Of a stretch of 64,000 bases of DNA, positions 1-64,000 are shown piece after piece; positions within the stretch are counted from its first letter, which is position 1; each line of letters opens with the position of its first letter. This stretch comes from Leucoraja erinacea (Eukaryota): contig NC_073407.1 of NCBI RefSeq assembly GCF_028641065.1, forward strand, positions 28,024,001 to 28,088,000, in the 5' to 3' direction. Below the pieces are notes generated by a model. It did not search any database. It was not told the origin of the DNA and was given only the letters and a program-made list of their open reading frames with translations. The translations under genes were made by a program, and so were the position numbers.

Positions 1-1532
1 TTACCTGTTCATAAATAGACTTGTATATCATTATTAACTGTTTCATATACTTTTTAAATTCTAATCGGTAACTGTTCCAAACTCGGTCCCTTGCAGGAAC
101 TTCTCCATTGTGTCACCTGCTGGTTAGTTTGCATGCAACATTTCTTCAGTGCCAATGGCAGAGCATTACACAAATCTTATTTATTTTAACCTTCAATGTT
201 CCATTTATTCTTTTCATCAAATGAAAACAATCCGTTGTCAAAGCTGATTTCTGTAGGTTTACCAAACCTCTTAATTACCTTATTCAACATAAACGACACT
301 ACAGTGCTCATACCTAAATCGATTCAGACTTACCCTGGACATCTCTTCCAGATGCTGTTTCAGCTGCTTTGTCTGCATTTTAATTTAACTTCTTTGACAT
401 GTACTTTTTCCATTTCACCATACAATTTCAAAATTCCCAATCTAGTCTGAACTATATCCTACCTTTCCCAAGGTCATCATCTGCTGTCTTATATTCTGAA
501 GTATTTCTCTCTCTTCACTTGTGGAACAAACCAACAAATTGTCCACATCAACAAATACTTTCTAAGGGTATACCATATAACCATATATCGAACCTGCCTC
601 CACCACCTTCACTGGAAGCTCATTCCACACAGCTACCACTCTCTGAGTAAAGAAGTTCCCCCTCAACTTTCAACTCTGCCTTTCCCATCTAATTAAAAAA
701 ACCTACCTCATCCTGGCCTTTCTTGACATCCTTCCTTAAATCCCTTTCTCTCTCTTGGGGACCCCAGTCCAGTTAGGGCTTATAATCTCCAGATTAATTT
801 CACTCCTGATAGGACTTTGAGGAAAAGTTCCCCAAGACATGTATTATTGGCATGTAATTCTCTGGCCCCGCTTGGTTCCCTCATAGGACTCACTTGTGTC
901 AGTTCATCACTTATTTCAGTCTTTTCAACCAGGGGCTTTGTTCATTGACATTGACCGCAGAGACCAACTGTTTGCTGAATCGGGGGTTGGAAATAAATGA
1001 CAATCCCACCACCTCCTTCAATTCTGCTTGACTTTAAGAAGAATGACTTCCACCACAATAGTTCATAATATAATGTCCACATGCCTTCTTTTTCTTGTTC
1101 ATTTTCAACTCTCCACCTTTTCATTCCCCTTTGTTCCTTGGGGTTCACCTTAAGTGGGTAACATTTGCTGAGGGGCCTGCATACCCTCGGTCATGACGGC
1201 ATCCAACCAGAAGAAGATGGCAGAAGATGGCGCTGTAGCCGGTAAGTTTGTGAGCGGCGGCCATGTTTGTAGTCTTTTGTCGGCCCGGTTGTAACAATTT
1301 ACATCATCTTTATCTGACACTTAGTGGTTCCCACTACTTTTACCAATGGTGCCTTCAAATCTTTCATGGCCAATAATCGTCCCACGTTCTCCTCCTCCAA
1401 AGCCCTAATCCATTTCCTTCCCCATCAGGGATATAGGGTGAAGCATTTTTATTTATTATTTATTTTATTTTTTTTTTTTTTTTTTTTTTTTAGCCCTCTC
1501 AGTTTATGGGTGCCCCAAGGGATAATCTGTCA

Positions 1533-2371
1533 NNNNNNNNNNNNNNNNNNNNNNNNNNNNNNNNNNNNNNNNNNNNNNNNNNNNNNNNNNNNNNNNNNNN
1601 NNNNNNNNNNNNNNNNNNNNNNNNNNNNNNNNNNNNNNNNNNNNNNNNNNNNNNNNNNNNNNNNNNNNNNNNNNNNNNNNNNNNNNNNNNNNNNNNNNNN
1701 NNNNNNNNNNNNNNNNNNNNNNNNNNNNNNNNNNNNNNNNNNNNNNNNNNNNNNNNNNNNNNNNNNNNNNNNNNNNNNNNNNNNNNNNNNNNNNNNNNNN
1801 NNNNNNNNNNNNNNNNNNNNNNNNNNNNNNNNNNNNNNNNNNNNNNNNNNNNNNNNNNNNNNNNNNNNNNNNNNNNNNNNNNNNNNNNNNNNNNNNNNNN
1901 NNNNNNNNNNNNNNNNNNNNNNNNNNNNNNNNNNNNNNNNNNNNNNNNNNNNNNNNNNNNNNNNNNNNNNNNNNNNNNNNNNNNNNNNNNNNNNNNNNNN
2001 NNNNNNNNNNNNNNNNNNNNNNNNNNNNNNNNNNNNNNNNNNNNNNNNNNNNNNNNNNNNNNNNNNNNNNNNNNNNNNNNNNNNNNNNNNNNNNNNNNNN
2101 NNNNNNNNNNNNNNNNNNNNNNNNNNNNNNNNNNNNNNNNNNNNNNNNNNNNNNNNNNNNNNNNNNNNNNNNNNNNNNNNNNNNNNNNNNNNNNNNNNNN
2201 NNNNNNNNNNNNNNNNNNNNNNNNNNNNNNNNNNNNNNNNNNNNNNNNNNNNNNNNNNNNNNNNNNNNNNNNNNNNNNNNNNNNNNNNNNNNNNNNNNNN
2301 NNNNNNNNNNNNNNNNNNNNNNNNNNNNNNNNNNNNNNNNNNNNNNNNNNNNNNNNNNNNNNNNNNNNNNN
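1533..2371. other. Assembly gap (N run)
   Basis: Run of N. Confidence 1.
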
Positions 2372-2840
2372 GCCATTCGGCCCTGCGAGCCTGCACCGCC
2401 ATCCAATATGATCATGGCTGATCATCCAACAGTATCCTGTACCTGCCTTCTCTCCATACCCTCTGATCCCCTCAGCCACAAGGGCCACATCTAACTCCCT
2501 CTTAAATATAGCCAATGAACTGGCCTCAACTACCCTCTGTGGCAGAGAGTTCCAGAGATTCACCACTCTCTGTGTGAAAAAAAGTTCTTCTCATCTCGGT
2601 TTAAAGGATTTCCCCCTTATCCTTAAGCTGTGACCCCTTGTCCTGGACTTCCCCAACATCGGGAACAATCTTCCTGCATTTAGCCTATCCAACCCCTTAA
2701 GAATTTTGTAAGTTTCTATAAGATCCCCTCTCAATCTCCTAAATTCAATCTCCTAAATTCTAGAGAGTATAAACCAAGTCTATCCAGTCTTCCTTCATAA
2801 GACAGTCCTGACATCCCAGGAATCAGTCTGGTGAACCGTC
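2372..2840 (-). mobile_element. CR1-type LINE 3' fragment
   Basis: [32 protein letters not shown] and VVNLWNSLPQRVVEA, typical CR1 ORF2 C-terminus plus 3' UTR. Confidence 0.9.
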
Positions 2841-4249
2841 TGTATCTCTGTGCCTGGCTCTCTCTCTCTCTCTCTGTCTGTATCTCTGTGTCTCGGTGTC
2901 TGTATCTCTCTCTCTCTCTCTGTTTCTCAACTTGAATGTCTACCATAAAACAACAAACCATAAAAGCTGGTCATGTTTCATCAATTAACTTATTTCCAAT
3001 TATTTCAATCCATATTCACCATTATTTTAAATGTCCAATTCCTAACACTAGATACAATTTTCCAAATTAACTTTACTGACAAGAAATCTAAAAGAACATC
3101 AAGAAACGATTAAAAGAAAATCAAAAGCTGATTTTTACAACTTCCCTTTTTCAGGTTACGAGGATACAAAGAGTTAATTGTACAGCTTGTTCGCAATCCA
3201 ATTTGAACTACAGTGGAAATACTCGCTCCCGCCACTGTGTTCAATTTTACAACTTGCTCATTCCAACCTTTCATCTTACAACCATTCGTTCCAAACCGGT
3301 TTTTACATACAAATCACATTCGTTCCGTTCTTACTTCAAATAGATTATTCATTTTATATTTTCTCCTTGTCCTGCACTGTTGTCCCTGGCCTTTGCCGTC
3401 TTCTTATCTGCTAATTTCGGGAGTAACTCCCTCATCATCCTGTCTCTCTCTGTTCCTTATTTGCTGTTTTTTCTACTGCCTGCAACATAATCTTTACTAC
3501 TTGTTTTTCACTTCTGTGAAAAGGAATTGATCTAACTGTTCTTGTCAGACCTAAAGAATCTTCAAGGAGGCTATTTAACAAACCCCCTTCCCCCTCAGGG
3601 TCCTCTCCTAGGTACCTCCCTCGGGGGTCTAATTTCAACCGAACTTATCTTCCCCTTCTGCCCTTTGACTCCCCGTCCTGTTGGCCGGGTGATTTTCGTC
3701 CACCCCGGCCCCTGTCTCTCTTTCCTTTGGGTATTTTGGCCCCCTCCGGCTCTGCATTTGTCCCAACGGACTATACCTTATCATTGTTGGCTTCTCCAAC
3801 CCCTGGGAATTTCCTGCCCTCCAGGGTCCAGCATTTGCCCCAACGGACTATTGGGCAGAATGCGGGGATTTGGCCCACAGCCTTTTCCCCTCCCTTTTTC
3901 TAAACACCGTGTTTAATTACCTTATTTATCATCATCATATTCTTAATACCATGTTCATCATATTCTCAATACAGTGTTCATCATACCTGCCTTGCCCGTA
4001 CAAGGTCTTTCCACAATCGCCCAGGAAGTACTTTATTAGTCATTGTTCCTACCTGGGTTCTGTGCACAGAAATTGCTCGATTGATTTTTCACGATTTCCA
4101 ACTACTCCCACTTCTTTGCCGAGTCTCTGTGTGGTCCGGATACTACTGCTTAAACAGCTGATGGCAAGCAAGGAGTCTGAGACTGCTGAACTCAGCAGGG
4201 TGCACCTTCCCTTTGTCCGTCTACTCCCGTCAGCTGTCTAGAGTATTGG

Positions 4250-4268
4250 ATCTCGGAACGAGCCCCCA
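4250..4268 (-). other. tRNA-Pro primer binding site
   Basis: TGGGGGCTCGTTCCGAGAT versus the MLV-type Pro PBS TGGGGGCTCGTCCGGGAT; 3 nt after a CA LTR-like end. Confidence 0.75.
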
Positions 4269-4639
4269 AGTTGTGAGATTCAAAAATCACAAATGCTCTT
4301 GAGACAAATTCAGACAAAGAAGTGTTTTTATTAATTTCATATTCTGCAGAATAGGTGTCTCTCCTCTGATGTCCCCTGGAGGCACAAAGAAAATGGAGAT
4401 GCTTTCTATCTTTATACCCTTCTTCACTGTGGTCACTACCTCAGGTCTCCCCATCGAGTTTCGTCCAATCATAACATAAAGCCCACATTCACACGAGAAA
4501 GTCCAGGAATGTCTCGGACCATTTCCTGACGTCAAGACTCCCAAGGCCTTCTGCTGAAGTTGTTATCTGTTTGCTAGTATAATTCAATCATCTTTTCTAG
4601 AATTTCTCTCTGTTGTATATTGTTACTTTATTCTACTAG

Positions 4640-4885
4640 CAGTCTGTCCCTCTCCAAAGCCCCCACATCCTGTAATGGGGGCGACCAGAACTACACGCAA
4701 TAATCCAATGTGGCCTGACCAAAGTGCTATAAAGCTGCATCTTGACTTCCTGACTCTTATATTCAATGTCCCTAGCAATGAAGGCAAGCATGCTGTACGC
4801 CTTCTCTATCACCCTGTCTACGCGTGCTGCCACCTTCAGTGAGTTATGAACTTGGCTCTCAGATTGCTCCAGTGTCTGGCAATGC
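4640..4885 (-). mobile_element. CR1-type LINE fragment
   Basis: KAYSMLAFIARDIEYKSQEVKMQLYSTLVRPH. Confidence 0.8.
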
Positions 4886-5157
4886 CCTGCACTGTTCACG
4901 TGATAGGAACAGAATTAGGCCATTCATTAATTTACAAGCCTCTAAATCACGCTGGAGACCCTCCCCAAAATGCTGTGTTCAGTTGTGTACTTTCACCAGC
5001 TTATGGATCCAATTAAAATTATGATTTGTGTTACTGGAAACAAATATCTAGAGAGGATTCAACTTTCTAGGAATGCCATAATACAAATGAACTCTGTAGA
5101 CATGTGAAGAGAGTCTTTGGGCATTTACCAATGTTGTTGTGGTGTTGTCTTGCACAG

Positions 5158-5251
5158 ATCTCTCTACCACCTCAGCCGCTTGGCTGTTCCTCACCTCATC
5201 CACAGCAAGGGCTGCATTGTTAACGTGTCCAGTGTCAATGGTCAGCGCTCG
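5158..5251 (+). CDS. SDR exon
   Basis: [31 protein letters not shown]; cag/gtgagt. Confidence 0.9.
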
Positions 5252-8200
5252 GTGAGTAGAGAGGCTGACCTGTTCATGCTTAGCTTCATAGCCCAGTAAT
5301 CAGGGCAGCATTGTGGAAACAAGGGACTGCAGATCCTCCAATGCCCCAATGACAGATACTCAGTGCTCGAGTGACTGTCTGAAGAGGGTTCTCACCCGAA
5401 ACATCATCCATCTTGTTTCTACAGAGATGCTGCCTGACCTGATGAGTTACACCAGCACTCTGTGTGTGATGGGAGTGCAATACCTCTCCACTGAGAGGCC
5501 CAGAGCGTTGGTGAATCTGCAGTTCCACTCTGTGCTGACAGCTCCAGCTCCAGCCTCTAACTCGATCTCCTGCTCCCTTGATCTCTGCATTCTTCAGTTA
5601 TCACATGTGTCTTCCCCGAGCTGCTGGGCCGCACACACACAGCCAGTGGGGGTGAGGGCTCTAGTGGAGGAGCTGGGGGGATGCAGGGGGAGGGGTGGTG
5701 GGCAGGCCCAGTGTCCCATTGCCCCTTGTGCATGGCCACCGGCAGGGGGTAGTTGGTGGTCTGTGGGCAGGTGGGCAGTGGGTGGTCTGTGGGTGGTCTG
5801 TGGGCAGTGGGTGGTCTGTGGGCGGGTAGGCAGGTGGGCAGTGGATGGGGGGTACTCACTGCTGTATTCCTGCCCCCACAGTTCCCGGGCATGCTGGTGG
5901 GGATGGGTTAGGGTCAGGAGTAGGGTCAGTTTTGGGCTCACTGCTGTTTTCCCACCCCCACAGTTTCCGGGTGTGCTGGCCTACTGCATATCGAAGGCAG
6001 CGGTGGATCAGTTCACACGGTGCCTGGCCCTCGGTGAGTGCGGCATCACCACCCCCCCCCTCTGGGGAAAGGACAGCACCCACAGCACCCCACAAACACA
6101 GCACCCCATAAACACAGCACCCACAGCACCCCATAAACACAGCACCCCATAAACACAGCACCCACAGCACCCCATAAACACAGCACCCCATAAACACAGC
6201 ACCCACAGCACCCCACAATGACAGTGGTCCCGTCCATGGTCGGTGCATCATGTACACAGACAGACACCCCACGGTCCGGCCATTTCACTCACCCATCCAG
6301 ATCCATCTGTCATTCAATTTGCTAAACTCACCTCCAAGATCACCGGCCACTTTTCTGGATGAAACCTCATTTGTCAGCTTTCCCTGCCCACTCTCCATCC
6401 CATTGATAGGTCCCTGTGGCCCAACACAGATACCTACACTGCCCAGTCCTGCATCGCCTGCAGCCCTGTGATGATGCTCTAGCATGAAGCTTTCGTGGTG
6501 ACTGGATGTTGGAGCGATCTAACCACCACCGCCCTCTCTAGCCAGAGGTACCTCTTTGCCCTGAGACCCACTGAGACCCACAGAGGTACCTCTCTGCCCT
6601 GGCATTGCTGAGACCAGCCAGCCCTGTGGGATCTGGGTAGTATTGCTCAGGTCCACATAGAGGACACTAAATCACCACCTCTCCCCGTGACCTGACCATG
6701 TGATGCAGACTGCAGCAGCCGTGGAATGTTCTGGCATGTTCTAGAATCCTAGGGTCAACACGGGGATGGTCAAGGGTTTCTCTGTCCCCCGGCCCCTCCC
6801 CCCGCTACCCACACACAGCGAGCTGGGATCTGGGATGCGCGGTGATACGGGAATGTGTGTGAGCCCCAGACTGACCCACGACCTCTCCCACAGACCTGGC
6901 GCCCAAGGAGGTTCGGGTGAACGCTGTCAGGTGAGTCGTGCAGAGTCATTGTCCTCCCACTTCCACCTCCCTGGACATTACTGTCCCTCGACCCACTCAC
7001 TCCTGTCATCTCCTTTGGCCTCCAGTAGCCTCAGGTGTGTGAGTGTGAGCGGGAATGTACACCTGTGAGTGGGAGTGAGTGTGAGCGCACACACGTGAGT
7101 GTCAGTGAGTGTGAGCATGAGCGTACATCTGTGAGTGTGAGCGTACACATGCGGGTGAGTGTGAGCATACACCTGTGTGAGCGTACACTGTGATCCTGAA
7201 CAGTGAATGCTCAGGCTATTTGACTGCAGAGGGCAGTGTGGGGCAGAATCCAGCCAGCTCCACATCAGCTGCACCTCCCCGCCCCCCCCTCCCACACCCC
7301 ATCACTCTGTGTGTCACCCTTCCCGACCCCCTCTCCGTCCGTCCCCCCCTCTCCCCGCCCCCCTCTCACTGCCCCTCCTCCCCGCTCCCCCCTCTCCCCG
7401 CCCCCCCCACTCCCCCCGCCCCCCCCCTCCCCCCCCCCCCCCCCCCCCTCCCCCCCCCCCCCCACCCCCCCCCCACCCCCCCCCCTCCCCTCACCCCACC
7501 CCCCCCCCTCACCCCCCCCGCCCCCCCCCTCCCCCCCCCCCCCCTTCTCTCCCCCCCCCCCCACCATCCCACCCCCCCCCCCCCCTCTCCCCCGCCCCCC
7601 CCCTCACCCCCGCCCCCTCTCCCCCGCCCCCCCTCTCCCCTCTCCCCCCCCCCTCTCCCCGCCCCCCCACCCCCCGACCCTCTCCCGCCCTCTCCCCCCC
7701 CCCTCTCACTGCCCCCCCTCTCACGCCCCCCCTCTCACCGCCCCCTCATCACTCTGTGTGTCACTCTCTCCTCTCCAGCCCAGGAGTGATCGTCACAGAT
7801 ATCCACAAACGGGCTGGGCTGAACGAGGGCGACTACGCCAAGGTGAGTGACCTGCGTGTGGGGTTAGGGGTCAGTGTATGGGGTCAGGGGTCAGTGTATG
7901 GGGTCAGGGGTCAGTGTCGATGGGCCAGGGGTCAGTGTGAGGTCAGGGGTCAGTTTGTGGGGTCAGAGGTCAGTGTCGGACAGGAAGAGGGTGATCCCAC
8001 TGGAGGGGTGATTTTGGATGGGAAGGCGCGATGTCAGGGGTGCTAATTCCCATGGGGGGGGGACGTTTTGACGGCAGATGGTGATTTTGGGCAGTGGGGG
8101 CGGTGTGGAAGGGGTGCTGGTTTTGACCTAGTGGGTGATTTACCATGGGGGGGGGGGAGGGGTGTTTTAGGATGGGGATGTTTTGACGGTAGAGGGTGTC

Positions 8201-8385
8201 GGTTCTGACTACGTCTCTCCCTGCAGTTCCTGAACAAGTGCAAGGTGACACACGCACTGGGCCGGCCGGGGCAGGTGCAGGAGGTCGCCCAGGCCATTGC
8301 CTTCCTGGCCTCCGATGCAGCCTCCTTCATCACCGGCGTCACCCTGCCTGTGGATGGAGGCCGCCACGCCATGTGTCCACGCTGA
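5158..8385 (+). CDS. Classical short-chain dehydrogenase/reductase (3-oxoacyl-ACP reductase FabG-like), 3' part; 5' exons lie outside the window
   Basis: Exons 5158-5251, 5964-6033, 6894-6930, 7779-7842, 8227-8385; all GT-AG and phase-compatible. Peptide has IVNVSS, catalytic YCISK (YxxxK), VRVNAVSPG and C-terminal [19 protein letters not shown]. Confidence 0.93.
5964..6033 (+). CDS. SDR exon (catalytic YxxxK)
   Basis: [23 protein letters not shown]. Confidence 0.92.
6073..6216. repeat. Minisatellite (ACAGCACCCCATAAAC / ACAGCACCC)
   Basis: Tandem units visible. Confidence 0.85.
6894..6930 (+). CDS. SDR exon
   Basis: (D)[11 protein letters not shown](S). Confidence 0.9.
7275..7770. repeat. 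Poly-C low-complexity tract
   Basis: C runs, flanked on both sides by CATCACTCTGTGTGTCAC. Confidence 0.9.
7779..7842 (+). CDS. SDR exon
   Basis: [21 protein letters not shown]. Confidence 0.9.
8227..8385 (+). CDS. SDR last coding exon
   Basis: [52 protein letters not shown]. Confidence 0.93.
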
Positions 8386-8571
8386 GGCCACGGCCACGCT
8401 GGCCCCGGCCCTGGTCACTCCCGGTCACTCCCGGTCACTCCGGGGCCAGTCCCAGTCACTCCCCGCCACTCTGGGGCCACTCTGGGGGACTCGGCCACTA
8501 GGGACACCGCTCCAAAGCCAGGCCGGGGAGAGAGGACAGAGACGGCATGACTACCCCATCCCCCCAACCAC

Positions 8572-8577
8572 AATAAA
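8572..8577 (+). terminator. Polyadenylation signal of the SDR gene
   Basis: AATAAA ~190 nt after the stop codon. Confidence 0.7.
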
Positions 8578-9014
8578 CTTAACACTGCCTGCTGAGACTG
8601 GTCTGCTCATTTCACTGCTGCGTAAGTGTGCACACGTGATCACATTCCTGTCCCGCCCCTTCCCCACACCCTCTACCCCCTTTACTCCCCACAGCCTCTG
8701 CTTTACCCCCATCCTCCGGGGCTCGCAGTCTGGCCCATGAGCCCTGGGTCTCTCAGCCCCACTTGCTGGTCCCGGGCCCCTGCACCCTGCTGTCTCACTC
8801 CTCACATCTATTCCATATACCTCTCTCTGACGTTGCCTCTTTGTTCCATGTTACTGACCCTGCCTCTATCGGTCTGATCCCTGGTCTATTACAATGTGCC
8901 CCTCACACCACACTCTCTTGCATGCCACACTTTGTTCTTTTGCTCCCACAACGACACATTTTACAGCGTTAGGGGTGGTATTGCTGTCACAGTGCCAGCA
9001 GTATTCACTGATCT

Positions 9015-9350
9015 ATGTAGATGGGGCATGTTGGTCGGTGGGGACAAGTTGGGCTGAAGGGCCTGTTTTTGTGACTAGTGTAGATGGGGCATGTTGGTCG
9101 GTGGGGACAAGTTGGGCTGAAGGGCCTGTTTCTGTGCCTCTGTGACTAGTGTAGATGGGGCATGTTGGTCGGTGGGGACAAGTTGGGCTGAAGGGCCTAT
9201 TTCTGTGACTCTGTGACTAGTGTAGATGGGGCATGTTGGTCGGTGGGGGCAAGTTGGGCTGAAGGGCCTGTTTCTGTGACTGTGACTAGTGTAGATGGGG
9301 CATGTTGGTCGGTGTGGGCAAGGTGGGCTGAAGGGCCAGTTTCCACGCTG
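9015..9350 (+). repeat. ~62-72 bp tandem repeat x5, derived from a LINE/SINE 3' end
   Basis: Unit GTGACTAGTGTAGATGGGGCATGTTGGTCGGTGGGGACAAGTTGGGCTGAAGGGCCTGTTTCT. Confidence 0.85.
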
Positions 9351-9724
9351 CATGCCCCAACCCTAATGCTTCTATGATTGTTGGTGTACCAGCCACACAA
9401 GCAGACCAATTCTACTTGCTTCAAACCGACTGAAATCTAACCTGCACTTGTTCAAAAGCAAAAGAATAAGCAGAGGCTGGAAATGTGATCTGATAAAAGA
9501 AACTCTGGGCAGGCAATGTAATGTTTGTGGCCAGTGCCCCTTCAACAGAACTGTGAAGGTTAGAAATAAGTTTCAAGTTGCAGAGAAGGGGTGGAAGTGG
9601 AGGAAACAGGAGAGGTCTGTGATGGAGACCTTTGATAAATTGTCACATGAAATGTTAGTGGGCAGGAAAGTGGCCCTGTGGCACTCCTGGTGCAGCAACG
9701 GGTAAGGTGGTGGGGAATCCGGGA

Positions 9725-10030
9725 CCAGTTTTTAGTTTAGTTTTGAGATACAGCGCAGAAACAGGCCCTTCGGCCCCCGAGTCCGTGCCGCCCACTGATC
9801 CCCGCACACTAACACTGTCCCACACACACTGGGGACAATTTACAGTTACACCAAGCCAATTAAGCGACAAACCCGCACGTCTTTGGAATGTGGGAGGCAA
9901 CCGGAACACCCAGAGAAAAACCCACCCGTTCAGAGGGGGAGCGTGCAAACTCCACACAGACAGCGGCCGCGGCCGGGATCGAACCCTCGTCTCCGCGGTA
10001 TCTCCACCGCAGCGCCACCGTGCGGCCACG
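9725..10030 (-). mobile_element. tRNA-derived SINE (HE1/V-SINE-like)
   Basis: Minus strand: GGTTCGATCCC B-box-like motif, TGTGTGGAGTTTGCACG...CTCCCACATTCCAAAGACGTGCGGG core, CR1-like tail ending (CTAAAA)n; homologous copy at ~45090-45330. Confidence 0.8.
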
Positions 10031-10039
10031 AACAGCCAC

Positions 10040-10105
10040 AGCGGGTCGCACGTCACGGGGTGGAGCCCGTGACGTCAGGCGGCGTGACGTTACTCGCAGG
10101 GCGTA
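10040..10105 (+). promoter_or_regulatory. COQ4 proximal promoter with CRE/ATF sites
   Basis: Perfect TGACGTCA at 10070-10077 plus CACGTCAC and TGACGTTA; CpG-rich; directly before the ATG. Confidence 0.6.
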
Positions 10106-10154
10106 ATGGCGGGCGCGGTGCGGACGTTGTGGGCCCGAACTTACCCGCGCTCCG
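10106..10154 (+). CDS. COQ4: COQ4 exon 1 (transit peptide); alternative same-phase donor at 10184
   Basis: [16 protein letters not shown], Arg-rich; donor G/GTATGG, phase 1 as exon 2 requires. Confidence 0.75.
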
Positions 10155-13100
10155 GTATGGTGAAGATCCCGGCGCCCGGCACAGGTACACGGCCCCCGGC
10201 ACAGGTACACGGCCCCGGCACAGGTACACGGGCCCGCACCACACCCCCCCCCCCCCCCGGCACAGGTACACGGCCCCGGCACAGGTACACGGGCCCCGGC
10301 ACAGGTACACGGGCCCGCACACACCCCCCCCCCCCCGGCACAGGTACACGGCCCCGGCACAGGTACACGGGCCCCCCCCGCACCCCCCCCCAGGCACAGG
10401 TACCGGGCCCCGGCACAGGTACACGGCGGACACAGGTACCGGGCCCCGCCACCAGGGCCCCGCACAGGTACACGGGCCCGCACACACCCCCCCCCCGGCA
10501 CAGGTACACGGGCCCGGCACAGGTACACGGCCCCGGCACAGGTACACGGGCCCCGCACAGGTACACGGGCCCGCACACACCCCCCCCCCCCGGCACAGGT
10601 ACACGGCCCCGGCACAGGTACACGGGCCCCGCGCCCCCCCCCCCCGCACAGGTACACGGGCCCCGCGCCCCCCCCCGGCACAGGTACACGGCCCCCGGCA
10701 CCCCACACGGGTACACGGGGCCCGCACAGGTACACGGGCCCGCACACACCCCCCCCCCCGGCACAGGTACACGGCCCCGGCACAGGTACACGGGCCCCGG
10801 CACAGGTACACGGGGCCCGCACAGGTACACGGGCCCGCCACACCCCCCCCCGGCACAGGTACACCCCCCCCGGCACAGGTACACGGCCCCGCACAGGTAC
10901 ACGGCCCCGCACAGGTACACGGGGCCGGCACAGGTACACGGGCCCCGCCACCCACCCCCCCCCCCGGCACAGGTACACGGGCCCCCCCCCCCCCGGCCCG
11001 GTACCCCCCCCCGCCCACGGGCCCCCCCCCCCCGGCACAGGTACACGGGCCCCCGCCCCCCCCCCCCCCCGGCACAGGTACACGGGCCCCGCCCCGCCCC
11101 CCACAGGTACACGGGGCCCGCCCACGCCCGGTACAGGTACACGGGCCCCCCCCCCCCCCCCCGGCACAGGTACACGGCCCCGCCCCCCCCCCCCGGCACA
11201 GGTACACGGGCCCGGCACAGGTACACGGGCCCCCCCCCGGCCCAGGTACACGGGCCGGGCCCCCCCCCCGCACAGGTACACGGGCCCCCCCCCCCCCCCC
11301 GGCACAGGTACACGGGCCCGCCCCGCCCCCCCCGCACAGGTACACGGGCCCGCCCCGCCCCCCCCCCCGGCACAGGTACACGGCCCCACGGGCCCCGGCA
11401 CAGGTACACGGGCCCGCACAGGTACACGGGCCCCCCCCCGGCACAGGTACACGGGGCCCCGCCCCCCCCCCCCCCGCACAGGTACACGGGCCCCCGCCCC
11501 CCCCCCCCGGCACAGGTACACGGGCCCCCCCGCCCCCCCGGCACAGGTACACGGGGCCCCGCCCCCCCCCCCCCAGGGTACACGGGGCCCCGCCCCCCCC
11601 CGGCACAGGTACACGGGGCCCCCCCCCCCCCCCCGGCACAGGTACACGGGCCCCGCCCCCCCCCGGCACAGGTACACGGGCCCCCCCCCCACAGGTACCA
11701 CAGGTACACGGGCACAGGTACCACCGGCCCCCCCCCCCCCCGGGCACAGGTACACGGGCCCCGCCCCCCCGGCACAGGTACACGGGCCCGCCCCCCCCCC
11801 CGGCACAGGTACACGGGCCCGGCCCCGCCCCCCCCCCCGGCACAGGTACACGGCCCCGGCACAGGTACACGGGCCCCGCCACAGGTACCGGGGCCCGCAC
11901 AGGTACACGGGGGCCGCCCGCCCCCCCCGGCACAGGTACACGGGCCCGCCCCGCCCCCCCCCGGCACAGGTACACGGGCCCCGCCCCCCCCCCCCCCGGC
12001 ACAGGTACACGGCCCCCGGCACAGGTACACGGCCCCGGCACAGGTACACGGGCCCCGCACAGGTACACGGGGCCCGCACAGGCACAGGGCACGGGCCCGC
12101 CCCCCCCCCCCGGCACAGGTACACGGGCCCCCCCCCCCCCCCACACAGGTACACGGGGCCCCGCCCCCCCCCCCGCCACAGGTACACGGGCCCGCCCACC
12201 CCCCCCCCCCGGCACAGGTACACGGGCCCGCCCCCCCCCCGGCACAGGTACACGGGCCCGCCCCCGCCCCCCGCACAGGTACACGGGCCCGCCCCCCCCC
12301 CACAGGTACACGGGGCCCGCCCCCCCCCCCCCGGCACAGGTACACGGGCCCGCACCCCCCCCCCCCGGCACAGGTACACGGCCCCGCCCCCCCCGCACAG
12401 GTACACGGGCCCGCCCCCCCCCCCAGGCACAGGTACACGGGCCCCGCCCCCCCCCCCACAGGTACACGGGCCCAGGTACACGGGCCCCCCCCCCCCCGCA
12501 CAGGTACACGGGCCCCGCCCCCCCCCCCGCACAGGTACACGGGCCCCGCCCGCCCCCCCCCCGCACAGGTACACGGGCCCGCACAGGTACACGGCCCCGC
12601 CCCCCCCCCCCCCCCCCCGCACAGGTACACGGGCCCCGCCCCCCCCGCACAGGTACACGGGCCCGCCCCCCCCCCCCGGCACAGGTACACGGGCCCCGCC
12701 CCCCCCCGCACAGGTACACGGGCCCCCCCCCCCCGCACAGGTACACGGGCCCCGCCCCCCCCGCACAGGTACACGGCCCCCGCCCCCCCCGCACAGGTAC
12801 ACGGGCCCCGCCCCGCACAGGTACACGGGCCCCGCCCCCGCACAGGTACACGGGCCCCGACCCCCCGGCACAGGTACACGGGCCCCCCCCCGCACAGGTA
12901 CACGGGCCCCCCCCCCCGGCACAGGTACACGGCCCCCGCCCCCCGCACAGGTACACGGCCCCCCCCCCCCCCCACAGGTACACGGCCCCCCCCCCCGGCA
13001 CAGGTACACGGAGGTACACGGGCCCCCCGCCCCCCCCGGCACAGGTACACGGGCCCCGCCCCCCCCCCGGCACAGGTACACGGGCCCGCCCCCCCCCCCG

Positions 13101-16100
13101 GCACAGGTACACGGGCCCCGCCCCCCCCCCGGCACAGGTACACGGGCCCCGCGCCCCCCCCCGGCACAGGTACACGGGCCCCCCCCCCCCGCACAGGTAC
13201 ACGGGCCCCGCTCCCCCCCCGGCACAGGTACACGGGCCCCGCCCCCCCGGCACAGGTACACGCCCCCCCCCCGGCACAGGTACACGGGCCCCGCCCCCCC
13301 CCGGCACAGGTACACGCCCCCCCCCCCCGGCACAGGTACGCGGGCCCCGCCTCCCCCCCCCCCCGGCACAGGTACATGGGCCCCCCCCCGGCACAGGTAC
13401 ACGGGCCCCCGCACCCCCCGGCACAGGTACACGGGGCCCCGCCCCCCCGTACAGGTACACGGCCCCGCACAGGTACACGGGCCCCGCCCCCCCGGTACAG
13501 GTACACGGCCCCGCCCCCCCCATGCATAAGTACACCCTCCTCTCACACAGCCCACCATCACCTGTAACTCACCCCCCTTTCACCTCGTCCATCACCGCTC
13601 TTCGCCACCTCACTCAACTCACCTTCACTCCCCCACCCTCACTTCCTTTTCTCACTCACTCACTCACCCACCCACTATCCCACTCACTCACTCACTCACT
13701 CACTCACTCACTCACTCACTCACTCACTCACTCACTCACTCACCCCACCTCACTCCTCACTGGAAGCAACCAGTGATAGACGGGTTTTTATGTGTTAAAG
13801 GCATCAGGTGACACAGGAAGTTGTACAAACAGATGGGCCATGACCTTATTAACCAAAGGATAATCCCAGCAGGCTGAATGCTGCTGATATTCACCCATCC
13901 TCAGTTTCCCCAACGCCCATCCCTCTTTGAAGCCCATATTGCTGCTTTGGTTTCTGAGCTCCCTGCATCTTGTGACAGGCACCAGTAATGCTGTGCTACA
14001 GACAGTCCGTGCGGCTAGTATGGACACGGTTACTGAAGATGGATATTGCAGCATCTACCACACACACATTCCCACCAACTCTCTGCAAAAAGCCCTGCTA
14101 GCGGCCGGCTCAGCATTCATGTCTCTGTACGACCCATACCGTCATGGTGAGTACATGCCTCTATTACTCTCATCATGCCCGCCCTTTAATGAAAGCCTCA
14201 TTGCAGCTTGTATTGCCTCTCCATTGATCATTGCCTGCCTTGTTTGATGCTCATCAGCCCATGCCCAGGCTGTTTCTAGATCATGTATGTCGGCACATGC
14301 CATTGGACGGTGGTGAACGGTGTTACTCTCTCTGATTCTCCTGCTATCTGTGTCCTGTGGCTGCCATTGGCCAGCTTGACCAGCCGGGGGTATATGTGGG
14401 TACTGGTGTATATGTGGGTACTGGTGTATATGTGGGTACTGGTGTATATGTGGGTACTGGGGTATATGTGGGGGTATATGTGGGTACTGGTGTATATGTG
14501 GGTACTGGTGTATATGTGGGTACTGGGGTATATGTGGGGGTATATGTGGGTACTGGTGTATATGTGGGTACTGGTGTATATGTGGGTACTGGGGTATATG
14601 TGGGGGTATATGTGGGTAATGGGGTATATATGGATACTGGGGTATATGTGGGTACTGGGGTATATGTGGGTACTGGGTATATGTGGGTACTGGGGTATAT
14701 GTGGGGGTATATGTGGATACTGGGGTATATGTGGGTACTGGGGTATATGTGGGGGGGTATATGTGGGTACTGGGGTATATGTGGGTACTGGGGTATATGT
14801 GGGGGTATATGTGGGTACTGGTGTATATGTGGGTACTGGGGTATATGTGGGTACTGGGGTATATGTGGGTACTGGGGTATATGTGGATACTGGGGTATAT
14901 GTGGGTACTGGGGTATATGTGGGGGTATATGTGGATACTGGTGTATATGTGGGTACTGGGGTATATGTGGGTACTGGGGTATATGTGGGTACTGGTGTAT
15001 ATGTGGGTACTGGGGTATATGTGGGTACTGGTGTATATGTGGGTACTGGGGTATATGTGGGTACTGGGGTATATGTGGGTACTGGTGTATATGTGGGGGT
15101 ATATGTGGATACTGGTGTATATGTCGGTACTGGGGTATATGTGGATACTGGGGTATATGTGGGTACTGGGGTATATGTGGGTACTGGGGTATATGTGGAT
15201 ACTGGGGTATATGTGGGGGTATATGTGGATACTGGTGTATATGTGGGGGTATATGTGGATACTGGTGTATATGTCGGTACTGGGGTATATGTGGGTACTG
15301 GTGTATATGTGGGTACTGGGGTATATGTCGGTACTGGGGTATATGTGGATACTGGGGTATATGTGGGTACTGGTGTATATGTGGTGGGTACTGGGGTATA
15401 TGTGGATACTGGTGTATATGTGGGTACTGGGGTATATGTGGATACTGGTGTATATGTGGGTACTGGGGTATATGTGGGTACTGGGGTATATGTGGGTACT
15501 GGGGTATATGTGGATACTGGGGTATATGTGGGTACTGGGGTATATGTGGGTACTGGGGTATATGTGGGTACTGGGGTATATGTGGATACTGGTGTATATG
15601 TGGGTACTGGGGTATATGTGGGTACTGGTGTATATGTGGGTACTGGTGTATATGTGGGTACTGGGGTATATGTGGGCACTGGGGTATATGTGGGGGTATA
15701 TGTGGGTAATTGCTCCCAATATTCCAAAAGCAGCCTGCCCAGCACCTTTTAGAGCCTCATCACCATCTTCTCACGGGCAGAGTGATGGGCAGGACATGCC
15801 AACATTGCCAGCTCTGCCCCGTCCTGAATAACCAGAAGTAATCCTCACCCTCTGTCGCTGTGTGGTAGTTGTTGACAACCCCTTTAATGGGATGTCCACT
15901 TTGTTGAGCTTAACGTGCTCTCGTGTTATAGATATGGTGGCCGTCTTGGCAGAAACGACGGGCCAGTTGGCAGTGCGTACACTCAGGGACAGGATGAGAA
16001 ACGATGTGGAGGGACACCGCATCCTGCAGTAAGTGTGGTGAGTGTGAGTGTGGCTGTGCGTGTGAGTGTGGCCATGGTGTGCGTGTAAGTGTGAGTGGCT

Positions 16101-19100
16101 GTGCTGTAAGTGTGAGTGTGTCCGTGGTGTGAGTGCGAGTGTGGCCGTGGTGTGAGTGTGTCCGTGGTGTGAGTGTAAGTGTGAGTGGCCATGGTGTAAG
16201 TGTGAGTGTGGCTGTGCTGTAAGTGTGAGTGTGGCTGTGCTGTAAGTGTGAGTGTGTCCGTGGTGTGAGTGTGTCCGTGGTGTGAGTGTGTCCATGGTGT
16301 GAGTGGCCATGGTGTGAGTGTGTCCATGGTGTGAGTGTAAGTGTGAGTGGCCATGGTGTAAGTGTGAGTGTGGCTGTGCTGTAAGTGTGAGTGTGGCTGT
16401 GCTGTAAGTGTGAGTGTGTCCGTGGTGTGAGTGTGTCCGTGGTGTGAGTGTGAGTGGCCATGGTGTAGTGTGAGTGTGAGTGTGTCCGTGGTGTGAGTGT
16501 GTCCGTGGTGTGAGTGTGTCCATGGTGTGAGTGTAGGTGTGAGTGGCCATGGTGTAAGTGTGAGTGTGTCCGTGGTGTGAGTGTGTCCGTGGTGTGAGTG
16601 TGTCCGTGGTGTGAGTGTGTCCGTGGTGTGAGTGTGTCCGTGGTGTGAGTGTGAGTGGCCATGGTGTAAGTGTGAGTGTGTCCGTGGTGTGAGTGTGTCC
16701 GTGGTGTGAGTGTGTCCGTGGTGTGAGTGTGGCCATGGTGTGAGTGTGAGTGTGAGTGGCCATGGTGTAAGTGTGAGTGTGAGTGTGGCCATGGTGTGAG
16801 TGTGTGTGAGTGTGAGTGAGTGTGGCCGTGCTGTAAGAGAGTGTCATCTGTGTGGAACCTCTCGATGCCAATGTAGCACTTTAACAGGTTTTAGTGCCTG
16901 CTGCTATGCGTGCTGTGATTGTGCTCCTGGTGTTGGTTTTACAGGGAGAGACCACGCATCAACTCATCTACTCTGGATCTCACTGGCCTGAGGGAGCTGC
17001 CTGAGGGAACGTTTGGCAGAGAATACATCCGCTTCCTTGATGTCAACGTGAGTTTAATCCGTGTTCACCAACCACAATCATCCTGGAGCAGCAGGACTTT
17101 GACATTTTAATCCGAGCAGATTCTTGCCTTGCGCGCAAGGTGTATTTGTTGGCAAGTGTTGGAGTAACTCAGCGGGTCATCTTGAGCAGCAACATTCCTG
17201 TGCCATGGACCCAACAAACCCTGCAATTAGCTGGCAGGAAGCAGAGACCAAAGGGCACTGGGTTTGTTGGTGTGTGGGGCAGAGAGGCAGAGGTGTGTGG
17301 GGCAGAGGGGCAGGCACTAGCCTAGTCCCCCAGCTGTTGCTTAGTGATTACTGAGAGCTGGAGGCACCTGGTCATCGACATGGACAAGGGAGGTTTGTGC
17401 TGAACTTGTCGGCTGCACTAGTTGACTACTTGTGCTTGTACGTGGCTGTACTCGCCGGCTGTACATGTGCATCTTGACCGATACTGGCACTTCCCATTGC
17501 TGGGATCTTTGACAATCGTCCAGGTCTGTGTGCATTGGCCATGTGTTTCTTCATTGAAGTAGTCTCTTGTCTTGATCTGTCAACAAAAATATAGTTGCTC
17601 CAGCTGAAGTTGTCCCACCTCCAGAAATTGTGACCTTCCCCAGAACCTCAGCGTGTGATGGTGGAGAGGCCAGATGCAGGGATCTGTGCAAATGGAACTG
17701 CAGATGCTGCTTTAAACCAAAGAAAGACACAAAAAACTGGAGTAACTCAGCGGGTCAGGCAGTATCTCTGGAGAGAAGAAAGGGGTGATGTTTCAGGTTG
17801 GGACCCTTCCTCAGACTGAAGAAGGATCTCAACCTGAAAAGCCACCCATTCCTTCTCTCCAGAAATGCTGCCTGTCCCGCTGAGTTACTCCAGCATTTTG
17901 TGTCTATCTTAGGTGCAGGGGTCTCCTGGATGGTGGCGTGACCAGGTGTAGGGGTCTCTTGGGTGTTGGAGTGTCCAGGTGTTGGAGTGAACAGGTGTCG
18001 GAGTGACCAGGTGTAGGGAACTCCTGGATAAGCGATAGAGGGGTAGGTAGGGGATCATAAACATTGCTCCACCAACAACCCAAAATCAAAGTCACATGAT
18101 TAAAAACTATGCATTTCCTTTATAAAACAGAGTTCATGCGCAGTTAGAATGTTTTACAATCTAACATGACCCCCTTGTGCTGGATGGGCAAGGACCAGAG
18201 ACACTGCCACGTTGGGCAAGGATATCTGTTGTGCAGAGATGAATGTGGGGGTGAGGCTGCTCCCAGGTTAAGAGGAAATTTATGAATGAATTATTTTAAT
18301 ACTATAAGTAAAAATTGATTCCGTTTTGAGGCCGCAAATGCTGTAAGCAAAGATTTGATATCAGGATCTCGTTCCCGGGGTGAAGCACAGTGTAGAACCA
18401 TGCGGTTCGTGTAATGAGTCCCAGATGCAGGAACTAGGGGAGATTGTTGAAAACATTGATGGAACAATTACAAGCTGCAGCAAAGGGTGTGTCGTGTATC
18501 TGTGTGGCCTGTGTATCTGTGTGGCCTGTGTATCTGTGTGGCCTGTGTATCTGTGTGTATCAGTGTGTATCGGTGTGACCTGTGTATCAGTGTGTATCGG
18601 TGTGACCTGTGTATCAGTATGTATCGGTGTGACCTGTGTATCAGTGTGTATCTGTGTGCATCTGTGGCCTGTGTATCTGTGTGGCCTGTGTATCTGTGTG
18701 TATCAGTGTGTATCGGTGTGACCTGTGTATCAGTATGTATCGGTGTGACCTGTGTATCTGTGTGTATCTGTGTGGCCTGTGTATCTGTGTGGCCTGTGTA
18801 TCTGTGTGGCCTGTGTATCTGTGTGTATCAGTGTGTATCGGTGTGACCTGTGTATCAGTATGTATCGGTGTCACCTGTGTATCAGTGTGTATCTGTGTGC
18901 ATCTGTGGCCTGTGTATCTGTGGTGCCTGTGTAGCTGTGTGGCCTGTGTAGCTGTGTGGCCTGTGTATCTGTGTGGCCTGTGTATCTGTGTGGCCTGTGT
19001 ATCTGTGTGGCCTGTGTAGCTGTGTGGCCTGTGTATCTGTGTGGCCTGTGTATATGTGTGGCCTGTGTATCTGTGTGGCCTGTGTATCTGTGCGGTCTCT

Positions 19101-22100
19101 GTAATTAAATATGAATGACGCCTGCCCAAAGGGTGTGTCACATGAATTATCTGTGACAAATGTCACTTGGACATGTGGTGATTAGAGTTTATGTGCGGCA
19201 TGCAGAGGTGACACGTGCCTGATGAGGGGGCACAGATTGATCGGTCCCTTGTGTCTACAGCGAGTTACTCCTGACAGCCGTATGCCGGTGAGGTTTGTGG
19301 ATGAGGAGGAGCTGGCGTATGTGATCCAGCGGTACCGTGAAGTACACGACTTCATGCACACACTGCTGGGAATGCCCACCAACATTCTTGGTAAGTCCAC
19401 TCACGGGGCAGTGTATGTGTTGGCTTGTGGATGGAATGGGTGACCTTCAGGTGAGCTACCTGTGTATACCTGTCTACCTCTCCTTGTGGGTGACCTTCAG
19501 GAGAGTGTAGGACGGAACTGCAGATGCTGGTTTAAACTGAAGATAGACACAAGATGCTGGAGTAACTCAGCGGGACAGGCAGTATCTCTGAAGAGAAGGA
19601 ATGGGTCACATTTCGGGTTGAGACCCTTCTTCAGACGGAATAAAGGTCTCAACCCAAAATGTCACCCATTTCTTCTCTCCAGAGATGTTGCCTGTTCCGC
19701 TAAGTTACTCCAGCATTTTGTGTCTACCTTCAGGTGAGTTACCTGTGTATACCTCTCCTTGTGGGTCGAGTAGGTGATCTTTAGCTGAATTCATGTTAAT
19801 AAGTGATAGGAGCAGAATTAGGCCATTTGGCCCATCAAGTCTACTCTACCATTCAATCATGGCTGATCTATCTTCCCCCCCATAACCCCTGACACCCGTA
19901 CTAATCAAGAATCTATCTATCTCTGCCTTAAAAATATCCATGGACTTGGCAGTGCATACCTGTCCACCTCTCCTTGTGGGTGGAGTAGGTGACCTACCAA
20001 TTGAATTACCTGTGTCCCTCTCTCCGTGTGGATAGATTAGGTGATGTATTTACCTGCGCATACTTGTCTCCTATCTACCTCTCCTTGCTATTTATTTGGG
20101 AAATACCAGTCTCAGACCTCTGACCCAATGACACATTTCTGCTAAGGACCAGGCTTCTGGGTTGCAATGTAGTTCAGGCAGTTGGGTACCCTCACCTCTC
20201 TACTTCCTACACCAGACGAATGTGGTTAGTTTTTGGGGGGGGGGGGTCATTCAAGGCTTCAGCCAAGGACGAGTAGAACTCCTTTTAAAGTTTGAGTGTA
20301 CCAGATGGATATTGACTCCAACAAACGCACGTGGTCCACCGTGGATTAAGAAACTGTGAAAGAATATTAATAACCTCTCATCGGGCATGGTGAATTTTTG
20401 GGGGTAATTATTGAAACACAACAGGGCCAGGAGGTGTGAGAAAGATTCACAGCAGCATTAGCCTTGCAGTGCACAGGAAGCGAAAGTCAGACAAAACAAA
20501 GATGGAATGAAGTAGAATTGAAACTTGAGGTTAGGCACAGGACAGTAAATGTTCCGATAATCCAGGGAAGAACATGAGCAGCGTCATCTTCCCATGTACG
20601 TCACCAAAGTGAAACTAACAGAATCTACCGCAATGGGAATAGTTGCAGGTGATCTATCGCCAGAGACAGACAAGGTCCGGCCCAACTGATGAGTTGAGCA
20701 GGGACTCCATAGCCTTTCTGAGGTTAGTGGACATGGGCAGTAGCTGTAATAATGGACTGGAGTATTGTGGTGCTCAGCAAGGAGCTGACAACTTCAGCAA
20801 CTGTGTTGCAGCCTGGAGAAGCCCATGTGAACACAACTGGGGAGCTGGCTGCCCTTTCACTGGTTGGGTGGAGGCGATGGATAACTGTGAGAGGATGAGG
20901 TGCAGGGAGTGATGTTGGGGAATGGCTGAGAGAGCTGGCATTGAGTATCAGTCATGTTGCTGCTTTATAGGTCGTCCCATTGCAGGAAGGATGTGGAGGA
21001 TTTGGAGAGGTTTACCAGAATGTTACCGGGAGTAGAGGGGACAAACTTTGAACATGGAATGTACTCCTTGGCAATAAGAGAGCTGAGAACGTGACCCTCT
21101 GGTGGTAATGGGGCAGCAACAAGATAGGGCATGGTAAATCACCTTGGGGCCGACCTATCCCACTTCACAGTGGCCCAGTGCCCAAAACCCTCCAGCTCAG
21201 AGTGTAATCAGTTAGTTTGGGCAATGTAAGAAACATGGCTACATCTGTGGGGTTGGGAGGAGGCTGTGGCCAGGTGTGTTGTGGGAGCACTAACATGTGT
21301 GTTTCTCCACATTGAACAGGTGAGGTTGCTGTCAAGTGGTTTGAGGCGGTCCAGACTGGCCTGCCCATGTGTGTTCTGGGAGCGGTGTTCGGTCCACTCC
21401 GTGTGTCCACCAGGTAAACACTCCTCTCCTGCATCGCCATCCCACTGAGATCTCTAGATAGGAAATTACTTGTGAGAATCTTGCCTTCGTTTCCCTGAAG
21501 ATATTCTGAATAATATGCGCAGATATACGTGGTCATTTATAATACGTGCCATTATTCACTGAAATCCCATCACAAAGGCATGATACCAGTTTTCCTTTAT
21601 GTATATTTCTTGAACATAGCGTGACGTCACCTGTTCCTTCTCTCCAGAGATGCTGCCTGTCCCACTGAGTTAATCCAGCTTTTTGTGTCTATCTTTGGTT
21701 TAAACCAGCATCTGCAGTTCCTTCCTACACATTTCCCTGTGAAACATCACTGGTCACAGTGTCTATCTTGTTTCACAGGGATCAGTGTTGGTGCCTCAGC
21801 TGTTCGTGATTTATATATAAATTACTTGTAGACACAAGGAACTGCTGATTTACAAAAATAAACAAAGTGCTTGAGTAACATGTTCTCCACAGATGCTGCC
21901 TGACCTGCTGAGTTACTCCAGCACTCTGTGAAACGTCACCTATCCATGTTCTCCACAGATGCTGCCTGACCCGCTGAGTTACTCCAGCACTGTCTTTTTA
22001 TAGTGCAAATGTAGGTGGGTTGGTTACTAACTTTACAGACAATGAGGAAGACTATTAAAGGACACAGCAAGTTCTGGATTGTTTGTAAAGATGGGCAGAG

Positions 22101-22843
22101 AAACTGCAGATGGAGTTTAATCCAAGCAATTGTGATGTTTGTTCACCATCTCTCATCCCCAGTCCTGAGGTTCCCCATTGCAAGGGGAAATGTATAGTTT
22201 GGGGGCAGGATCTTTAACAGCACGGATGTACAGAGGGATCTTGGGGTCCAAGTCCATAGCTTCCTTAAAGTAGAAACACAAGTAAATAGATTGGTAAAGG
22301 TAATGTATGGTATGTTTGCGGTGATCAGTCAGGGCATTGAGTATTGGAGTTGGGAAATCATGTTGTGTGCAATTCTGTTTGTCTCATTACAGGAAGATGT
22401 GGAGGCTTTGGAGACTGCAGAAGATATTTACCACAATGCTGCCAGTATTAGAGGGATAGAGGAGGCTGGACAAACTTGGATTGTTTTGTCTGGAGTATTG
22501 AAGGCGAAGGGGAGAACATAGAAGTTTATGTAACAATGAGAGGCAGAGATAGGGTAGACAGTCGAATCTTTTCCCATTTCGCATTGCTATGACAGCAAGG
22601 TTTGAGTACAGGATTCGAGGTAAATGTCTTGCCTGTTCGTGACGCATTCTTGTGTGTCCCTGTGGCAGGAATATCCGTGTTTTAACAAGAGACCTGATCC
22701 CATGGGCTGTGCAGTGCGGTCGAGCTGCTCACTGTGTGCTAAACATCTACTACGAGAACCGATGGGACCAGAGCTTAGAGTCACTGCGGGAGGAGATTGG
22801 AATCATCCCCTGCCCCCCTCTTCAATGCCCGACTAAGGCATAA
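10106..22843 (+). CDS. COQ4: Ubiquinone biosynthesis protein COQ4, mitochondrial (~271 aa)
   Basis: Exons 10106-10154, 13979-14146, 15932-16028, 16945-17047, 19261-19390, 21320-21413, 22669-22843 (816 nt, in frame). Hallmark [28 protein letters not shown] (HDxxH..E), [26 protein letters not shown]. Confidence 0.96.
10175..13520. repeat. GC-rich minisatellite, core GCACAGGTACACGG plus variable C runs (COQ4 intron 1)
   Basis: About 3.3 kb, roughly 100 or more units; no stop codons, giving the spurious 1100-1300 aa ORFs. Confidence 0.97.
13650..13745. repeat. (CACT)n microsatellite
   Basis: Direct observation. Confidence 0.9.
13979..14146 (+). CDS. COQ4: COQ4 exon 2
   Basis: [31 protein letters not shown]. 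Confidence 0.9.
14387..15708. repeat. 18-bp minisatellite GGTACTGGGGTATATGTG (COQ4 intron 2)
   Basis: Direct observation. Confidence 0.97.
15932..16028 (+). CDS. COQ4: COQ4 exon 3
   Basis: (D)[31 protein letters not shown](Q). Confidence 0.95.
16029..16836. repeat. GT-rich minisatellite (GTAAGTGTGAGT / GTGTGAGTGTGTCCGTG) starting at the COQ4 exon 3 donor
   Basis: Direct observation. Confidence 0.95.
16945..17047 (+). CDS. COQ4: COQ4 exon 4
   Basis: [34 protein letters not shown]. Confidence 0.95.
17690..17910. mobile_element. Palindromic Penelope-type terminal repeat pair
   Basis: Inverted ~90-bp arms GACACAAAA..CTGGAGTAACTCAGCGGG..GGCAG..CTCTGGAGAGAAG and its reverse complement; family recurs many times in the window. 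Confidence 0.7.
18490..19095. repeat. Minisatellite CCTGTGTATCTGTGTGG
   Basis: Direct observation. Confidence 0.95.
19261..19390 (+). CDS. COQ4: COQ4 exon 5
   Basis: [43 protein letters not shown]. Confidence 0.96.
19505..19731. mobile_element. Palindromic Penelope-type terminal repeat pair
   Basis: Same inverted architecture as 17690-17910. Confidence 0.7.
21320..21413 (+). CDS. COQ4: COQ4 exon 6
   Basis: [31 protein letters not shown]. Confidence 0.95.
21775..22625 (+). mobile_element. Old CR1 LINE fragment with nested repeats
   Basis: Degenerate [15 protein letters not shown]...[16 protein letters not shown]. Confidence 0.65.
22669..22843 (+). CDS. COQ4: COQ4 exon 7 (last)
   Basis: [37 protein letters not shown]...*. 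Confidence 0.93.
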
Positions 22844-23309
22844 CATGGGGGCTTTGGTAAGAACGTTTGTACAATCATTTATAATAATGATAGGTTGGGC
22901 TGCAGACAGGAGTGTGCCTGGAACAGTCAGTGCCCAGTGTAAGGAGGCAACAGGTCAACTATACAACTATACTCTGGGGGGGGGGGGGGGGGGGGGGGGC
23001 AGAGGGGACACGTCCCCTCCATGTTTTGATAGCGAGTTCCGCTCTTGCATGCTGGCTACCACAATAACCTCACTGACATGCTCTCATTCTATTCTCTGGC
23101 CTTTGCAGGGTTATTTGATGCACCCTGCCCTTTGTTCAACCTGCTCACCAATGTCGGGTTTAGAAATACATTATTGATCTCAATCACAAGCTCTACATTT
23201 TCTTTTGTTATTTTACCATTTTCAGGTGTAGAGTTCTTTCTTTGAATTATTTCAATGGAAATCTTCTTTAGTGACCATGAGTGGAACTGAAGTCCAGGAC
23301 TATGTCCAG

Positions 23310-23605
23310 TCAGGGCTCTGCCTCTGTGGGGACTGGGCATCTCTCTGGGACGGCCGTCCCCGAGAGGGCAGTGTGCCTCCAACTGTCCTCCCGCAGGGCT
23401 GCTGCCACTCGAGGCTGACTGCGCTGGACTGCACTGGAGATTTGCTGCAGTTTCCAGTCTGTTCTGATCAATGCATCGTCCAGGGTGAAAACTCCATCTC
23501 GTGTACGTCGCACACTGGTACACACCGCTGATGATTTCAGCTCCAAGCCAATCTCATGGATGATCTTGCGCAGGTACTGCTGGGTCTCGTGGACACACTG
23601 GACCT
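23310..23605 (-). CDS. TRUB2: TRUB2 exon 8 (last)
   Basis: (E)VQCVHETQQYLRKIIHEIGLELKSSAVCTSVRRTRDGVFTLDDAL...AEP*. Confidence 0.94.
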
Positions 23606-26600
23606 CTGTGGGAAACGGAAAACAAAGTGAGGGACTGCTGGGCAGAAGGAGCCAGGATCATCAATGAGAAACCCCCTGGACCAGTCACACCACACAGCAA
23701 CACTGCGACAACCCGTATCTGACCGCTGGGATATCCAGAGTTTAGCGGACTCACTGGCTGACAGTCACAAGGGCTGACGGGGGCATTCACTACTACTGTG
23801 TAATAACTAATAAAAAAGTAAAGTAAAGGTGGTTGAGAGGATTAGTTTGGATCTGTTTTTCTGAGCACACCACATTATCATTGTCACTGCACCACAGGTG
23901 ATCAGACACTAGTGTGTCAGTGCAGTACAGGTGAGCAGACACTGGTGTGTCAGTGCAGTACAGGTGAGCAGACACTGGTGTGTCAGTGCACTACAAGTGA
24001 TCAGGCACGAGTGTGTCATTGCAGTACAGGTGATCAGACACTAGTGTGTCCGTGCACTACTAGTGATCAGACACAAGTATGTCAGTGCAGTACAAGTGAC
24101 CAGACACGAGTGTGTCATTGCAGTACAGGTGAGCAGACACGAGTGTGTCCGTGCAGTACAAGTGACCAGACACTAGTGTGTCCGTGCAGTACAAGTGACC
24201 AGACACAAGTATGTCAGTGCAGTACAAGTGACCAGACACGAGTGTGTCATTGCAGTACAGGTGAGCAGACACGAGTGTGTCCGTGCAGTACAAGTGACCA
24301 GACACTAGTGTGTCAGTGCAGTACAGGTGATCAGACACTAGTGTGTCCGTGCACTACTAGTGATCAGACACGAGTGTGTCCGTGCGTTCACCGCAGCAGA
24401 GGCAACATGGACCTTACAGTAAGGGATGTAAATTATCTTCACTTTACCAACATACCCAGAGTGAAGTTAGGAAGGGAGAACTGGCTGCACCGAATGCCGG
24501 TGATGATGGGAGGGGACTTGTGCAGTGGCCGTAACATCCCTCGACAGGCAAGCTCATACGCCGCTTGGCTTTTCAAATCAATGCCGGAATACCTAGGGTG
24601 GGAGAGTTGACATGGTTAGCCCCACACATCCACCGCCTGACACACCTGTTCCCCACCCATGGGCTTAGACACACTCTCATACCCATCTATATGCTGAATA
24701 TGGCTTTGGGACAGACTGTTCCTAAAGACTGTACTATAGATGTTCCTGACAGACTACAATAACTGGTCCTACAGACTGGACAGTGAGCTTTGAATCGAGT
24801 ACTGCCCTTGCCCAGATACATACGTGATGAGAGCTTTCTGGTGACTGCCCTGGATCACAGCGATGATGCGCTCCAGTCTGTCCAGGGTGATGTGATCTGC
24901 AACAACAGTGTAGTTTTAGTACAAACATCCCCACACCCACTTCCTCAGTGGCCCAGACTGCAGTGTTACAGTACAGATGTCCCCACACTTGCATTCACAC
25001 AATGGTCGTGGGGCCCAGGGCACAGCCTGCAGTGTTACAGTAAATATGTCCCCACATTTGCATTCACACAGTGCTTGTGGGGCCTGGGTCACAGCCTGCA
25101 GTGTTACAGTACATATGTCCCCACACTTGCATTCACACAGTGCTTGTGGGGCCTGGGGCACAGCCTGCAGTGTTACAGTTCAACAGTGCTGCATCCTAAG
25201 GGGCACAGCCTGCAGTGTTACAGTACAACAGTGCTGCATCCTAAGGGGCACAGCCTGCAGTGTTACAGTACAACAGGTTACAACAAACGGCATTTCGTTT
25301 GGACCTCCAGGGGTCCAAATGACAAATAAATTGACTCTTGACTCTCTTGACTCTTGACTCAACAGTGCTGCATCCTAAGGGGCACAGCCTGCAGTGTTAC
25401 AGTACAACAGTGCTGCATCCTCAGGGACCCAGCCTGCAGTGTTACAGTGAAGCACCAGGAACACCGATTCCTCACTCAGCCCCATTTAGCATCGAGGGTA
25501 GAATATACAGCAGGCTGGACAGAATCAAACTAACTAGGAACTGACTCCCAAACCTAATGAGCGTGGGGAGGCACCAACAATGGTTTTTCCACAGGGGCCA
25601 CACGGTCAGCCACAATGACAATGGAGCAGATGTTCTGACGTGGATGAAGTTTAAGGGATACACACACAGAGGGTGGGACTCTGGGGAGGTGTGAGGGAGG
25701 GGTGGTAGCTGGCACTGGGGAGCTGGTGCTGAGTGATTGGGGCAATGAGCTGGGGGGGGAGGGGGGGCTCCTTTCCCATATCATCTTGCTCCCACCCCAT
25801 CACCCAATTTCCTACCCTTACCCCCCTCCTGCTCCACTTCTATCTGCCTTTACCTCTCCACGGGATTACCTCAGCACATTGTTTGTGGCTTATATAAAAC
25901 TGGGGCATCTGGTCAATGAGTTGTGTCCACTACCCATCACTGTGTGGGGCAAGAAACATATCAATGCTGCTGAGAACACTGACCGTAGGTTGTCTTCTCA
26001 ATCAGCCTGCCCGTGTCGGAGAAATCCTCTGTTGCTGTTCCGAAGCTTCCGTGTACTGTGTATTCCTGGGAAGCCAGAACACTGGACCATTAACATGAAA
26101 CAGCAGCCTCAATTGCAACCTGGACAGAAAGCAGCAACTTTATCCTGCCCTTGGACAGTGAGTGGGAGGAAGCAACATCACCAGCTCCTGTTCACTGTCC
26201 AGTAAACTTGGCTGCACCAAGCTGAACATACATGGAGTTTATTACAGTGAACGGGCCACACTTCATCCCTCTCCTCCCCCACCGCCGAATACTCTGACTG
26301 AAGAAGCCTCATGTACTGAAAGCCTTCTTGACTACCCTATCTCCTGTGACATCACTGTCAAGGAACAGTGTACCTGCACTAGATCCCTCTGCTCCACAAC
26401 ATTCCCTGTCTATCTGTGACATCACTGTCAGGGAACTGTGTACCTGCACTAGATCCCTCTGCTCTACAACACTGCCCAGGGCCCTGCCATTCACTGTGTA
26501 GGACAGTCCTGCCATCCCAAAATGCAACACCTTGCACTTCTCTGCATTAAGCTTCCATTGATCAGCCCACTTGCCCAGCTGATCAAGTTTTTGACAACCA

Positions 26601-29600
26601 TCGTCACTATCTACGATACCACCCACTTTAGTGTCATCTACAAACTTACTCATCATGTATTCTACATTCTCATCCAATTCATTGGAATATAGTCTGACGA
26701 AGGGTTTTGGCCCGAAACTTTGCCTATTTCCTTCGCTCCATAGATGCTGCTGCACCCGCTGAGTTTCTCCAGCACTTTTGTCTACCTTCATTGAAATATA
26801 CCACAACTAGCCCGTTCCCATCCACCTCAACCGTCAGACCGCTCACATTAAAATAAATGCAGCCGTGCTCCTGCCTATTCATCACCTTCCAATCCGACGT
26901 CCAGCCTCTCACCTGCCTGTCCTGCATTGTACTCCTCCCCCCCTCCCATACCAATCTAGTTGAGGAGGTGGCTTCTGCAGAGGAGAGTGCGATGATGCTA
27001 GGGTAGGGAAGGCCACCAGCTGGGCATGCAGCTCCCTCTATTCTTACCTTGGTCAGATGACAGTCCTGCAGGTAAGACAATTGCTTGTTGCCGCTGCCAA
27101 CTGCGAGCACTGTGGAGAGACAATGGGGCCGTGAGAGACTCTACCTACATGACATTCCACACAGCATATGCCAAAGCCCCCCTGAGGTACACTAGAGCTA
27201 CCGAGCTGATTGTGGGGACAGCACTCGCACCCCCACCTTGCGCAAGATGCAACTTCCACAGCACCTACAGGTTGCCGTCCATCTGCCCTTCCTCACGCTG
27301 CTTCCAAAACACTCAGACCTGATGTGTGGTATCTCAGCACCACTTTTGCAGCCAGCCTCCTCACCCGTTGCCCTGCCAGGTACCAAACTCTCTGTGTCTT
27401 TCATCAGCCCCTTAGAGTGCAATATCCAAAACCAAGAGCTGGAAATGCAGGGAACACTCAGCAAGTTCAGTGACCTCTGTACAGAAAAATGAAGAATTCA
27501 GATCCAGCACAGGTCATTAGATGCATCCTCCACACACAGACTTGCCCGGTGTCGAGTGCACACTGGGTATTCACTGACTGCTGGTTTTGATACTCGATTA
27601 AAGTTAGTTTGTTCTAATCTGAAACACAACTCCCTTCAATATTTTGCATTTTTATTTATTTCTGATTCCAGCATCTGCAGTTTTTAAAATTTCTAATTTT
27701 ATTTGTTATCTGTTGAGATTTTTAAAGCATTTGATAGGATGGAAAGTCCTGAACAAGCAGGCCAATTTGAAGAATTCACAGATTGGTTGGGGACCAGCTC
27801 CATCCAAGACCGCAGGAAATGGCAGAGAATTGTGGACGCAGCCCAGAACATCACACAAACCAACTTCCCTTCCATTCTCCATCTATACCTCACGCTGCCT
27901 CGGCAAGGCCAGCAGCATAATCAAGGACAAATCACACCCTGGCCACTCCCTCTTCGCCTCTCTCCCATCAGGCAAAAGGTGTAGAAGTGTGAAAACACAC
28001 ACCTCCAGATACTGGGCCAGTTTCTTCAGTTACTATCTGGCAACTGAACCAAGCTACCACAACTAGAGAACAGTCCTGAGCTCCTCACCACCTTATTGGG
28101 GACCCTCAGACTATCTTTGATTGGACTTTACTCGTTTTACCTGCACTAAACTTTATCATGTATCTGAACATGGTGAATGGCTCGATTGTAATCATGTATT
28201 GTCTTTCTACTGACTGGTTAGCACACAAACAAAATCTTTTCACTGTACCTCAGTAGAAGTGACAATAAACTAAAATAAATAACTGCCTGGAGCAGGGTCA
28301 CTCCAAACCACTGCTGTGGCCCCAAGCACATTGCCAACGCCGGAAAAACCTTCAACATCCACCAGTATGACTAAACATACTAACATTTAAATGAATATAT
28401 AAAATACAAACATTTGAGCAGATTTTAATCAGCTGAAGGGCTAGTGATGAGAGAAGCTGCAAGATTTTGCAATCTTCCTATCCAACACGACTGAACTCTA
28501 ACAGCAACTGGTCATGGCAGGACTGAAGAGATGTTTAAGGAACTGCAGATGCTGGAAAAATCAAAAGTAGACAAAAAATGCTGGAGAAACTCAGCGGGTG
28601 AGGCAGCATCTACAGAGAGAAGGAATAGGCGACGTTTCGGGTCGAGACCCTTCTTCAGACTGAAGAGTTTAGTAAGTTTATTGTCATGTACAGTGAAAAG
28701 CTTTTGTTGCATGCTAACCAGTCATCAGAAGGACTATACAAGATTTCAATCAGGCCTTCCACGGTGTACAGATACAGGATAAAGATAAAGTCCAGCAAAG
28801 TCCGATCAAGGATACGCCGAGGGTCACCAATCAGGTCAATAGTAGTTCAGGACTGCTCTCTAGTATGTAGTAGAATGTTTCAGCTGCATGACCTAACCCT
28901 AACCCAGTTAGGAAGAAACTGTCCCTGAATCTGGAGGTGTGTGATTTCACACGTCTGCAACTCTTGCTGATGGGGTCCAGGTACCTTGTGCTTATGAGTG
29001 GCACTGACAGCAATCATCCCACTGTATCTTGGGGCCTGTGATAATAAAGACACTGTTGAAAATAGAGAGTGGGTCCACGTGAGGATCTTCCTGGAGATCC
29101 AGCAGCTGCTGAACAAACTCCAATGGCCACTGCTGGCTGGGGCATTGGGGCAGCTTATCCTGGGCTGGAGAGCCTGTTAGCCTGTGAACAGGATCCAACC
29201 AGACACTCGGGTGCTGGGGCTGTGATCCACACCAGTCAGACCAGCCGAGACCAACATTTCCAGCGTTAAATTGCCATTTTGCTCTTTTACAAAATCTTAA
29301 AACTTATAATTTCATCATAAACACACATGCGCTGTGATTGAATAATCGGATAAACAACAAAACGCTGAGGACACAGATTCAATGCCAGACTCACCGAACA
29401 CACCAGATGATCTCCAGTCCAGGCGATGACCAGCTCCTATCCTCAAACCAACAAACTTTGGGCCTCTCACTGCAACACACAACACGGTTCATACAGTGTG
29501 GAAACAGGTAACACATCAACATATAAAACACTAAGCAGACTCCCAAACCCAGCATTAAACACTCCAATACAGCAGACTCCCAAACCCAGCAATAAACAAT

Positions 29601-32162
29601 AAACTCCAAGGCAGACAAAAATGCTGGAGAAACTCAGCGGGTGAGGCAGCATCTATGGAGCGAAGGAAATAGGCAACATTTCGGGCCAGCATCTGTAGTT
29701 CCTTCTTAAACATTAAACACTCCAATACCGCAGACACCCAAACCTGGAATTAAACACAATACATCAGACTCCCAAAGCCAGCATTGACCAATACTGCAGT
29801 GTGTGTCCCTCTACCCAGCACTTAACTCCAACACTACAGCATATCAGTTCTCATGGACAACATTGGTTCCCCCCCCCTCCCTCTCCAGAGGCCCTCCCTT
29901 GCCCCTTACCCCGTGGGTGGTTGGCCAGGGCAGGCAGCTGTGCGACAGTCAGGTTGGTTTCTGTGCCACTTATACCCTGGCTGGTGGTCGGCAGAAAGCG
30001 GATCTGATCGTGTGGAAGTGGACATTCCGACGCGTTGAGGTCTGGCGATGGAATGAAAGGATGAGACTTGTCACTAGTTCCCACCTGGATCACGCATGAG
30101 CACGGAAGACTCATCATAGTGTGATCACCCCCAGCTAATGGAGTTACCACTTGCAGCAAACTGTGGGCTCGATCTACAGGTTCCCCCTGCATCAACATTC
30201 CTCAGCGCCGTTTACTTGACCAAGGTTGACCAAGGGAAGCAGGGCAAACAATGCAGTTACCACATACAATGTAAATATTTTATGTCTAGTGGCATAATGA
30301 TCCCACAAGGGTTGGTGTGAGAGGAGGCTCCGTGTCACAGATCAGTATCCAGCGATCAGCATCGGATGCTTGGGCCCAGTAGGGACAGGATGGGGGGGGT
30401 GGGGTTATGGCGGGGGGGGGCTAGTGAAGGGGAGCGGAAGAGGGGGGGGGGCGTTGGTTTGGAGGGGGGGGGCGTTGGTTTGGAGGGGGGCTGATGGTGA
30501 GCTGGGTGATGGTTGGGGTTATATTGAGGGGGGGGGGGGGGGGGGTTATAGTGAGGGGGGGGGGGGGTTATAGGGTGATTTCACTAAAGGTCACTGGAGC
30601 GTAGATCCGCACCCACGTGACCAAAATTCTCAAGTGGAGGACACTCGAGGGTTCGGTACATGTTAGTGGATGGGAAAAAACGCATTTTCCCACCCGTTAA
30701 AAACATAGAAAACGGCGAGGTTGTGAGCTGCAATTTACTGTGCCAGTCGGGGTGACCGTGAGGCACAGCTACCTAGATTTACAGGGGGAAAAAAAGATAG
30801 CAAGTAAGGTAAATTCAAGAGGGAACTGAAGGTACCAAACCGACGGAAATGAACAGCCGACATTTGCCGTGGATATTTAAAGGTCCAAAATATCGGGAAT
30901 TATCGCGTTTGCTCGCTGAATTTCATCAAAAGTAAGGCATTATTAACTTACCTTTGATAAATTCAGCGAGCAAACGCGATAATTCCCGATATTTTGGCGG
31001 GGGTTGTGGTTGGGGGTCACCAACCGAGGCACGGGAGCCGGGGGTCAGGGGGCGTGTGTCCGGGGTCAGGGCCGGAGACTCACCGCGGACCAGGCCGGTC
31101 TCCACCGTGAGCCGGGGGTCAGCGGTCAGGGCTGGGGGTCAGGGGTCGGGGACCCACCATGCACCAGGCCGGTCTCCACCGTGTGCGGGGGGGTCAGGGG
31201 TGGGGGTCAGGGACCCACCATGCACCAGGCCGGTCTCCACCGTGTGCCGGGGGGTCAGGGGGTGGGGGTCAGGGGTCGGGGACCCACCATGCACCAGGCC
31301 GGTCTCCACCGCGTGCCGGGGGTCAGGGGCCGGGGGTCAGGGGCCGGAGACCCACCGTGCACCAGGCCGGTCTCCACCGTGTGCCGGGGGGTCAGGGGTC
31401 AGGGGTCAGGGCCGGGGGGGGTCAGGGGTCGGGGACCCACCGTGCACCAGGCCGGTCTCCACCGTGTGCCGGGGGGTCAGGGGTCGGGGGTCAGGGACCC
31501 ACCGTGCACCAGGCCGGTCTCCACCGTGTGCCGGGGGTCAGGGGTCAGGGGGTCGGGGCCGGGGGGGTCAGGGGTCGGGGACCCACCGTGCACCAGGCCG
31601 GTCTCCACCGCGTGCCGGGGGTCAGGGGTCGGGGTCGGGGGGCGTGTGCCGGGGCCGGGGGTCAGGGGGCGTGGGTCCGGGGCCGGGGGTCCAGGGTGCA
31701 CACCGCGTGCCGGGGGTCAGGGGTCAGGGCGGGGTCAGGGCCGGGGGGGTCAGGGGTCGGGGACCCACCGTGCGTGCCGGTCCACCGGGTCCGGGGGGGG
31801 CAGGGGCCGGGGGGTCAGGGGTCGGGGACCCACCGTGCACCAGGCCGGTCTCCACCGCGTGCCGGGGGTCAGGGGACCAGGGACCCACCATGCCGGTCTC
31901 CACCGCGTGCCGGGGGTCAGGGGGCCGGGGGTCAGGGGGTCAGGGGTCGGGGCCGGGGGTCAGGGGTCGGGGACCCACCATGCACCAGGCCGGTCTCCAC
32001 CGCGTGCCGGGGGGTCAGGGGTCAGGGGTCGGGGCCGGGGGGGTCAGGGGTCGGGGACCCACCGTGCACCAGGCCGGTCTCCACCGCGTGCCGGACGCTT
32101 CGCCAGTTGACGGCGGGCGGTTTGTAAACGGCGAAGATGCCGCGGAGGGAGCGCGCCGCCAT
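23310..32162 (-). CDS. TRUB2: Mitochondrial pseudouridine synthase TRUB2 (~318 aa)
   Basis: Exons 32162-32063, 30041-29910, 29469-29395, 27109-27048, 26065-25984, 24896-24824, 24592-24456, 23605-23310 (957 nt, in frame). Motifs GIFAVYKPP, GHRLD (catalytic Asp), GRLIEKTTYDH, IHEIGLELKSSAVCTSVRRTRDG. Confidence 0.96.
23893..24385. repeat. 33-bp minisatellite GCAGTACAGGTGATCAGACACTAGTGTGTCAGT
   Basis: Direct observation. Confidence 0.93.
24456..24592 (-). CDS. TRUB2: TRUB2 exon 7
   Basis: YSGIDLKSQAAYELACRGMLRPLHKSPPIITGIRCSQFSLPNFTL. Confidence 0.94.
24824..24896 (-). CDS. TRUB2: TRUB2 exon 6
   Basis: (D)HITLDRLERIIAVIQGSHQKALI. Confidence 0.94.
24955..25450. repeat. Tandem repeat with core CACAGCCTGCAGTGTTACAGT, interrupted by an 83-bp retro-insertion
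   Basis: Direct observation. Confidence 0.88.
25984..26065 (-). CDS. TRUB2: TRUB2 exon 5
   Basis: EYTVHGSFGTATEDFSDTGRLIEKTTY. Confidence 0.94.
26305..26680 (-). mobile_element. CR1 RT fragment
   Basis: SKFVDDTKVGGIVDS...KCKVLHFG. Confidence 0.85.
27048..27109 (-). CDS. TRUB2: TRUB2 exon 4
   Basis: (V)LAVGSGNKQLSYLQDCHLTK. Confidence 0.92.
27775..28280 (+). mobile_element. Rex1/Babar-like LINE 3' fragment
   Basis: SIYTSRCLGKASSIIKDKSHPGHSLFASLPSGKRCRSVKTHTSR; tail GACAATAAACTAAA. Confidence 0.8.
28662..28955 (-). mobile_element. Rex1/Babar-like LINE 3' fragment
   Basis: RRVKSHTSRFRDSFF; tail GACAATAAACTTACTAAACT. Confidence 0.7.
29395..29469 (-). CDS. TRUB2: TRUB2 exon 3
   Basis: (V)RGPKFVGLRIGAGHRLDWRSSGVF. 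Confidence 0.93.
29910..30041 (-). CDS. TRUB2: TRUB2 exon 2
   Basis: (D)LNASECPLPHDQIRFLP...LPALANHPR. Confidence 0.9.
30571..30997. mobile_element. Probable non-autonomous DNA-transposon fragment ending in a fold-back
   Basis: Sharply bounded AT-richer, CpG-retaining block between G-rich tracts; 39-bp perfect inverted repeat at its end. Confidence 0.45.
31035..32062. repeat. Minisatellite made of TRUB2 exon-1 3' end plus donor copies separated by GGGGTCA spacers
   Basis: About 12 copies of GACCCACCRTGCACCAGGCCGGTCTCCACCGYGTGCCGG. Confidence 0.95.
32063..32162 (-). CDS. TRUB2: TRUB2 exon 1
   Basis: MAARSLRGIFAVYKPPAVNWRSVRHAVETGLVH; donor G/GTGGGT. Confidence 0.92.
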
Positions 32163-32245
32163 CTTGCTGCCGGCGTCGTCACTTCCGGCCCTGGAGGTCC
32201 CGCCCAACTCGCCTCCCCGTTGGCCGGCGGCTGCTGATTGGACGC
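32155..32245 (-). promoter_or_regulatory. TRUB2 core promoter motifs
   Basis: AAGATGGCGGC (YY1-type) over the ATG, CCGGAAGT (ETS/GABP) 32188-32181, CCAAT 32241-32237. Confidence 0.6.
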
Positions 32246-32574
32246 TGGCCCGTCACTCAGCGGGACGGGCAGCATCTGTCACCCGTTCCTTCCCACAGAT
32301 GATTCAGATTCAACTTTAATTGTCATTGTCAGTGTACAGTACAGAGACAACGAAATGCATTTAGCATCTCCCTTGAAGAGCGATGAAGATGCCGCCTGAC
32401 CCGCTGAGTTTCTCCAGCACTTTGTGACTTAGGCAGATGTTCTGTTTAACAAAATCGAAGGTAGACAAAAATGCTGGAGGAACTCAGCGGGCGAGGCAGC
32501 ATCTATAAGCGAAGGAAATGTGGGCCGTTTCGGGTCGAAACCTTCTTTCTTCAGACGCTCTGCTCGGTTTCCCT

Positions 32575-32882
32575 CGGGGCAGTCCAGAATCAGGGGTCAC
32601 AGTTTAAGAATAAGGGCTCGGCCATTTAGGACTGAGATGAGGGGGAAGAAAATCACCCAGAGAGTTGTGAATCTGTGGAATTCTCTGCCACAGAAGGCAG
32701 TGGAGGCCGATTCACTGGATGTTTTGAGAGTTGGCTTTAGCTCTTCGGGCTAACGGGGTCAATGGATATGGAGAGAAACAGGAACGGGGTGCTGATTGTG
32801 GATGATCAGCCGTGATCATATTGAATGGCGATGCTGGCTCCAAGGGCCGAAAGTCCTACTCCTGCACCTATTGTCTATGTTA
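32575..32882 (+). mobile_element. CR1 LINE 3' end
   Basis: RGHSLRIRARPFRTEMR..TQRVVNLWNSLPQKAVEA. Confidence 0.88.
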
Positions 32883-33219
32883 TCCAACCCGCGTAACATG
32901 GCGGCTCCAGCATCACCCATACACACAGAGTGCCGGAGTCATTCGGCCGGACAACAACCCACCTGAGCTTCCTCTGCCGGGAGGAAACTGGAGGAGCAGC
33001 GGTCGTTTACAGCCTACATCATGAATATTTGATTTCTCCACTTTCTAGTAATCTCCCTGCTCGCCGGGACAGAGATGTCCCCGTCCCCCCCTTCCGATTC
33101 TCATGTTCCACCCCGTCCCCCGACAGATGTGCTGACCCGTGTATGACAGGCCACTTTACCAATGGTCACTAAGTGAACTGCTGGTGACCTAACCCGAGCA
33201 GAGAGGTCTCGACCAGCAA

Positions 33220-33690
33220 ACCATATAACAATCACAGCACGGAAACAGGCCATCTCGACCCTTCTTGTCCGTGCCGAACACGTATTCTCTCCTAGTCCCA
33301 TATACCTGCGCACTTTCCCGTCCATATAACTATCCAATTTATTTTTAAATGATAAAACGAACCTGCCTCCACCACATCCACTTGAAGCTCATTCCACACA
33401 GCCACCACTCTCTGAGTAAAGAAGTTCCCCCTCATGTTACCCCTAAACTTATGTCCCTTAATTCTCAAGTCATGTCCTCTTGTTTGAATCTTCCCTATTC
33501 TCAATGGGAAAAGCTTATCCACGTCAACTCTGTCTATCCCTCTCATCATTTTAAAGACCTCTATCAAGTCCCCCCCCCCACCCTTAACCTTCTGCGCTCC
33601 AAAGAATAAAGCCCTAACTTGTTCAACCTTTCTCTGTAACTTAGTTGTTGAAACCCAGGCAACATTCTAGTAAATCTCCTCTGTACTCTC
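33220..33690 (-). mobile_element. CR1 LINE 3' end
   Basis: [12 protein letters not shown]...TRGHDLRIKG..FFTQRVVAVWNEL. Confidence 0.88.
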
Positions 33691-33759
33691 TCTCTCTCTC
33701 TCACACAGACCATTGTGAAGCAAGGACTCAGACGCACAGACTCTTTATCACGGAGATGT

Positions 33760-33765
33760 TTTATT
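33760..33765 (-). terminator. Polyadenylation signal of the MAMDC4-like gene
   Basis: AATAAA on the minus strand downstream of the TM/cytoplasmic exon. Confidence 0.65.
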
Positions 33766-34132
33766 GAAGAGCGGACATGAATCGTTCCAGCGAGGGTCAC
33801 TATGGATCAGCCACACCGAAGCCCCGGACCGTCTCCACCGGCACCGTGTCCTGTGTGTGACCGACAACAGCAGCTCAGTTCCAGTCGGTGCAGAGAGGGG
33901 CGAGCGGACACTGGGACTCAGTCTGTGTACCTGCACCCCGACCGCTCACCACATCCCAGCCACACGTCCACGTGCCAACCCCACCCTCCACCACCCCTCC
34001 CTCCCTCCATCCCTCCCTCATCCATCCCTTCATCCTCTCCTCTCCTCCCCCCCCGCCTTCTTACGGCTTGGTCCCTCGCTCCTCACCCTCCCTTCCACCC
34101 CCCCCCCCCCCCCCCCCCCCCGGGCCCCGTTG

Positions 34133-34320
34133 TCACAGTACCTTGTTACGGTTTCGGTAGCTGATATTGTCAAAGCCGAAGGTTGCCCGAAACTCGTTCA
34201 GGCTCCGACCGAAGCCGGCGCTCCTGTTTTTGTACCAGTACATTGTGGCCACAGCGAGACCCATCAGCAGAAGCACAAGAAGGATCCCAGCAACAACGAT
34301 TCCAGCAGTGTTGCCCGCAC
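34133..34320 (-). CDS. MAMDC4: TM plus cytoplasmic exon (stop at 34133, or spliced at donor 34142 to a short last exon)
   Basis: Hydrophobic helix, then FGFDNISYRNRNK. Confidence 0.85.
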
Positions 34321-37300
34321 CTGTCATCACACACACACACACCAGTCAGCACAAACTCCCCAGACAGGGGACGGGGGGGGGGGGGGGGGGGGGGGGACAG
34401 TGAGAGGTGGGGGAGAGATGTTTCAGTTAGACAGACAACCACTGGTAAAGCCATGGCTCGTGAGTTCCGCGGGCGCAAGGAACAAATGACCTAAAGTTTG
34501 CGTTGAGTGAACACTGGCGTTTTGTGAGAGTGTTTGGATCCCGGGATCCAGAGAGGGGTCAACGGCCGACAGGTGAACGGCCCGCAGTAACTAGTGCCTC
34601 TGTCGCCGCTGGAAGAACTGACACCTCTACTCCCCGGGTCGGGCGCTGCCTCCTCGATCCCGCTGCTCGGCGGCGGCAGACTAGGATTCCAGAGCATCAC
34701 CGATGCCTCACCTCAGCCCCTCGTCCCCCGCCTCCTGTCCGGATAACGTGACCGACGTTGGCTGAGCTGAAGTTGGGATCCACCCACTCACAAAACCCGG
34801 TGTACGGCGAGGACTCAGTTCACTCAACGCAAACTTGAGGTAATTTGTTCCTCCCCGCTCCCATCCATCCCAACCACAGCGCAAAAGTCTAATGTGTAGG
34901 AGGTGTGAAGGAGGCTTCTATCCAGAGGTCCGCGGACGGGAATGTCGGCCCCAGCTCGACTCTGCCTGTCCTGTCGAGTAACTCCAGCGTTTTGTGCCGA
35001 CCTTCGCTGGTCCTGAGTTGGGCTGGAGAGGGAATGGGATGAAACACCACGTACCCCCGACAGCCTGGTCCGTGTTCACGCCGAAACAGTTGACGCCAGG
35101 CCGGTAATCCACGTCGTCAATGGCGATGTACCCCGTCTCCCTAGCATTCGATTTTATCACCAGAAACCCAACCTGAGTGGGACACAGCCGTCAACATCAC
35201 ACAGCCTCCCCCCATCCACCCACGCACCTCCCCTCCCCCCATCCACCTCCCCCCACCCACCCCCCCACCTCCCCTCCCCCCACGCACCTCCCCTCCCCCC
35301 CACCCACCCACCCCCCTCCCCCCCCCCCCCCCCCACCTCCCCCTCCCCCCCCCCCCCCCACCCACGCACCTCCCCTCCCCCCACCCACCTCCTCCACCTC
35401 CCCCCCATCCACTTCCCCCCCACCTCCCCACTCCCCACGCACCTCCCCTCCACCCAACCCCCTCCCCACCTCCTCTACCCCCACCCCCCCTCCTCTCCCC
35501 CCCCCCCACCCCTCACTCCCCACCCACCCCCTATCCTCCCCCTCTCCTCAGGGTCACGCCCCCCCGGAGGTGGGGTGGGGGTGAAAGGACGTGACCAGTG
35601 CTGACCTGGAAGGACTCTGCGCTCGCCACAGTTAGGTTCACTCCCCGCCACTGGTCGTTCGCTCCATGTTTGGCCTCCCACAGGGTCGTTTCCTGGTCGG
35701 CGACCAACTGGAAAAACTTCAGTGGCCCTTGCGCTGCAGGCAAAGCACACGGGACTGTCGACGCGGGTCACACACGGGACCGTCCACGCGGGTCACACAC
35801 GGGACCGTCCACGCGAGACCGTTCACGCGGGTCACACACGGGACCGTCCACGCGGGTCACACACGGGACCGTCCACGCGGGACCGTTCACGCGGGTCACA
35901 CACGGGACTGTCCACGCGGGTCACACACGGGACTGTCCACGCGGGTCACACACGGGACTGTCCACGCGGGTCACACATACCGCACTATCCACGCATGGTG
36001 TGGGAGGGGTCGGGGTCGGGTTAGGGGTCAGAATGGGGGGTCGGTCATTAATTGGCCTGGAGCCGGATTCAGCCCAACAGGGGCCGGTCAGGGCCGGAGA
36101 GAAGAAACTGGTCACTTGTGGTGTGACCAATCTGCTGATGGGTCAAAGGAGTGTTGGGCAGGATGACCAGTGGGAGTCCGAGCTGGGATTACGGTGCAAA
36201 CTATTTGTCCAAATCCAACCAGTCCTCATCACGAGGCAGGTGAGCACATGGGAATAAATGGGAACGGTCCAAGAGCAAAACCTGCGACTCATTCACTGAG
36301 GTCAGGATTGTGTGCTGGCGGCTCGACCCCGGACAGCGCTGACCACAACCAGACTGGGCAGCGTGGCGGCCCCAAAACCACAGCCGGACCAACTACGGCC
36401 GGACCAACTTGGAGGGAGGGGGTGAGGGTGGAGGGTGAGGGTGGAGGGTGTGAGGGCGGAGGAGGGAGGGGGGTGGGGGTCTCACCGAGCTGCTGGGGTA
36501 TCTTGGTGCGATAGTAGAAGGTGAGGCAGGAGCCCTTGGTGGGCGGCAGGTGTTCACTGAGGAGACGAGCGGTGTCTTCGACGCTGACCGTCGCCATGTC
36601 CACAAACACAGAGTGACCTGTAGAGAGAGGAGGTCCTTCATTCACATAGAACCCCCGTGCCCTTTGACCCCGCGCCATCCGACTGACACCACGACAGCGG
36701 TCAGAGGTTGTTCAGTCAGGCCGAGGGAACGGTGTCCGCCGGACTGGTCACTGTGTACCTCCGGCCACTGGCCACACGAAGGAGCTGGGATCCGGTGCCC
36801 CGCCTGACCCCCAGAGAGGTGGGAACAGGGGGGGGGAGATGGGGAGAGAGATACTCTCCCACTGCCCCTCCCGACCCGATCAGACTGACCCCTGACCTGG
36901 TCACAGTGGGCCAGCCCCACCTGCTTATTGCCAGTTTTTCTGCTGAGTCGGCCCGAGTTTGGCCACTGACCAGTGCGTGAGGCAGGGTGCCCACCCACCT
37001 TCAGGGGTGCCCAGGGTGTGGTCAGTGGCCGGAGTCTTGTAGTGACCGGGCACCGAGCTGCTGCTCCAGTTCCAGTCCACGGTGTCCATCTCGTTCAGAA
37101 CGTTCCTCCAGCCACACAGTCCGGCCTCAAAGTCACAGGTACCTGGAGAGAGAGGGGGAGGGTCACTGACCAGTGTCTCCCCACCCATCCCCCATCCATT
37201 CATCCCCCCACCCACTCACCTGGCACCTTCCCCCCACCCATCCTCCACCCACACCTGTGTCAGGGGGTCGGAGGGTGTGGGGGTCAGTGGTTGGGGTCAC

Positions 37301-38278
37301 TCACCCGGACGCGGACACCGCGAGGGTTCCAATACGAGGTCGTCGATCGCGATGTACGAGGAGGAAGCTCCGCCTCCGGCCGCTTCAAACACCAGCTGCA
37401 GGGACAGAGTATTGGTCAGCACTGGTGACTGGCAGTGACCCAGTGCCCCGCCCCCCCAGTGACCCCCGCCCCCAGTGACCCAGTGACCCCCGCCCCCAGT
37501 GACCCAGTGACCCCCGCCCCCCAGTGACCCAGTGACCCCCGCCCCCAGTGACCCCCGCCCCCAGTGACCCAGTGACCCCCGCCCCAGTGACCCCCGCCCC
37601 CAGTGACCCCCGCCCCCAGTGACCCCCCCCCCAGCCCCCCCCAGTGACCCAGTGACCCCCGCCCCAGTGACCCCCGCCCCCAGTGACCCCCGCCCCCAGT
37701 GACCCCCGCCCCCAGTGACCCAGTGACCCCCGCCCCAGTGACCCCCGCCCCCAGTGACCCCCGCCCCCAGTGACCCCCGCCCCCAGTGACCCAGTGACCC
37801 CCGCCCCAGTGACCCCCGCGCCCCCAGTGACCCCCGCCCCCAGTGACCCCCGCCCCCCAGTGACCCCCGCCCCCAGTGACCCAGTGACCCCCGCCCCCAG
37901 TGACCCCCGCCCCCAGTGACCCCCAGTCGGTGGAGGTGCCGGTCAGTTACCCTCCAGACATGTGCACCCCACTCTGGCCAGATCATGATGCATGGGGGTC
38001 GTGTGAAGGGGAGGGGGAGGGGCGGTGTGGCGCTACCGGTCAGTTACCCTCCAGTCGTGTGTCGTGTGCACCCCCACTCTGGCCAGGGTCCACGTCTGGA
38101 GCGGGCCAGTGTCCAGGGTCCAGACCAGACGCTTCGTCTGCAAGTCTTCCTCCATGTAGACGTCCAGCGAACCTGTTGGAGCAAGAACCGGAACATTCCG
38201 TATATGGGGAGGGGTCTGTACACAGGGGGTGGGGTCTGTACACAGGGGGAGGGGTCTGTACACAGGGGGAGGGGTCTG

Positions 38279-38314
<36 letters not shown>

Positions 38315-41300
38315 GGAGCTTCAACCTGATCTAACCTTATCTGTGACGGGTCAGATAAGGGGGAGGTTTAGTTTCTCAAACCTGTACTCACGGTGGGGGG
38401 GGCAGAATGACCAGGGGGTTACCTGGGGACAGGTGGGTGGGGGTCAGGCCGTTACCTGGGCTGTCGGCACAGGTGTGGGCACGGACATGCAGCAGGTGGT
38501 GGGGGTGGGGGGAATAGGGAGGGTGAGGGGGGGGACAAGGGCAGTGGGGGGTTCAGGGAAACACAGAGAAACAGTTGCAGGAGCAGGCCACTCGGCCCTT
38601 CGAGCCAGCACCACCATTCAATATGATCATGGCTGGTCATCTAAAATCAATACCACGTTCCAGCTTTCTCCCCATACCCCTTGATTCCTTTAGCCCAAAT
38701 AACTAAATCTAACTCCCTCTTGAAACCATCCAGTGAATTGGCCTCCACTGCCGTCTGTGGCAGAGAATTCCACAGATTCACAACTGTCTGGGTGAAAACG
38801 TTTTTCCTCATCTCGGTCCCAAATGGCCTCCCCTTTATTCCTAAACTGTGACCCCTGGTTCTCGACTCCCCCAACATGGGGAACATGTTTCCTGCATCTA
38901 CCCTGTCGAATCCTTTAAGAATTTTACATGTTTCTATAAGATCACATCTCATCAATCAATCAATCAATCAGTTTTATTCGTCAACCTTCAAAATTGCCTT
39001 ATCTCAAATCCTCTCACAATGAAGGTCAACATGCCATTAGCTTTCTTCACTGCTTACCGTACCTGCTTGCTTACTTTCATTGACTGGTGTACAAGCACAC
39101 CCAGGTCTCATTGCACCTCCCTTTTCCTAATCTGACACCATTCAGACAATAATCTGCCTTCCTAACGTCACATTTATCCACATTATACTGCATCACCCAA
39201 CCTATCCCAGTCACTCTGCAGCCTCATAGCGTCCTCATCACAGCTCACACTGCTTTGTGTCATCCGTACACTTGGAGATGTTACATTTAATTCCCTTGTT
39301 AATACAGTGCCCTCCATAATGTTTGGGACAAAGACCCATCATTTATTTGTTTGCCTCTGTACTCCACAAGTTGAGATTTGTAATAGAAAAAAATCACATG
39401 TGGTTAAAGTGCAGATTGTCAGATTTTTAATACATTTTGCTTGTCGGCGCTGGTGTGGGAGGGGCTGGGAAGGGGGGGCAGGGGGAGGGGGGTTCAGGTT
39501 GGGGGAGGGGAGGGGGGTTACCTGGGCTGTCGGCACTGGTGTGGGAGCAGCTGGGATGGGGGGGCAGGGGGAGGGGGGTTCAGGTTGGGGGAGGGGAGGG
39601 GGGTTACCTGGGCTGTCGGCGCTGGTGTGTACACGGAACTGTAGGCAGGCGATGTCCAGGGGGGGTGTTGGGTTTCTGACACCAGCTGCAGCCGCTGACT
39701 GGTGGGGAGTGGCCGGTGGCTGGTGTCGGCCAACATGTAGTGTCCTGCAGCAAATACCATCGGTCAGTCGTCTGCCCAGTGGGAACCCTGACCTCCGGGG
39801 CAATGGACCCGGCCCTGCCCCCCCCCCCCCCCCCCTAGCCCCCTCCCCCAAACCCCCCATGGCCCACCAAGGGCATGGAGTGGGGGAGCAGCAGGGAGCC
39901 ACCCTCTCCCTCTACACTGCCCCAGTGAGGTGCTGCCCCCTCCACACGGACATGGTACCGCCTGAGGCCGGCATGCACAGAGGTTCCCGACGAGGCTACA
40001 GCCCCCTCCCCCTCCTACCCCACCACCCCCCTCCCCTCCCACCCCACCACCCCCTCCCCTCCCACCCCACCACCCCCTCCCCTCTCCTACCCCACCACCC
40101 CCTGCGCTGGAGTAACTCAAGCAGCATCTCTGGAGAACATGGACAGGTGACATTTCAGGTCCTGAAGCAGTTACTCCAGCACTTTGTGCCATTTTTTGTA
40201 AACCAACATCTGCAGTTTCTTGTTTGTATATATTGTGTGCAGTGTCCACAGACCAGTGTGTACAGTGTCCCAGTGTTTGAGGCCAGTGTGTGCAGCGTCG
40301 CAGTGTGTGAGGCCAGTGTGTACAGTGTCCCAGTGTGTGAGGCCAGTGTGTGCAGCGTCGCAGTGTGTGGGGCCAGTGTGTACAGTGTCCCAGTGTGTGA
40401 TGCCAGTGTGTGCAGCGTCGCAGTGTGTGAGGCCAGTGTGTGCACTGTCCCAGTGTGCACAGTGTCCCAGTGTGTGTGGCCAGTGTGTGCACTGACCCAG
40501 TGTGTACAGTGTCCCAGTGTGTGCAGCGTCCCAGTGTGTGAGGCCAGTGTGTGCAGCGTCCCAGTGTGTGCAGCGTCCCAGTGTGTGAGGCCAGTGTGTG
40601 CAGCGTCCCAGTGTGTGAGGCCAGTGTGCGCAGTGTCCCAGTGTGCGAGGCCAGTGTGTGCACTGTCCCAGTGTGCGCAGTGTCCCAGTGTGCGCAGTGT
40701 CCCAGTGTGCGCAGTGTCCCAGTGTGTACAGTGGCCCAGTGTGGACAGTGGCCCAGTGTGTGCAGTGGCCCAGTGTGTGCAGTGTCCCAGTGTGTGAGGC
40801 CAGTGTGTACAGTGTCCCAGTGTGAGAGGCCAGTGTATGCAGTGTGCCAGTGTGTGCAGTGTCCCAGTGTGTACAGTGTCCCAGTGTGTGCAGTGTCACA
40901 GTGTGTGAGGCCAGTGTGTGCACTGTCCCAGTGTGTACAGTGTCCCAGTGTGTGCAGTGTCACAGTGTGTGAGGCCAGTGTGTACAGTGTCCCAGTGTGT
41001 ACAGTGTCCCAGTGCGTACAGTGTCCCAGTGTGTGAGGCCAGTGTGTACAGTGTCCCAGTGTGTGCACTGTCCCAGTGTGAGAGGCCAGTGTGCTCTGTT
41101 TGTGAGGGTGGTGCAGCGGTGAGGATGGGAAGGTTATGCTGACCTTGCTCTGTCCCCAGGGTGCTGTCGATGGGCGGCCGGTTCTTGGTTCTTGTCCCTG
41201 AGTCCCCGCTCTCCCGCTGCCAGGTCCGGGCTCCCGTCGATGTGAAGGAACAAGAGTCGGCTTCAAAGCTGCAGAACTGCTGTGGTTCACAACTCCCTCC

Positions 41301-44300
41301 CACCACACTGATGTCATCAATGGCAATGCTCCCCCAACCGTCTGTCCTGCTCCCTTCAAATATTAGCTGCAACCAACAGAAGATGCCCATCAGTGTGGGC
41401 TGACCACTGAGTCTGGCCACGCTGGTCAGTGTGTGAGTCAGGGTTGGGAGTCGGGGTCAGGGTCGGGGTCAGGGTTGGGGGTCACGGTTGGGGGTCAGGG
41501 TCGGGGTCAGGGTTGGGGGTCAGGGTTGGGGTCAGGGTTGGGGTCAGGGTTGGGGGTCAGGGTTGGGGTCAGGGTCGGGACTGGGGGGTCAGTGTTGGGT
41601 TCGTGGTTGGGGTCGGGGTCAGGGTTGGGGGTCAGGGTTGGGGTTGGGGTCGGGGTCATGGTCAGGGTCGGGGTCAGGGTTGGGGTCAGGGTCGGGGTCA
41701 GGGTCGGGGTCGGGGTCAGGGTCGGGGTCATGGTCAGGGTCGGGGTCAGGGTCGGGGTTGGGGTCAGGGTCGGGGTCGGGGTCAGGGTCGGGGTCAGGGT
41801 GGGGGTCAGGGTGGGGTTGGGTCGGGGTACATTACCTGGAAGTATCGGAGTTGGGGGGCGATGGTCAGGTACCCACGTCTCCACTCGTTGCCCTGCGAGG
41901 CCGCTCGGCTCCACAGCAGCGCCTCCCCCTGGCCACGCTGCTGCACCTTCAGCCTCAGGTCACCTGTGGGGTCACGGCTTCACTCACAGATACTCCCCCC
42001 AGAGACACCGATCGGCGGGAGGGGGGGGGGGGGGAGGGTCTGAGGGGGGGGAGGGGATGGGGGAGGGACTGAGGGGGGGGGTATGGCCAGGGGTGCGGCC
42101 AGTGAGGGGCGTGGCTAAGAGGGCGCAGGGGGCGTCTGACCCCATCTTCTTGGACGGCCACACACGCCCAGGTCCTGGACCACAGTGACCCACACTGACC
42201 ACTCTGTCACTGCATCCCAGCCCAGGCACAGGGTCGTAAGGCCATTCGGCCCATCAAGTCTACTCTGCCATTCAATCATGGCTGATCTATCTCTCCCTCC
42301 TAACCCCATTCTCCTGTCTTCTCCCCACAACCCCTGACACCCGCCCTATTCAAGAATCTATCTGTCTCTGCCTTCAATATATCCACTGACTTGGCCTCCA
42401 CAGCCGTCTGTGGCATAGAAATCCACAGATTCACCACCCTCTGATTAAAGAAATTTCTCCTCATCTTCCTAAAAGAATGTCCTTTAATTTTGAGGCTGTG
42501 ACCTCTAGTCCTAGACTCTCCCACTAATGGGAACATCCTCTGCACATCCAATCTACCCAGATCTGCCCAGGGGGACAGCACCGAGCAGTCCGATCCCAAT
42601 GGGGGTCAGTGTGAGGGTCAGTGGAGGGTCAGTGTGAGGGTCAGTGTGTGTGTGAGGGTCAGTGTGAGGTCAGTGTGAGGGTCAGTGTGAGGGTCAGTGG
42701 GGGGTCAGTGTGAAGGTCAGTGTGAGGGTCAGTGTGAGGGTCAGTGGGGGGTCAGTGTGAGGGTCAGTGTGTGTGTGAGGGTCAGTGTGAGGGTCAGTGG
42801 GGGGTCAGTGTGAGGGTCAGTGTGTGTGTGAGGGTCAGTGTGAGGGGCAGTGGGGGGTCAGTGTGAGGGTCAGTGGAGGGTCAGTGTGAGGGTCAGTGGG
42901 GGGTCAGTGTGAGGGTCAGTGTGTGTGTGAGTGTCAGTGGGGGGTCAGTGTGAGGGTCAGTGTGAAGGTCAGTGTGAGGGTCAGTGTGAATGAACACCAG
43001 CTTGTTTCCAGGTGTGTTTGGTGGGTTGACTGCTGACTTACCGACCTTGGGGCCGTACATGTAGTACCAGAAGGCTAGGCATTGGTGACAGGCGGAGGCT
43101 GTCTGTAGCCGGGAGATGAGACCGGCAGTGGCCTGAACGTGGTTCCCTGACGTCGGACCCACGAACAGGTAGTGACCTGTGGTGAGGAAAGGAAGATGCA
43201 GGGTGAGTGCTGAGCGGCAGCGTAACGGAGACGGTGAGAACACGTTCAATGTACAAGCCTCCAATGGCATTTTGTTGGAACAATTCACATGAGACGCTAG
43301 TGGCCATCAAACAGTAACTACTTTATTTGCAATAACTTGCCAGGCAAGAACAGTCAAGGAAGAGCCTGCTCTCCTGATTCAAAACATGCAGTATTATTAA
43401 ATTATGTTTGATAGCATCGAAGCAAGGTTAGCCACGCAGTTATTTACAAGGTGATCCAGAGTTCAGTAACTTTCCACTGAACTTCTTTATTTATGATTCA
43501 AGATTAGGGTGTCTGGATTTATCCTTAAGTTCATAAGTTCTTCTTTGTCCCAGGCAGACTTATTTTATTTTACCCTATGGGCTGCCTGCGCCAGGAATGT
43601 TTAGCCTTTCACTGGAGTAACGATTCCCACTGAGTGATGACAGACACCAGTTCTTCCCACAATTTATTCTAATGTTGTATCAACTCTGACCAATCCCCAG
43701 TGTACACACACACCCCAGTGTACACACACACTCACCCAGTGTACACACTCACACCCCAGTGTTCACAAACACCCCAGTGTACACACTCACACCCCAGTGT
43801 TCACAAACACCCCAGTGTACACACTCACACCCCAGTGTTCACAAACACCCCAGTGTACACACTCACACCCCAGTGTACACACTCACAGTGTACACACACA
43901 CCCCAGTGTACACACACACACCCCAGTGTACACTCACCCCAGTGTACACACACACCCCAGTGTACACACACACCCCAGTGTACACTCACACATACACCCC
44001 AGTGTACACACACACACACCCCAGTGTACACACACACACACCCCAGTGTACACACACACACCCCAGTGTACACACACACACCCCAGTGTACACACACACT
44101 CACACCCCCCAGTGTACACACTCACACCCCAGTGTACACCCCCCCCCCCAGTGTACACACACACCCAGTGTACACACACACCCGTGTACACACACTCACC
44201 CCAGTGTACACACACACACCCCAGTGTACACACACACACACCCGTGTACACACACTCACCCCAGTGTACACACACACACCCCAGTCCCAGTGTACACACA

Positions 44301-46241
44301 CACACCCCAGTGTACACACACACCCCAGTGTACACACCCACTCCTGTGTACACACTCACCCTGTACGTTAGGCCATTACGTTGTATTTCTGTAATTGAAC
44401 ATGGAATTCTGTCACACTATGATCACTCTGCGCCCGGACACATGACTCTGATTATATCATTTAACTGTTGGTGATTTCACATGTGGAAGGTGCAGGTGTA
44501 TTTGGTCTCAGTGGGAAAGTGTTTACCACTGGGGTGCCCTTACCTCTCACGTTAATAGTGTGATCGTACATTGGGGCCTGGTCTGTTGTGTTCCCGCTGC
44601 CCACCGTCCAGTTGGGACCCAGCGCTCCATTTACTTCCCATTCACACAAATCTACTTCAAAATTGCAGGAGATTGCTGCAAGAAAACAGACAGCTTTAGC
44701 CCACAATAAGTGTAGTGTCAGTACTCCCAGTGTGTACACGCTCATCAGTGTACACACTCTCCCAGAGCGTATATTCCCGTGTACACACTCACCAGTGTAC
44801 ACACTCTCCCAGAGCGTATATTCCCGTGTACACACTCACCAGTGTACACACTTACACACTCACCAATGTACACTCTCCCCAGTGTACACACTCACCAATG
44901 TACACTCTGTACAATGTTCTGGTCTGACAGTAGATGGAGAAACCATCAAGACTACCTTTAGTGTAAAATCAGGCCCAATAAAAGCATGATTGCCCTGTTA
45001 GCTAATTTACTGCTGATGTCCACTCCTCCTTATCTCACTGCCCATCCCTATCTACATTCCTCACTGTCCCCTCACCACCCACTGCCATTCGGCCCATCGA
45101 GTCTGCGCTGAACGGCGATCACCCCGTACCCTAACACAATTTACAGAAGCCAATTAACCTAAAAAACCCGCACGTCTTTGGAGTGTGGGAGGAAATTGGA
45201 ACACACGGAAAAGACCCAGGTGGCCATGGGGAGAAATGTGCAAACTCCGCACAGACAGGACCCGTAGTCGGGATCAAACCCGGGTCTCTGGCGCTGTGAG
45301 GCAGCAGCTCCACCCGCTGCACCACCGTGTTTTCTGGCAAGTGTAGATGAAGTGTAGAAGTTACCAAGAAGTTCAGGCCAGTCATCTATATCCCTTGACT
45401 CCGCTATATTTAAGAGCTCTATCTAACTCTCTCTAGAAAGCATCCAGAGAATCGGCCTCCACCGCCCTCTGAGGCAGAGAATTCCACAGATTCACAACTC
45501 TCTGGGTGAAAAAGTGTTTCCTCATCTCCGTTCTAAATGGCCGACCCCATATTCTTAAACTGTGGCCCCTGGTTCTGGACTCCCCCAAAATCGGGAACAT
45601 GTTTCCTGCCTCTAGCGTGTCCAAACCCTTAATAGTCTTATATGTTTCACTAAGATTCCCTCTCATCCTAAATTCCAGAGAATACAAGCCCAGCCGCTCC
45701 ATTGTAAAAACATTGTGGAGTGAGTGGGAGGTTGTATGTGGTGATGCTGGCAAAGTAAGATCACTAAACATGGCTGGGGGTTACACTGAAGGTTTCAGAT
45801 AGATTGTCATTCACCTCCCAGACAGGCAAACCCTTCTCATTGCGTTTTCCCAGTGGCTTCACCCTCAGTTTTATCCACCCACCCTGTCACAGTCACATTG
45901 TTGATGCGATCTGTTTCAGTAACCAACTAGCCTCAGCTCTTCCCCGTCTTCTGGTACAAAATCCTGACACTTAATCCACCATCATCCCAGACCTTGGAGC
46001 TGGAAAAGACGCTTGACACCTTTAAACACCTCCATTATATCACTCTACAATTGGTGTTGTTCAAATAACACAACACACACACTATTCAAGTCCTTGTCGA
46101 GTACGTAACAAATTAAAGAATTCTAGCGTTCTAGACCATTCCTAAACCCAGCAAAAGGAAAGACGGGTTAAAAATGAGCAAGAACTCACCCCAGAGACGA
46201 CATGGGAGTAGCAGCAGTAACAGACGATTGCAGAGAGACAT
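34133..46241 (-). CDS. MAMDC4: MAM domain-containing apical endosomal glycoprotein (MAMDC4/endotubin-like): signal peptide, 3 MAM domains, TM, cytoplasmic tail (~577 aa after a 1-nt correction)
   Basis: Exons 46241-46190, 44675-44544, 43176-43042, 41963-41836, 41366-41144, 39744-39608 (frameshift), 38172-38048, 37395-37305, 37142-36999, 36617-36486, 35733-35606, 35172-35055, 34320-34133. MAM signatures CxFExxxCxW, DHT/DSTxxxxxGH, CLxF and IAIDD, each three times; TM GIVVAGILLVLLLMGLAVATMYWY; tail GFDNI. Lies downstream of PHPT1 as in human. Confidence 0.88.
35055..35172 (-). CDS. MAMDC4: MAM exon
   Basis: VGFLVIKSNARETGYIAIDDVDYRPGVNC. Confidence 0.88.
35606..35733 (-). CDS. MAMDC4: MAM exon
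   Basis: QGPLKFFQLVADQETTLWEAKHGANDQWRGVNLTVASAESFQ. Confidence 0.88.
35747..35995. repeat. ~25-bp minisatellite CACACGGGACYGTCCACGCGGGTCA
   Basis: Direct observation. Confidence 0.92.
36486..36617 (-). CDS. MAMDC4: MAM exon
   Basis: GHSVFVDM...ARLLSEHLPPTKGSCLTFYY. Confidence 0.93.
36999..37142 (-). CDS. MAMDC4: MAM exon
   Basis: GTCDFEAGLCGWRN...DWNW...DHTLGTPE. Confidence 0.93.
37305..37395 (-). CDS. MAMDC4: MAM exon
   Basis: LVFEAAGGGASSSYIAIDDLVLEPSRCPRP. Confidence 0.92.
37433..37927. repeat. Minisatellite CAGTGACCCCCGCCCC
   Basis: Direct observation. Confidence 0.93.
38048..38172 (-). CDS. MAMDC4: MAM exon
   Basis: GSLDVYMEEDLQTKRLVWTLDTGPLQTWTLARVGVHTTHDWR. Confidence 0.9.
38558..39298 (-). 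mobile_element. CR1 LINE fragments
   Basis: DLIETCKILKGFDRVDAGNMFPMLGESRTRGHSL...; upstream RT fragment to ~39298. Confidence 0.85.
39305..39440 (+). mobile_element. Tc1/mariner-like terminal fragment
   Basis: TA|CAGTGCCCTCCATAATGTTTGGGACA resembles a Tc1-type terminal inverted repeat. Confidence 0.55.
39608..39744 (-). CDS. MAMDC4: MAM exon with 1-nt frameshift in a C7 run
   Basis: GHYMLADTS...LVSETQHP / LDIACLQFRVHTSADSP; 137 nt where 3n is required. Confidence 0.82.
40235..41095. repeat. Minisatellite CAGTGTCCCAGTGTGTG(AGGC)
   Basis: Direct observation. Confidence 0.95.
41144..41366 (-). CDS. MAMDC4: MAM exon
   Basis: LIFEGSRTDGWGSIAIDDISVVGGSCEPQQFCSFEADSC...DSTLGTEQ. Confidence 0.93.
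41437..41828. repeat. Telomere-variant-like (GGGTCA/GGGTCG/GGGTTG)n array
   Basis: Direct observation. Confidence 0.93.
41836..41963 (-). CDS. MAMDC4: MAM exon
   Basis: GDLRLKVQQRGQGEALLWSRAASQGNEWRRGYLTIAPQLRYFQ. Confidence 0.92.
42235..42560 (-). mobile_element. CR1 LINE 3' end
   Basis: RMFPLVGESRTRGHSLKIKG..FFNQRVVNLW. Confidence 0.85.
42600..42990. repeat. Minisatellite GGGTCAGTGTGA
   Basis: Direct observation. Confidence 0.93.
43042..43176 (-). CDS. MAMDC4: MAM exon
   Basis: GHYLFVG...CLAFWYYMYGPKV. Confidence 0.92.
43696..44365. repeat. Minisatellite CCCCAGTGTACACACACA (related short array at 44725-44910)
   Basis: Direct observation. Confidence 0.94.
44544..44675 (-). CDS. MAMDC4: MAM exon
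   Basis: ISCNFEVDLCEWEVNGALGPNWTVGSGNTTDQAPMYDHTINVR. Confidence 0.9.
45085..45330 (-). mobile_element. tRNA-derived SINE (HE1/V-SINE-like)
   Basis: Head GGTGGTGCAGCGGGTGGAGC (A box)...GGTTTGATCCC (B box); same core as 9725-10030. Confidence 0.82.
45385..45703 (-). mobile_element. CR1 LINE fragment
   Basis: ERLGLYSLEFRMRGNLSETYKTIKGLD... Confidence 0.88.
46190..46241 (-). CDS. MAMDC4: Putative signal-peptide exon
   Basis: MSLCNRLLLLLLPCRLW; phase-1 donor GTGAGT matches the next exon. Confidence 0.6.
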
Positions 46242-46589
46242 GGGGAAGCTCTTGCTGTGTAATGACTGCGTCTCAAAGCAAGCAGGGAACGGAATGCACT
46301 TTGATAAAGGGTGAACTTTAATCATCTTTAACACCCCCTATTTCACTGTCAGCTTGGTTTTTATCAACACCTGCAGTAACTTTAACCTCAACTGCATTGC
46401 TTTGCTTAATCTATGACAGTTTTTTAAAATAATCTTTGTACATTTTTCAACATCTAGTGTCAAGGCCAAGATTTATTACCCATCCCCAATCACTGCTGAT
46501 GCGGCGGTGAGCTGCTGCCTTGAAACGCTGCCGTTCCGCTGATGAAAGCATTCCCACAGGAGGGGGTTCAGGAACTTCAACCCAGCAAC

Positions 46590-47642
46590 CCATGTGGGGG
46601 CATGTGTGCGTGTATGTGTGTGGGGGCATGTGTGTGTATACGTGTGTGGGTAGCATGTGTGCGTGGGGGCATGTGTGCTTACACGTGTGGGGGCATGTGT
46701 GCGTACACGAGTGTGGGGGCATGTGTGCATGTATGTGTGTGTGTGGCATGTGTGCATACACGTGTGTGGGGGCATGTGTGCGTACACGTGTGTGGGGGCA
46801 TGTGTGCGTGTATGTGTGTGGGGGCATGTGTGTGCGTGTATGTGTGTGGGTGGCATGTGTGCGTACACGTGTGTGGGGGCATGTGTGCGTGTATGTGTGT
46901 GGGGGCATGTGTGCGTGTATGTGTGTGGGGGCATGTGTGCGTACACGTGTGTGGGGGCATGTGTGCATGTATGTGTGGGGGCATGTGTGCGTACACGTGT
47001 GTGGGGACATNNNNNNNNNNNNNNNNNNNNNNNNNNNNNNNNNNNNNNNNNNNNNNNNNNNNNNNNNNNNNNNNNNNNNNNNNNNNNNNNNNNNNNNNNN
47101 NNNNNNNNNNNNNNNNNNNNNNNNNNNNNNNNNNNNNNNNNNNNNNNNNNNNNNNNNNNNNNNNNNNNNNNNNNNNNNGCGTGTATGTGTGTGTGGGGGG
47201 CCATGTGTGCATGTATGTGTGTGGGGGCATGTGTGCATGTATGTGTGTGGGGACATGTGTGCGTGTATGTGTGTGGGGGCCATGTGTGCGTGTATGTGTG
47301 TGGGGGCATGTGTGCATGTATGTGTGTGGGGACATGTGTGCGTGTATGTGTGTGGGGACATGTGTGCGTGTATGTGTGTGGGGGCATGTGTGCATGTATG
47401 TGTGGGGGCATGTGTGCGTGTATGTGTGTGGTGGTGTGCATGTGTGCGTGTATGTGTGTGGGGGCATGTGTGCGTGTATGTGTGTGGGGACATGTGTGCG
47501 TGTATGTGTGTGGGGGCATGTGTGCGTGTATGTGTGTGGGGGCATGTGTGCATGTATGTGTGTGGGGGCATGTGTGCATGTATGTGTGTGGGGGCATGTG
47601 TGCGTGTATGTGTGTGGGGGCATGTGTGCGTGTATGTGTGTG
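46590..47642. repeat. ~27-bp minisatellite GGGGGCATGTGTGCGTGTATGTGTGT, spanning an N gap (47011-47178)
   Basis: Direct observation. Confidence 0.95.
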
Positions 47643-48529
47643 AACCAAGTTCCTCTGGCGCCTCCCAGAGAGCTGCCAATCTTTGAGCAGTACAAGATGT
47701 AGTATTGGTCTTTGACATGAGGATTTACAACATGCTGCTTTATCTCTCCTTGATATCTTGTAAACATTGTGTTGGGGATGGCTGGCCAAAGTTTAGTTGT
47801 AAAACAGGAGATAACCTGGGAGATGCGTGATCAGCAAGGCTCAGCACAGAACCAGGACACACAGCAGTGACAAACAGCCCTGTGCCCATGACCCTGGTCC
47901 TGCAGCTGAGGCACCTGTACTGGACCATCTGACACCTGTGGCCATTACAGGTAGGGGGCATGATGTCCATGGCCCTGGTACCAGAGGCATTTGTGGCCAC
48001 CACTGACTGGAGGCAGAGTGCCCACGGCCTGTAGATGGGGCACGTGGTCACTACTGTCGGGGGGGGGGGGGGGGGGGTTCCCTGGTACCTGAAGGCCTGG
48101 CACTATGCCCTGGTACAACAGACTCTAGTGTGAAGGACAGCAGCATTTTCATTGCACGTTTTGTCAGCTCAGGATGCCTGTGGGGACCGTGGACAATGAA
48201 GTTCAGTGCATATGGGTCAGGGTTTGAAGCAAGGTGCCAGTGCAGAGTTGCACCCCTGCAGTACACTCTTGCAACCTTCAGCCAAGGAGGAATCCACGGA
48301 GGTGTCGTAGGAATATCATTGGTGCATTGGAACGCAGTGCTGCCTACAATGAGGACCAACCACACTGATGCTTGGCATGGCCTGTGTGGCTGATTGCCTG
48401 TGGCTAGGGTCAAAATGACCAGACACATCCAGCGACAGGTGAACTAATGCTGAATAAATAGTTGACTCTTTTCAAAAAAATGCTCCATGACAATTTTTGT
48501 TCCTTTGTAAATGCCAATTCCAATCCAAC

Positions 48530-48815
48530 TCATAGAAACAGAAAATAGATGCAGGAGTCAGCCATTCGGCCCTTCATAAAAACATAGAAAATAGGTGCAG
48601 AGGTAGGCCATTCGGCCCTTCGAGCCTGCACCGCCATTCATTGTGATCATGGCTGATCGTCCCCAATCAATAACCCATGTCTGCCTTCTCCCCATATCCC
48701 TTGATACCACTAGCCCCTAAAGCTCTATCTAACTCTCTCTTAAATCCATCCAGTGATTTGGCCTCCACTGCCCTCTATGGCAGGGAATTCACATCTCTCT
48801 GGGTGAAAAAGTTTC
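48530..48815 (-). mobile_element. CR1 3' ends (nested or duplicated tail)
   Basis: ATAGAAAATAGGTGCAG..GCCATTCGGCCCTTC occurs twice. Confidence 0.8.
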
Positions 48816-48817
48816 CC

Positions 48818-50125
48818 CAGCTCCACTAGTGGACTCTACTATCTCCACTAGTGGACTCTACTATCTCCAGCTCCACCAGTAGACTCTACTATCTCCACTA
48901 GTGGACTCTACTATCTCCACTAGTAGACTCTACTATCTCCACTTGTATTTGTGCGATGACATTAAAGTTGAATTGAATTGAATAGTAGACTCCACTATCT
49001 CCACCAGTAGACTCTACTATCTCCACTAGTAGACTCTACTATCTCCACCAGTAGACTCTACTATCTCCACTAGTAGACTCTACTATCTCCACCAGTAGAC
49101 TCTACTATCTCCACTAGTAGACTCTACTATCTCCACCAGTAGACTCTACTATCTCCACCAGTAGACTCTACTATCTCCACCAGTAGACTCTACTATCTCC
49201 ACCAGTAGACTCCACTATCTCCACCAGTAGACTCTACTATCTCCACCAGTAGACTCTACTATCTCCACCAGTAGACTCTACTATCTCCACCAGTAGACTC
49301 TACTATCTCCACCAGTAGACTCTACTATCTCCACCAGTAGACTCCACTATCTCCACCAGTAGACTCTACTATCTCCACCAGTAGACTCTACTATCTCCAC
49401 CAGTAGACTCCACTATCTCCACCAGTAGACTCTACTATCTCCACTAGTAGACTCTACTATCTCCACCAGTAGACTCTACTAGCCCCAGCTCCACCAGTAG
49501 ACTCTACTATCTCCACCAGTAGACTCTACTATCTCCACTAGTAGACTCTACTATCTCCACTAGTAGACTCTACTATCTCCACTAGTAGACTCTACTATCT
49601 CCACCAGTAGACTCTACTATCTCCAGCACCACCAGTAGACTCTACTATCTCCACCAGTAGACTCTACTATCTCCACCAGTAGACTCTACTATCTCCACCA
49701 GTAGACTCCACTATCTCCACCAGTAGACTCCACTATCTCCACCAGTAGACTCTACTATCTCCACCAGTAGACTCTACTATCCCCACCAGTAGACTCTACT
49801 ATCTCCACTAGTAGACTCTACTATCTCCACCAGTAGACTCTACTATCTCCACCAGTAGACTCTACTATCTCCACTAGTAGACTCTACTATCTCCACCAGT
49901 AGACTCTACTATCTCCACCAGTAGACTCTACTATCTCCACCAGTAGACTCTACTATCTCCACTAGTAGACTCCTATCTCCACCAGTAGACTCTACTATCT
50001 CCACTATCTCCACCAGTAGACTCTACTATCTCCAGCTCCACCAGTAGACTCTACTATCTCCAGCTCCACTAGTAGACTCTACTATCTCCAGCTCCACTAG
50101 TAGACTCTACTAGCCCCAGCTCCAC
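48818..50125. repeat. 22-bp satellite CCACYAGTAGACTCTACTATCT with internal palindrome
   Basis: About 1.3 kb, ~55-60 units. Confidence 0.97.
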
Positions 50126-53100
50126 ATACCCTCCCTGCAGTGAGCTGATTGGAACTCTGTGCAGGTGATCCACTACAGCCTTTGTACAACTGCAACACAG
50201 AGTTGGATTCTATGCTTCATGGAACTAGAGAGGCTAAAAGAATGGCAGGAGCAGAATGTGGAAAATATCAGGCAACAAACATAAAAGCAGAATGTTTCTG
50301 AATTAAATGGTGCTGGTTTTCAGAAGGATCTGGGTGTCCTTGTACACATATCACAGGGCGGGTCATTAATGGAAATAACATCTCAGCCTTTTTAAGAATT
50401 TCTGTTCAAGAAAAGATACATCTTACAGCTTAAAGGGTTTATGACATATTGTGTGTTTAGCCACTTAGAAGAGGGATACATTTTTGGATTCAGTGGGAGA
50501 TTAAAGCTCAGCCATTACTGACTAGTGGAGCTAGCAGAGGGGCTGAATGGCCTCCTCCTGCTCCAAGTTCTTGCCTTCTTAGACTTTTAGGATAGAATGC
50601 AATTTATTGTCATTCAAACCTAGGTTTGAACGAAATATCATTTCTACAGTTTTTTACATTACAAAACAATCCAAGACCCACACTTAACACAGTTTAAATA
50701 AACATCCATCACAATGAGTCTCCAACATCTCCTCACTGTGATGGAAGGTAAAGTCTTTATCTCTTCCCTTTGTTCCTTCTCCCGTGGTCCAGCAGTCCAA
50801 CTGCAGTGTCGAGGCGAACTGGGGCTCCGATGTTAAAGCCCCGGCGGGTGATGGTAAGTCCTGAGACTGTTTAAGCCACGCCGGGTCTCTGCAGCTCCCA
50901 TTGGTTATGGTGGTGCCATTTACACGTATGCCCTTGATACAATTTGGTTATTCTTACCCCAACCCATTTATAGCTCATGTTTAATCACAGTTATGGCAGC
51001 GATTATTGAACGCACTACATGGCTTTCCCTCTCGACTCTCCCTGGATGACCAGCCCTTTCCCCATTCACTGCCCGTCACATGGATGTGGGGGTTTAACAA
51101 TTGTTGTCAGCCCCTGGATTCCACAGCAAACTCCAAAATATCTGTGTAATCAGAAGGAATGAATGCATTCTCTACGCTAGCTTAATCCTAAAGCACAGTC
51201 TACTGACAGCGAGCTTCATTAGGAGTGAGTTTGGTGCTATGAAGTAATGCTGTAATTGCTGATAAACACACGGGGTCACCGAGTTGAAATTGTTGTAAAA
51301 CTAGACACCTGCCACCTCACCGTTCCTTCACCCTGTAGCACGCTAGAGGGAGGAGGAGGAGGAGGCCATTCAGCCCCTCGTGCGAGTAGGAGCTCGGCTC
51401 AGTACTTCCCGCCCAGTTTCTCCACAGATGCTGCCTGACCCACTGAGTTGTTCCAGCACTGTCTCAATCATTGTCAGCAAAAGCTAAGGCTGTAAAATAT
51501 ACGTTACCACCATCAAAATAAAACCACAACCCTCCCTATCAACACACAATAAAATGATAATTAAATATGTTAATGTTGGGTCTGGCTATGGTGGTGCCAT
51601 TTACACCTGTATGCCCGATACAATTTGGTTATTCTTACCCCAATCCATTTCTTGCATTGCTCCCCCTTTGTTCTCTTTAGGTTCCCACTTGGATCTAGTT
51701 CATCTTAAAGCCTTTTCTACCTCCCTCGTTATCCAACTCACTCGAGCGCTCTCCCAGATGCTTCATCCCATTCCATTACTGACAGCAGTGTTCCTCAAAT
51801 GAACACCCAGCTCTCCCACACAATGGCCTTTGAGCTACACCTTCATTTCCCTGATACCAATAATCCTGAACAAATTGCCCCCGTCCCAGGTATTCATCCA
51901 GAGATTCTGCTTTTTAATTTAATCCCCAAATGCTCAAGCTTTCACAGCAGAACCTTGTTCCAAGTCCCACCCGTATCCTTGTGTGGTCAATGACAATGGG
52001 AATCTCCGGCTCTTTCTCAAGTCCAGTGGAGATATCCCTCAAATGCTGCTGTAGCTAACTGATCCTGTGGTTCTCCAGCTCCTGATTGCAGATGGCAGCA
52101 TTCTCTATACCATCCATAGAGATACACAACAAGCATGATGGGCCAAATGGCCCACTTATGTGCTGTGATCATTATATGACTTGCTTCCTCTACTTGAATA
52201 GATTCCATACACCAATGCCACAGCCAGCTTGCTCACCTTCCCCATCGGCCTCACACTAGTCCACCAGCTTTGAAGAAACTCATTTCTTCACACCAACTCC
52301 TGGATTCCTGTACCTGCCTCACTCACACTCACTTCCTCCCAGCCTGACCATGTGTCAATTCTAAAGTATTTACTCTAAAGCATGTGATTGTGTCCAGGAG
52401 GTCATTTTCTCCCTCCCTGCTCATCAATACAGAGACAAAGTTCCTCAAATATTTACCTTGAACTCCAATCTATTGCATGACCAACACAAGTCCTGTCCTC
52501 CCACTAGTTGCGGAATAGTCTCAGTGTTGGAGAGGGACTTGGTGGGAAGGCAAAGATCCAATTGTTAATGTGTAATGGTACCAATAGCAAGTAAGAGGTT
52601 CTACTGAAGGAATGTGAACAGTTAGGGTCCAAATTAAAACTCTACTGGTAATAATCTCTGGATTAATATCCGAGCAGAACTGGTAGTCAGCCAGGGGTAG
52701 AGCAGTCAGAAGATCATTTGCCTCACTTTGGGCGGAGATAAGAATCACTAAGTGGAACAAGTCACTGATGGACATGATCTAGTAGTTGTGGCTACTTCAT
52801 AGGACTCAGTATAACTAAAGCTAGACTTGCAAGAATAATCATGAACAATTTCTTGATTCATATTGATCAGAGAAATCAAACTGGCAAATGGAGCCTTGAG
52901 GACAACGTGTGGAGTGTATTTAGGACAGCTTATTAAGACAATATATTGTTGAACCTACCAGGGATCAGGCTACTCAACCTCTGATGAGCATACAGGATTA
53001 ATTATTGATCTCATTGATGTTCCAGAGAGTGTGAATACAACATGATAGAATTTTATACCAAAAGAGACATAAAGTGCTGGAGTAAGTCAACGGGTCAGGC

Positions 53101-53604
53101 AGATTGAGAAAACATAGATCTGAAATTAATGGCTTCAACCATGTTACGATGGCAGAATTGACTAACATGGATTGGGAAATTGATTATATGGTAAATGGGG
53201 AGCTAAACAGTGATAGGCATCAGAGATGTTTTAATTCATAACAAGTAATATTCTTTTAAGTAAACTTAAGTAAAATGATGCCTCCATTGCTAATGCTAAG
53301 GATAATATCAAATTGAATTTATGGTGAAGGCCAGAAGACTGGGAGTGTTTAATAAAACGCAGCATAAAATGACTAAACGAAAACGGGAGGGGGTAGAGCT
53401 CATATTAATAGTGTTACGGCCTGGTTCAGCAACTTGTTCGCCAAGGAGTGAAGATAACTGCAAAAAGTGGTGAACATTGCCCAGTCGATGATGGGCACTG
53501 ACCTCCCCACCTTCAAATGGATTTACAGAAGTTGCTGCCTCAATAGCAGCTAGCATCATCAGAGACCCACACCACCCTGGCTACATGCTCAGTTCACTCA
53601 TATG

Positions 53605-54362
53605 GTCAAAAGTGATAGGAGCAGAATTAGGCCATAGGTCTACTCTGCCATTCAATCGTGACTGATCTATCTCTCCCGCCTAACCCCATTTTCCTGCCTT
53701 CTCCCCATAACCTCTGACACCTATACTAATCAAAAATCTATCTATCCCTGCATTAAAAATATCCATTGAAGGCCTGCACAGCCTTCTGTGTCAAAGAATC
53801 CCTCAGTTTCACCACCCTCTGACTACAGAATTTCCTCCTCATCTCCTTCCTAAAGGAACGTCCTTTGATTCTGAGGCTGTGACCTCTGGTCCTAGACTCT
53901 CCCACTAGTGGCAGTTTTTCGTGCTGCTTTTGCTGTTTCCATTGTCATTATTATTTGTTACGTTGGAGCTCTGCTCGGGCAGTGCGCCTGAAATGTTGTT
54001 ATAGTTATAATGACAATAAAGTATATTATTATTAGTGGAAACATCCTCTCCACATCCACTCTATCCATACCTTTCACTATTCTGTAAGTTTATTAAAACC
54101 GAGATGAGAAGAACTTTTTTCACACAGAGAGTGGTGAATCTCTGGAACTCTCTGCCACAGAGGGTAGTTGAGGCCAGTTCATTGGCTATATTTAAGAAGG
54201 AGTTAGATGTGGCCCTTGTGGCTAAGGGGATCAGGGGGTATGGAGAGAAGGCAGGTACGGGATACTGAGTTGGATGATCAGCCATGATCATATTGAATGG
54301 CGGTGCAGGCTCGAAGGGCCGAATGGCCTACTCCTGCACCTAATTTCTATGTTTCTATGTTT
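53605..54362. mobile_element. Cluster of CR1 3' fragments in both orientations
   Basis: Minus copy 53605-53910; plus copy 54095-54362 closely matching 2372-2600; tail (TTTCTATG)n. Confidence 0.85.
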
Positions 54363-55686
54363 CAATAATGTAGTAAACCCAACATCAGTTTGGGTAAAAT
54401 GCTGGCAGGGTATTGAGAAAAGCAATAGAATCAAGCAGTCAAGTGGTCCAATGTATATTAACCATGTAGCTGGAGAGAACTGTGAAAGAAAAATGTGGGG
54501 AAATGCAAGTTTACCATTTTGTTTGAATGGAGACAACAGAATATCTGTTCTGAGAGATATTGGTGTCCTTGCAGTTGGTGGATGGATAGGCAAAGAAGTC
54601 GTGGTCTTGGTGGGATCACAAGGGCAATACAGCGCATGGTATTTGTCTCCTTATACATAGTGAGACGTAGTGCATTGAAAAGCAGCCTCATTAAATGGAT
54701 TTCAGAAAGATCGTCTGGTGATGAAGGTTTATGCAGATTGGGCTACAACTCGAGACCTGACAAAAACAAGAGCGATCGATTAAAATGTACGAGATGTGGA
54801 GCGGATGCTTCTCCTCATGGGGAATCTGGAAAAAGGAGGTACCTTTCCTGCCATTTTAGGTGGAGGAGCAATTTCTTCATTCAGATCATTGTGAATCTTT
54901 ATAATTCTCTCATGCAGTGAGCTGTAAAGGCTGAATTATTGAATACACCCAAGGCTGGTGTGAACAGATCTTTCTACTATTGGTAAATCAAGGATTACAA
55001 GAACAGAGGGCTAAGATCACATTGAGTATTGGATCAGGCTTGCATTAGGGCAATCGGCACACTTGCCAACCTAATCCTCAGAAATTGGTTTCAATTCTTG
55101 ATGTTATGAAACTGAGGACGGCCATTCATCTGGGTGTATGAACCATCAATTAGTTTCTGCCTGGATTATAACAAATGCACTTAACCAGGGGTTGAACAAA
55201 TTTAGTTTTAATATTTCAAGTGAGCAAACTTCAGGGGAGAAAGTTCATCTTTCCCTTGTGCTATCCCCAATCCTACAGTTACCCAGTCTTGCCATCACAA
55301 GAGGTTTCTATTTACCCTCCTAAGCCTTTGAATCACCTGAAACACTTTGATTTTTATCATCCATTAAATCTTTCACACACAAGGAGCATTGTTAAACTCC
55401 AACTTGTTGGGTGGGTGAATGAGTACGGCACACACAGCGAGCTGTGTTGGGGGAGGAAATAAAGATGCATGAGGATCAGAAATACATAGCTGATGACAAA
55501 GTGAACCTCTCTCACCATGAAGGTTCAATGATAGTTTAACACGGATCACAGCAGACATGATCAGTTGAATGGGCAGCACAAGTCCAACAAAACTCTGGAC
55601 AAATGATTTGTTACATCAGGAGGCCTCGGGCCCAGCGAGGGTAGCCCAGCTGTGCCGGCCAGAGTTGGCGTGTTCCCTTGCCCATC

Positions 55687-55779
55687 TCAGTAGCCCTCGT
55701 CTGCCCAGGTCACCGTGTAGTCTGGGTACTTGGCCCTCAGGATTTCTGTTGTTATTTCATGCTTAGCCCGGCCAAAGCC
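55687..55779 (-). CDS. PHPT1: PHPT1 exon 3
   Basis: [30 protein letters not shown]. Confidence 0.95.
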
Positions 55780-58700
55780 CTGTGGGGAAATAAACAAATG
55801 CAGTCACTAGGATAAAGGCAGCAAATGGTCAAGTGCCGATATCCCACAGCACAGACTGCATGCAAGCAAAGAGACGCCAGATGCTTTATGTTGTGGGGCA
55901 AGAGAACATCTGATTATAAGCCGAGACAGACCACAGAAGGATACATGGAAAGGTTCAGAGGGATATGGACCAAACACAGGCAGGTGGGGCACCTTGGTCA
56001 GCATGGGCCAGTAGGGCCGAAGAGCCTGTTTCCATGCTGCATGACTGAGAATACTGATACGCGATACGCTGTTCCCTAAAGACAGAAAACTAACATGCAG
56101 GAACAACTGGTGGAGAGCATGGCAGGTGAAAGCATAGCCTTTAATACACGGGATAGGGTTTAGAGACAGGGAAACCTAGTCAGAGGGTACTGGTGAAAGT
56201 GTAGCTGTAGTAGTAGGGGAGGCTTTGATCTCTGCATTTAAGGAGGTATGTATTTGCAAGGAAGCAGTTTAAAGATTCACCAGGTTGATTCCTGGGATAT
56301 GACTGTTTGGGGTAAAGGTTGAACAGGGTCTGCCAAAGTGCAGTGGAAAATGAAGGATGATCTTCTGACCTTATTGAGGGGTTGACGGGAGAGATGCTAA
56401 ACATCTGCCCCAGTGGGGAATCAACAATGGACGTGGTGTCAAAGTAAGTCGTCTCAAGGAGGAATTTCTTCTTTCAGGAAGTCACGGATCTTTGCCATTC
56501 TCTTCATCAGGGAGCGCTGGAGAGGCAGTCCTTGTAAACAGATGATTGGTTATGGGTAAAAAGGGCAGATAAATGGAGCTGAAGCACAGTAACACATGGC
56601 CTAGATTGGCCCAGCAGGCTTAGTGTCTTTAGCAACGTCTGATCCCAATTCTCCCGTTCAATTACTTGATGCTACCAGAATAGGGCTTTATTTTCTGATG
56701 CAAGTTGCAATGAAGTGAGAGCACACCTACTATTGCCAGTCTCAGAGGATTTGTGCAGTTAGCAGGATTGATGGAGAGGTCACTGCAAGATTCATGCTCA
56801 GACTAGTTCCTGTCTCAGGGTTAATTGAACCTACACCAGAATAAGTCCGTGATAGGAGAAGAATTAGGCCATTTGGCCCATTGAGTCTACTCTGCCATTC
56901 AATCGTGACTGCTCTCAACCCCATTCTCCTGCCTTCTCCCCATAACCTTTGGAGTTCCGCAGGGGTCTGTGCTGGGGCCGCTGCTCTTCATGTTGTGTGG
57001 TAATGATTTGGAAGAGGGGATTTAATGTTTTGTGGCGGTTTGCTGATGATACGAAAATAGGTGGAGGGGAAGGTAGTGTAGAGAAAGCAGGGACTCTGCA
57101 GAAAGACTTAGCAGGTTGAGAGTGGGCAGAGAAAGTGGCAGATGGAATATAGTGTAGCAGAATGCATTTTGGTAGTAGGAATAAAGGCGTAGACTATTTT
57201 CTAAATAGGAGAGAATCCAGAAATCGGAGGTGCAAAGGGACTTGGGATGCTGGTGCAGGATTTCCAAAAAGATAATCTGCAAGTCGAATCGGAAAACTCA
57301 ATGGTAGCATTTATTTCAAGAGGGCTTGTATACAAAAACAGGGATGCAATGTTGAGGCTCTATAAAGCACTGGTAAGGCCGCATTTAGAATATTGTGAGC
57401 AATTTTCAAGTCAAGTCAACTTTATTTGTCACATACACATACAAGATGTGCAGTGAAATGAAAGTGGCAATGCCTGCGGATTGTGCAAAATCTACAGAAC
57501 AGAATCAGTATTTACATGTTAGAATTTTTTTTTTAAAGACACAACACAACAGTAAATTAGTCCCTGGTGAGATAAGAGTTTACAGTCCTGATGGCCTGTG
57601 GGAAGAAACTCCGTCTCATCCTCTCTGTTTTCACAGCATGACAGCGGAGGCGTTTGCCTGACCGTAGCAGCTGGAACAGTCCGTTGCTGGGGTGGTGGGA
57701 GTTCCCCATAATGTTGCTGGCTCTGGATCTGCACCTCCTGGTGTATAGGTCCTGCAGGGGGGAGACTGTAGTTCCCATAGTGCGTTCGGCCAAACGCACT
57801 ACTCTCTGCAGAGCCTTCCTGTCCTGGGCAGAGCTGTTCCCAAACCAGATTGTGATATTGCCGGACAAGATGCTTTCCACAGCCCCAGAGTAGAAGCACT
57901 GAAGGATCCTCAGAGAGACTCTGATTTCCTCAGCTGCCTGAGGTGATAAAGGCGCTGCCTTGCCTTACTCACCAGTGCGGCAGTGTGTGTTGTCCATGTC
58001 AGATCCTCTGTGATGTGGACCCCCAGGTATTTAAAGCAGCTCACCCTGTCCACAGTGGTCCCATTTATCTCCAGTGGCGTGTACGTCCTCGGATGTTGAG
58101 CCCTTCTAAAGTCCACAATCAGCTCCTTAGTTTTTGTGACATTCAAGAGGAGGCTGTTGTCCTGATACCAGAGGGCCAGATCAGCCACCTCCTCCCGGTT
58201 AGGCCTTCTCATCATTATCGGAGATCAGGCACACCACCACAGTGTCATCACAGTTTGGGCACCATATCCGAGGAAAGATGTGCTGGCTCTGGAGAAGGTC
58301 CAGAGCCAGTTTACAAGAGTGATCTCTGGAATGAGTAGGTTAACCTATGATGAGCATTCGTTGGCACTGGGCATGTACTCGCTGGAGTTTAGAAGAATGA
58401 GGGGGGACCTCATTGAAACATACAGAATAGTGAAAGGCTTAGATAGAGTGGATGTGGAGAGGATGTTTCCACTAGAGTGAGAATCTGGGGCTAGAGGTCA
58501 CAGCCTCAGAATTAAAGTTTTTTTTAGGAAGGAGATGAGGAGAAATGTCTTTAGTTAGAGGGTGGGGAAACTGTGGAATACTTTTCCACAGAAGGCTGTG
58601 GAGGCCAAGTCAGTGGATATTTTAAGGCAGAGATAGATTCTTCATTAGTGCAGGTGTCAGGGGTTATGGGGAGAAGGCAGGAGAATGGGGTTAGGAGGGA

Positions 58701-60171
58701 GAGATAGATTAGCCATGATTGAATGTCAGAGTAGACTTGAATGGCCGAATGGCCTAATTCTACTCCTGTTCCTTATAACGCTGCCACTTATCACAAACCT
58801 GTCAATCTTTGCTTTAGAAATACTCGATGATTTGGCCTCCACAGCCGTGTGTGGCAATGGCATTTATCCGCATCTTTCTAAATGCATATCCTTTTATTCT
58901 GAGGCTGGTCCCCATGGTTCTAGATTCTCCCACTTGTGGACACATTCACACAATGAGGTCCCTCCTCATTCTGCTAAATACCAACAGCATTACTCTTACC
59001 AGACTGAGCAATCTGTCACAACACACCTTCACAGGAAGCTCCACACAGACGAGATGTCCCTGCCATTCCTCAGCTGTTAATTAGGGCAAAAGGCTAAAGA
59101 GGAGAAAGGTGAAATGCTCTGATGGTTTATGCAAGGGCAGTGTGTGCGGCCCCGTGTTATCCTCTGGCCCATAGAGACTTCAGAAACTTCCAGAAGATTC
59201 TTCCCATGAACAGCACCACCTCCTAGCAAGAGTGCTCCACTGTGAAGAGAGGAGCCTGTCTGATTTCACCAAGGCCCTGTTGCGATCAAACCTGCTAGTC
59301 ATGCATGTTGAGGATGGGGCACAACAGCTGCATGGCGGTGGGATGGGGGTGAACGAGGCTGGACACACTTGCCGGAGATCGAGTCAGAGCCATCCCAGTA
59401 TATTTGGACCGGTTCAGCATCAGTTACAGCCCACACTCACCATGGAGTATCCGTACACGTGTATATTCTTCTCTTGCTTATCGTGCCTGATGCGGCCCCC
59501 ACCCTGGCACTCACAGTACAGACCTTGCTGCTCAATCTCTGCCGACACCTGGTCGTAGATATCAGCTGTGACAGGAAGAAATACAACTACTTCAGCAATA
59601 AGGATATCTGATCACCCAGTACACCGAAAACATGCCTAATACTAATCACAAGGCCCGTCACAGTATCCCCCCTCCCTCACTATCCCCTCCCTCCCCTCTC
59701 CCTCCCCACCCCCTCACTCCCCACCCCCACCCCCCCCCCACCCCTCCCCTCACTCCCCTCACCCCCCCCCCCCCCCCACCCACCCCCACCCCCCTCCTCC
59801 CCCCCTCACTCCGCTCCCTCCTCCCTCCCTCCCTCACTCCCTCTCCCCTCACTCCCTCCCCCCCACCCCCCACCCCTCACTCCCCCCTCACTCCCCTCCC
59901 CCCCTCACTCCCTCCCTCACCCCTCCTCCCACTCCTCCCCCTCACTCCCCACCCCGCCCACTCCCTCACTCCCTCCCCCACACTCCCCCGTCTCCCTCAC
60001 CTCCCCACCCCACCCTCCCCACCCGGTTACCATGGTAATCGGCGGACGCCCACCCCCCCACCACGTCTATCTCGGGGCCACCGTCCTGCCCGACCCGGAT
60101 CAGAATGTATTTGAAGACGCCCGTTCGGGTCGATCACAACCGCGGGAACCCGCGCCAACCGCCGCCGCCAT
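55687..60171 (-). CDS. PHPT1: 14 kDa phosphohistidine phosphatase (Janus/Ocnus family)
   Basis: Exons 60171-60031 (frameshifted), 59565-59441, 55779-55687. [18 protein letters not shown] (catalytic His), [31 protein letters not shown]...[13 protein letters not shown]. Confidence 0.93.
56950..58775 (+). mobile_element. CR1 LINE (RT and 3' end) split by a nested Rex element
   Basis: [37 protein letters not shown] // [15 protein letters not shown]..3' UTR. Confidence 0.9.
57406..58248 (-). mobile_element. Rex1/Babar-like LINE, 5'-truncated
   Basis: [53 protein letters not shown]; tail GACAAATAAAG(TTGAC)n. Confidence 0.9.
59441..59565 (-). CDS. PHPT1: PHPT1 exon 2
   Basis: (A)[41 protein letters not shown]. 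Confidence 0.95.
60031..60171 (-). CDS. PHPT1: PHPT1 exon 1 (two apparent +1 indels)
   Basis: MAA / [13 protein letters not shown] / [30 protein letters not shown] in three frames. Confidence 0.8.
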
Positions 60172-60184
60172 CTCTGGGGCCGGC

Positions 60185-60490
60185 GTGCGCGGCCCGACCC
60201 GGTCCTGCGTCAGCGTGCGCGGCCCGGGTCGTCCTGCGTCAGGGTGCGCGTCCCCCGCCATCTTCCTGCGTCAGCGTGCGCGTCCCCGCCCGGTCCTGCG
60301 TCAGCGTGCGCGGCCCCGCGTCAGCGTGCGCGTCCCCGCCCGGTCCTGCGTCAGCGTGCGCGTCACCGCCCGGTCCTGCGTCAGCGTGCGCGTCCCCGCC
60401 CGGTCCTGCGTCAGCGCGCGCGGCCCCGCCCGGTCCTGCGTCAGCATGCGCGGCCCCGCCAGCCCCAGTCCAACGTGCGCGTCCCCGGTC
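60185..60490. repeat. ~30-bp CpG-rich tandem repeat immediately upstream of the PHPT1 ATG
   Basis: CCCGGTCCTGCGTCAGCGTGCGCGTCCCCG, about 9 units. Confidence 0.92.
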
Positions 60491-62987
60491 ATTTGACGCC
60501 AACTCTCCCCATTGAATGGCAGCGTAGACTTGATGGGCCGAATGGCCTTATTCTGCTCCTAGACCAACAGCCACCTCCTTATACAACGTGGCCGGTGAAG
60601 TATTTAGATTGTATCCATGCATTAAGTGACGGCTAATCACAAGTCTGTGGGAGAGCAAGGGTTTGTCTTGTTTATCTGCAGGATGGTGAACAAACTCTTT
60701 AACTTGTTTACTAAAGAACTGCAGATTCAGGCTTAAACCGAAGATAGATACAACATTTGGGTCGAGACCCCGAAATGTCACCCACTCCTTCTCTTCAGAG
60801 ATGCTGCCTGTCCCGCTGAGTTACTCCAGCACTTGGTGTCTAAACTCTTTAACGTGTTTATTATCATCTTAGGTGGATGAAGGTATTTAAGTTATTTAAT
60901 AGTTATAAATCTATGGAGTGTTGGTAATTTATTTAACTCCATTGCTTATGTTCCATCAAGTCTCTCTGCATCTCCCCACTGGAACCTGTGTGTGCAGACT
61001 ATACACCGGTCTACTCCATGGGCAAGAAAGAACGAGCATAGAGATGGAGAGAGTGATGTGAATGTGTGCAGAGAAAGAGCGATAGATTGAGACAAAGATG
61101 AAGAGAGGAGAGTGAGAGAGAACGAGATATTTAGACTCTCAGACCTGCCTGCTGTTGGATGAGATCGTGCCTGATCCATGTATCTGTGTTTTTCTCATGT
61201 CATTCAACCATTCGGCCCATCAAGAGTTCCCCAGACTAATGGTAGTCCCCCACTGGGCCTGCCCAATACTCTCCCACTTACCCGTGACTGAGGGTTCTGC
61301 CTCTGGGGCAGTGAATTCAACACCATCCACCCACATTCCCTCATCTCCCGCGAATCCACCCATCAACTGTTGTACACAGGGCAGCACCTGTCAGAGGTCC
61401 CGGCTTATCGCAGCAGTGCCTGGGCACGCCAGCCACAAAATGTCACCCTTCTTCAGTCTGAAGGGTCTCAACCCGAAATGTCACCCATTCCTTCTCCCCA
61501 AAGATGCTGTCTGTCCCGCTGAGTTACTCCAGCATTTTGTGTCTATGATCGATGTAAACTAGCATCTGCAGTTCCTTCCTCACACAATAACCTCACCCCA
61601 CTCAGCTGCCAGTCTGCATAGTTTGGCACATTGCCAGCTATTTGATGATGTTTTAAGGGTCTATCGAGATGGACCAAGTCTCCCTGGAGTCGCACTCTTC
61701 CTTCATTCAACCCATACTCTAAGGATGACCTCTCATTTGTCTGGGCAGAAATCCAGTTTCTGAAGTGGTTCCTTTCAGTATCACTTAGTTTCCATTATAT
61801 AATGACCACAATTGCTACACTGAGCTTTTATCAGCTGTTGGTTAGAAGATGTGTCTATTGCTGCCCCAGGAAAGACAAGGGAGAAATAACCAGGGAAATA
61901 TATGGAGAGATAATGGAGAAAGAGAGAGGGAGAAGAGAGTCAGAAAGAAAGAGATACATAGGAGAGAAGGGCACAGAGGGTAGAGAGATAGATGGATACA
62001 CACAAAAATGGAGAGCAAACTCAGAGAGCGAGGTAGATTGAAGGAGAGAGAGAGAGGCAGCAATAGATTGAAGGAGAGAGAGGAGATGGTGAAATCTGGA
62101 ACTGGTAACACAGTGGGCAAATATACAGACAGGAAGAGCCAGTGAGTAAAAGACCAACAAGCATGGAGGCAGAGATATGGAAACAAGATGAGACCAAGAG
62201 AGATTGCCAGAGACCGAGAAATACAGATGGAGAGTGTGAGAGGGAGAGGAGGTGAGGTGGGGGAGAAAGTGTGTGAGAATGTGAGAACGTGTGTGGGAGA
62301 GTATGTGTGAATGAGTGTATGCGTGTGTGTGAGTGAGTGTATGTGTGTGTGTGAGTGAATGAGTGTGTGTGTGAGTGTGTGAGTGTGATTGTGCCAACCT
62401 TTGTGGACCGGCATCTGAGTGCGGGGAGGTTATTTTGTGAGGAAGGATCGGCAGATGCGAGTTTACATTGATCATAGACATAAAAAGCTGGAGTAACTCA
62501 GCGGGACGGGCAGCATATCTGGAGAGAAGGAATGGGTGACATTTCGAGTCGAGACCCTTCTTCAGACTGAAAGTCGTGGGAAAGGGAAACGAGAGATGAT
62601 GTAGAGAACAAATGAATTAAAGATATGTAACAAAGTAACAATGATAAAGGAAATAGACTGATGTTAGCTGTGGCTAGGAGTGAACGAGAAGCTCGTGTGT
62701 GACTATGGTGGGGGAGGGATGGAGAGGAATGCACGGATTATTCGAAGTTAGGGATATCAACATTCATACTGTTATTCATACGAATAGTGAGTTCTCCAAC
62801 CAAATAATGCCTGCGCTCCCCTCCACATCCTAAGTCCTCCCACCTCCCCTCCCCCACCCTCAGTCCTCCCCACCCCCACCCCACCCCTGTCGGTGCAGGG
62901 TTTCCCACTGTGCACACTTACAGGTGCACACACGCGCGTGCACACTCCACACAGGCAGGCTGACAGATCCAACAATCAGAAGTGTCG

Positions 62988-63379
62988 TTTATTTAAATCT
63001 CTGCTCTCACAATAACCACAAACTACAGTGATCCTGAAAGACAAGAAGCGCCCACGATCAGACCTGGAACGGATTGAGGACCAGAATCAGGGCTGGGCCG
63101 GGCCGGGACAAAACCAGACCAGCCACCCACAGAGTATTCACTTCATCCCTGGAGGTGCTGATATTACATTCATGATCACAGGCTGATTTCACCAGAACTG
63201 TTAATTGCTGGAGACTGGTCTCTAATCTGGGAGACAAAGGTCATTGAGAGACAGCTCCAGCTGAGATTCTGGAACATTCCGCCAGGTCTGCGATACATTG
63301 GGTACATCCCAAGAGGCAGCATTTGCAGTCATTTATACCAGCCGTCTGACACAACATCACGAGAACAGCCCATAAACAT
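62988..63379 (-). other. Candidate terminal exon and 3' UTR of an unidentified upstream gene
   Basis: Acceptor-like TTAATCTTCCGCTTCAG at ~63380, unique sequence, AATAAA at 62993-62988; no recognisable peptide. Confidence 0.35.
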
Positions 63380-63409
63380 CTGAAGCGGAAGATTAAGAAG
63401 TTAAAAAGT

Positions 63410-64000
63410 TTGGGGGGTGGGGAGGTTGGGGGATGGGGGGTGGGGGGATGGGGAGGTTGGTTGGGGGATGGGGAGGTTGGGGGGAGGTTGGGGGAGGTTG
63501 GGGGGATGGGGAGGTTGGGTTGGGGGATGGGGAGAGTTTTGGGGGATGGGGAGGTTGGGGGATGGGGGGGGGGGGGGGGAGGGGGAGGTGGGGGGAGGGG
63601 AGGTGGGGGATGGGGAGGTTGGGGGGAGGGGGAGGTTGGGGGAGGTTGGAGGTTGGGGGGGGGGATGGGGAGGTTGGGGGGAGGGGGAGGTTGGGGGGAG
63701 GGGAGGTTGGGGAGGGGAGGTGGGGGGATGGGGAGGTGGGGGGAGGGGGAGGTTGGGGGATGGGGAGGTTGGGGGAGGGGGAGGTTGGGGGGATGGGGGG
63801 GTGGGGGGAGGTTGGGGGGAGGGGGAGGAGAGATGGGGGAGGGAAACACTGGGGGATGGGGAGAATGGGGAGGTGGGGGATGGGGATATGGGGAGGTGAG
63901 GTGATATTGAGAGAGTTGGGGGGATGGGAGGGTAGGAAGCTGGGAAGGAGGAGGGTGGAGGGGAGAGGGGAGGTTGGGGGATAGGTTGGGGGTGGATGAG
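63410..64000. repeat. G-rich low-complexity repeat (GGGGAGGTTGGG)
   Basis: Direct observation. Confidence 0.92.

Follow-up and report, generated by a model that had tools for sequence, protein, structure and literature searches.

The window analysed here, a 64,000-nt stretch of Leucoraja erinacea DNA, contains the genes COQ4, TRUB2, and MAMDC4, identified by matches to RefSeq skate proteins, which were also used to place the exon boundaries. The sample comprises 31 mapped introns; the introns of an SDR-family gene upstream of position 5158 were omitted, as were the MAMDC4 introns upstream of 44675, because the 5' gene model is doubtful there. Four introns, all within 30 kb, carry copies of their own exon-end/donor junction (COQ4 intron 1, TRUB2 intron 1, and two in MAMDC4; Table 1). 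The preliminary description had counted a fifth, COQ4 intron 3, which we ruled out as a junction copy: its array is GTGAGT-rich (49 GTGAGT and 14 GTAAGT hexamers), does not copy the 9-mer of the real donor, and repeats a single exon base. The five repeat units bear no relation to one another, and each is local.

Table 1 Coordinates of the exons, arrays, and junction copies in the window
Feature	Position	Strand	Remarks
SDR-family gene acceptor copy	5855..5897	+	Intron end and exon start, 82 nt upstream of the true 5963|5964
COQ4 exon 1, coding part	10106..10184	+	Ends at in vivo donor 10184|10185; minor upstream donor 10154
COQ4 intron 1 minisatellite	10170..13514	+	About 100 to 116 decoy donors, each AG|GT
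18-nt AG|GT-bounded COQ4 unit	11404..11421	+	Encodes the six additional residues of RefSeq COQ4 isoform X1
Another 18-nt AG|GT-bounded COQ4 unit	12569-12586	+	
COQ4 intron 3 GTGAGT/GTAAGT-rich array	16038..16818	+	Starts 9 nt past the donor; donor-like hexamers
TRUB2 intron 1 array	31062..32094	-	9-10 full copies and partial ones
TRUB2 exon 1, coding part	32063..32162	-	
Diverged copy, MAMDC4 exon 38172-38048 end and donor	37935..37985	-	One copy, at +97
Older diverged copy, MAMDC4 exon 39744-39608 end and donor	38420..38480	-	About 1.15 kb into the intron
MAMDC4 86-bp x2.2 duplication	39442..39629	-	Last 22 nt of exon 39744-39608 and donor

The repeat unit of COQ4 intron 1 consists of the last 10 to 15 nt of exon 1, the first 8 to 10 nt of the intron, and a variable C-run, with a spacing of mostly 18 to 37 nt, and the true donor lies in the first unit of the array. 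Allowing at most two mismatches, the junction 20-mer is copied 99 times in the intron; CAGGTAC occurs 117 times, the real donor's included. Intronic 9-mers identical to the donor (-3 to +6) number 109 in COQ4 intron 1, 6 in TRUB2 intron 1, and 2 and 1 at the two MAMDC4 sites. A dispersed element as carrier of the COQ4 unit was rejected, since no other part of the window contains its core. In an independent run, an 84-nt contig (X5) carries three COQ4 junction units similar to those of the window, and its first units differ from the window's array. RefSeq isoform X1 corresponds to exactly one added 18-nt unit (the first unit in the window is 20 nt), and isoform X3 takes the upstream donor.

The TRUB2 intron 1 unit (60 to 85 nt) combines the last 30 to 32 nt of exon 1, the donor, and a C-rich spacer. 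For the donor at 32063|32062 there are nine copies of the junction 20-mer and ten BLAST hits with up to 32 nt of the exon end. The units have structured variants in common, and the most distal one (approximately 31062 to 31110) is diverged and contains GTGAGT. Exon 1 of TRUB2 codes for His-Ala, matching the inner units; the Amblyraja exon codes for Leu-Thr, matching the distal unit. In MAMDC4, the donor at 39608|39607 is copied at +86 and again, in diverged form, at +1152, and the donor at 38048|38047 has a single junction copy.

Use of the donors at COQ4 was followed in raw RNA runs bearing the same species label. Of 50 reads crossing position 10184, 47 (94%) exit at the first copy and 3 continue past it; none of these 50 extends to 10198-10245. 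The loose RNA ends at 10184/10185 connect to exon 2 or exon 3. Position 10154 was ruled out as the main COQ4 donor, since it accounts for the ends of only about 2 of 52 reads, a use that fits isoform X3. At TRUB2 intron 1 and at both MAMDC4 sites the first donor is likewise used, according to RefSeq and Logan proteins rather than RNA reads. Normal splicing is therefore undisturbed by the arrays, as judged from RNA reads for COQ4 and from annotated proteins alone for TRUB2 and MAMDC4.

Tandem arrays are a general feature of these introns, and most are unrelated to any junction. As detected by TRF with parameters chosen here, they occur in 21 of the 31 introns, with a median cover of 34%, and make up 37% of intronic bases; among exonic 20-mers, 0.6% have a local copy. 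Donors with a local junction copy (4/31) were compared with collapsed-repeat intronic positions, the background adopted here, of which 5.7% to 6.8% have such a copy (P = 0.10 to 0.16). No acceptor is copied (0/31), or one at k = 16 (SDR 5963), and the difference between donors and acceptors is also not significant (Fisher P = 0.11 to 0.35). Arrays that span a junction number 3 of 21 versus 1.7 to 1.8 expected (P = 0.24 to 0.26). Against raw intronic 20-mers, 32% to 37% of which have a local copy, donors appear depleted (P about 0.01); we set this comparison aside as unfair because long arrays are counted many times over. The window was picked for showing the pattern, and 31 introns provide little power, even for a real 2- to 3-fold enrichment at donors. 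The proposal that duplication nucleates at 5' splice sites is thus not borne out by these counts, and the fallback offered with it, a by-product of general minisatellite richness, is the best fit to the repeat load of the introns. We found no report of genome-wide minisatellite enrichment at donors in the available portions of the literature.

The positions at which arrays begin show a weak, exploratory lean toward donors. Array starts lie no more than 25 nt from the donor in 8 of 21 introns versus 3.6 to 3.7 expected (P = 0.014 to 0.018, one of five thresholds tried) and within 25 nt of the acceptor in 1 of 21. With the three junction arrays removed, the donor-side count is 5 of 18 versus 2.1 expected (P = 0.046 under a simpler null), and the paired donor-acceptor distance gives P = 0.096. 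An initial placement null (P = 0.001 at 25 nt) was dropped because it took no account of arrays that start within the exon; once corrected, P is about 0.015. A pooled-intron null (P < 0.001) was dropped as too lax because acceptor-side counts exceed it too at 50 to 100 nt.

The preliminary description knew of no such system; however, at least three have been published, described here from the available text of each paper. Exon stuttering, which its authors found in birds and gerbils only, was described on chicken dot chromosomes (Hron et al. 2026, PMC12954441) as imperfect, local intron arrays of tens to hundreds of bases with intact coding sequences and extensive intron length variation among individuals. 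The skate introns are alike in being filled with tandem arrays, in that some of these copy the exon edge with its splice site, and in their intact coding sequence. In that study, repeats cover 7% to 93% of introns on dot chromosomes and nearly 0 on other chicken chromosomes. Its screen searches for a copy of the exon edge in the adjacent intron (blastn-short, at least 20 nt and at least 42.1 bits) and was positive for 190 of 5,572 dot introns, with 1 to 44 copies per array. Applied to the skate window, it returns 1 of 31 introns and only one of the four junction-copy sites, TRUB2 intron 1, where 10 of 10 hits reach at least 42.1 bits and the shuffled maximum is 16.4. The best hit in MAMDC4 intron 5 (36.2 bits) is below the cut-off, and COQ4 intron 1 and MAMDC4 intron 6 have no hit of at least 20 nt. 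The COQ4 array, with approximately 100 to 116 copies, exceeds the published range, but the stretch of exon that it repeats is too short for the screen to register.

The skate case also differs from exon stuttering, as far as the available text of that paper describes it, in its host, a cartilaginous fish, and in its chromosome. The 28-Mb contig is a mesochromosome (PMC10115646) with interspersed repeats present (dispersed repeats make up 2,608 of 35,871 intronic bases), unlike the dot-chromosome-like euchromatin, free of interspersed repeats, that the chicken study associates with exon stuttering, although not among its three named features. The bird COQ4 contigs compared are mostly 10 to 17 Mb, which suggests a homolog other than a dot; the first part of the PMC12954441 supplement contains no text match to chr17, COQ4, TRUB2, MAMDC4, or PHPT1. 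In the portions of the literature available, we found no skate or shark report of such repeats.

The other two systems are lancelet mirages and a human VNTR. Mirages, known from Adh3, the globins BflGb6/9, troponin C, and PGBD5, are minisatellite-like duplications of 5' or 3' exon-intron boundaries with units of 10 to 160 bp, 2 to 7 copies, and demonstrated length instability (PMC3087553, PMC3902484). Boundary-spanning units are likewise present at COQ4 intron 1, TRUB2 intron 1, and MAMDC4 39607, with single copies at MAMDC4 38047 and the SDR acceptor 5963. Skate and lancelet repeats also have in common several cases per locus, normal splicing, and outer units that escape homogenisation (compare the distal TRUB2 unit), whereas mirages, on the available text, occur in cephalochordates and have fewer copies. 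The 37-bp VNTR of human F7 intron 7 has 5 to 9 sites at one locus, and preferred use of its most upstream donor was demonstrated experimentally (Borensztajn et al. 2006, PMC1557585). As in the skate, the true donor lies in the first, boundary-spanning unit, identical pseudo-donors follow, and the most upstream donor is used; the skate, however, has four sites in 30 kb, one of them with more than 100 decoys and slight leakage. The skate repeats are likely of the same kind as vertebrate exon stuttering, lancelet mirages, and F7 IVS7.

We consider it likely that the four copied donors are a product of general, position-blind local tandem duplication, with donor-crossing duplications surviving; in the COQ4 RNA it is the first copy that is used. 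Such duplication would fill GC-rich introns with minisatellites: a segment of 18 to 90 bp would be duplicated by slippage or repair, then expand and homogenise through gene conversion or unequal exchange, with template-strand G4 motifs perhaps assisting. Duplications internal to exons would be purged, while those crossing a donor would leave the mRNA unchanged, apart from slight leakage into alternative isoforms, and probably persist because the donor lying furthest upstream prevails. Those crossing an acceptor would be less tolerated because they disturb the branch point, the pyrimidine tract, and the first AG; a mild donor excess would therefore arise without donor-specific mutation. Selection against acceptor-side arrays can explain the low acceptor count and leaves the donor excess over a uniform distribution unexplained. 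Each of the two largest arrays lies in the first intron of a CpG-island gene (CpG o/e 1.10 and 0.95), and position-blindness may therefore fail near promoters.

A tentative alternative, which we regard as unlikely, is a mutational bias of duplication toward donors and intron 5' ends, through transcription- or splicing-coupled breaks or G4 or hairpin stalling at GC-rich exon ends or promoters. The donor-side lean of array starts, which persists without the junction arrays, is in its favour, as are the four copied donors against at most one acceptor and the G4 motifs that the template strand carries in each of the four junction copies (40, 18, 4, and 1). However, junction copies are no more frequent than the collapsed background, the paired distances are not significant, five thresholds were tried in a window selected for the pattern, and donor and acceptor copies both occur in the available text of the chicken and lancelet papers. 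The RNA-like strand of all four junction copies is rich in C, and their G4 motifs are confined to the template strand. A C-rich RNA-like strand has the wrong polarity for co-transcriptional R-loops, so the R-loop process suggested earlier is a poor fit. It is doubtful that exon stuttering of the bird-dot type operates on mid-sized GC-rich chromosomes of skates and nucleates preferentially at the first bases of introns, with the exon end as a live unit, repeat turnover rewriting codons and donor strength, and AG|GT units escaping into transcripts as micro-exons or second donors (COQ4 X1).

It is very improbable that the decoy-donor arrays are retained for regulation, in which alternative donors, micro-exons, recursive splicing, or U1 loading would adjust how much COQ4 or TRUB2 is produced. 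Each COQ4 unit is indeed an AG|GT site, isoforms X1 and X3 use an added unit and the upstream donor, and a few reads pass the first donor; yet this donor takes nearly all crossing reads, the units are irregular and mutually unrelated, and an X1-like insertion is absent from the stingray and ray proteins compared. That the arrays are mainly assembly artefacts, with repeats collapsed, inflated, or mis-joined by noisy long reads at GC-rich junctions, has the least to recommend it: C-run lengths differ between units, and MAMDC4 exon 39744-39608 and PHPT1 exon 1 have apparent homopolymer frameshifts, so array copy numbers and phases are uncertain, but the units of contig X5, the shared structured variants of the TRUB2 units, and the unit in RefSeq X1 all argue against it.

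If position-blind duplication is the correct reading, exon stuttering, until now claimed in birds and gerbils only, reaches a cartilaginous fish and a chromosome unlike the dots of chicken, and the COQ4 array offers a natural experiment on how a 5' splice site is chosen among more than 100 identical decoys. A donor-side mutational bias, if true genome-wide, would connect the origin of repeats in the germline with splicing or early transcription, and would be a route by which introns grow, micro-exons arise, and codons at exon ends change. Stuttering that nucleates at intron starts in skates, if true, would be an ancient jawed-vertebrate process driving protein change at exon ends.

Four of the five introns said in the preliminary description to open with repeats holding the exon-intron junction or a donor motif (COQ4 intron 1, TRUB2 intron 1, and two in MAMDC4) do contain duplicates of their own exon end and donor, termed junction copies here. 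The exception is COQ4 intron 3, where examination of the array found no exon-end copy. An acceptor-side copy in the SDR-family gene had been absent from that account. The skate junction arrays are real and unusually dense. COQ4 intron 1 has 117 CAGGTAC cores (the real one counted) and 109 perfect matches to the donor 9-mer. COQ4-type units also occur, with another first spacing, on an 84-nt contig assembled from an independent run, and the COQ4 repeat is therefore not solely an assembly product. Exact copy numbers and phases are uncertain because C-run lengths vary and two apparent homopolymer frameshifts are present, both in exons and probably due to sequencing error. At the one in MAMDC4, the RefSeq gene model departs from Amblyraja.

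Junction copies, arrays, and neighboring features (window positions)
Feature	Position	Strand	Description
COQ4 intron 1 array	first unit = donor 10184/10185	+	3.3 kb; 99 junction 20-mer copies
COQ4 18-nt units	11404-11421, 12569-12586	+	AG/GT-bounded; equal the X1 insert
COQ4 intron 3 array	begins 9 nt into intron	+	GTGAGT/GTAAGT-rich
COQ4 intron 5	19430-19760	+	short local duplications with CAGGTGAG donor-like motifs, flanking a SINE-like insertion on both sides
TRUB2 intron 1 array		-	9-10 copies of donor plus last 30-32 exon bases
TRUB2 exon end	32063-32094	-	His-Ala, donor GTGGGT
TRUB2 distal unit	31062-31110	-	Leu-Thr, GTGAGT
MAMDC4 donor	39607	-	copies at +86 and +1152
MAMDC4 donor	38047	-	single copy at +97
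SDR acceptor 5963 copy	5855-5897 vs 5937-5979	+	3' splice site and exon start duplicated, 82 nt upstream of real acceptor
Arrays without exon copy (PHPT1 intron 1, MAMDC4, SDR intron 4)	59666-60024, 41437-41828, 7859-7976, 36410-36470		open 7-23 nt past donors
MAMDC4 exon	39744-39608	-	apparent frameshift at 39660-39690
PHPT1 exon 1	60100-60171	-	apparent frameshift
MAMDC4 5' side	44675-55700	-	gene seemingly short, with three Pfam MAM stretches
RefSeq MAMDC4 5' exons	48176-48090, 55685-55614	-	doubtful-looking
MAMDC4 region	around 46190-46250	-	signal-peptide-like frame
Minisatellite between MAMDC4 and PHPT1	48821-50090		22-bp unit, 53 copies, AT-richer
COQ4/TRUB2 stops	22843, 23310 (region 10106-32162)	+/-	genes tail to tail
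Assembly gaps	~1533-2370, ~47011-47178

The window has 53% GC and 27% tandem repeat. Exon translations of COQ4, TRUB2, and MAMDC4 are 100% identical to little skate (Leucoraja erinacea) RefSeq proteins, and Pfam domains include Coq4, TruB_N, and MAM, with an SDR gene on the left and an Ocnus/PHPT1-type gene on the right. COQ4 and TRUB2 are presumably arranged head to head in human. The analysis covered 31 GT-AG introns (SDR 4, COQ4 6, TRUB2 7, MAMDC4 12, PHPT1 2), taking MAMDC4 only from 44675 downstream and SDR only from 5158 downstream; the MAMDC4 intron numbering is our own.

Use of the COQ4 donors was examined in ~5% of two bulk RNA-seq runs, targeting 10030-10245. Among 52 reads, 42 are spliced from donor 10184 to exon 2 and five to exon 3, one extends to ~10189, two to ~10196, about two end near 10155, and none covers 10198-10245. 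The first donor is used by 47 of 50 crossing reads, in a sample where GC-rich and nonsense-decayed products are possibly under-represented. The shorter RefSeq isoform lacks 10 residues, consistent with donor 10154, and isoform X1 gains six. The X1 insert, in the N-terminal and likely mitochondrial targeting region, is a candidate micro-exon; alternatively, an allele whose first unit is 18 nt long may supply a second donor, and the pair of reads reaching ~10196 would be compatible with it. Exon 2 is skipped (10184 to 15932, +) in 5/35 reads of one RNA run, and Amblyraja COQ4 isoform X2 also lacks it. A synonymous G>T in COQ4 exon 1 (10174), at the margin of the array's first unit, is present in both RNA runs.

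At TRUB2 intron 1 and both MAMDC4 sites, the annotated proteins (RefSeq; Logan for the 38047 donor) follow the first donor. The TRUB2 exon end has the same residues and donor as the inner array units, and the residues of the distal unit are those of exon 1 in the Amblyraja protein. This comparison, which has a protein only on the Amblyraja side, suggests that the TRUB2 array is older than the Leucoraja-Amblyraja split and swaps sequence with the exon, possibly by conversion.

Tandem arrays are present in 21 of the 31 introns (median cover 0.34), and the raw background rate of local copies is 32% to 37% for intronic k-mers and 0.6% to 0.8% for exonic ones. Junction 20-mers are copied at 4/31 donors and 0/31 acceptors (1/31 with a 16-mer), a difference with P of 0.11-0.35; the comparison was repeated under five settings. 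With each array counted once, first units make up 5.7% to 6.8% of intronic positions and the donor P is 0.10-0.16. Under a placement null that permits starts inside exons, junction-spanning arrays number 3/21 versus 1.7 expected (P 0.24). Array starts lie within 25 nt of a donor in 8/21 cases versus 3.6 expected (P 0.014; 0.018 after masking dispersed repeats) and within 25 nt of an acceptor in 1/21. Thresholds of 10-100 nt give P of 0.01-0.03 and a paired donor-acceptor distance test gives 0.096, an exploratory lean given several thresholds, a window selected for the pattern, and 31 introns. This weak signal arises because of arrays starting shortly past the PHPT1 intron 1, MAMDC4, and SDR intron 4 donors. 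The collapsed-background, acceptor, and placement tests therefore leave the proposed donor preference in junction copying unproven, but a modest donor-proximal lean of array starts stays.

G4-related replication or repair stress may have contributed to the junction copies. A donor-specific mutational system, as originally proposed, appears unlikely. An R-loop origin, for which a G-rich transcript is expected, fits poorly, the RNA-like strand being C-rich at all four junction copies (G4 motifs 40, 18, 4, and 1 on the template versus 0 on the RNA-like strand); repeat blocks overall are C-skewed in 16/33 cases.

The preliminary description knew of no account of such a system, but the same kind is known as exon stuttering, in which some chicken dot-chromosome intron arrays copy exon edges (Hron et al. 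2026, PMC12954441), as lancelet mirages, and as the human F7 intron 7 VNTR (IVS7). When the exon-stuttering screen was run on the window introns, TRUB2 intron 1 alone passed; the locus shows two of the three named features, the remaining one being length polymorphism. No donor/acceptor breakdown was found in the available portions of Hron et al. Within the available portions of these reports, mirages have an identical anatomy at 5' and 3' boundaries (PMC3087553, PMC3902484), and F7 IVS7 provides a single-locus model (PMC1557585). The portions available likewise indicate that shorter shark chromosomes carry more GC and simple tandem repeats (PMC10620051), that a skate chromosome of 28 Mb is a mesochromosome (PMC10115646), and that bird dot introns are >70% tandem repeat and G4-rich (10.1101/2025.10.17.683159). 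A literature search, with most subscription papers outside its scope, found no report of skate junction arrays or of a genome-wide donor bias.

Repeat units are local and mutually unrelated, coding exons are nearly without local copies, and first donors are used. On this basis, short duplications would emerge throughout these GC-rich introns and then grow via unequal exchange or conversion. Selection would purge duplications within exons and tolerate donor-spanning ones because the upstream site wins, a priority demonstrated experimentally in F7 (PMC1557585), and acceptor copies would be tolerated less than donor copies. The skate arrays operate in the manner of exon stuttering, the lancelet mirages, and the human F7 VNTR.

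Follow-up and report, generated by a model that had tools for sequence, protein, structure and literature searches.

A complete minimal hammerhead core at the edge of a dispersed, likely Penelope-derived repeat in intron 3 of skate TRUB2

The window, by which we mean the whole 64-kb stretch of skate DNA that was analyzed, carries the TRUB2 gene on its minus strand. In the interval from 32162 to 23310, eight minus-strand exons with AG/GT boundaries form a single frame of 318 codons, whose product matches, at 318/318 residues, a skate protein labeled TRUB2 by NCBI. By Pfam, Coq4 exons lie tail-to-tail with TRUB2, and the other neighbors are a short-chain dehydrogenase, a MAM-domain protein, and an Ocnus-family protein (Table 1). 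The window also contains a dispersed repeat, for which a 161-nt query gives 21 local BLAST matches, itself included, at E<=0.01. One member of this family, referred to here as the 28658 copy after the position of its C3 nucleotide, lies in TRUB2 intron 3 in the same orientation as the gene. A first-pass annotation, made from the sequence without database searches, had placed it in sense within a TRUB2 intron, and the exon model together with the protein identity confirms this. Because it is located in the TRUB2 pre-mRNA, the 28658 copy would be transcribed with it. In two RNA runs, depth is 1 to 7 per direction on TRUB2 exon bins and 0 to 2 on unique intron bins, and no stable RNA from the 28658 locus was seen in these runs; the exon 3-exon 4 joint is absent among the 15 joints listed, and the library looks unstranded. 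In contrast to the exon bins, RNA depth over the repeat is ~15,000.

Table 1. Positions of the features discussed in the text (window coordinates)
Feature	Position	Strand	Remarks
Minimal hammerhead core	28631..28658	minus	CUGAAGA, extra A, helix II, GAAA, palindromic ACGU (15.1-16.1), C17
Helix I, 5' strand (G, U)	28659..28660	minus	pairs only with 28630-28629
Helix I, 3' strand (G, C)	28629..28630	minus	A·C mismatch at next position
Entire copy of the repeat, ~130 nt; likely pLTR fragment truncated at its 5' end	28531..28663	minus	ends approximate; loose ends at 28537 and 28660-28663
Optional 3' extension (tail), ~30-35 nt	28531..28565	minus	in the 28658 copy and 4 other core-bearing copies
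10-nt exact direct repeat, upstream copy	28658..28667	.	candidate target-site duplication, with microhomology; shares bases with helix I and C3
10-nt exact direct repeat, downstream copy	28521..28530	.	flanks the 28658 copy
Family member, head-to-head inverted pair	17686..17913		center 17815; tail confined to minus arm; flanked by 11-nt direct repeat with 1 mismatch
Family member, head-to-head inverted pair	19507..19730		center 19635; tail confined to minus arm; flanked by 14-nt direct repeat with 1 mismatch
Longest family member	62435..62860	minus	core at 62565, ~210 nt upstream, decayed inverted junction near 62775
TRUB2 intron 3 (host)	27110..29394	minus	between exon 3 (29469-29395) and exon 4 (27109-27048)
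Family sense fragment, TRUB2 intron 2	29601..29685	minus	without CUGA box and 5' arm of helix II
Family copy, TRUB2 intron 4	26691..26788	plus	antisense to gene
Neighboring-gene spans	13888-22840, 5108-8382; 36292-44835, 59423-59611	first two plus; last two minus	Pfam

The catalytic core of a minimal hammerhead is complete in the 28658 copy. On the minus strand, a CUGAAGA box (28658-28652) is followed by an extra A (28651), helix II (GGGU-CUCG-ACCC, 28650-28639), GAAA (28638-28635), C-G-U (28634-28632), and C17 (28631), and the predicted cut falls between 28631 and 28630. The first-pass annotation had described a minimal type I core (CUGANGA box, stem II, GAAA, and GUC) with stem III reduced to the palindrome ACGU; all core nucleotides from 28658 to 28631 are indeed intact, and so is the palindrome. 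Its stem II exists as a hairpin, but not with the proposed 5 bp and 2-nt loop, an arrangement that is sterically impossible (folding energy, 100000). Instead, folding gives a 4-bp helix II with a CUCG tetraloop, at -4.8 kcal/mol. Helix I, on which the first-pass annotation is silent, consists of 2 pairs only (U2.1·G1.1 and G2.2-C1.2), followed by an A·C mismatch. A longer helix I formed through splicing at an upstream CAG was considered and dropped, since a usual exon end in AG would restore the same A·C mismatch.

We re-implemented the RNAmotif descriptor for minimal hammerheads (min-HHR) given in Fig. S7 of PMC4209133, which states a helix I minimum of 3 bp and allows G·U. With helix I of at least 3 bp there are 0 matches in the 64-kb window, and with helix I of at least 2 bp there are 5, each of exactly 2 bp, with C3 at 5379+, 26694+, 62565-, 28658-, and 17814-. 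The 28658 motif fails the strict descriptor because its helix I is under 3 bp. The features of PMC4209133 min-HHR that it does contain are the CUGANGA box with its optional extra nucleotide, a helix II within 3 to 7 bp with a loop within 3 to 10 nt and G10.1-C11.1, and GAAANNUH with a palindromic 15.2/16.2 pair, which is C-G in this copy. The min-HHR consensus of PMC4209133 has an extra nucleotide after A9, G10.1-C11.1, and a palindromic 15.2-16.2, and these hallmarks, which lie outside the search pattern, are all present. The core with a helix I of at least 2 bp was found in 0/150 block-wise dinucleotide shuffles and the core with helix II alone in 5/150. Since the five matches are copies of one family, they amount to roughly one event, and one event compared with 0/150 shuffles is still beyond chance. 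The Rfam hammerhead covariance models gave no match at E<=1 over the whole window or at E<=10 over 221 nt, which is unsurprising because the motif has no helix III; Rfam miRNA and snoRNA matches in the window score far under their gathering scores.

For covariation, 9 core-covering copies were chosen from the 21 family matches; their column identity is ~84%. No double-sided change occurs at any of the 8 pairs among these close copies, and the changes seen are all one-sided and leave helices I and II paired. Pairing across the 9 copies is 87.5%, compared with 89.6% in shuffles, and is not above the shuffles. The C-G palindrome has been lost in 8 of the 9, mostly through a CpG-type change and with no double-sided compensation, a pattern that appears to match neutral decay, as expected. 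The 28658 copy is the sole aligned copy in which the palindrome is intact, which justifies its earlier designation as the best copy. In the dominant variant derived from reads, U·G replaces U-A in helix II and the loop is UUCG.

The closest counterparts of this motif are the min-HHR in the pLTRs of metazoan Penelope-like elements (PLEs) reported by Cervera and de la Pena in 2014 (PMC4209133), which have the same CUGANGA box with extra nucleotide, G10.1-C11.1, and GAAA-NN-UH with its palindromic 15.2/16.2, likewise have no helix III loop, and are mostly solo dispersed motifs. The Acropora Neptune row in Fig. S3 of that paper shares the layout of the 4-bp helix II as well as CGUC. In contrast, the skate helix I has 2 bp (U·G or U-A, plus G-C), under the 3 bp of the published descriptor. 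Six rows in the same figure, from five species (Culex, three Drosophila, and Oikopleura), also have 2 bp, but all of these consist of two G-C pairs, so the skate pairs are weaker. Judged by sequence, the skate motif lies outside the strict descriptor set and fits the short-helix-I variants of Fig. 2C and S3 in PMC4209133.

Reads and contigs at 80% likeness peak in depth over 28498-28669, and summed contig depth on the repeat is ~16 million, compared with ~30 on unique flanks, a value that should not be read as a copy number. DNA contigs of two other samples, from differently labeled organisms, also contain the 3' end of the 28658 copy, which indicates that this insertion is an old passenger.

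Characteristic PLE anatomy includes an inverted, 5'-truncated copy placed head-to-head and an optional 30- to 40-nt tail that is often one-armed (PMC8557442, PMC3846280), and the skate family has both inverted head-to-head copies and a one-armed tail. The two pairs centered on 17815 and 19635, both of which lie within the Coq4 span, are complementary at 84/100 and 86/100 nt around a single central base, and in both pairs this base is hammerhead position 2.1. At the inverted junction near 62775, the long arm was equaled in 0/1000 shuffles, a value inflated by low-complexity sequence, and its 38-nt non-purine part in 12/2000. Ten core-bearing copies were scored for the tail: 5 have it in register, 4 are without it, and 1 has an out-of-register match that was not counted. 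All three insertions examined (3/3) are flanked by direct repeats, which are 11, 14, and 12 nt long and contain no more than 1 mismatch; repeats as good were found in 21, 0, and 5 of 1000 random stretches, respectively. At the 28658 copy, the exact portion of the flanking repeat is 10 nt (0/20000). However, the upstream copy of this repeat, 28658..28667, also belongs to a 7-bp fold-back centered on 28659 (7/7 bases), and the flanking repeat here may be an inverted remnant instead. No empty insertion site was seen in the reads and contigs.

The first-pass annotation had proposed looking for full-length members linked to a GIY-YIG/RT open reading frame (ORF), and none came to light by any of three routes. 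Pfam detected no RT or GIY-YIG domain among the 300 longest of the 486 filtered stop-free frames in the window. The 44-amino-acid translation of the 19634 copy, compared with longer proteins, had no match at E<=1, which is a weak test. Exact-pattern scans for the family gave 0 and 0 matches in viral contigs, 0 and 1 in metagenomes, and 0 in GTDB; the single metagenome match is due to chance, with no family sequence around it. Neither the family motif nor any of three chondrichthyan genus names has a match in the supplement of PMC8557442. Because the RT/GIY-YIG ORF link was not found, the PLE origin is inferred from anatomy. On that basis, the repeat family is likely pLTR-derived and Penelope-like, as the first-pass annotation had suggested: the inverted pairs, the one-armed tail, and the flanking repeats support this part of its reading, and the link to an ORF is the part that was not recovered.

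One alternative is that the ~130-nt unit is a non-autonomous SINE- or retrozyme-like element copied by PLE proteins, with the hammerhead edge setting its 5' end. This would explain why read alignments stop 2 to 3 nt upstream of C3 and have heterogeneous flanks (1896 at 28660 and 2486 at 28661, with an agreement of 0.32 to 0.35, in read set X23), and the pattern is similar in X18 contigs and read set X24. Contigs (9 and 19) and reads (4 and 4) also contain head-to-tail joints, which lead from 28661 back to 28574, and animal retrozymes are derived from pLTRs according to a recent preprint (10.64898/2026.07.22.740005). However, 3630 reads at 28663 run on into a common pyrimidine-rich upstream sequence, and the 62565 copy reaches ~210 nt upstream, which fits truncations of a longer element. 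The tandem joints are rare compared with a depth of ~15,000, the 28658 copy is solo, and the heterogeneous loose ends could equally represent several subfamilies. We regard this alternative as unlikely. Non-LTR animal retrozymes resemble the skate repeat in being short, non-coding, pLTR-related units with a type I hammerhead (10.64898/2026.07.22.740005, PMC7229834), but a retrozyme is a tandem array of two or more units in which every unit has a hammerhead, while the 28658 copy is a monomer and tandem joints are found rarely, elsewhere in the family. The skate motif is not a retrozyme array.

The activity implied by the first-pass annotation is not supported for the 28658 copy, which has a 2-bp helix I with a wobble, no partner core in the pre-mRNA, and competing folds that dominate. 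With 4-nt flanks, a structure in which helices I and II form and the core stays unpaired has a calculated probability of 0.045; in three longer contexts its probability is 5e-8, 5e-7, and 5e-9. In the predicted structures, the CUGA box is sequestered by the upstream 7-bp fold-back or by a downstream pyrimidine arm. The double hammerhead is calculated at -6.7 kcal/mol, compared with 2 x -4.8 kcal/mol for two free helix II hairpins, and the cofold minimum, at -19.7 to -78.7 kcal/mol, is far below it. Nearest-neighbor energies ignore tertiary contacts, Mg2+, and proteins, and these were obtained without a positive control through the same calculation, so that they indicate instability rather than absence of activity. 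There is no second sense core in the TRUB2 pre-mRNA: the intron 2 fragment cannot supply one because it has neither a CUGA box nor the 5' strand of helix II, and the copy in intron 4 runs antisense to the gene. Read ends showed no pile-up at the cut site, a weak test because it detects only pile-ups of at least a fifth of depth and because the oligo-dT library looks unstranded.

A published min-HHR with a longer helix I showed no monomer cleavage and only low dimer cleavage (PMC4209133), dimer cleavage was reported by Lunse et al. (as cited in PMC6765202), and 1 of 9 Xenopus dimers was cleaved (10.64898/2026.07.22.740005). We predict that the 28658 copy is catalytically inert at its site. Its inertness is a prediction only, because the PLE hammerhead described in PMC11167929 is silent alone and yet cleaves with the PLE protein.

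This observation also bears on the possibility that the 28658 copy is conditionally active, that is, that with family RNA supplied in trans or with a PLE or host protein it cuts the TRUB2 pre-mRNA after GUC and affects its processing. It is the only copy in which core and palindrome are both intact, it is in sense in an intron, family RNA is very abundant, and the 3' end of the insertion is found in the DNA contigs of the two other samples. However, the trans complex would have 4 + 2 + 2 pairs and is predicted to be less stable than the free hairpins, its CUGA box would be sequestered by the folds described above, and the read ends give no sign of cutting within the sensitivity of that library. 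One intact palindrome in 9 copies at ~84% column identity requires no selection, and the insertion in two other samples speaks of age, not function. Conditional cutting of the TRUB2 transcript is, in our judgment, very improbable. A chance look-alike in a non-PLE repeat, such as a LINE 3' end or a SINE, is hardly credible: the failure at helix I, the missing Rfam match and PLE ORF, and the lack of covariation would agree with it, but it is opposed by the 0/150 shuffles (although copies of one family are not independent), by hallmarks that are all present without having been imposed, by one-sided changes that keep helices I and II paired, by the dominance in reads of the variant in which U-A has become U·G under a UUCG loop, and by inverted pairs with a one-armed tail, which are PLE traits.

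Based on the completeness of the core, the anatomy of the family, and the folding predictions, we conclude with good confidence that an intact minimal hammerhead core lies at the 5' edge of a ~130-nt solo copy within intron 3 of TRUB2, which is likely a 5'-truncated PLE pLTR with tail and is predicted to be inert. The parent element would have two pLTR hammerheads on the same transcript, which would dimerize through ACGU and cleave after GUC; this cleavage would process multimeric transcripts and would probably need the element's protein, as reported for PAc of the anole. Reverse transcription would begin within the tail and end a few bases beyond the CUGA box, with fold-back at nucleotide 2.1, often or sometimes, giving head-to-head pairs and otherwise solo ~130-nt copies. 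On this view, the 28658 copy would be one of these short products, and it would be transcribed passively as part of the pre-mRNA and lost when the intron is spliced out.

PAc (Poseidon of Anolis carolinensis; Frangieh et al. 2024, PMC11167929) is similar to the skate family in several respects. There too, a tail is defined by two alternative 3' ends and the hammerhead lies upstream of both, no RNA-seq read ends at the cut site, and the ends of genomic copies fall away from the cut site. The difference is that PAc is a full element whose protein-assisted cleavage has been measured, while the skate copy is a solo fragment without an ORF and is known from sequence alone.

The 5' ends and inversion centers of family copies coincide with the 5' edge of the 2-bp helix I (position 2.1). 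That short helix is family-wide, and the match is what specialists may find of value. A bolder proposal, which we offer tentatively and consider doubtful, is that a PLE-derived short element, massively amplified in skates, kept the core while its helix I shrank to two weak pairs throughout the family, that the 5' edge of the hammerhead serves as the stop and fold-back signal for reverse transcription, and that cleavage takes place only on the PLE protein. If this is true, the ribozyme fold sets the boundary of the element, which would be a structural rather than a catalytic role. The very many copies per genome could be used to test how inverted PLE ends form and whether the hammerhead needs PLE protein.

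The skate family adds to the hammerhead-bearing Penelope-like repeats, a kind known since 2014, and its helix I teaches that this helix needs checking before such a motif is called a ribozyme. Table S1 and Fig. S3 of PMC4209133 name no cartilaginous fish. Literature searches gave no description of this skate family, although the supplements of the 2026 preprint or file 1 of PMC4209133 may list it.

Several minor observations concern the family and its surroundings. Another abundant repeat (28670-29010, minus strand; repetitive by depth), which we take to be the tail of a Rex/Babar-like LINE, has the 28658 copy at its extreme 3' end, and the fragment hosting the 26694 copy is presumably CR1-like. 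At the start of the longest member, about ten codons precede a stop (62740-62738), and the short peptide may resemble a PLE C terminus. Family fragments at 32384-32556 lie tail-to-tail as a long hairpin just upstream of the TRUB2 start codon. At 21891-21989 (plus strand) there are two head-to-tail units of ~60 nt from a related subfamily, in which the GAAAC-GUC half is kept and the CUGA box is absent.

Two acceptor-like sequences flank family cores. In the longest copy, a pyrimidine tract ending in CAG (62590-62565, minus strand) directly precedes helix I; in Penelope of D. virilis, the intron end is the 5' edge of helix I (PMC4209133). At the 28658 copy, a pyrimidine tract ending in TAG and followed by ATG (28632-28607, minus strand) lies just downstream of the cut site. 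It resembles the real acceptors of TRUB2 and could be the element's intron end or a cryptic acceptor; no splice joint at this tract is among the joints listed.

Intron 1 of TRUB2 has repeats of its own. A tandem repeat at the start of the intron (31060-32100, minus strand) contains many copies of the end of exon 1 together with its donor site, which form a run of spare donor sites. A near-perfect inverted repeat of ~90 nt at 30895-30987, which has only a weak score as a miRNA look-alike, is presumably MITE-like.

Follow-up and report, generated by a model that had tools for sequence, protein, structure and literature searches.

The window analysed (the whole stretch of DNA, 64,000 nucleotides) contains the TRUB2 gene on the minus strand, with COQ4 (plus strand) and a MAM-domain gene (minus strand) as its neighbours. 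The last exon of the gene is a 100% match to the RefSeq TRUB2 of the little skate, Leucoraja erinacea, and a tblastn search with the RefSeq protein (P0002) placed eight exons between 32162 and 23313 (Table 1). The coding part of exon 1 starts with the ATG at 32162 and comprises 100 nt, corresponding to 33 codons and one further nucleotide. It is followed by an intron of 2,021 nt, and alignment shows the exon 1/exon 2 junction at the same place as in other vertebrates. The exon-2 acceptor given in the first-pass annotation, which was made from the sequence alone, is correct by protein mapping and is used by RNA reads.

At the 5' end of exon 1, RNA depth declines across 32163-32189, and three reads stop at 32168 with a non-genomic tail. 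The 5' untranslated region appears to be very short, with reads stopping 6-25 nt ahead of the ATG, and the sequence upstream (32168-32245, minus strand) contains what we take to be CCAAT, GC-box and ETS-like motifs. COQ4 and TRUB2 are arranged tail to tail in the window (10106-23310); the human genes lie head to head. The Rhinoraja RefSeq model P0005 joins the MAM-domain gene and TRUB2 into one, with the gene order found in the window, and this fusion is probably an annotation join.

Inspection of TRUB2 intron 1 revealed a minisatellite of 13 units, each containing an exon end, a donor and a C-rich spacer. The first unit begins about 31-32 nt inside exon 1 and spans the exon-intron boundary. 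Beyond the authentic donor there are 12 more donor-like sites (31978, 31888, 31833, 31768, 31586, 31502, 31440, 31355, 31287, 31218, 31157 and 31083). GT is kept in all 12, as part of GTGGGT, the hexamer of the first donor, in 11 of them and of GTGAGT in the last. The 31-nt exon end is kept in ten of the spare copies with 0-4 substitutions, and is shortened in the other two (31888, 31768). Unit spacing is 55-90 nt, plus one gap of 182 nt. Even with nine mismatches allowed, the 39-nt junction sequence matched nothing else on either strand of the 64 kb, so the array is not due to chance.

The first-pass annotation had described about 12 downstream copies of the exon-1 end and donor, with the GT mostly intact, and both statements agree with these counts. 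Its view that intron 1 is built from the array is right as to the presence of the array, but the array occupies ~1,030 of the 2,021 intron bases, about half. The spacers do carry TGA, as it had noted for some frames, but one of these is in the reading frame itself, at codon 47, before the second donor.

Donor strength was assessed as the number of consensus matches (of 9) and as the pairing energy with the complement of the consensus from PMC1557585. By this scoring, the spare donors equal the first on both measures, with 7/9 consensus matches each and pairing energies of -7.9 to -8.9 kcal/mol, compared with -8.1 kcal/mol for the first donor. The best-pairing site is the GTGAGT of copy 13 (-8.9 kcal/mol).

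Table 1. Coordinates of the features of TRUB2, its intron 1 array and related junction repeats in the window.
Feature	Position	Strand	Remarks
TRUB2 exon 1	32063..32180 (coding 32162-32063; 5' end about 32168-32185)	-	P0002 residues 1-33 match 100%
Minisatellite, 13 units (exon end, donor, C-rich spacer)	31041..32093 (as a tandem array, 31062-32094)	-	period about 55-90 nt
Last 31 nt of exon 1, repeat copy 1	32063..32093	-	letters differ between assembly and RNA reads
Authentic 5' splice site of intron 1, GTGGGT (GT 32062-32061)	32057..32062	-	9/9 reads leave in register to exon 2
In-frame TGA, codon 47, in first spacer	32022..32024	-	ends any read-through product
Copy 2, donor at 31978	31973..32009	-	end common to copies 10, 11 and 12; matches 3/9 RNA reads
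Decayed donor-less units, 182-nt stretch ending in copy 6	31587..31767	-	sequence
Copy 13, most diverged, donor GTGAGT	31078..31114	-	last 5 letters match 6/9 RNA reads (His33 to Arg)
Array right edge, 7-nt stretch equal to start of copy 13	31035..31041	-	sequence
TRUB2 exon 2	29910..30041 (acceptor AG 30043-30042)	-	protein mapping; joined to exon 1 in RNA
TRUB2 exons 3-8, intact	23310..29469	-	tblastn of P0002, 93-100% per piece
MAM-domain gene donor 39607 and exon end, duplicated 86 nt downstream	39442-39629	-	sequence
MAM-domain gene donor 38047 and exon end, duplicated 97 nt downstream	37945-38085	-	sequence
COQ4 exon-1 end and donor (10185), repeated	10170..13514	+	108 exact 10-nt junction sites

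To place the TRUB2 array in context, we surveyed tandem arrays and donor copies across the window. Thirty-one arrays of at least 100 nt cover 16,478 of the 64,000 bases (16.5 of 64 kb). A downstream copy of the junction 15-mer is present for 4 of the 29 mapped donors; at one mismatch, the copies number 9 for TRUB2 exon 1, 103 for COQ4 exon 1, and 2 and 1 for two donors of the MAM-domain gene. Such copies show no clear enrichment (4/29, compared with 82/1,500 GT sites outside arrays, p 0.08). Arrays start near 12/29 donors, against a random mean of 2.3 (0/5,000 shuffles), and end near 7/29 acceptors. Since acceptors also lie near arrays, a donor-specific cause is not supported. Most simply read, the region is prone to repeats, and its arrays now and then catch a junction.

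The COQ4 array is of the same kind as that of TRUB2 and larger, with AG directly before GT in each unit. Three further stretches were noted. Directly after the COQ4 exon-3 donor (16038-16818, plus strand) lies an array rich in consensus-like donor hexamers, without the exon end. A 30-nt-period array at 60183-60460 (minus strand), just upstream of an apparent first exon, contains a copy of the start-codon context; the gene, judging from its translation, is presumably PHPT1. Exons at 5100-8390 (plus strand), which from their translation we take to belong to a short-chain dehydrogenase-like gene, include two donors with arrays starting 16-39 nt after them.

Use of the TRUB2 donors was investigated by placing reads and contigs of four of the 24 listed runs (DNA run X2, RNA run X24, and runs X6 and X9 from two related organisms, B and C) on 32010-32260, which contains exon 1 and the first unit. 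This placement covered 251 bases, and reads internal to the array were detectable only via their likeness to the first unit. For X24, an oligo-dT run of which 5% was read, nine reads perhaps derived from about five fragments were recovered. All nine cover bases unique to exon 1, with loose ends corresponding to exon 2. Depth is 9 at 32091-32108 and falls to 0 throughout 32063-32010; none of the nine X24 reads shows spacer letters ahead of the unit. Transcripts from the second or third donor, the behaviour of the human CBS and 6-16 genes, were likewise found in 0/9 X24 reads.

All of the X24 junction reads to 30041 (9/9) thus start from the first donor position, in agreement with the fallback offered in the first-pass annotation, that the cell picks the first donor. 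At one-sided 95% confidence, read-through is at most 28% for nine independent reads, or 45% for five fragments. The RefSeq TRUB2 protein of L. erinacea is likewise built on the first donor. The other 12 donors are likely silent. A naive mapper would place these TRUB2 reads as splicing from distal copies, and simple junction counts would then wrongly seem to show that donors compete.

The assembly's last five exon-1 bases were present in 0/9 X24 reads, which depart from the reference at 32065 (n = 3) or 32068 (n = 6). Computed junctions, in which the copy-1 exon carries the last five letters of copy 2 or copy 13, reproduce both the positions of these breaks and the letters. The three-read variant equals the end of copies 2, 10, 11 and 12, and is silent at His33. 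The six-read variant has the two substitutions of the copy-13 end (transversion at 32067, transition at 32065) and converts His33 to Arg. At 32087 and 32089, two further sites at which copy 13 departs from copy 1, no X24 difference was listed for these six reads. With a copy-13 end and copy-1 letters upstream, the six reads are therefore mosaics of copies 1 and 13, with the switch inside a 19-nt run identical in the two copies. The ratio of 6 to 3 reads is compatible with two alleles (p 0.51).

Support for a genomic origin of this variation comes from DNA and from relatives. In run X2, two exon-anchored contigs with depths of 195 and 27 fork at 32087, a site varying among copies; the fork is inferred from the geometry of contig overlaps, and the depth of the minor contig is 12%, not 50%. 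The exon-anchored DNA contig of organism C (X9) also departs from the reference at 32068. Among relatives, the Amblyraja TRUB2 exon encodes Leu25-Thr26, as does copy 13. Residue 33 is basic in most relatives (Lys in 11/19 and Arg in 2/19 aligned), and is His in both other skate TRUB2 proteins seen. The protein cluster (two members) contained no variant TRUB2 protein of L. erinacea.

The silent variant and the fork at 32087 are CpG-type transitions, which may arise repeatedly without any exchange; the strong argument for exchange lies in the copy-13 end alone, with its two changes. Sites 32087 and 32067 are found in all four combinations, which needs either exchange or double recurrence. The assembly's own copy-1 end might be a polishing error. 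The non-genomic tail at 32168 suggests a template-switching library, and template switching can itself create mosaics. It is likely that the exon end exchanges sequence with the intronic copies, on the basis of six reads from one cDNA run in which a library artefact is possible. Overall, we favour, with a probability of roughly 0.6, a boundary minisatellite whose reads issue from the first donor, whose spare donors are likely silent and whose copies likely exchange letters with the exon end.

We considered whether the copies might instead be wholly inert, the exon ends being older alleles, recurrent point changes or a mis-polished copy 1, with no ongoing exchange. L. erinacea is highly heterozygous (1.6%), and the assembly described in the accessible part of the same report was polished from noisy long reads, although it may not be the assembly of the window (PMC10115646). 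The two CpG-type sites are also in keeping with inert copies. Recurrence at such sites does not explain why six reads combine both copy-13 changes (32067, 32065) with copy-1 letters upstream, and the four combinations of 32087 and 32067, together with the His33 of both other skate proteins, weigh in the same direction. We therefore regard wholly inert copies as unlikely.

The first-pass annotation had proposed that the donors compete, with copy number tuning expression. We examined the products that the distal donors would make. The frame of exon 1 meets the TGA of codon 47 (32024-32022) 43 bases before the second donor. Every distal-donor product would be a 46-residue peptide without the catalytic domain, whose stop has seven junctions downstream. 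RNAs containing a stop with junctions downstream are degraded, and a stop very near the start can partly escape. Distal-donor TRUB2 RNAs are thus predicted to be decay targets.

A premature stop arising from an alternative donor, as in regulated unproductive splicing, is therefore present here. No unproductive TRUB2 isoform, in the form of a read-through or spacer read, was seen in the nine reads of X24, a run in which decay was not blocked. Under the proposal, spare donors would take a minor share of splicing, their RNAs would stop at codon 47 and decay, and copy number would tune TRUB2. All 12 spare donors keep GT and score like the first, decay would conceal such RNA, and human CBS and 6-16 do splice at their nearest pseudo-sites, according to the available part of PMC1557585. 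Against this, 0/9 reads extend past the first donor, at a bound of up to 28% that decay could exceed, and according to PMC1557585 the pseudo-sites of F7 are silent even without a stop and when strengthened. The presence of arrays near many junctions of this window also makes a special purpose unnecessary. The tuning proposal is thus unsupported, and we consider it quite unlikely.

Distal donor use giving a longer targeting peptide, which had also been proposed, is excluded for TRUB2, because the codon-47 stop precedes every spare donor. Re-initiation at ATGs of the array was considered and rejected (0/5 in frame with exon 2). In COQ4, reading on past the exon-1 donor keeps the frame open up to codon 1,154, and 31/107 later donors are in frame. 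The COQ4 RefSeq isoform X1 (P0133) has six extra residues corresponding to one in-frame 18-nt unit, which occurs at 11404-11421 and 12569-12586. The proposed longer targeting peptide may apply to COQ4, not TRUB2, assuming that the X1 model rests on RNA reads.

The mosaic reads could also arise if the last donor were truly used, and reverse transcription or PCR skipped from copy 13 to copy 1 over the 19-nt repeat, mimicking an exon-1 read. Copy 13 does hold the best-pairing donor, the 980-nt array folded alone pairs its two ends in the centroid, and amplification could disfavour the GC-rich insert. Skips between direct repeats have been described in up to 30-70% of cDNA reads, according to the available text of PMC8240250. 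However, no unskipped parent was found, with spacer depth at 0 even though the array is ~eight times longer than exon 1 and DNA contigs of 43-47 nt were placed there, and every one of the six reads would need to land on copy 1. All 20 of 20 shuffles fold better than the array (z +6.8), and the would-be distal mRNA has no copy 1-copy 13 pair above 0.1. In addition, DNA of organism C departs from the reference at the same base (32068), and two thirds of the mRNA would be non-functional. Such skipping is very unlikely. A two-step splicing scheme excising copies 1-13 as an intron was also discarded, the shared 19-nt run being without an AG directly followed by GT.

DNA evidence for the array itself was obtained from three of the runs. 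X2, from a different sample, gave contigs for a copy with its spacer, for copy 13 and for the flank downstream of copy 13. Summed X2 depth reaches ~2,600 over the unit against 153 over unique exon 1, although such depth is no copy number. Runs X6 and X9 gave unit-plus-spacer contigs, with depths of 89 vs 13 and 91 vs 36, respectively; the unit/exon-1 depth ratios differ between runs and do not equal copy number. Because copies are present in the DNA of X6 and X9, the array appears to be older than the species. The comparison of individuals and related species called for in the first-pass annotation thus showed copies in X2, X6 and X9; no contig among the runs placed on 32010-32260 spans the whole array. 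An assembly artefact is extremely improbable: long-read assemblies can inflate GC-rich repeats and the array is unspanned by any placed contig, but its copies differ by structured substitutions, and the contigs of the second sample and the raised depth in organisms B and C recur outside this assembly.

Returning to a boundary minisatellite that exchanges letters with the exon end, we propose the following history. Seven letters at the start of copy 13 recur 74 bases further into the intron, and this match is likely the slippage point of the first duplication, of a 74-nt unit, as far as the letters can tell. Slippage or unequal crossing-over at this exon/intron match would have duplicated a 74-nt junction piece, presumably before several skate lineages split. 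The unit would then have expanded to the 13 copies with variable spacers seen in the sequence. Copy 13 and its flank are probably closest to the original junction, because the 7-nt match is best with the copy-13/Amblyraja form of the exon. The working copy 1 would since have acquired letters of inner copies, perhaps along with the weaker donor.

In the proposed mechanism, the most upstream donor would win even over a better-matching downstream one, as suggested by the nine reads and known from F7. Any leak to the spare donors would stop at codon 47 and is expected to end in degradation or a useless product. Since the first unit is part of the coding sequence, array turnover by contraction, unequal exchange or conversion could rewrite codons 25-33. 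Variants that are tolerated, His33 to Arg among them, would persist, and the last codons would differ between individuals.

We regard the TRUB2 array as most likely a neutral by-product of its repeat-prone surroundings and not as a regulatory device. If the mosaics are true alleles, boundary arrays are not fully inert, and raise the substitution rate of the coding bases that they include. More broadly, we see an even chance that junction minisatellites of skates act as reservoirs, feeding codon changes (TRUB2 His33 to Arg and 25-26) and COQ4 units (+6 residues) into the N-termini of mitochondrial proteins as standing coding variation, and that they could swap the donor. A search of PMC and bioRxiv found no description of exchange between boundary-minisatellite copies and a coding exon end, and a literature search for TRUB2 in skate and for skate minisatellites found nothing on this locus.

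Chicken immunoglobulin loci undergo gene conversion from silent donor cassettes, a process that is programmed and somatic. Their likeness to our proposal, in which silent partial copies supply an expressed exon, is a resemblance only; for TRUB2, in contrast, nothing beyond occasional germline repeat turnover is suggested. The accessible part of PMC10078293 held nothing bearing on boundary-spanning units. Falsitrons, as described in the available part of PMC8240250, resemble TRUB2 in having direct repeats flanking a GC-rich stretch and mosaic cDNA reads. The 19-nt run identical in copies 1 and 13 provides direct repeats at both ends, but unlike falsitrons TRUB2 has no stable end-joining hairpin in context, its ends pairing only in the array folded alone, and no unskipped parent reads.

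The closest parallels are the human boundary minisatellites covered in the accessible part of PMC1557585. In human CBS intron 13 and the interferon-inducible 6-16 gene, the layout is as in TRUB2 but the nearest pseudo-sites are used, whereas none was used in the nine TRUB2 reads; the COQ4 array may behave like these, given the RefSeq isoform with one extra 18-nt unit. The minisatellites of LMNB2 (100-bp x 10-15) and PDGF (81-bp x 16-18) are like that of TRUB2 in having long units, similar copy number and use of the authentic donor only. In the 37-bp VNTR of human F7 intron 7, splicing is confined to the donor lying furthest upstream, and converting pseudo-sites to GTGAGT did not make them compete (Borensztajn et al. 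2006, PMC1557585, in the part available).

F7 and TRUB2 share a first unit spanning the exon-intron boundary and a donor repeated downstream with the same hexamer (in TRUB2, GT in 12/12 and the hexamer in 11/12). In both, only the most upstream site is used, for TRUB2 in 9/9 reads of one run with a bound of 28%, and a downstream GTGAGT does not win. By the features examined, the TRUB2 layout belongs to this known F7-type class of boundary minisatellites. Unlike that of F7, as far as the available text describes it, the TRUB2 array lies at a first exon, is made up of 13 uneven units and occurs in several skates. Its repeat takes in 31 exon bases (ten codons) where that of F7 takes in 4, so turnover of the TRUB2 array can change the protein sequence; no mention of gene conversion was found in the accessible part of PMC1557585. 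The TRUB2 array adds a fish case to this class, with splicing at the first donor despite a better-matching donor 980 nt downstream.
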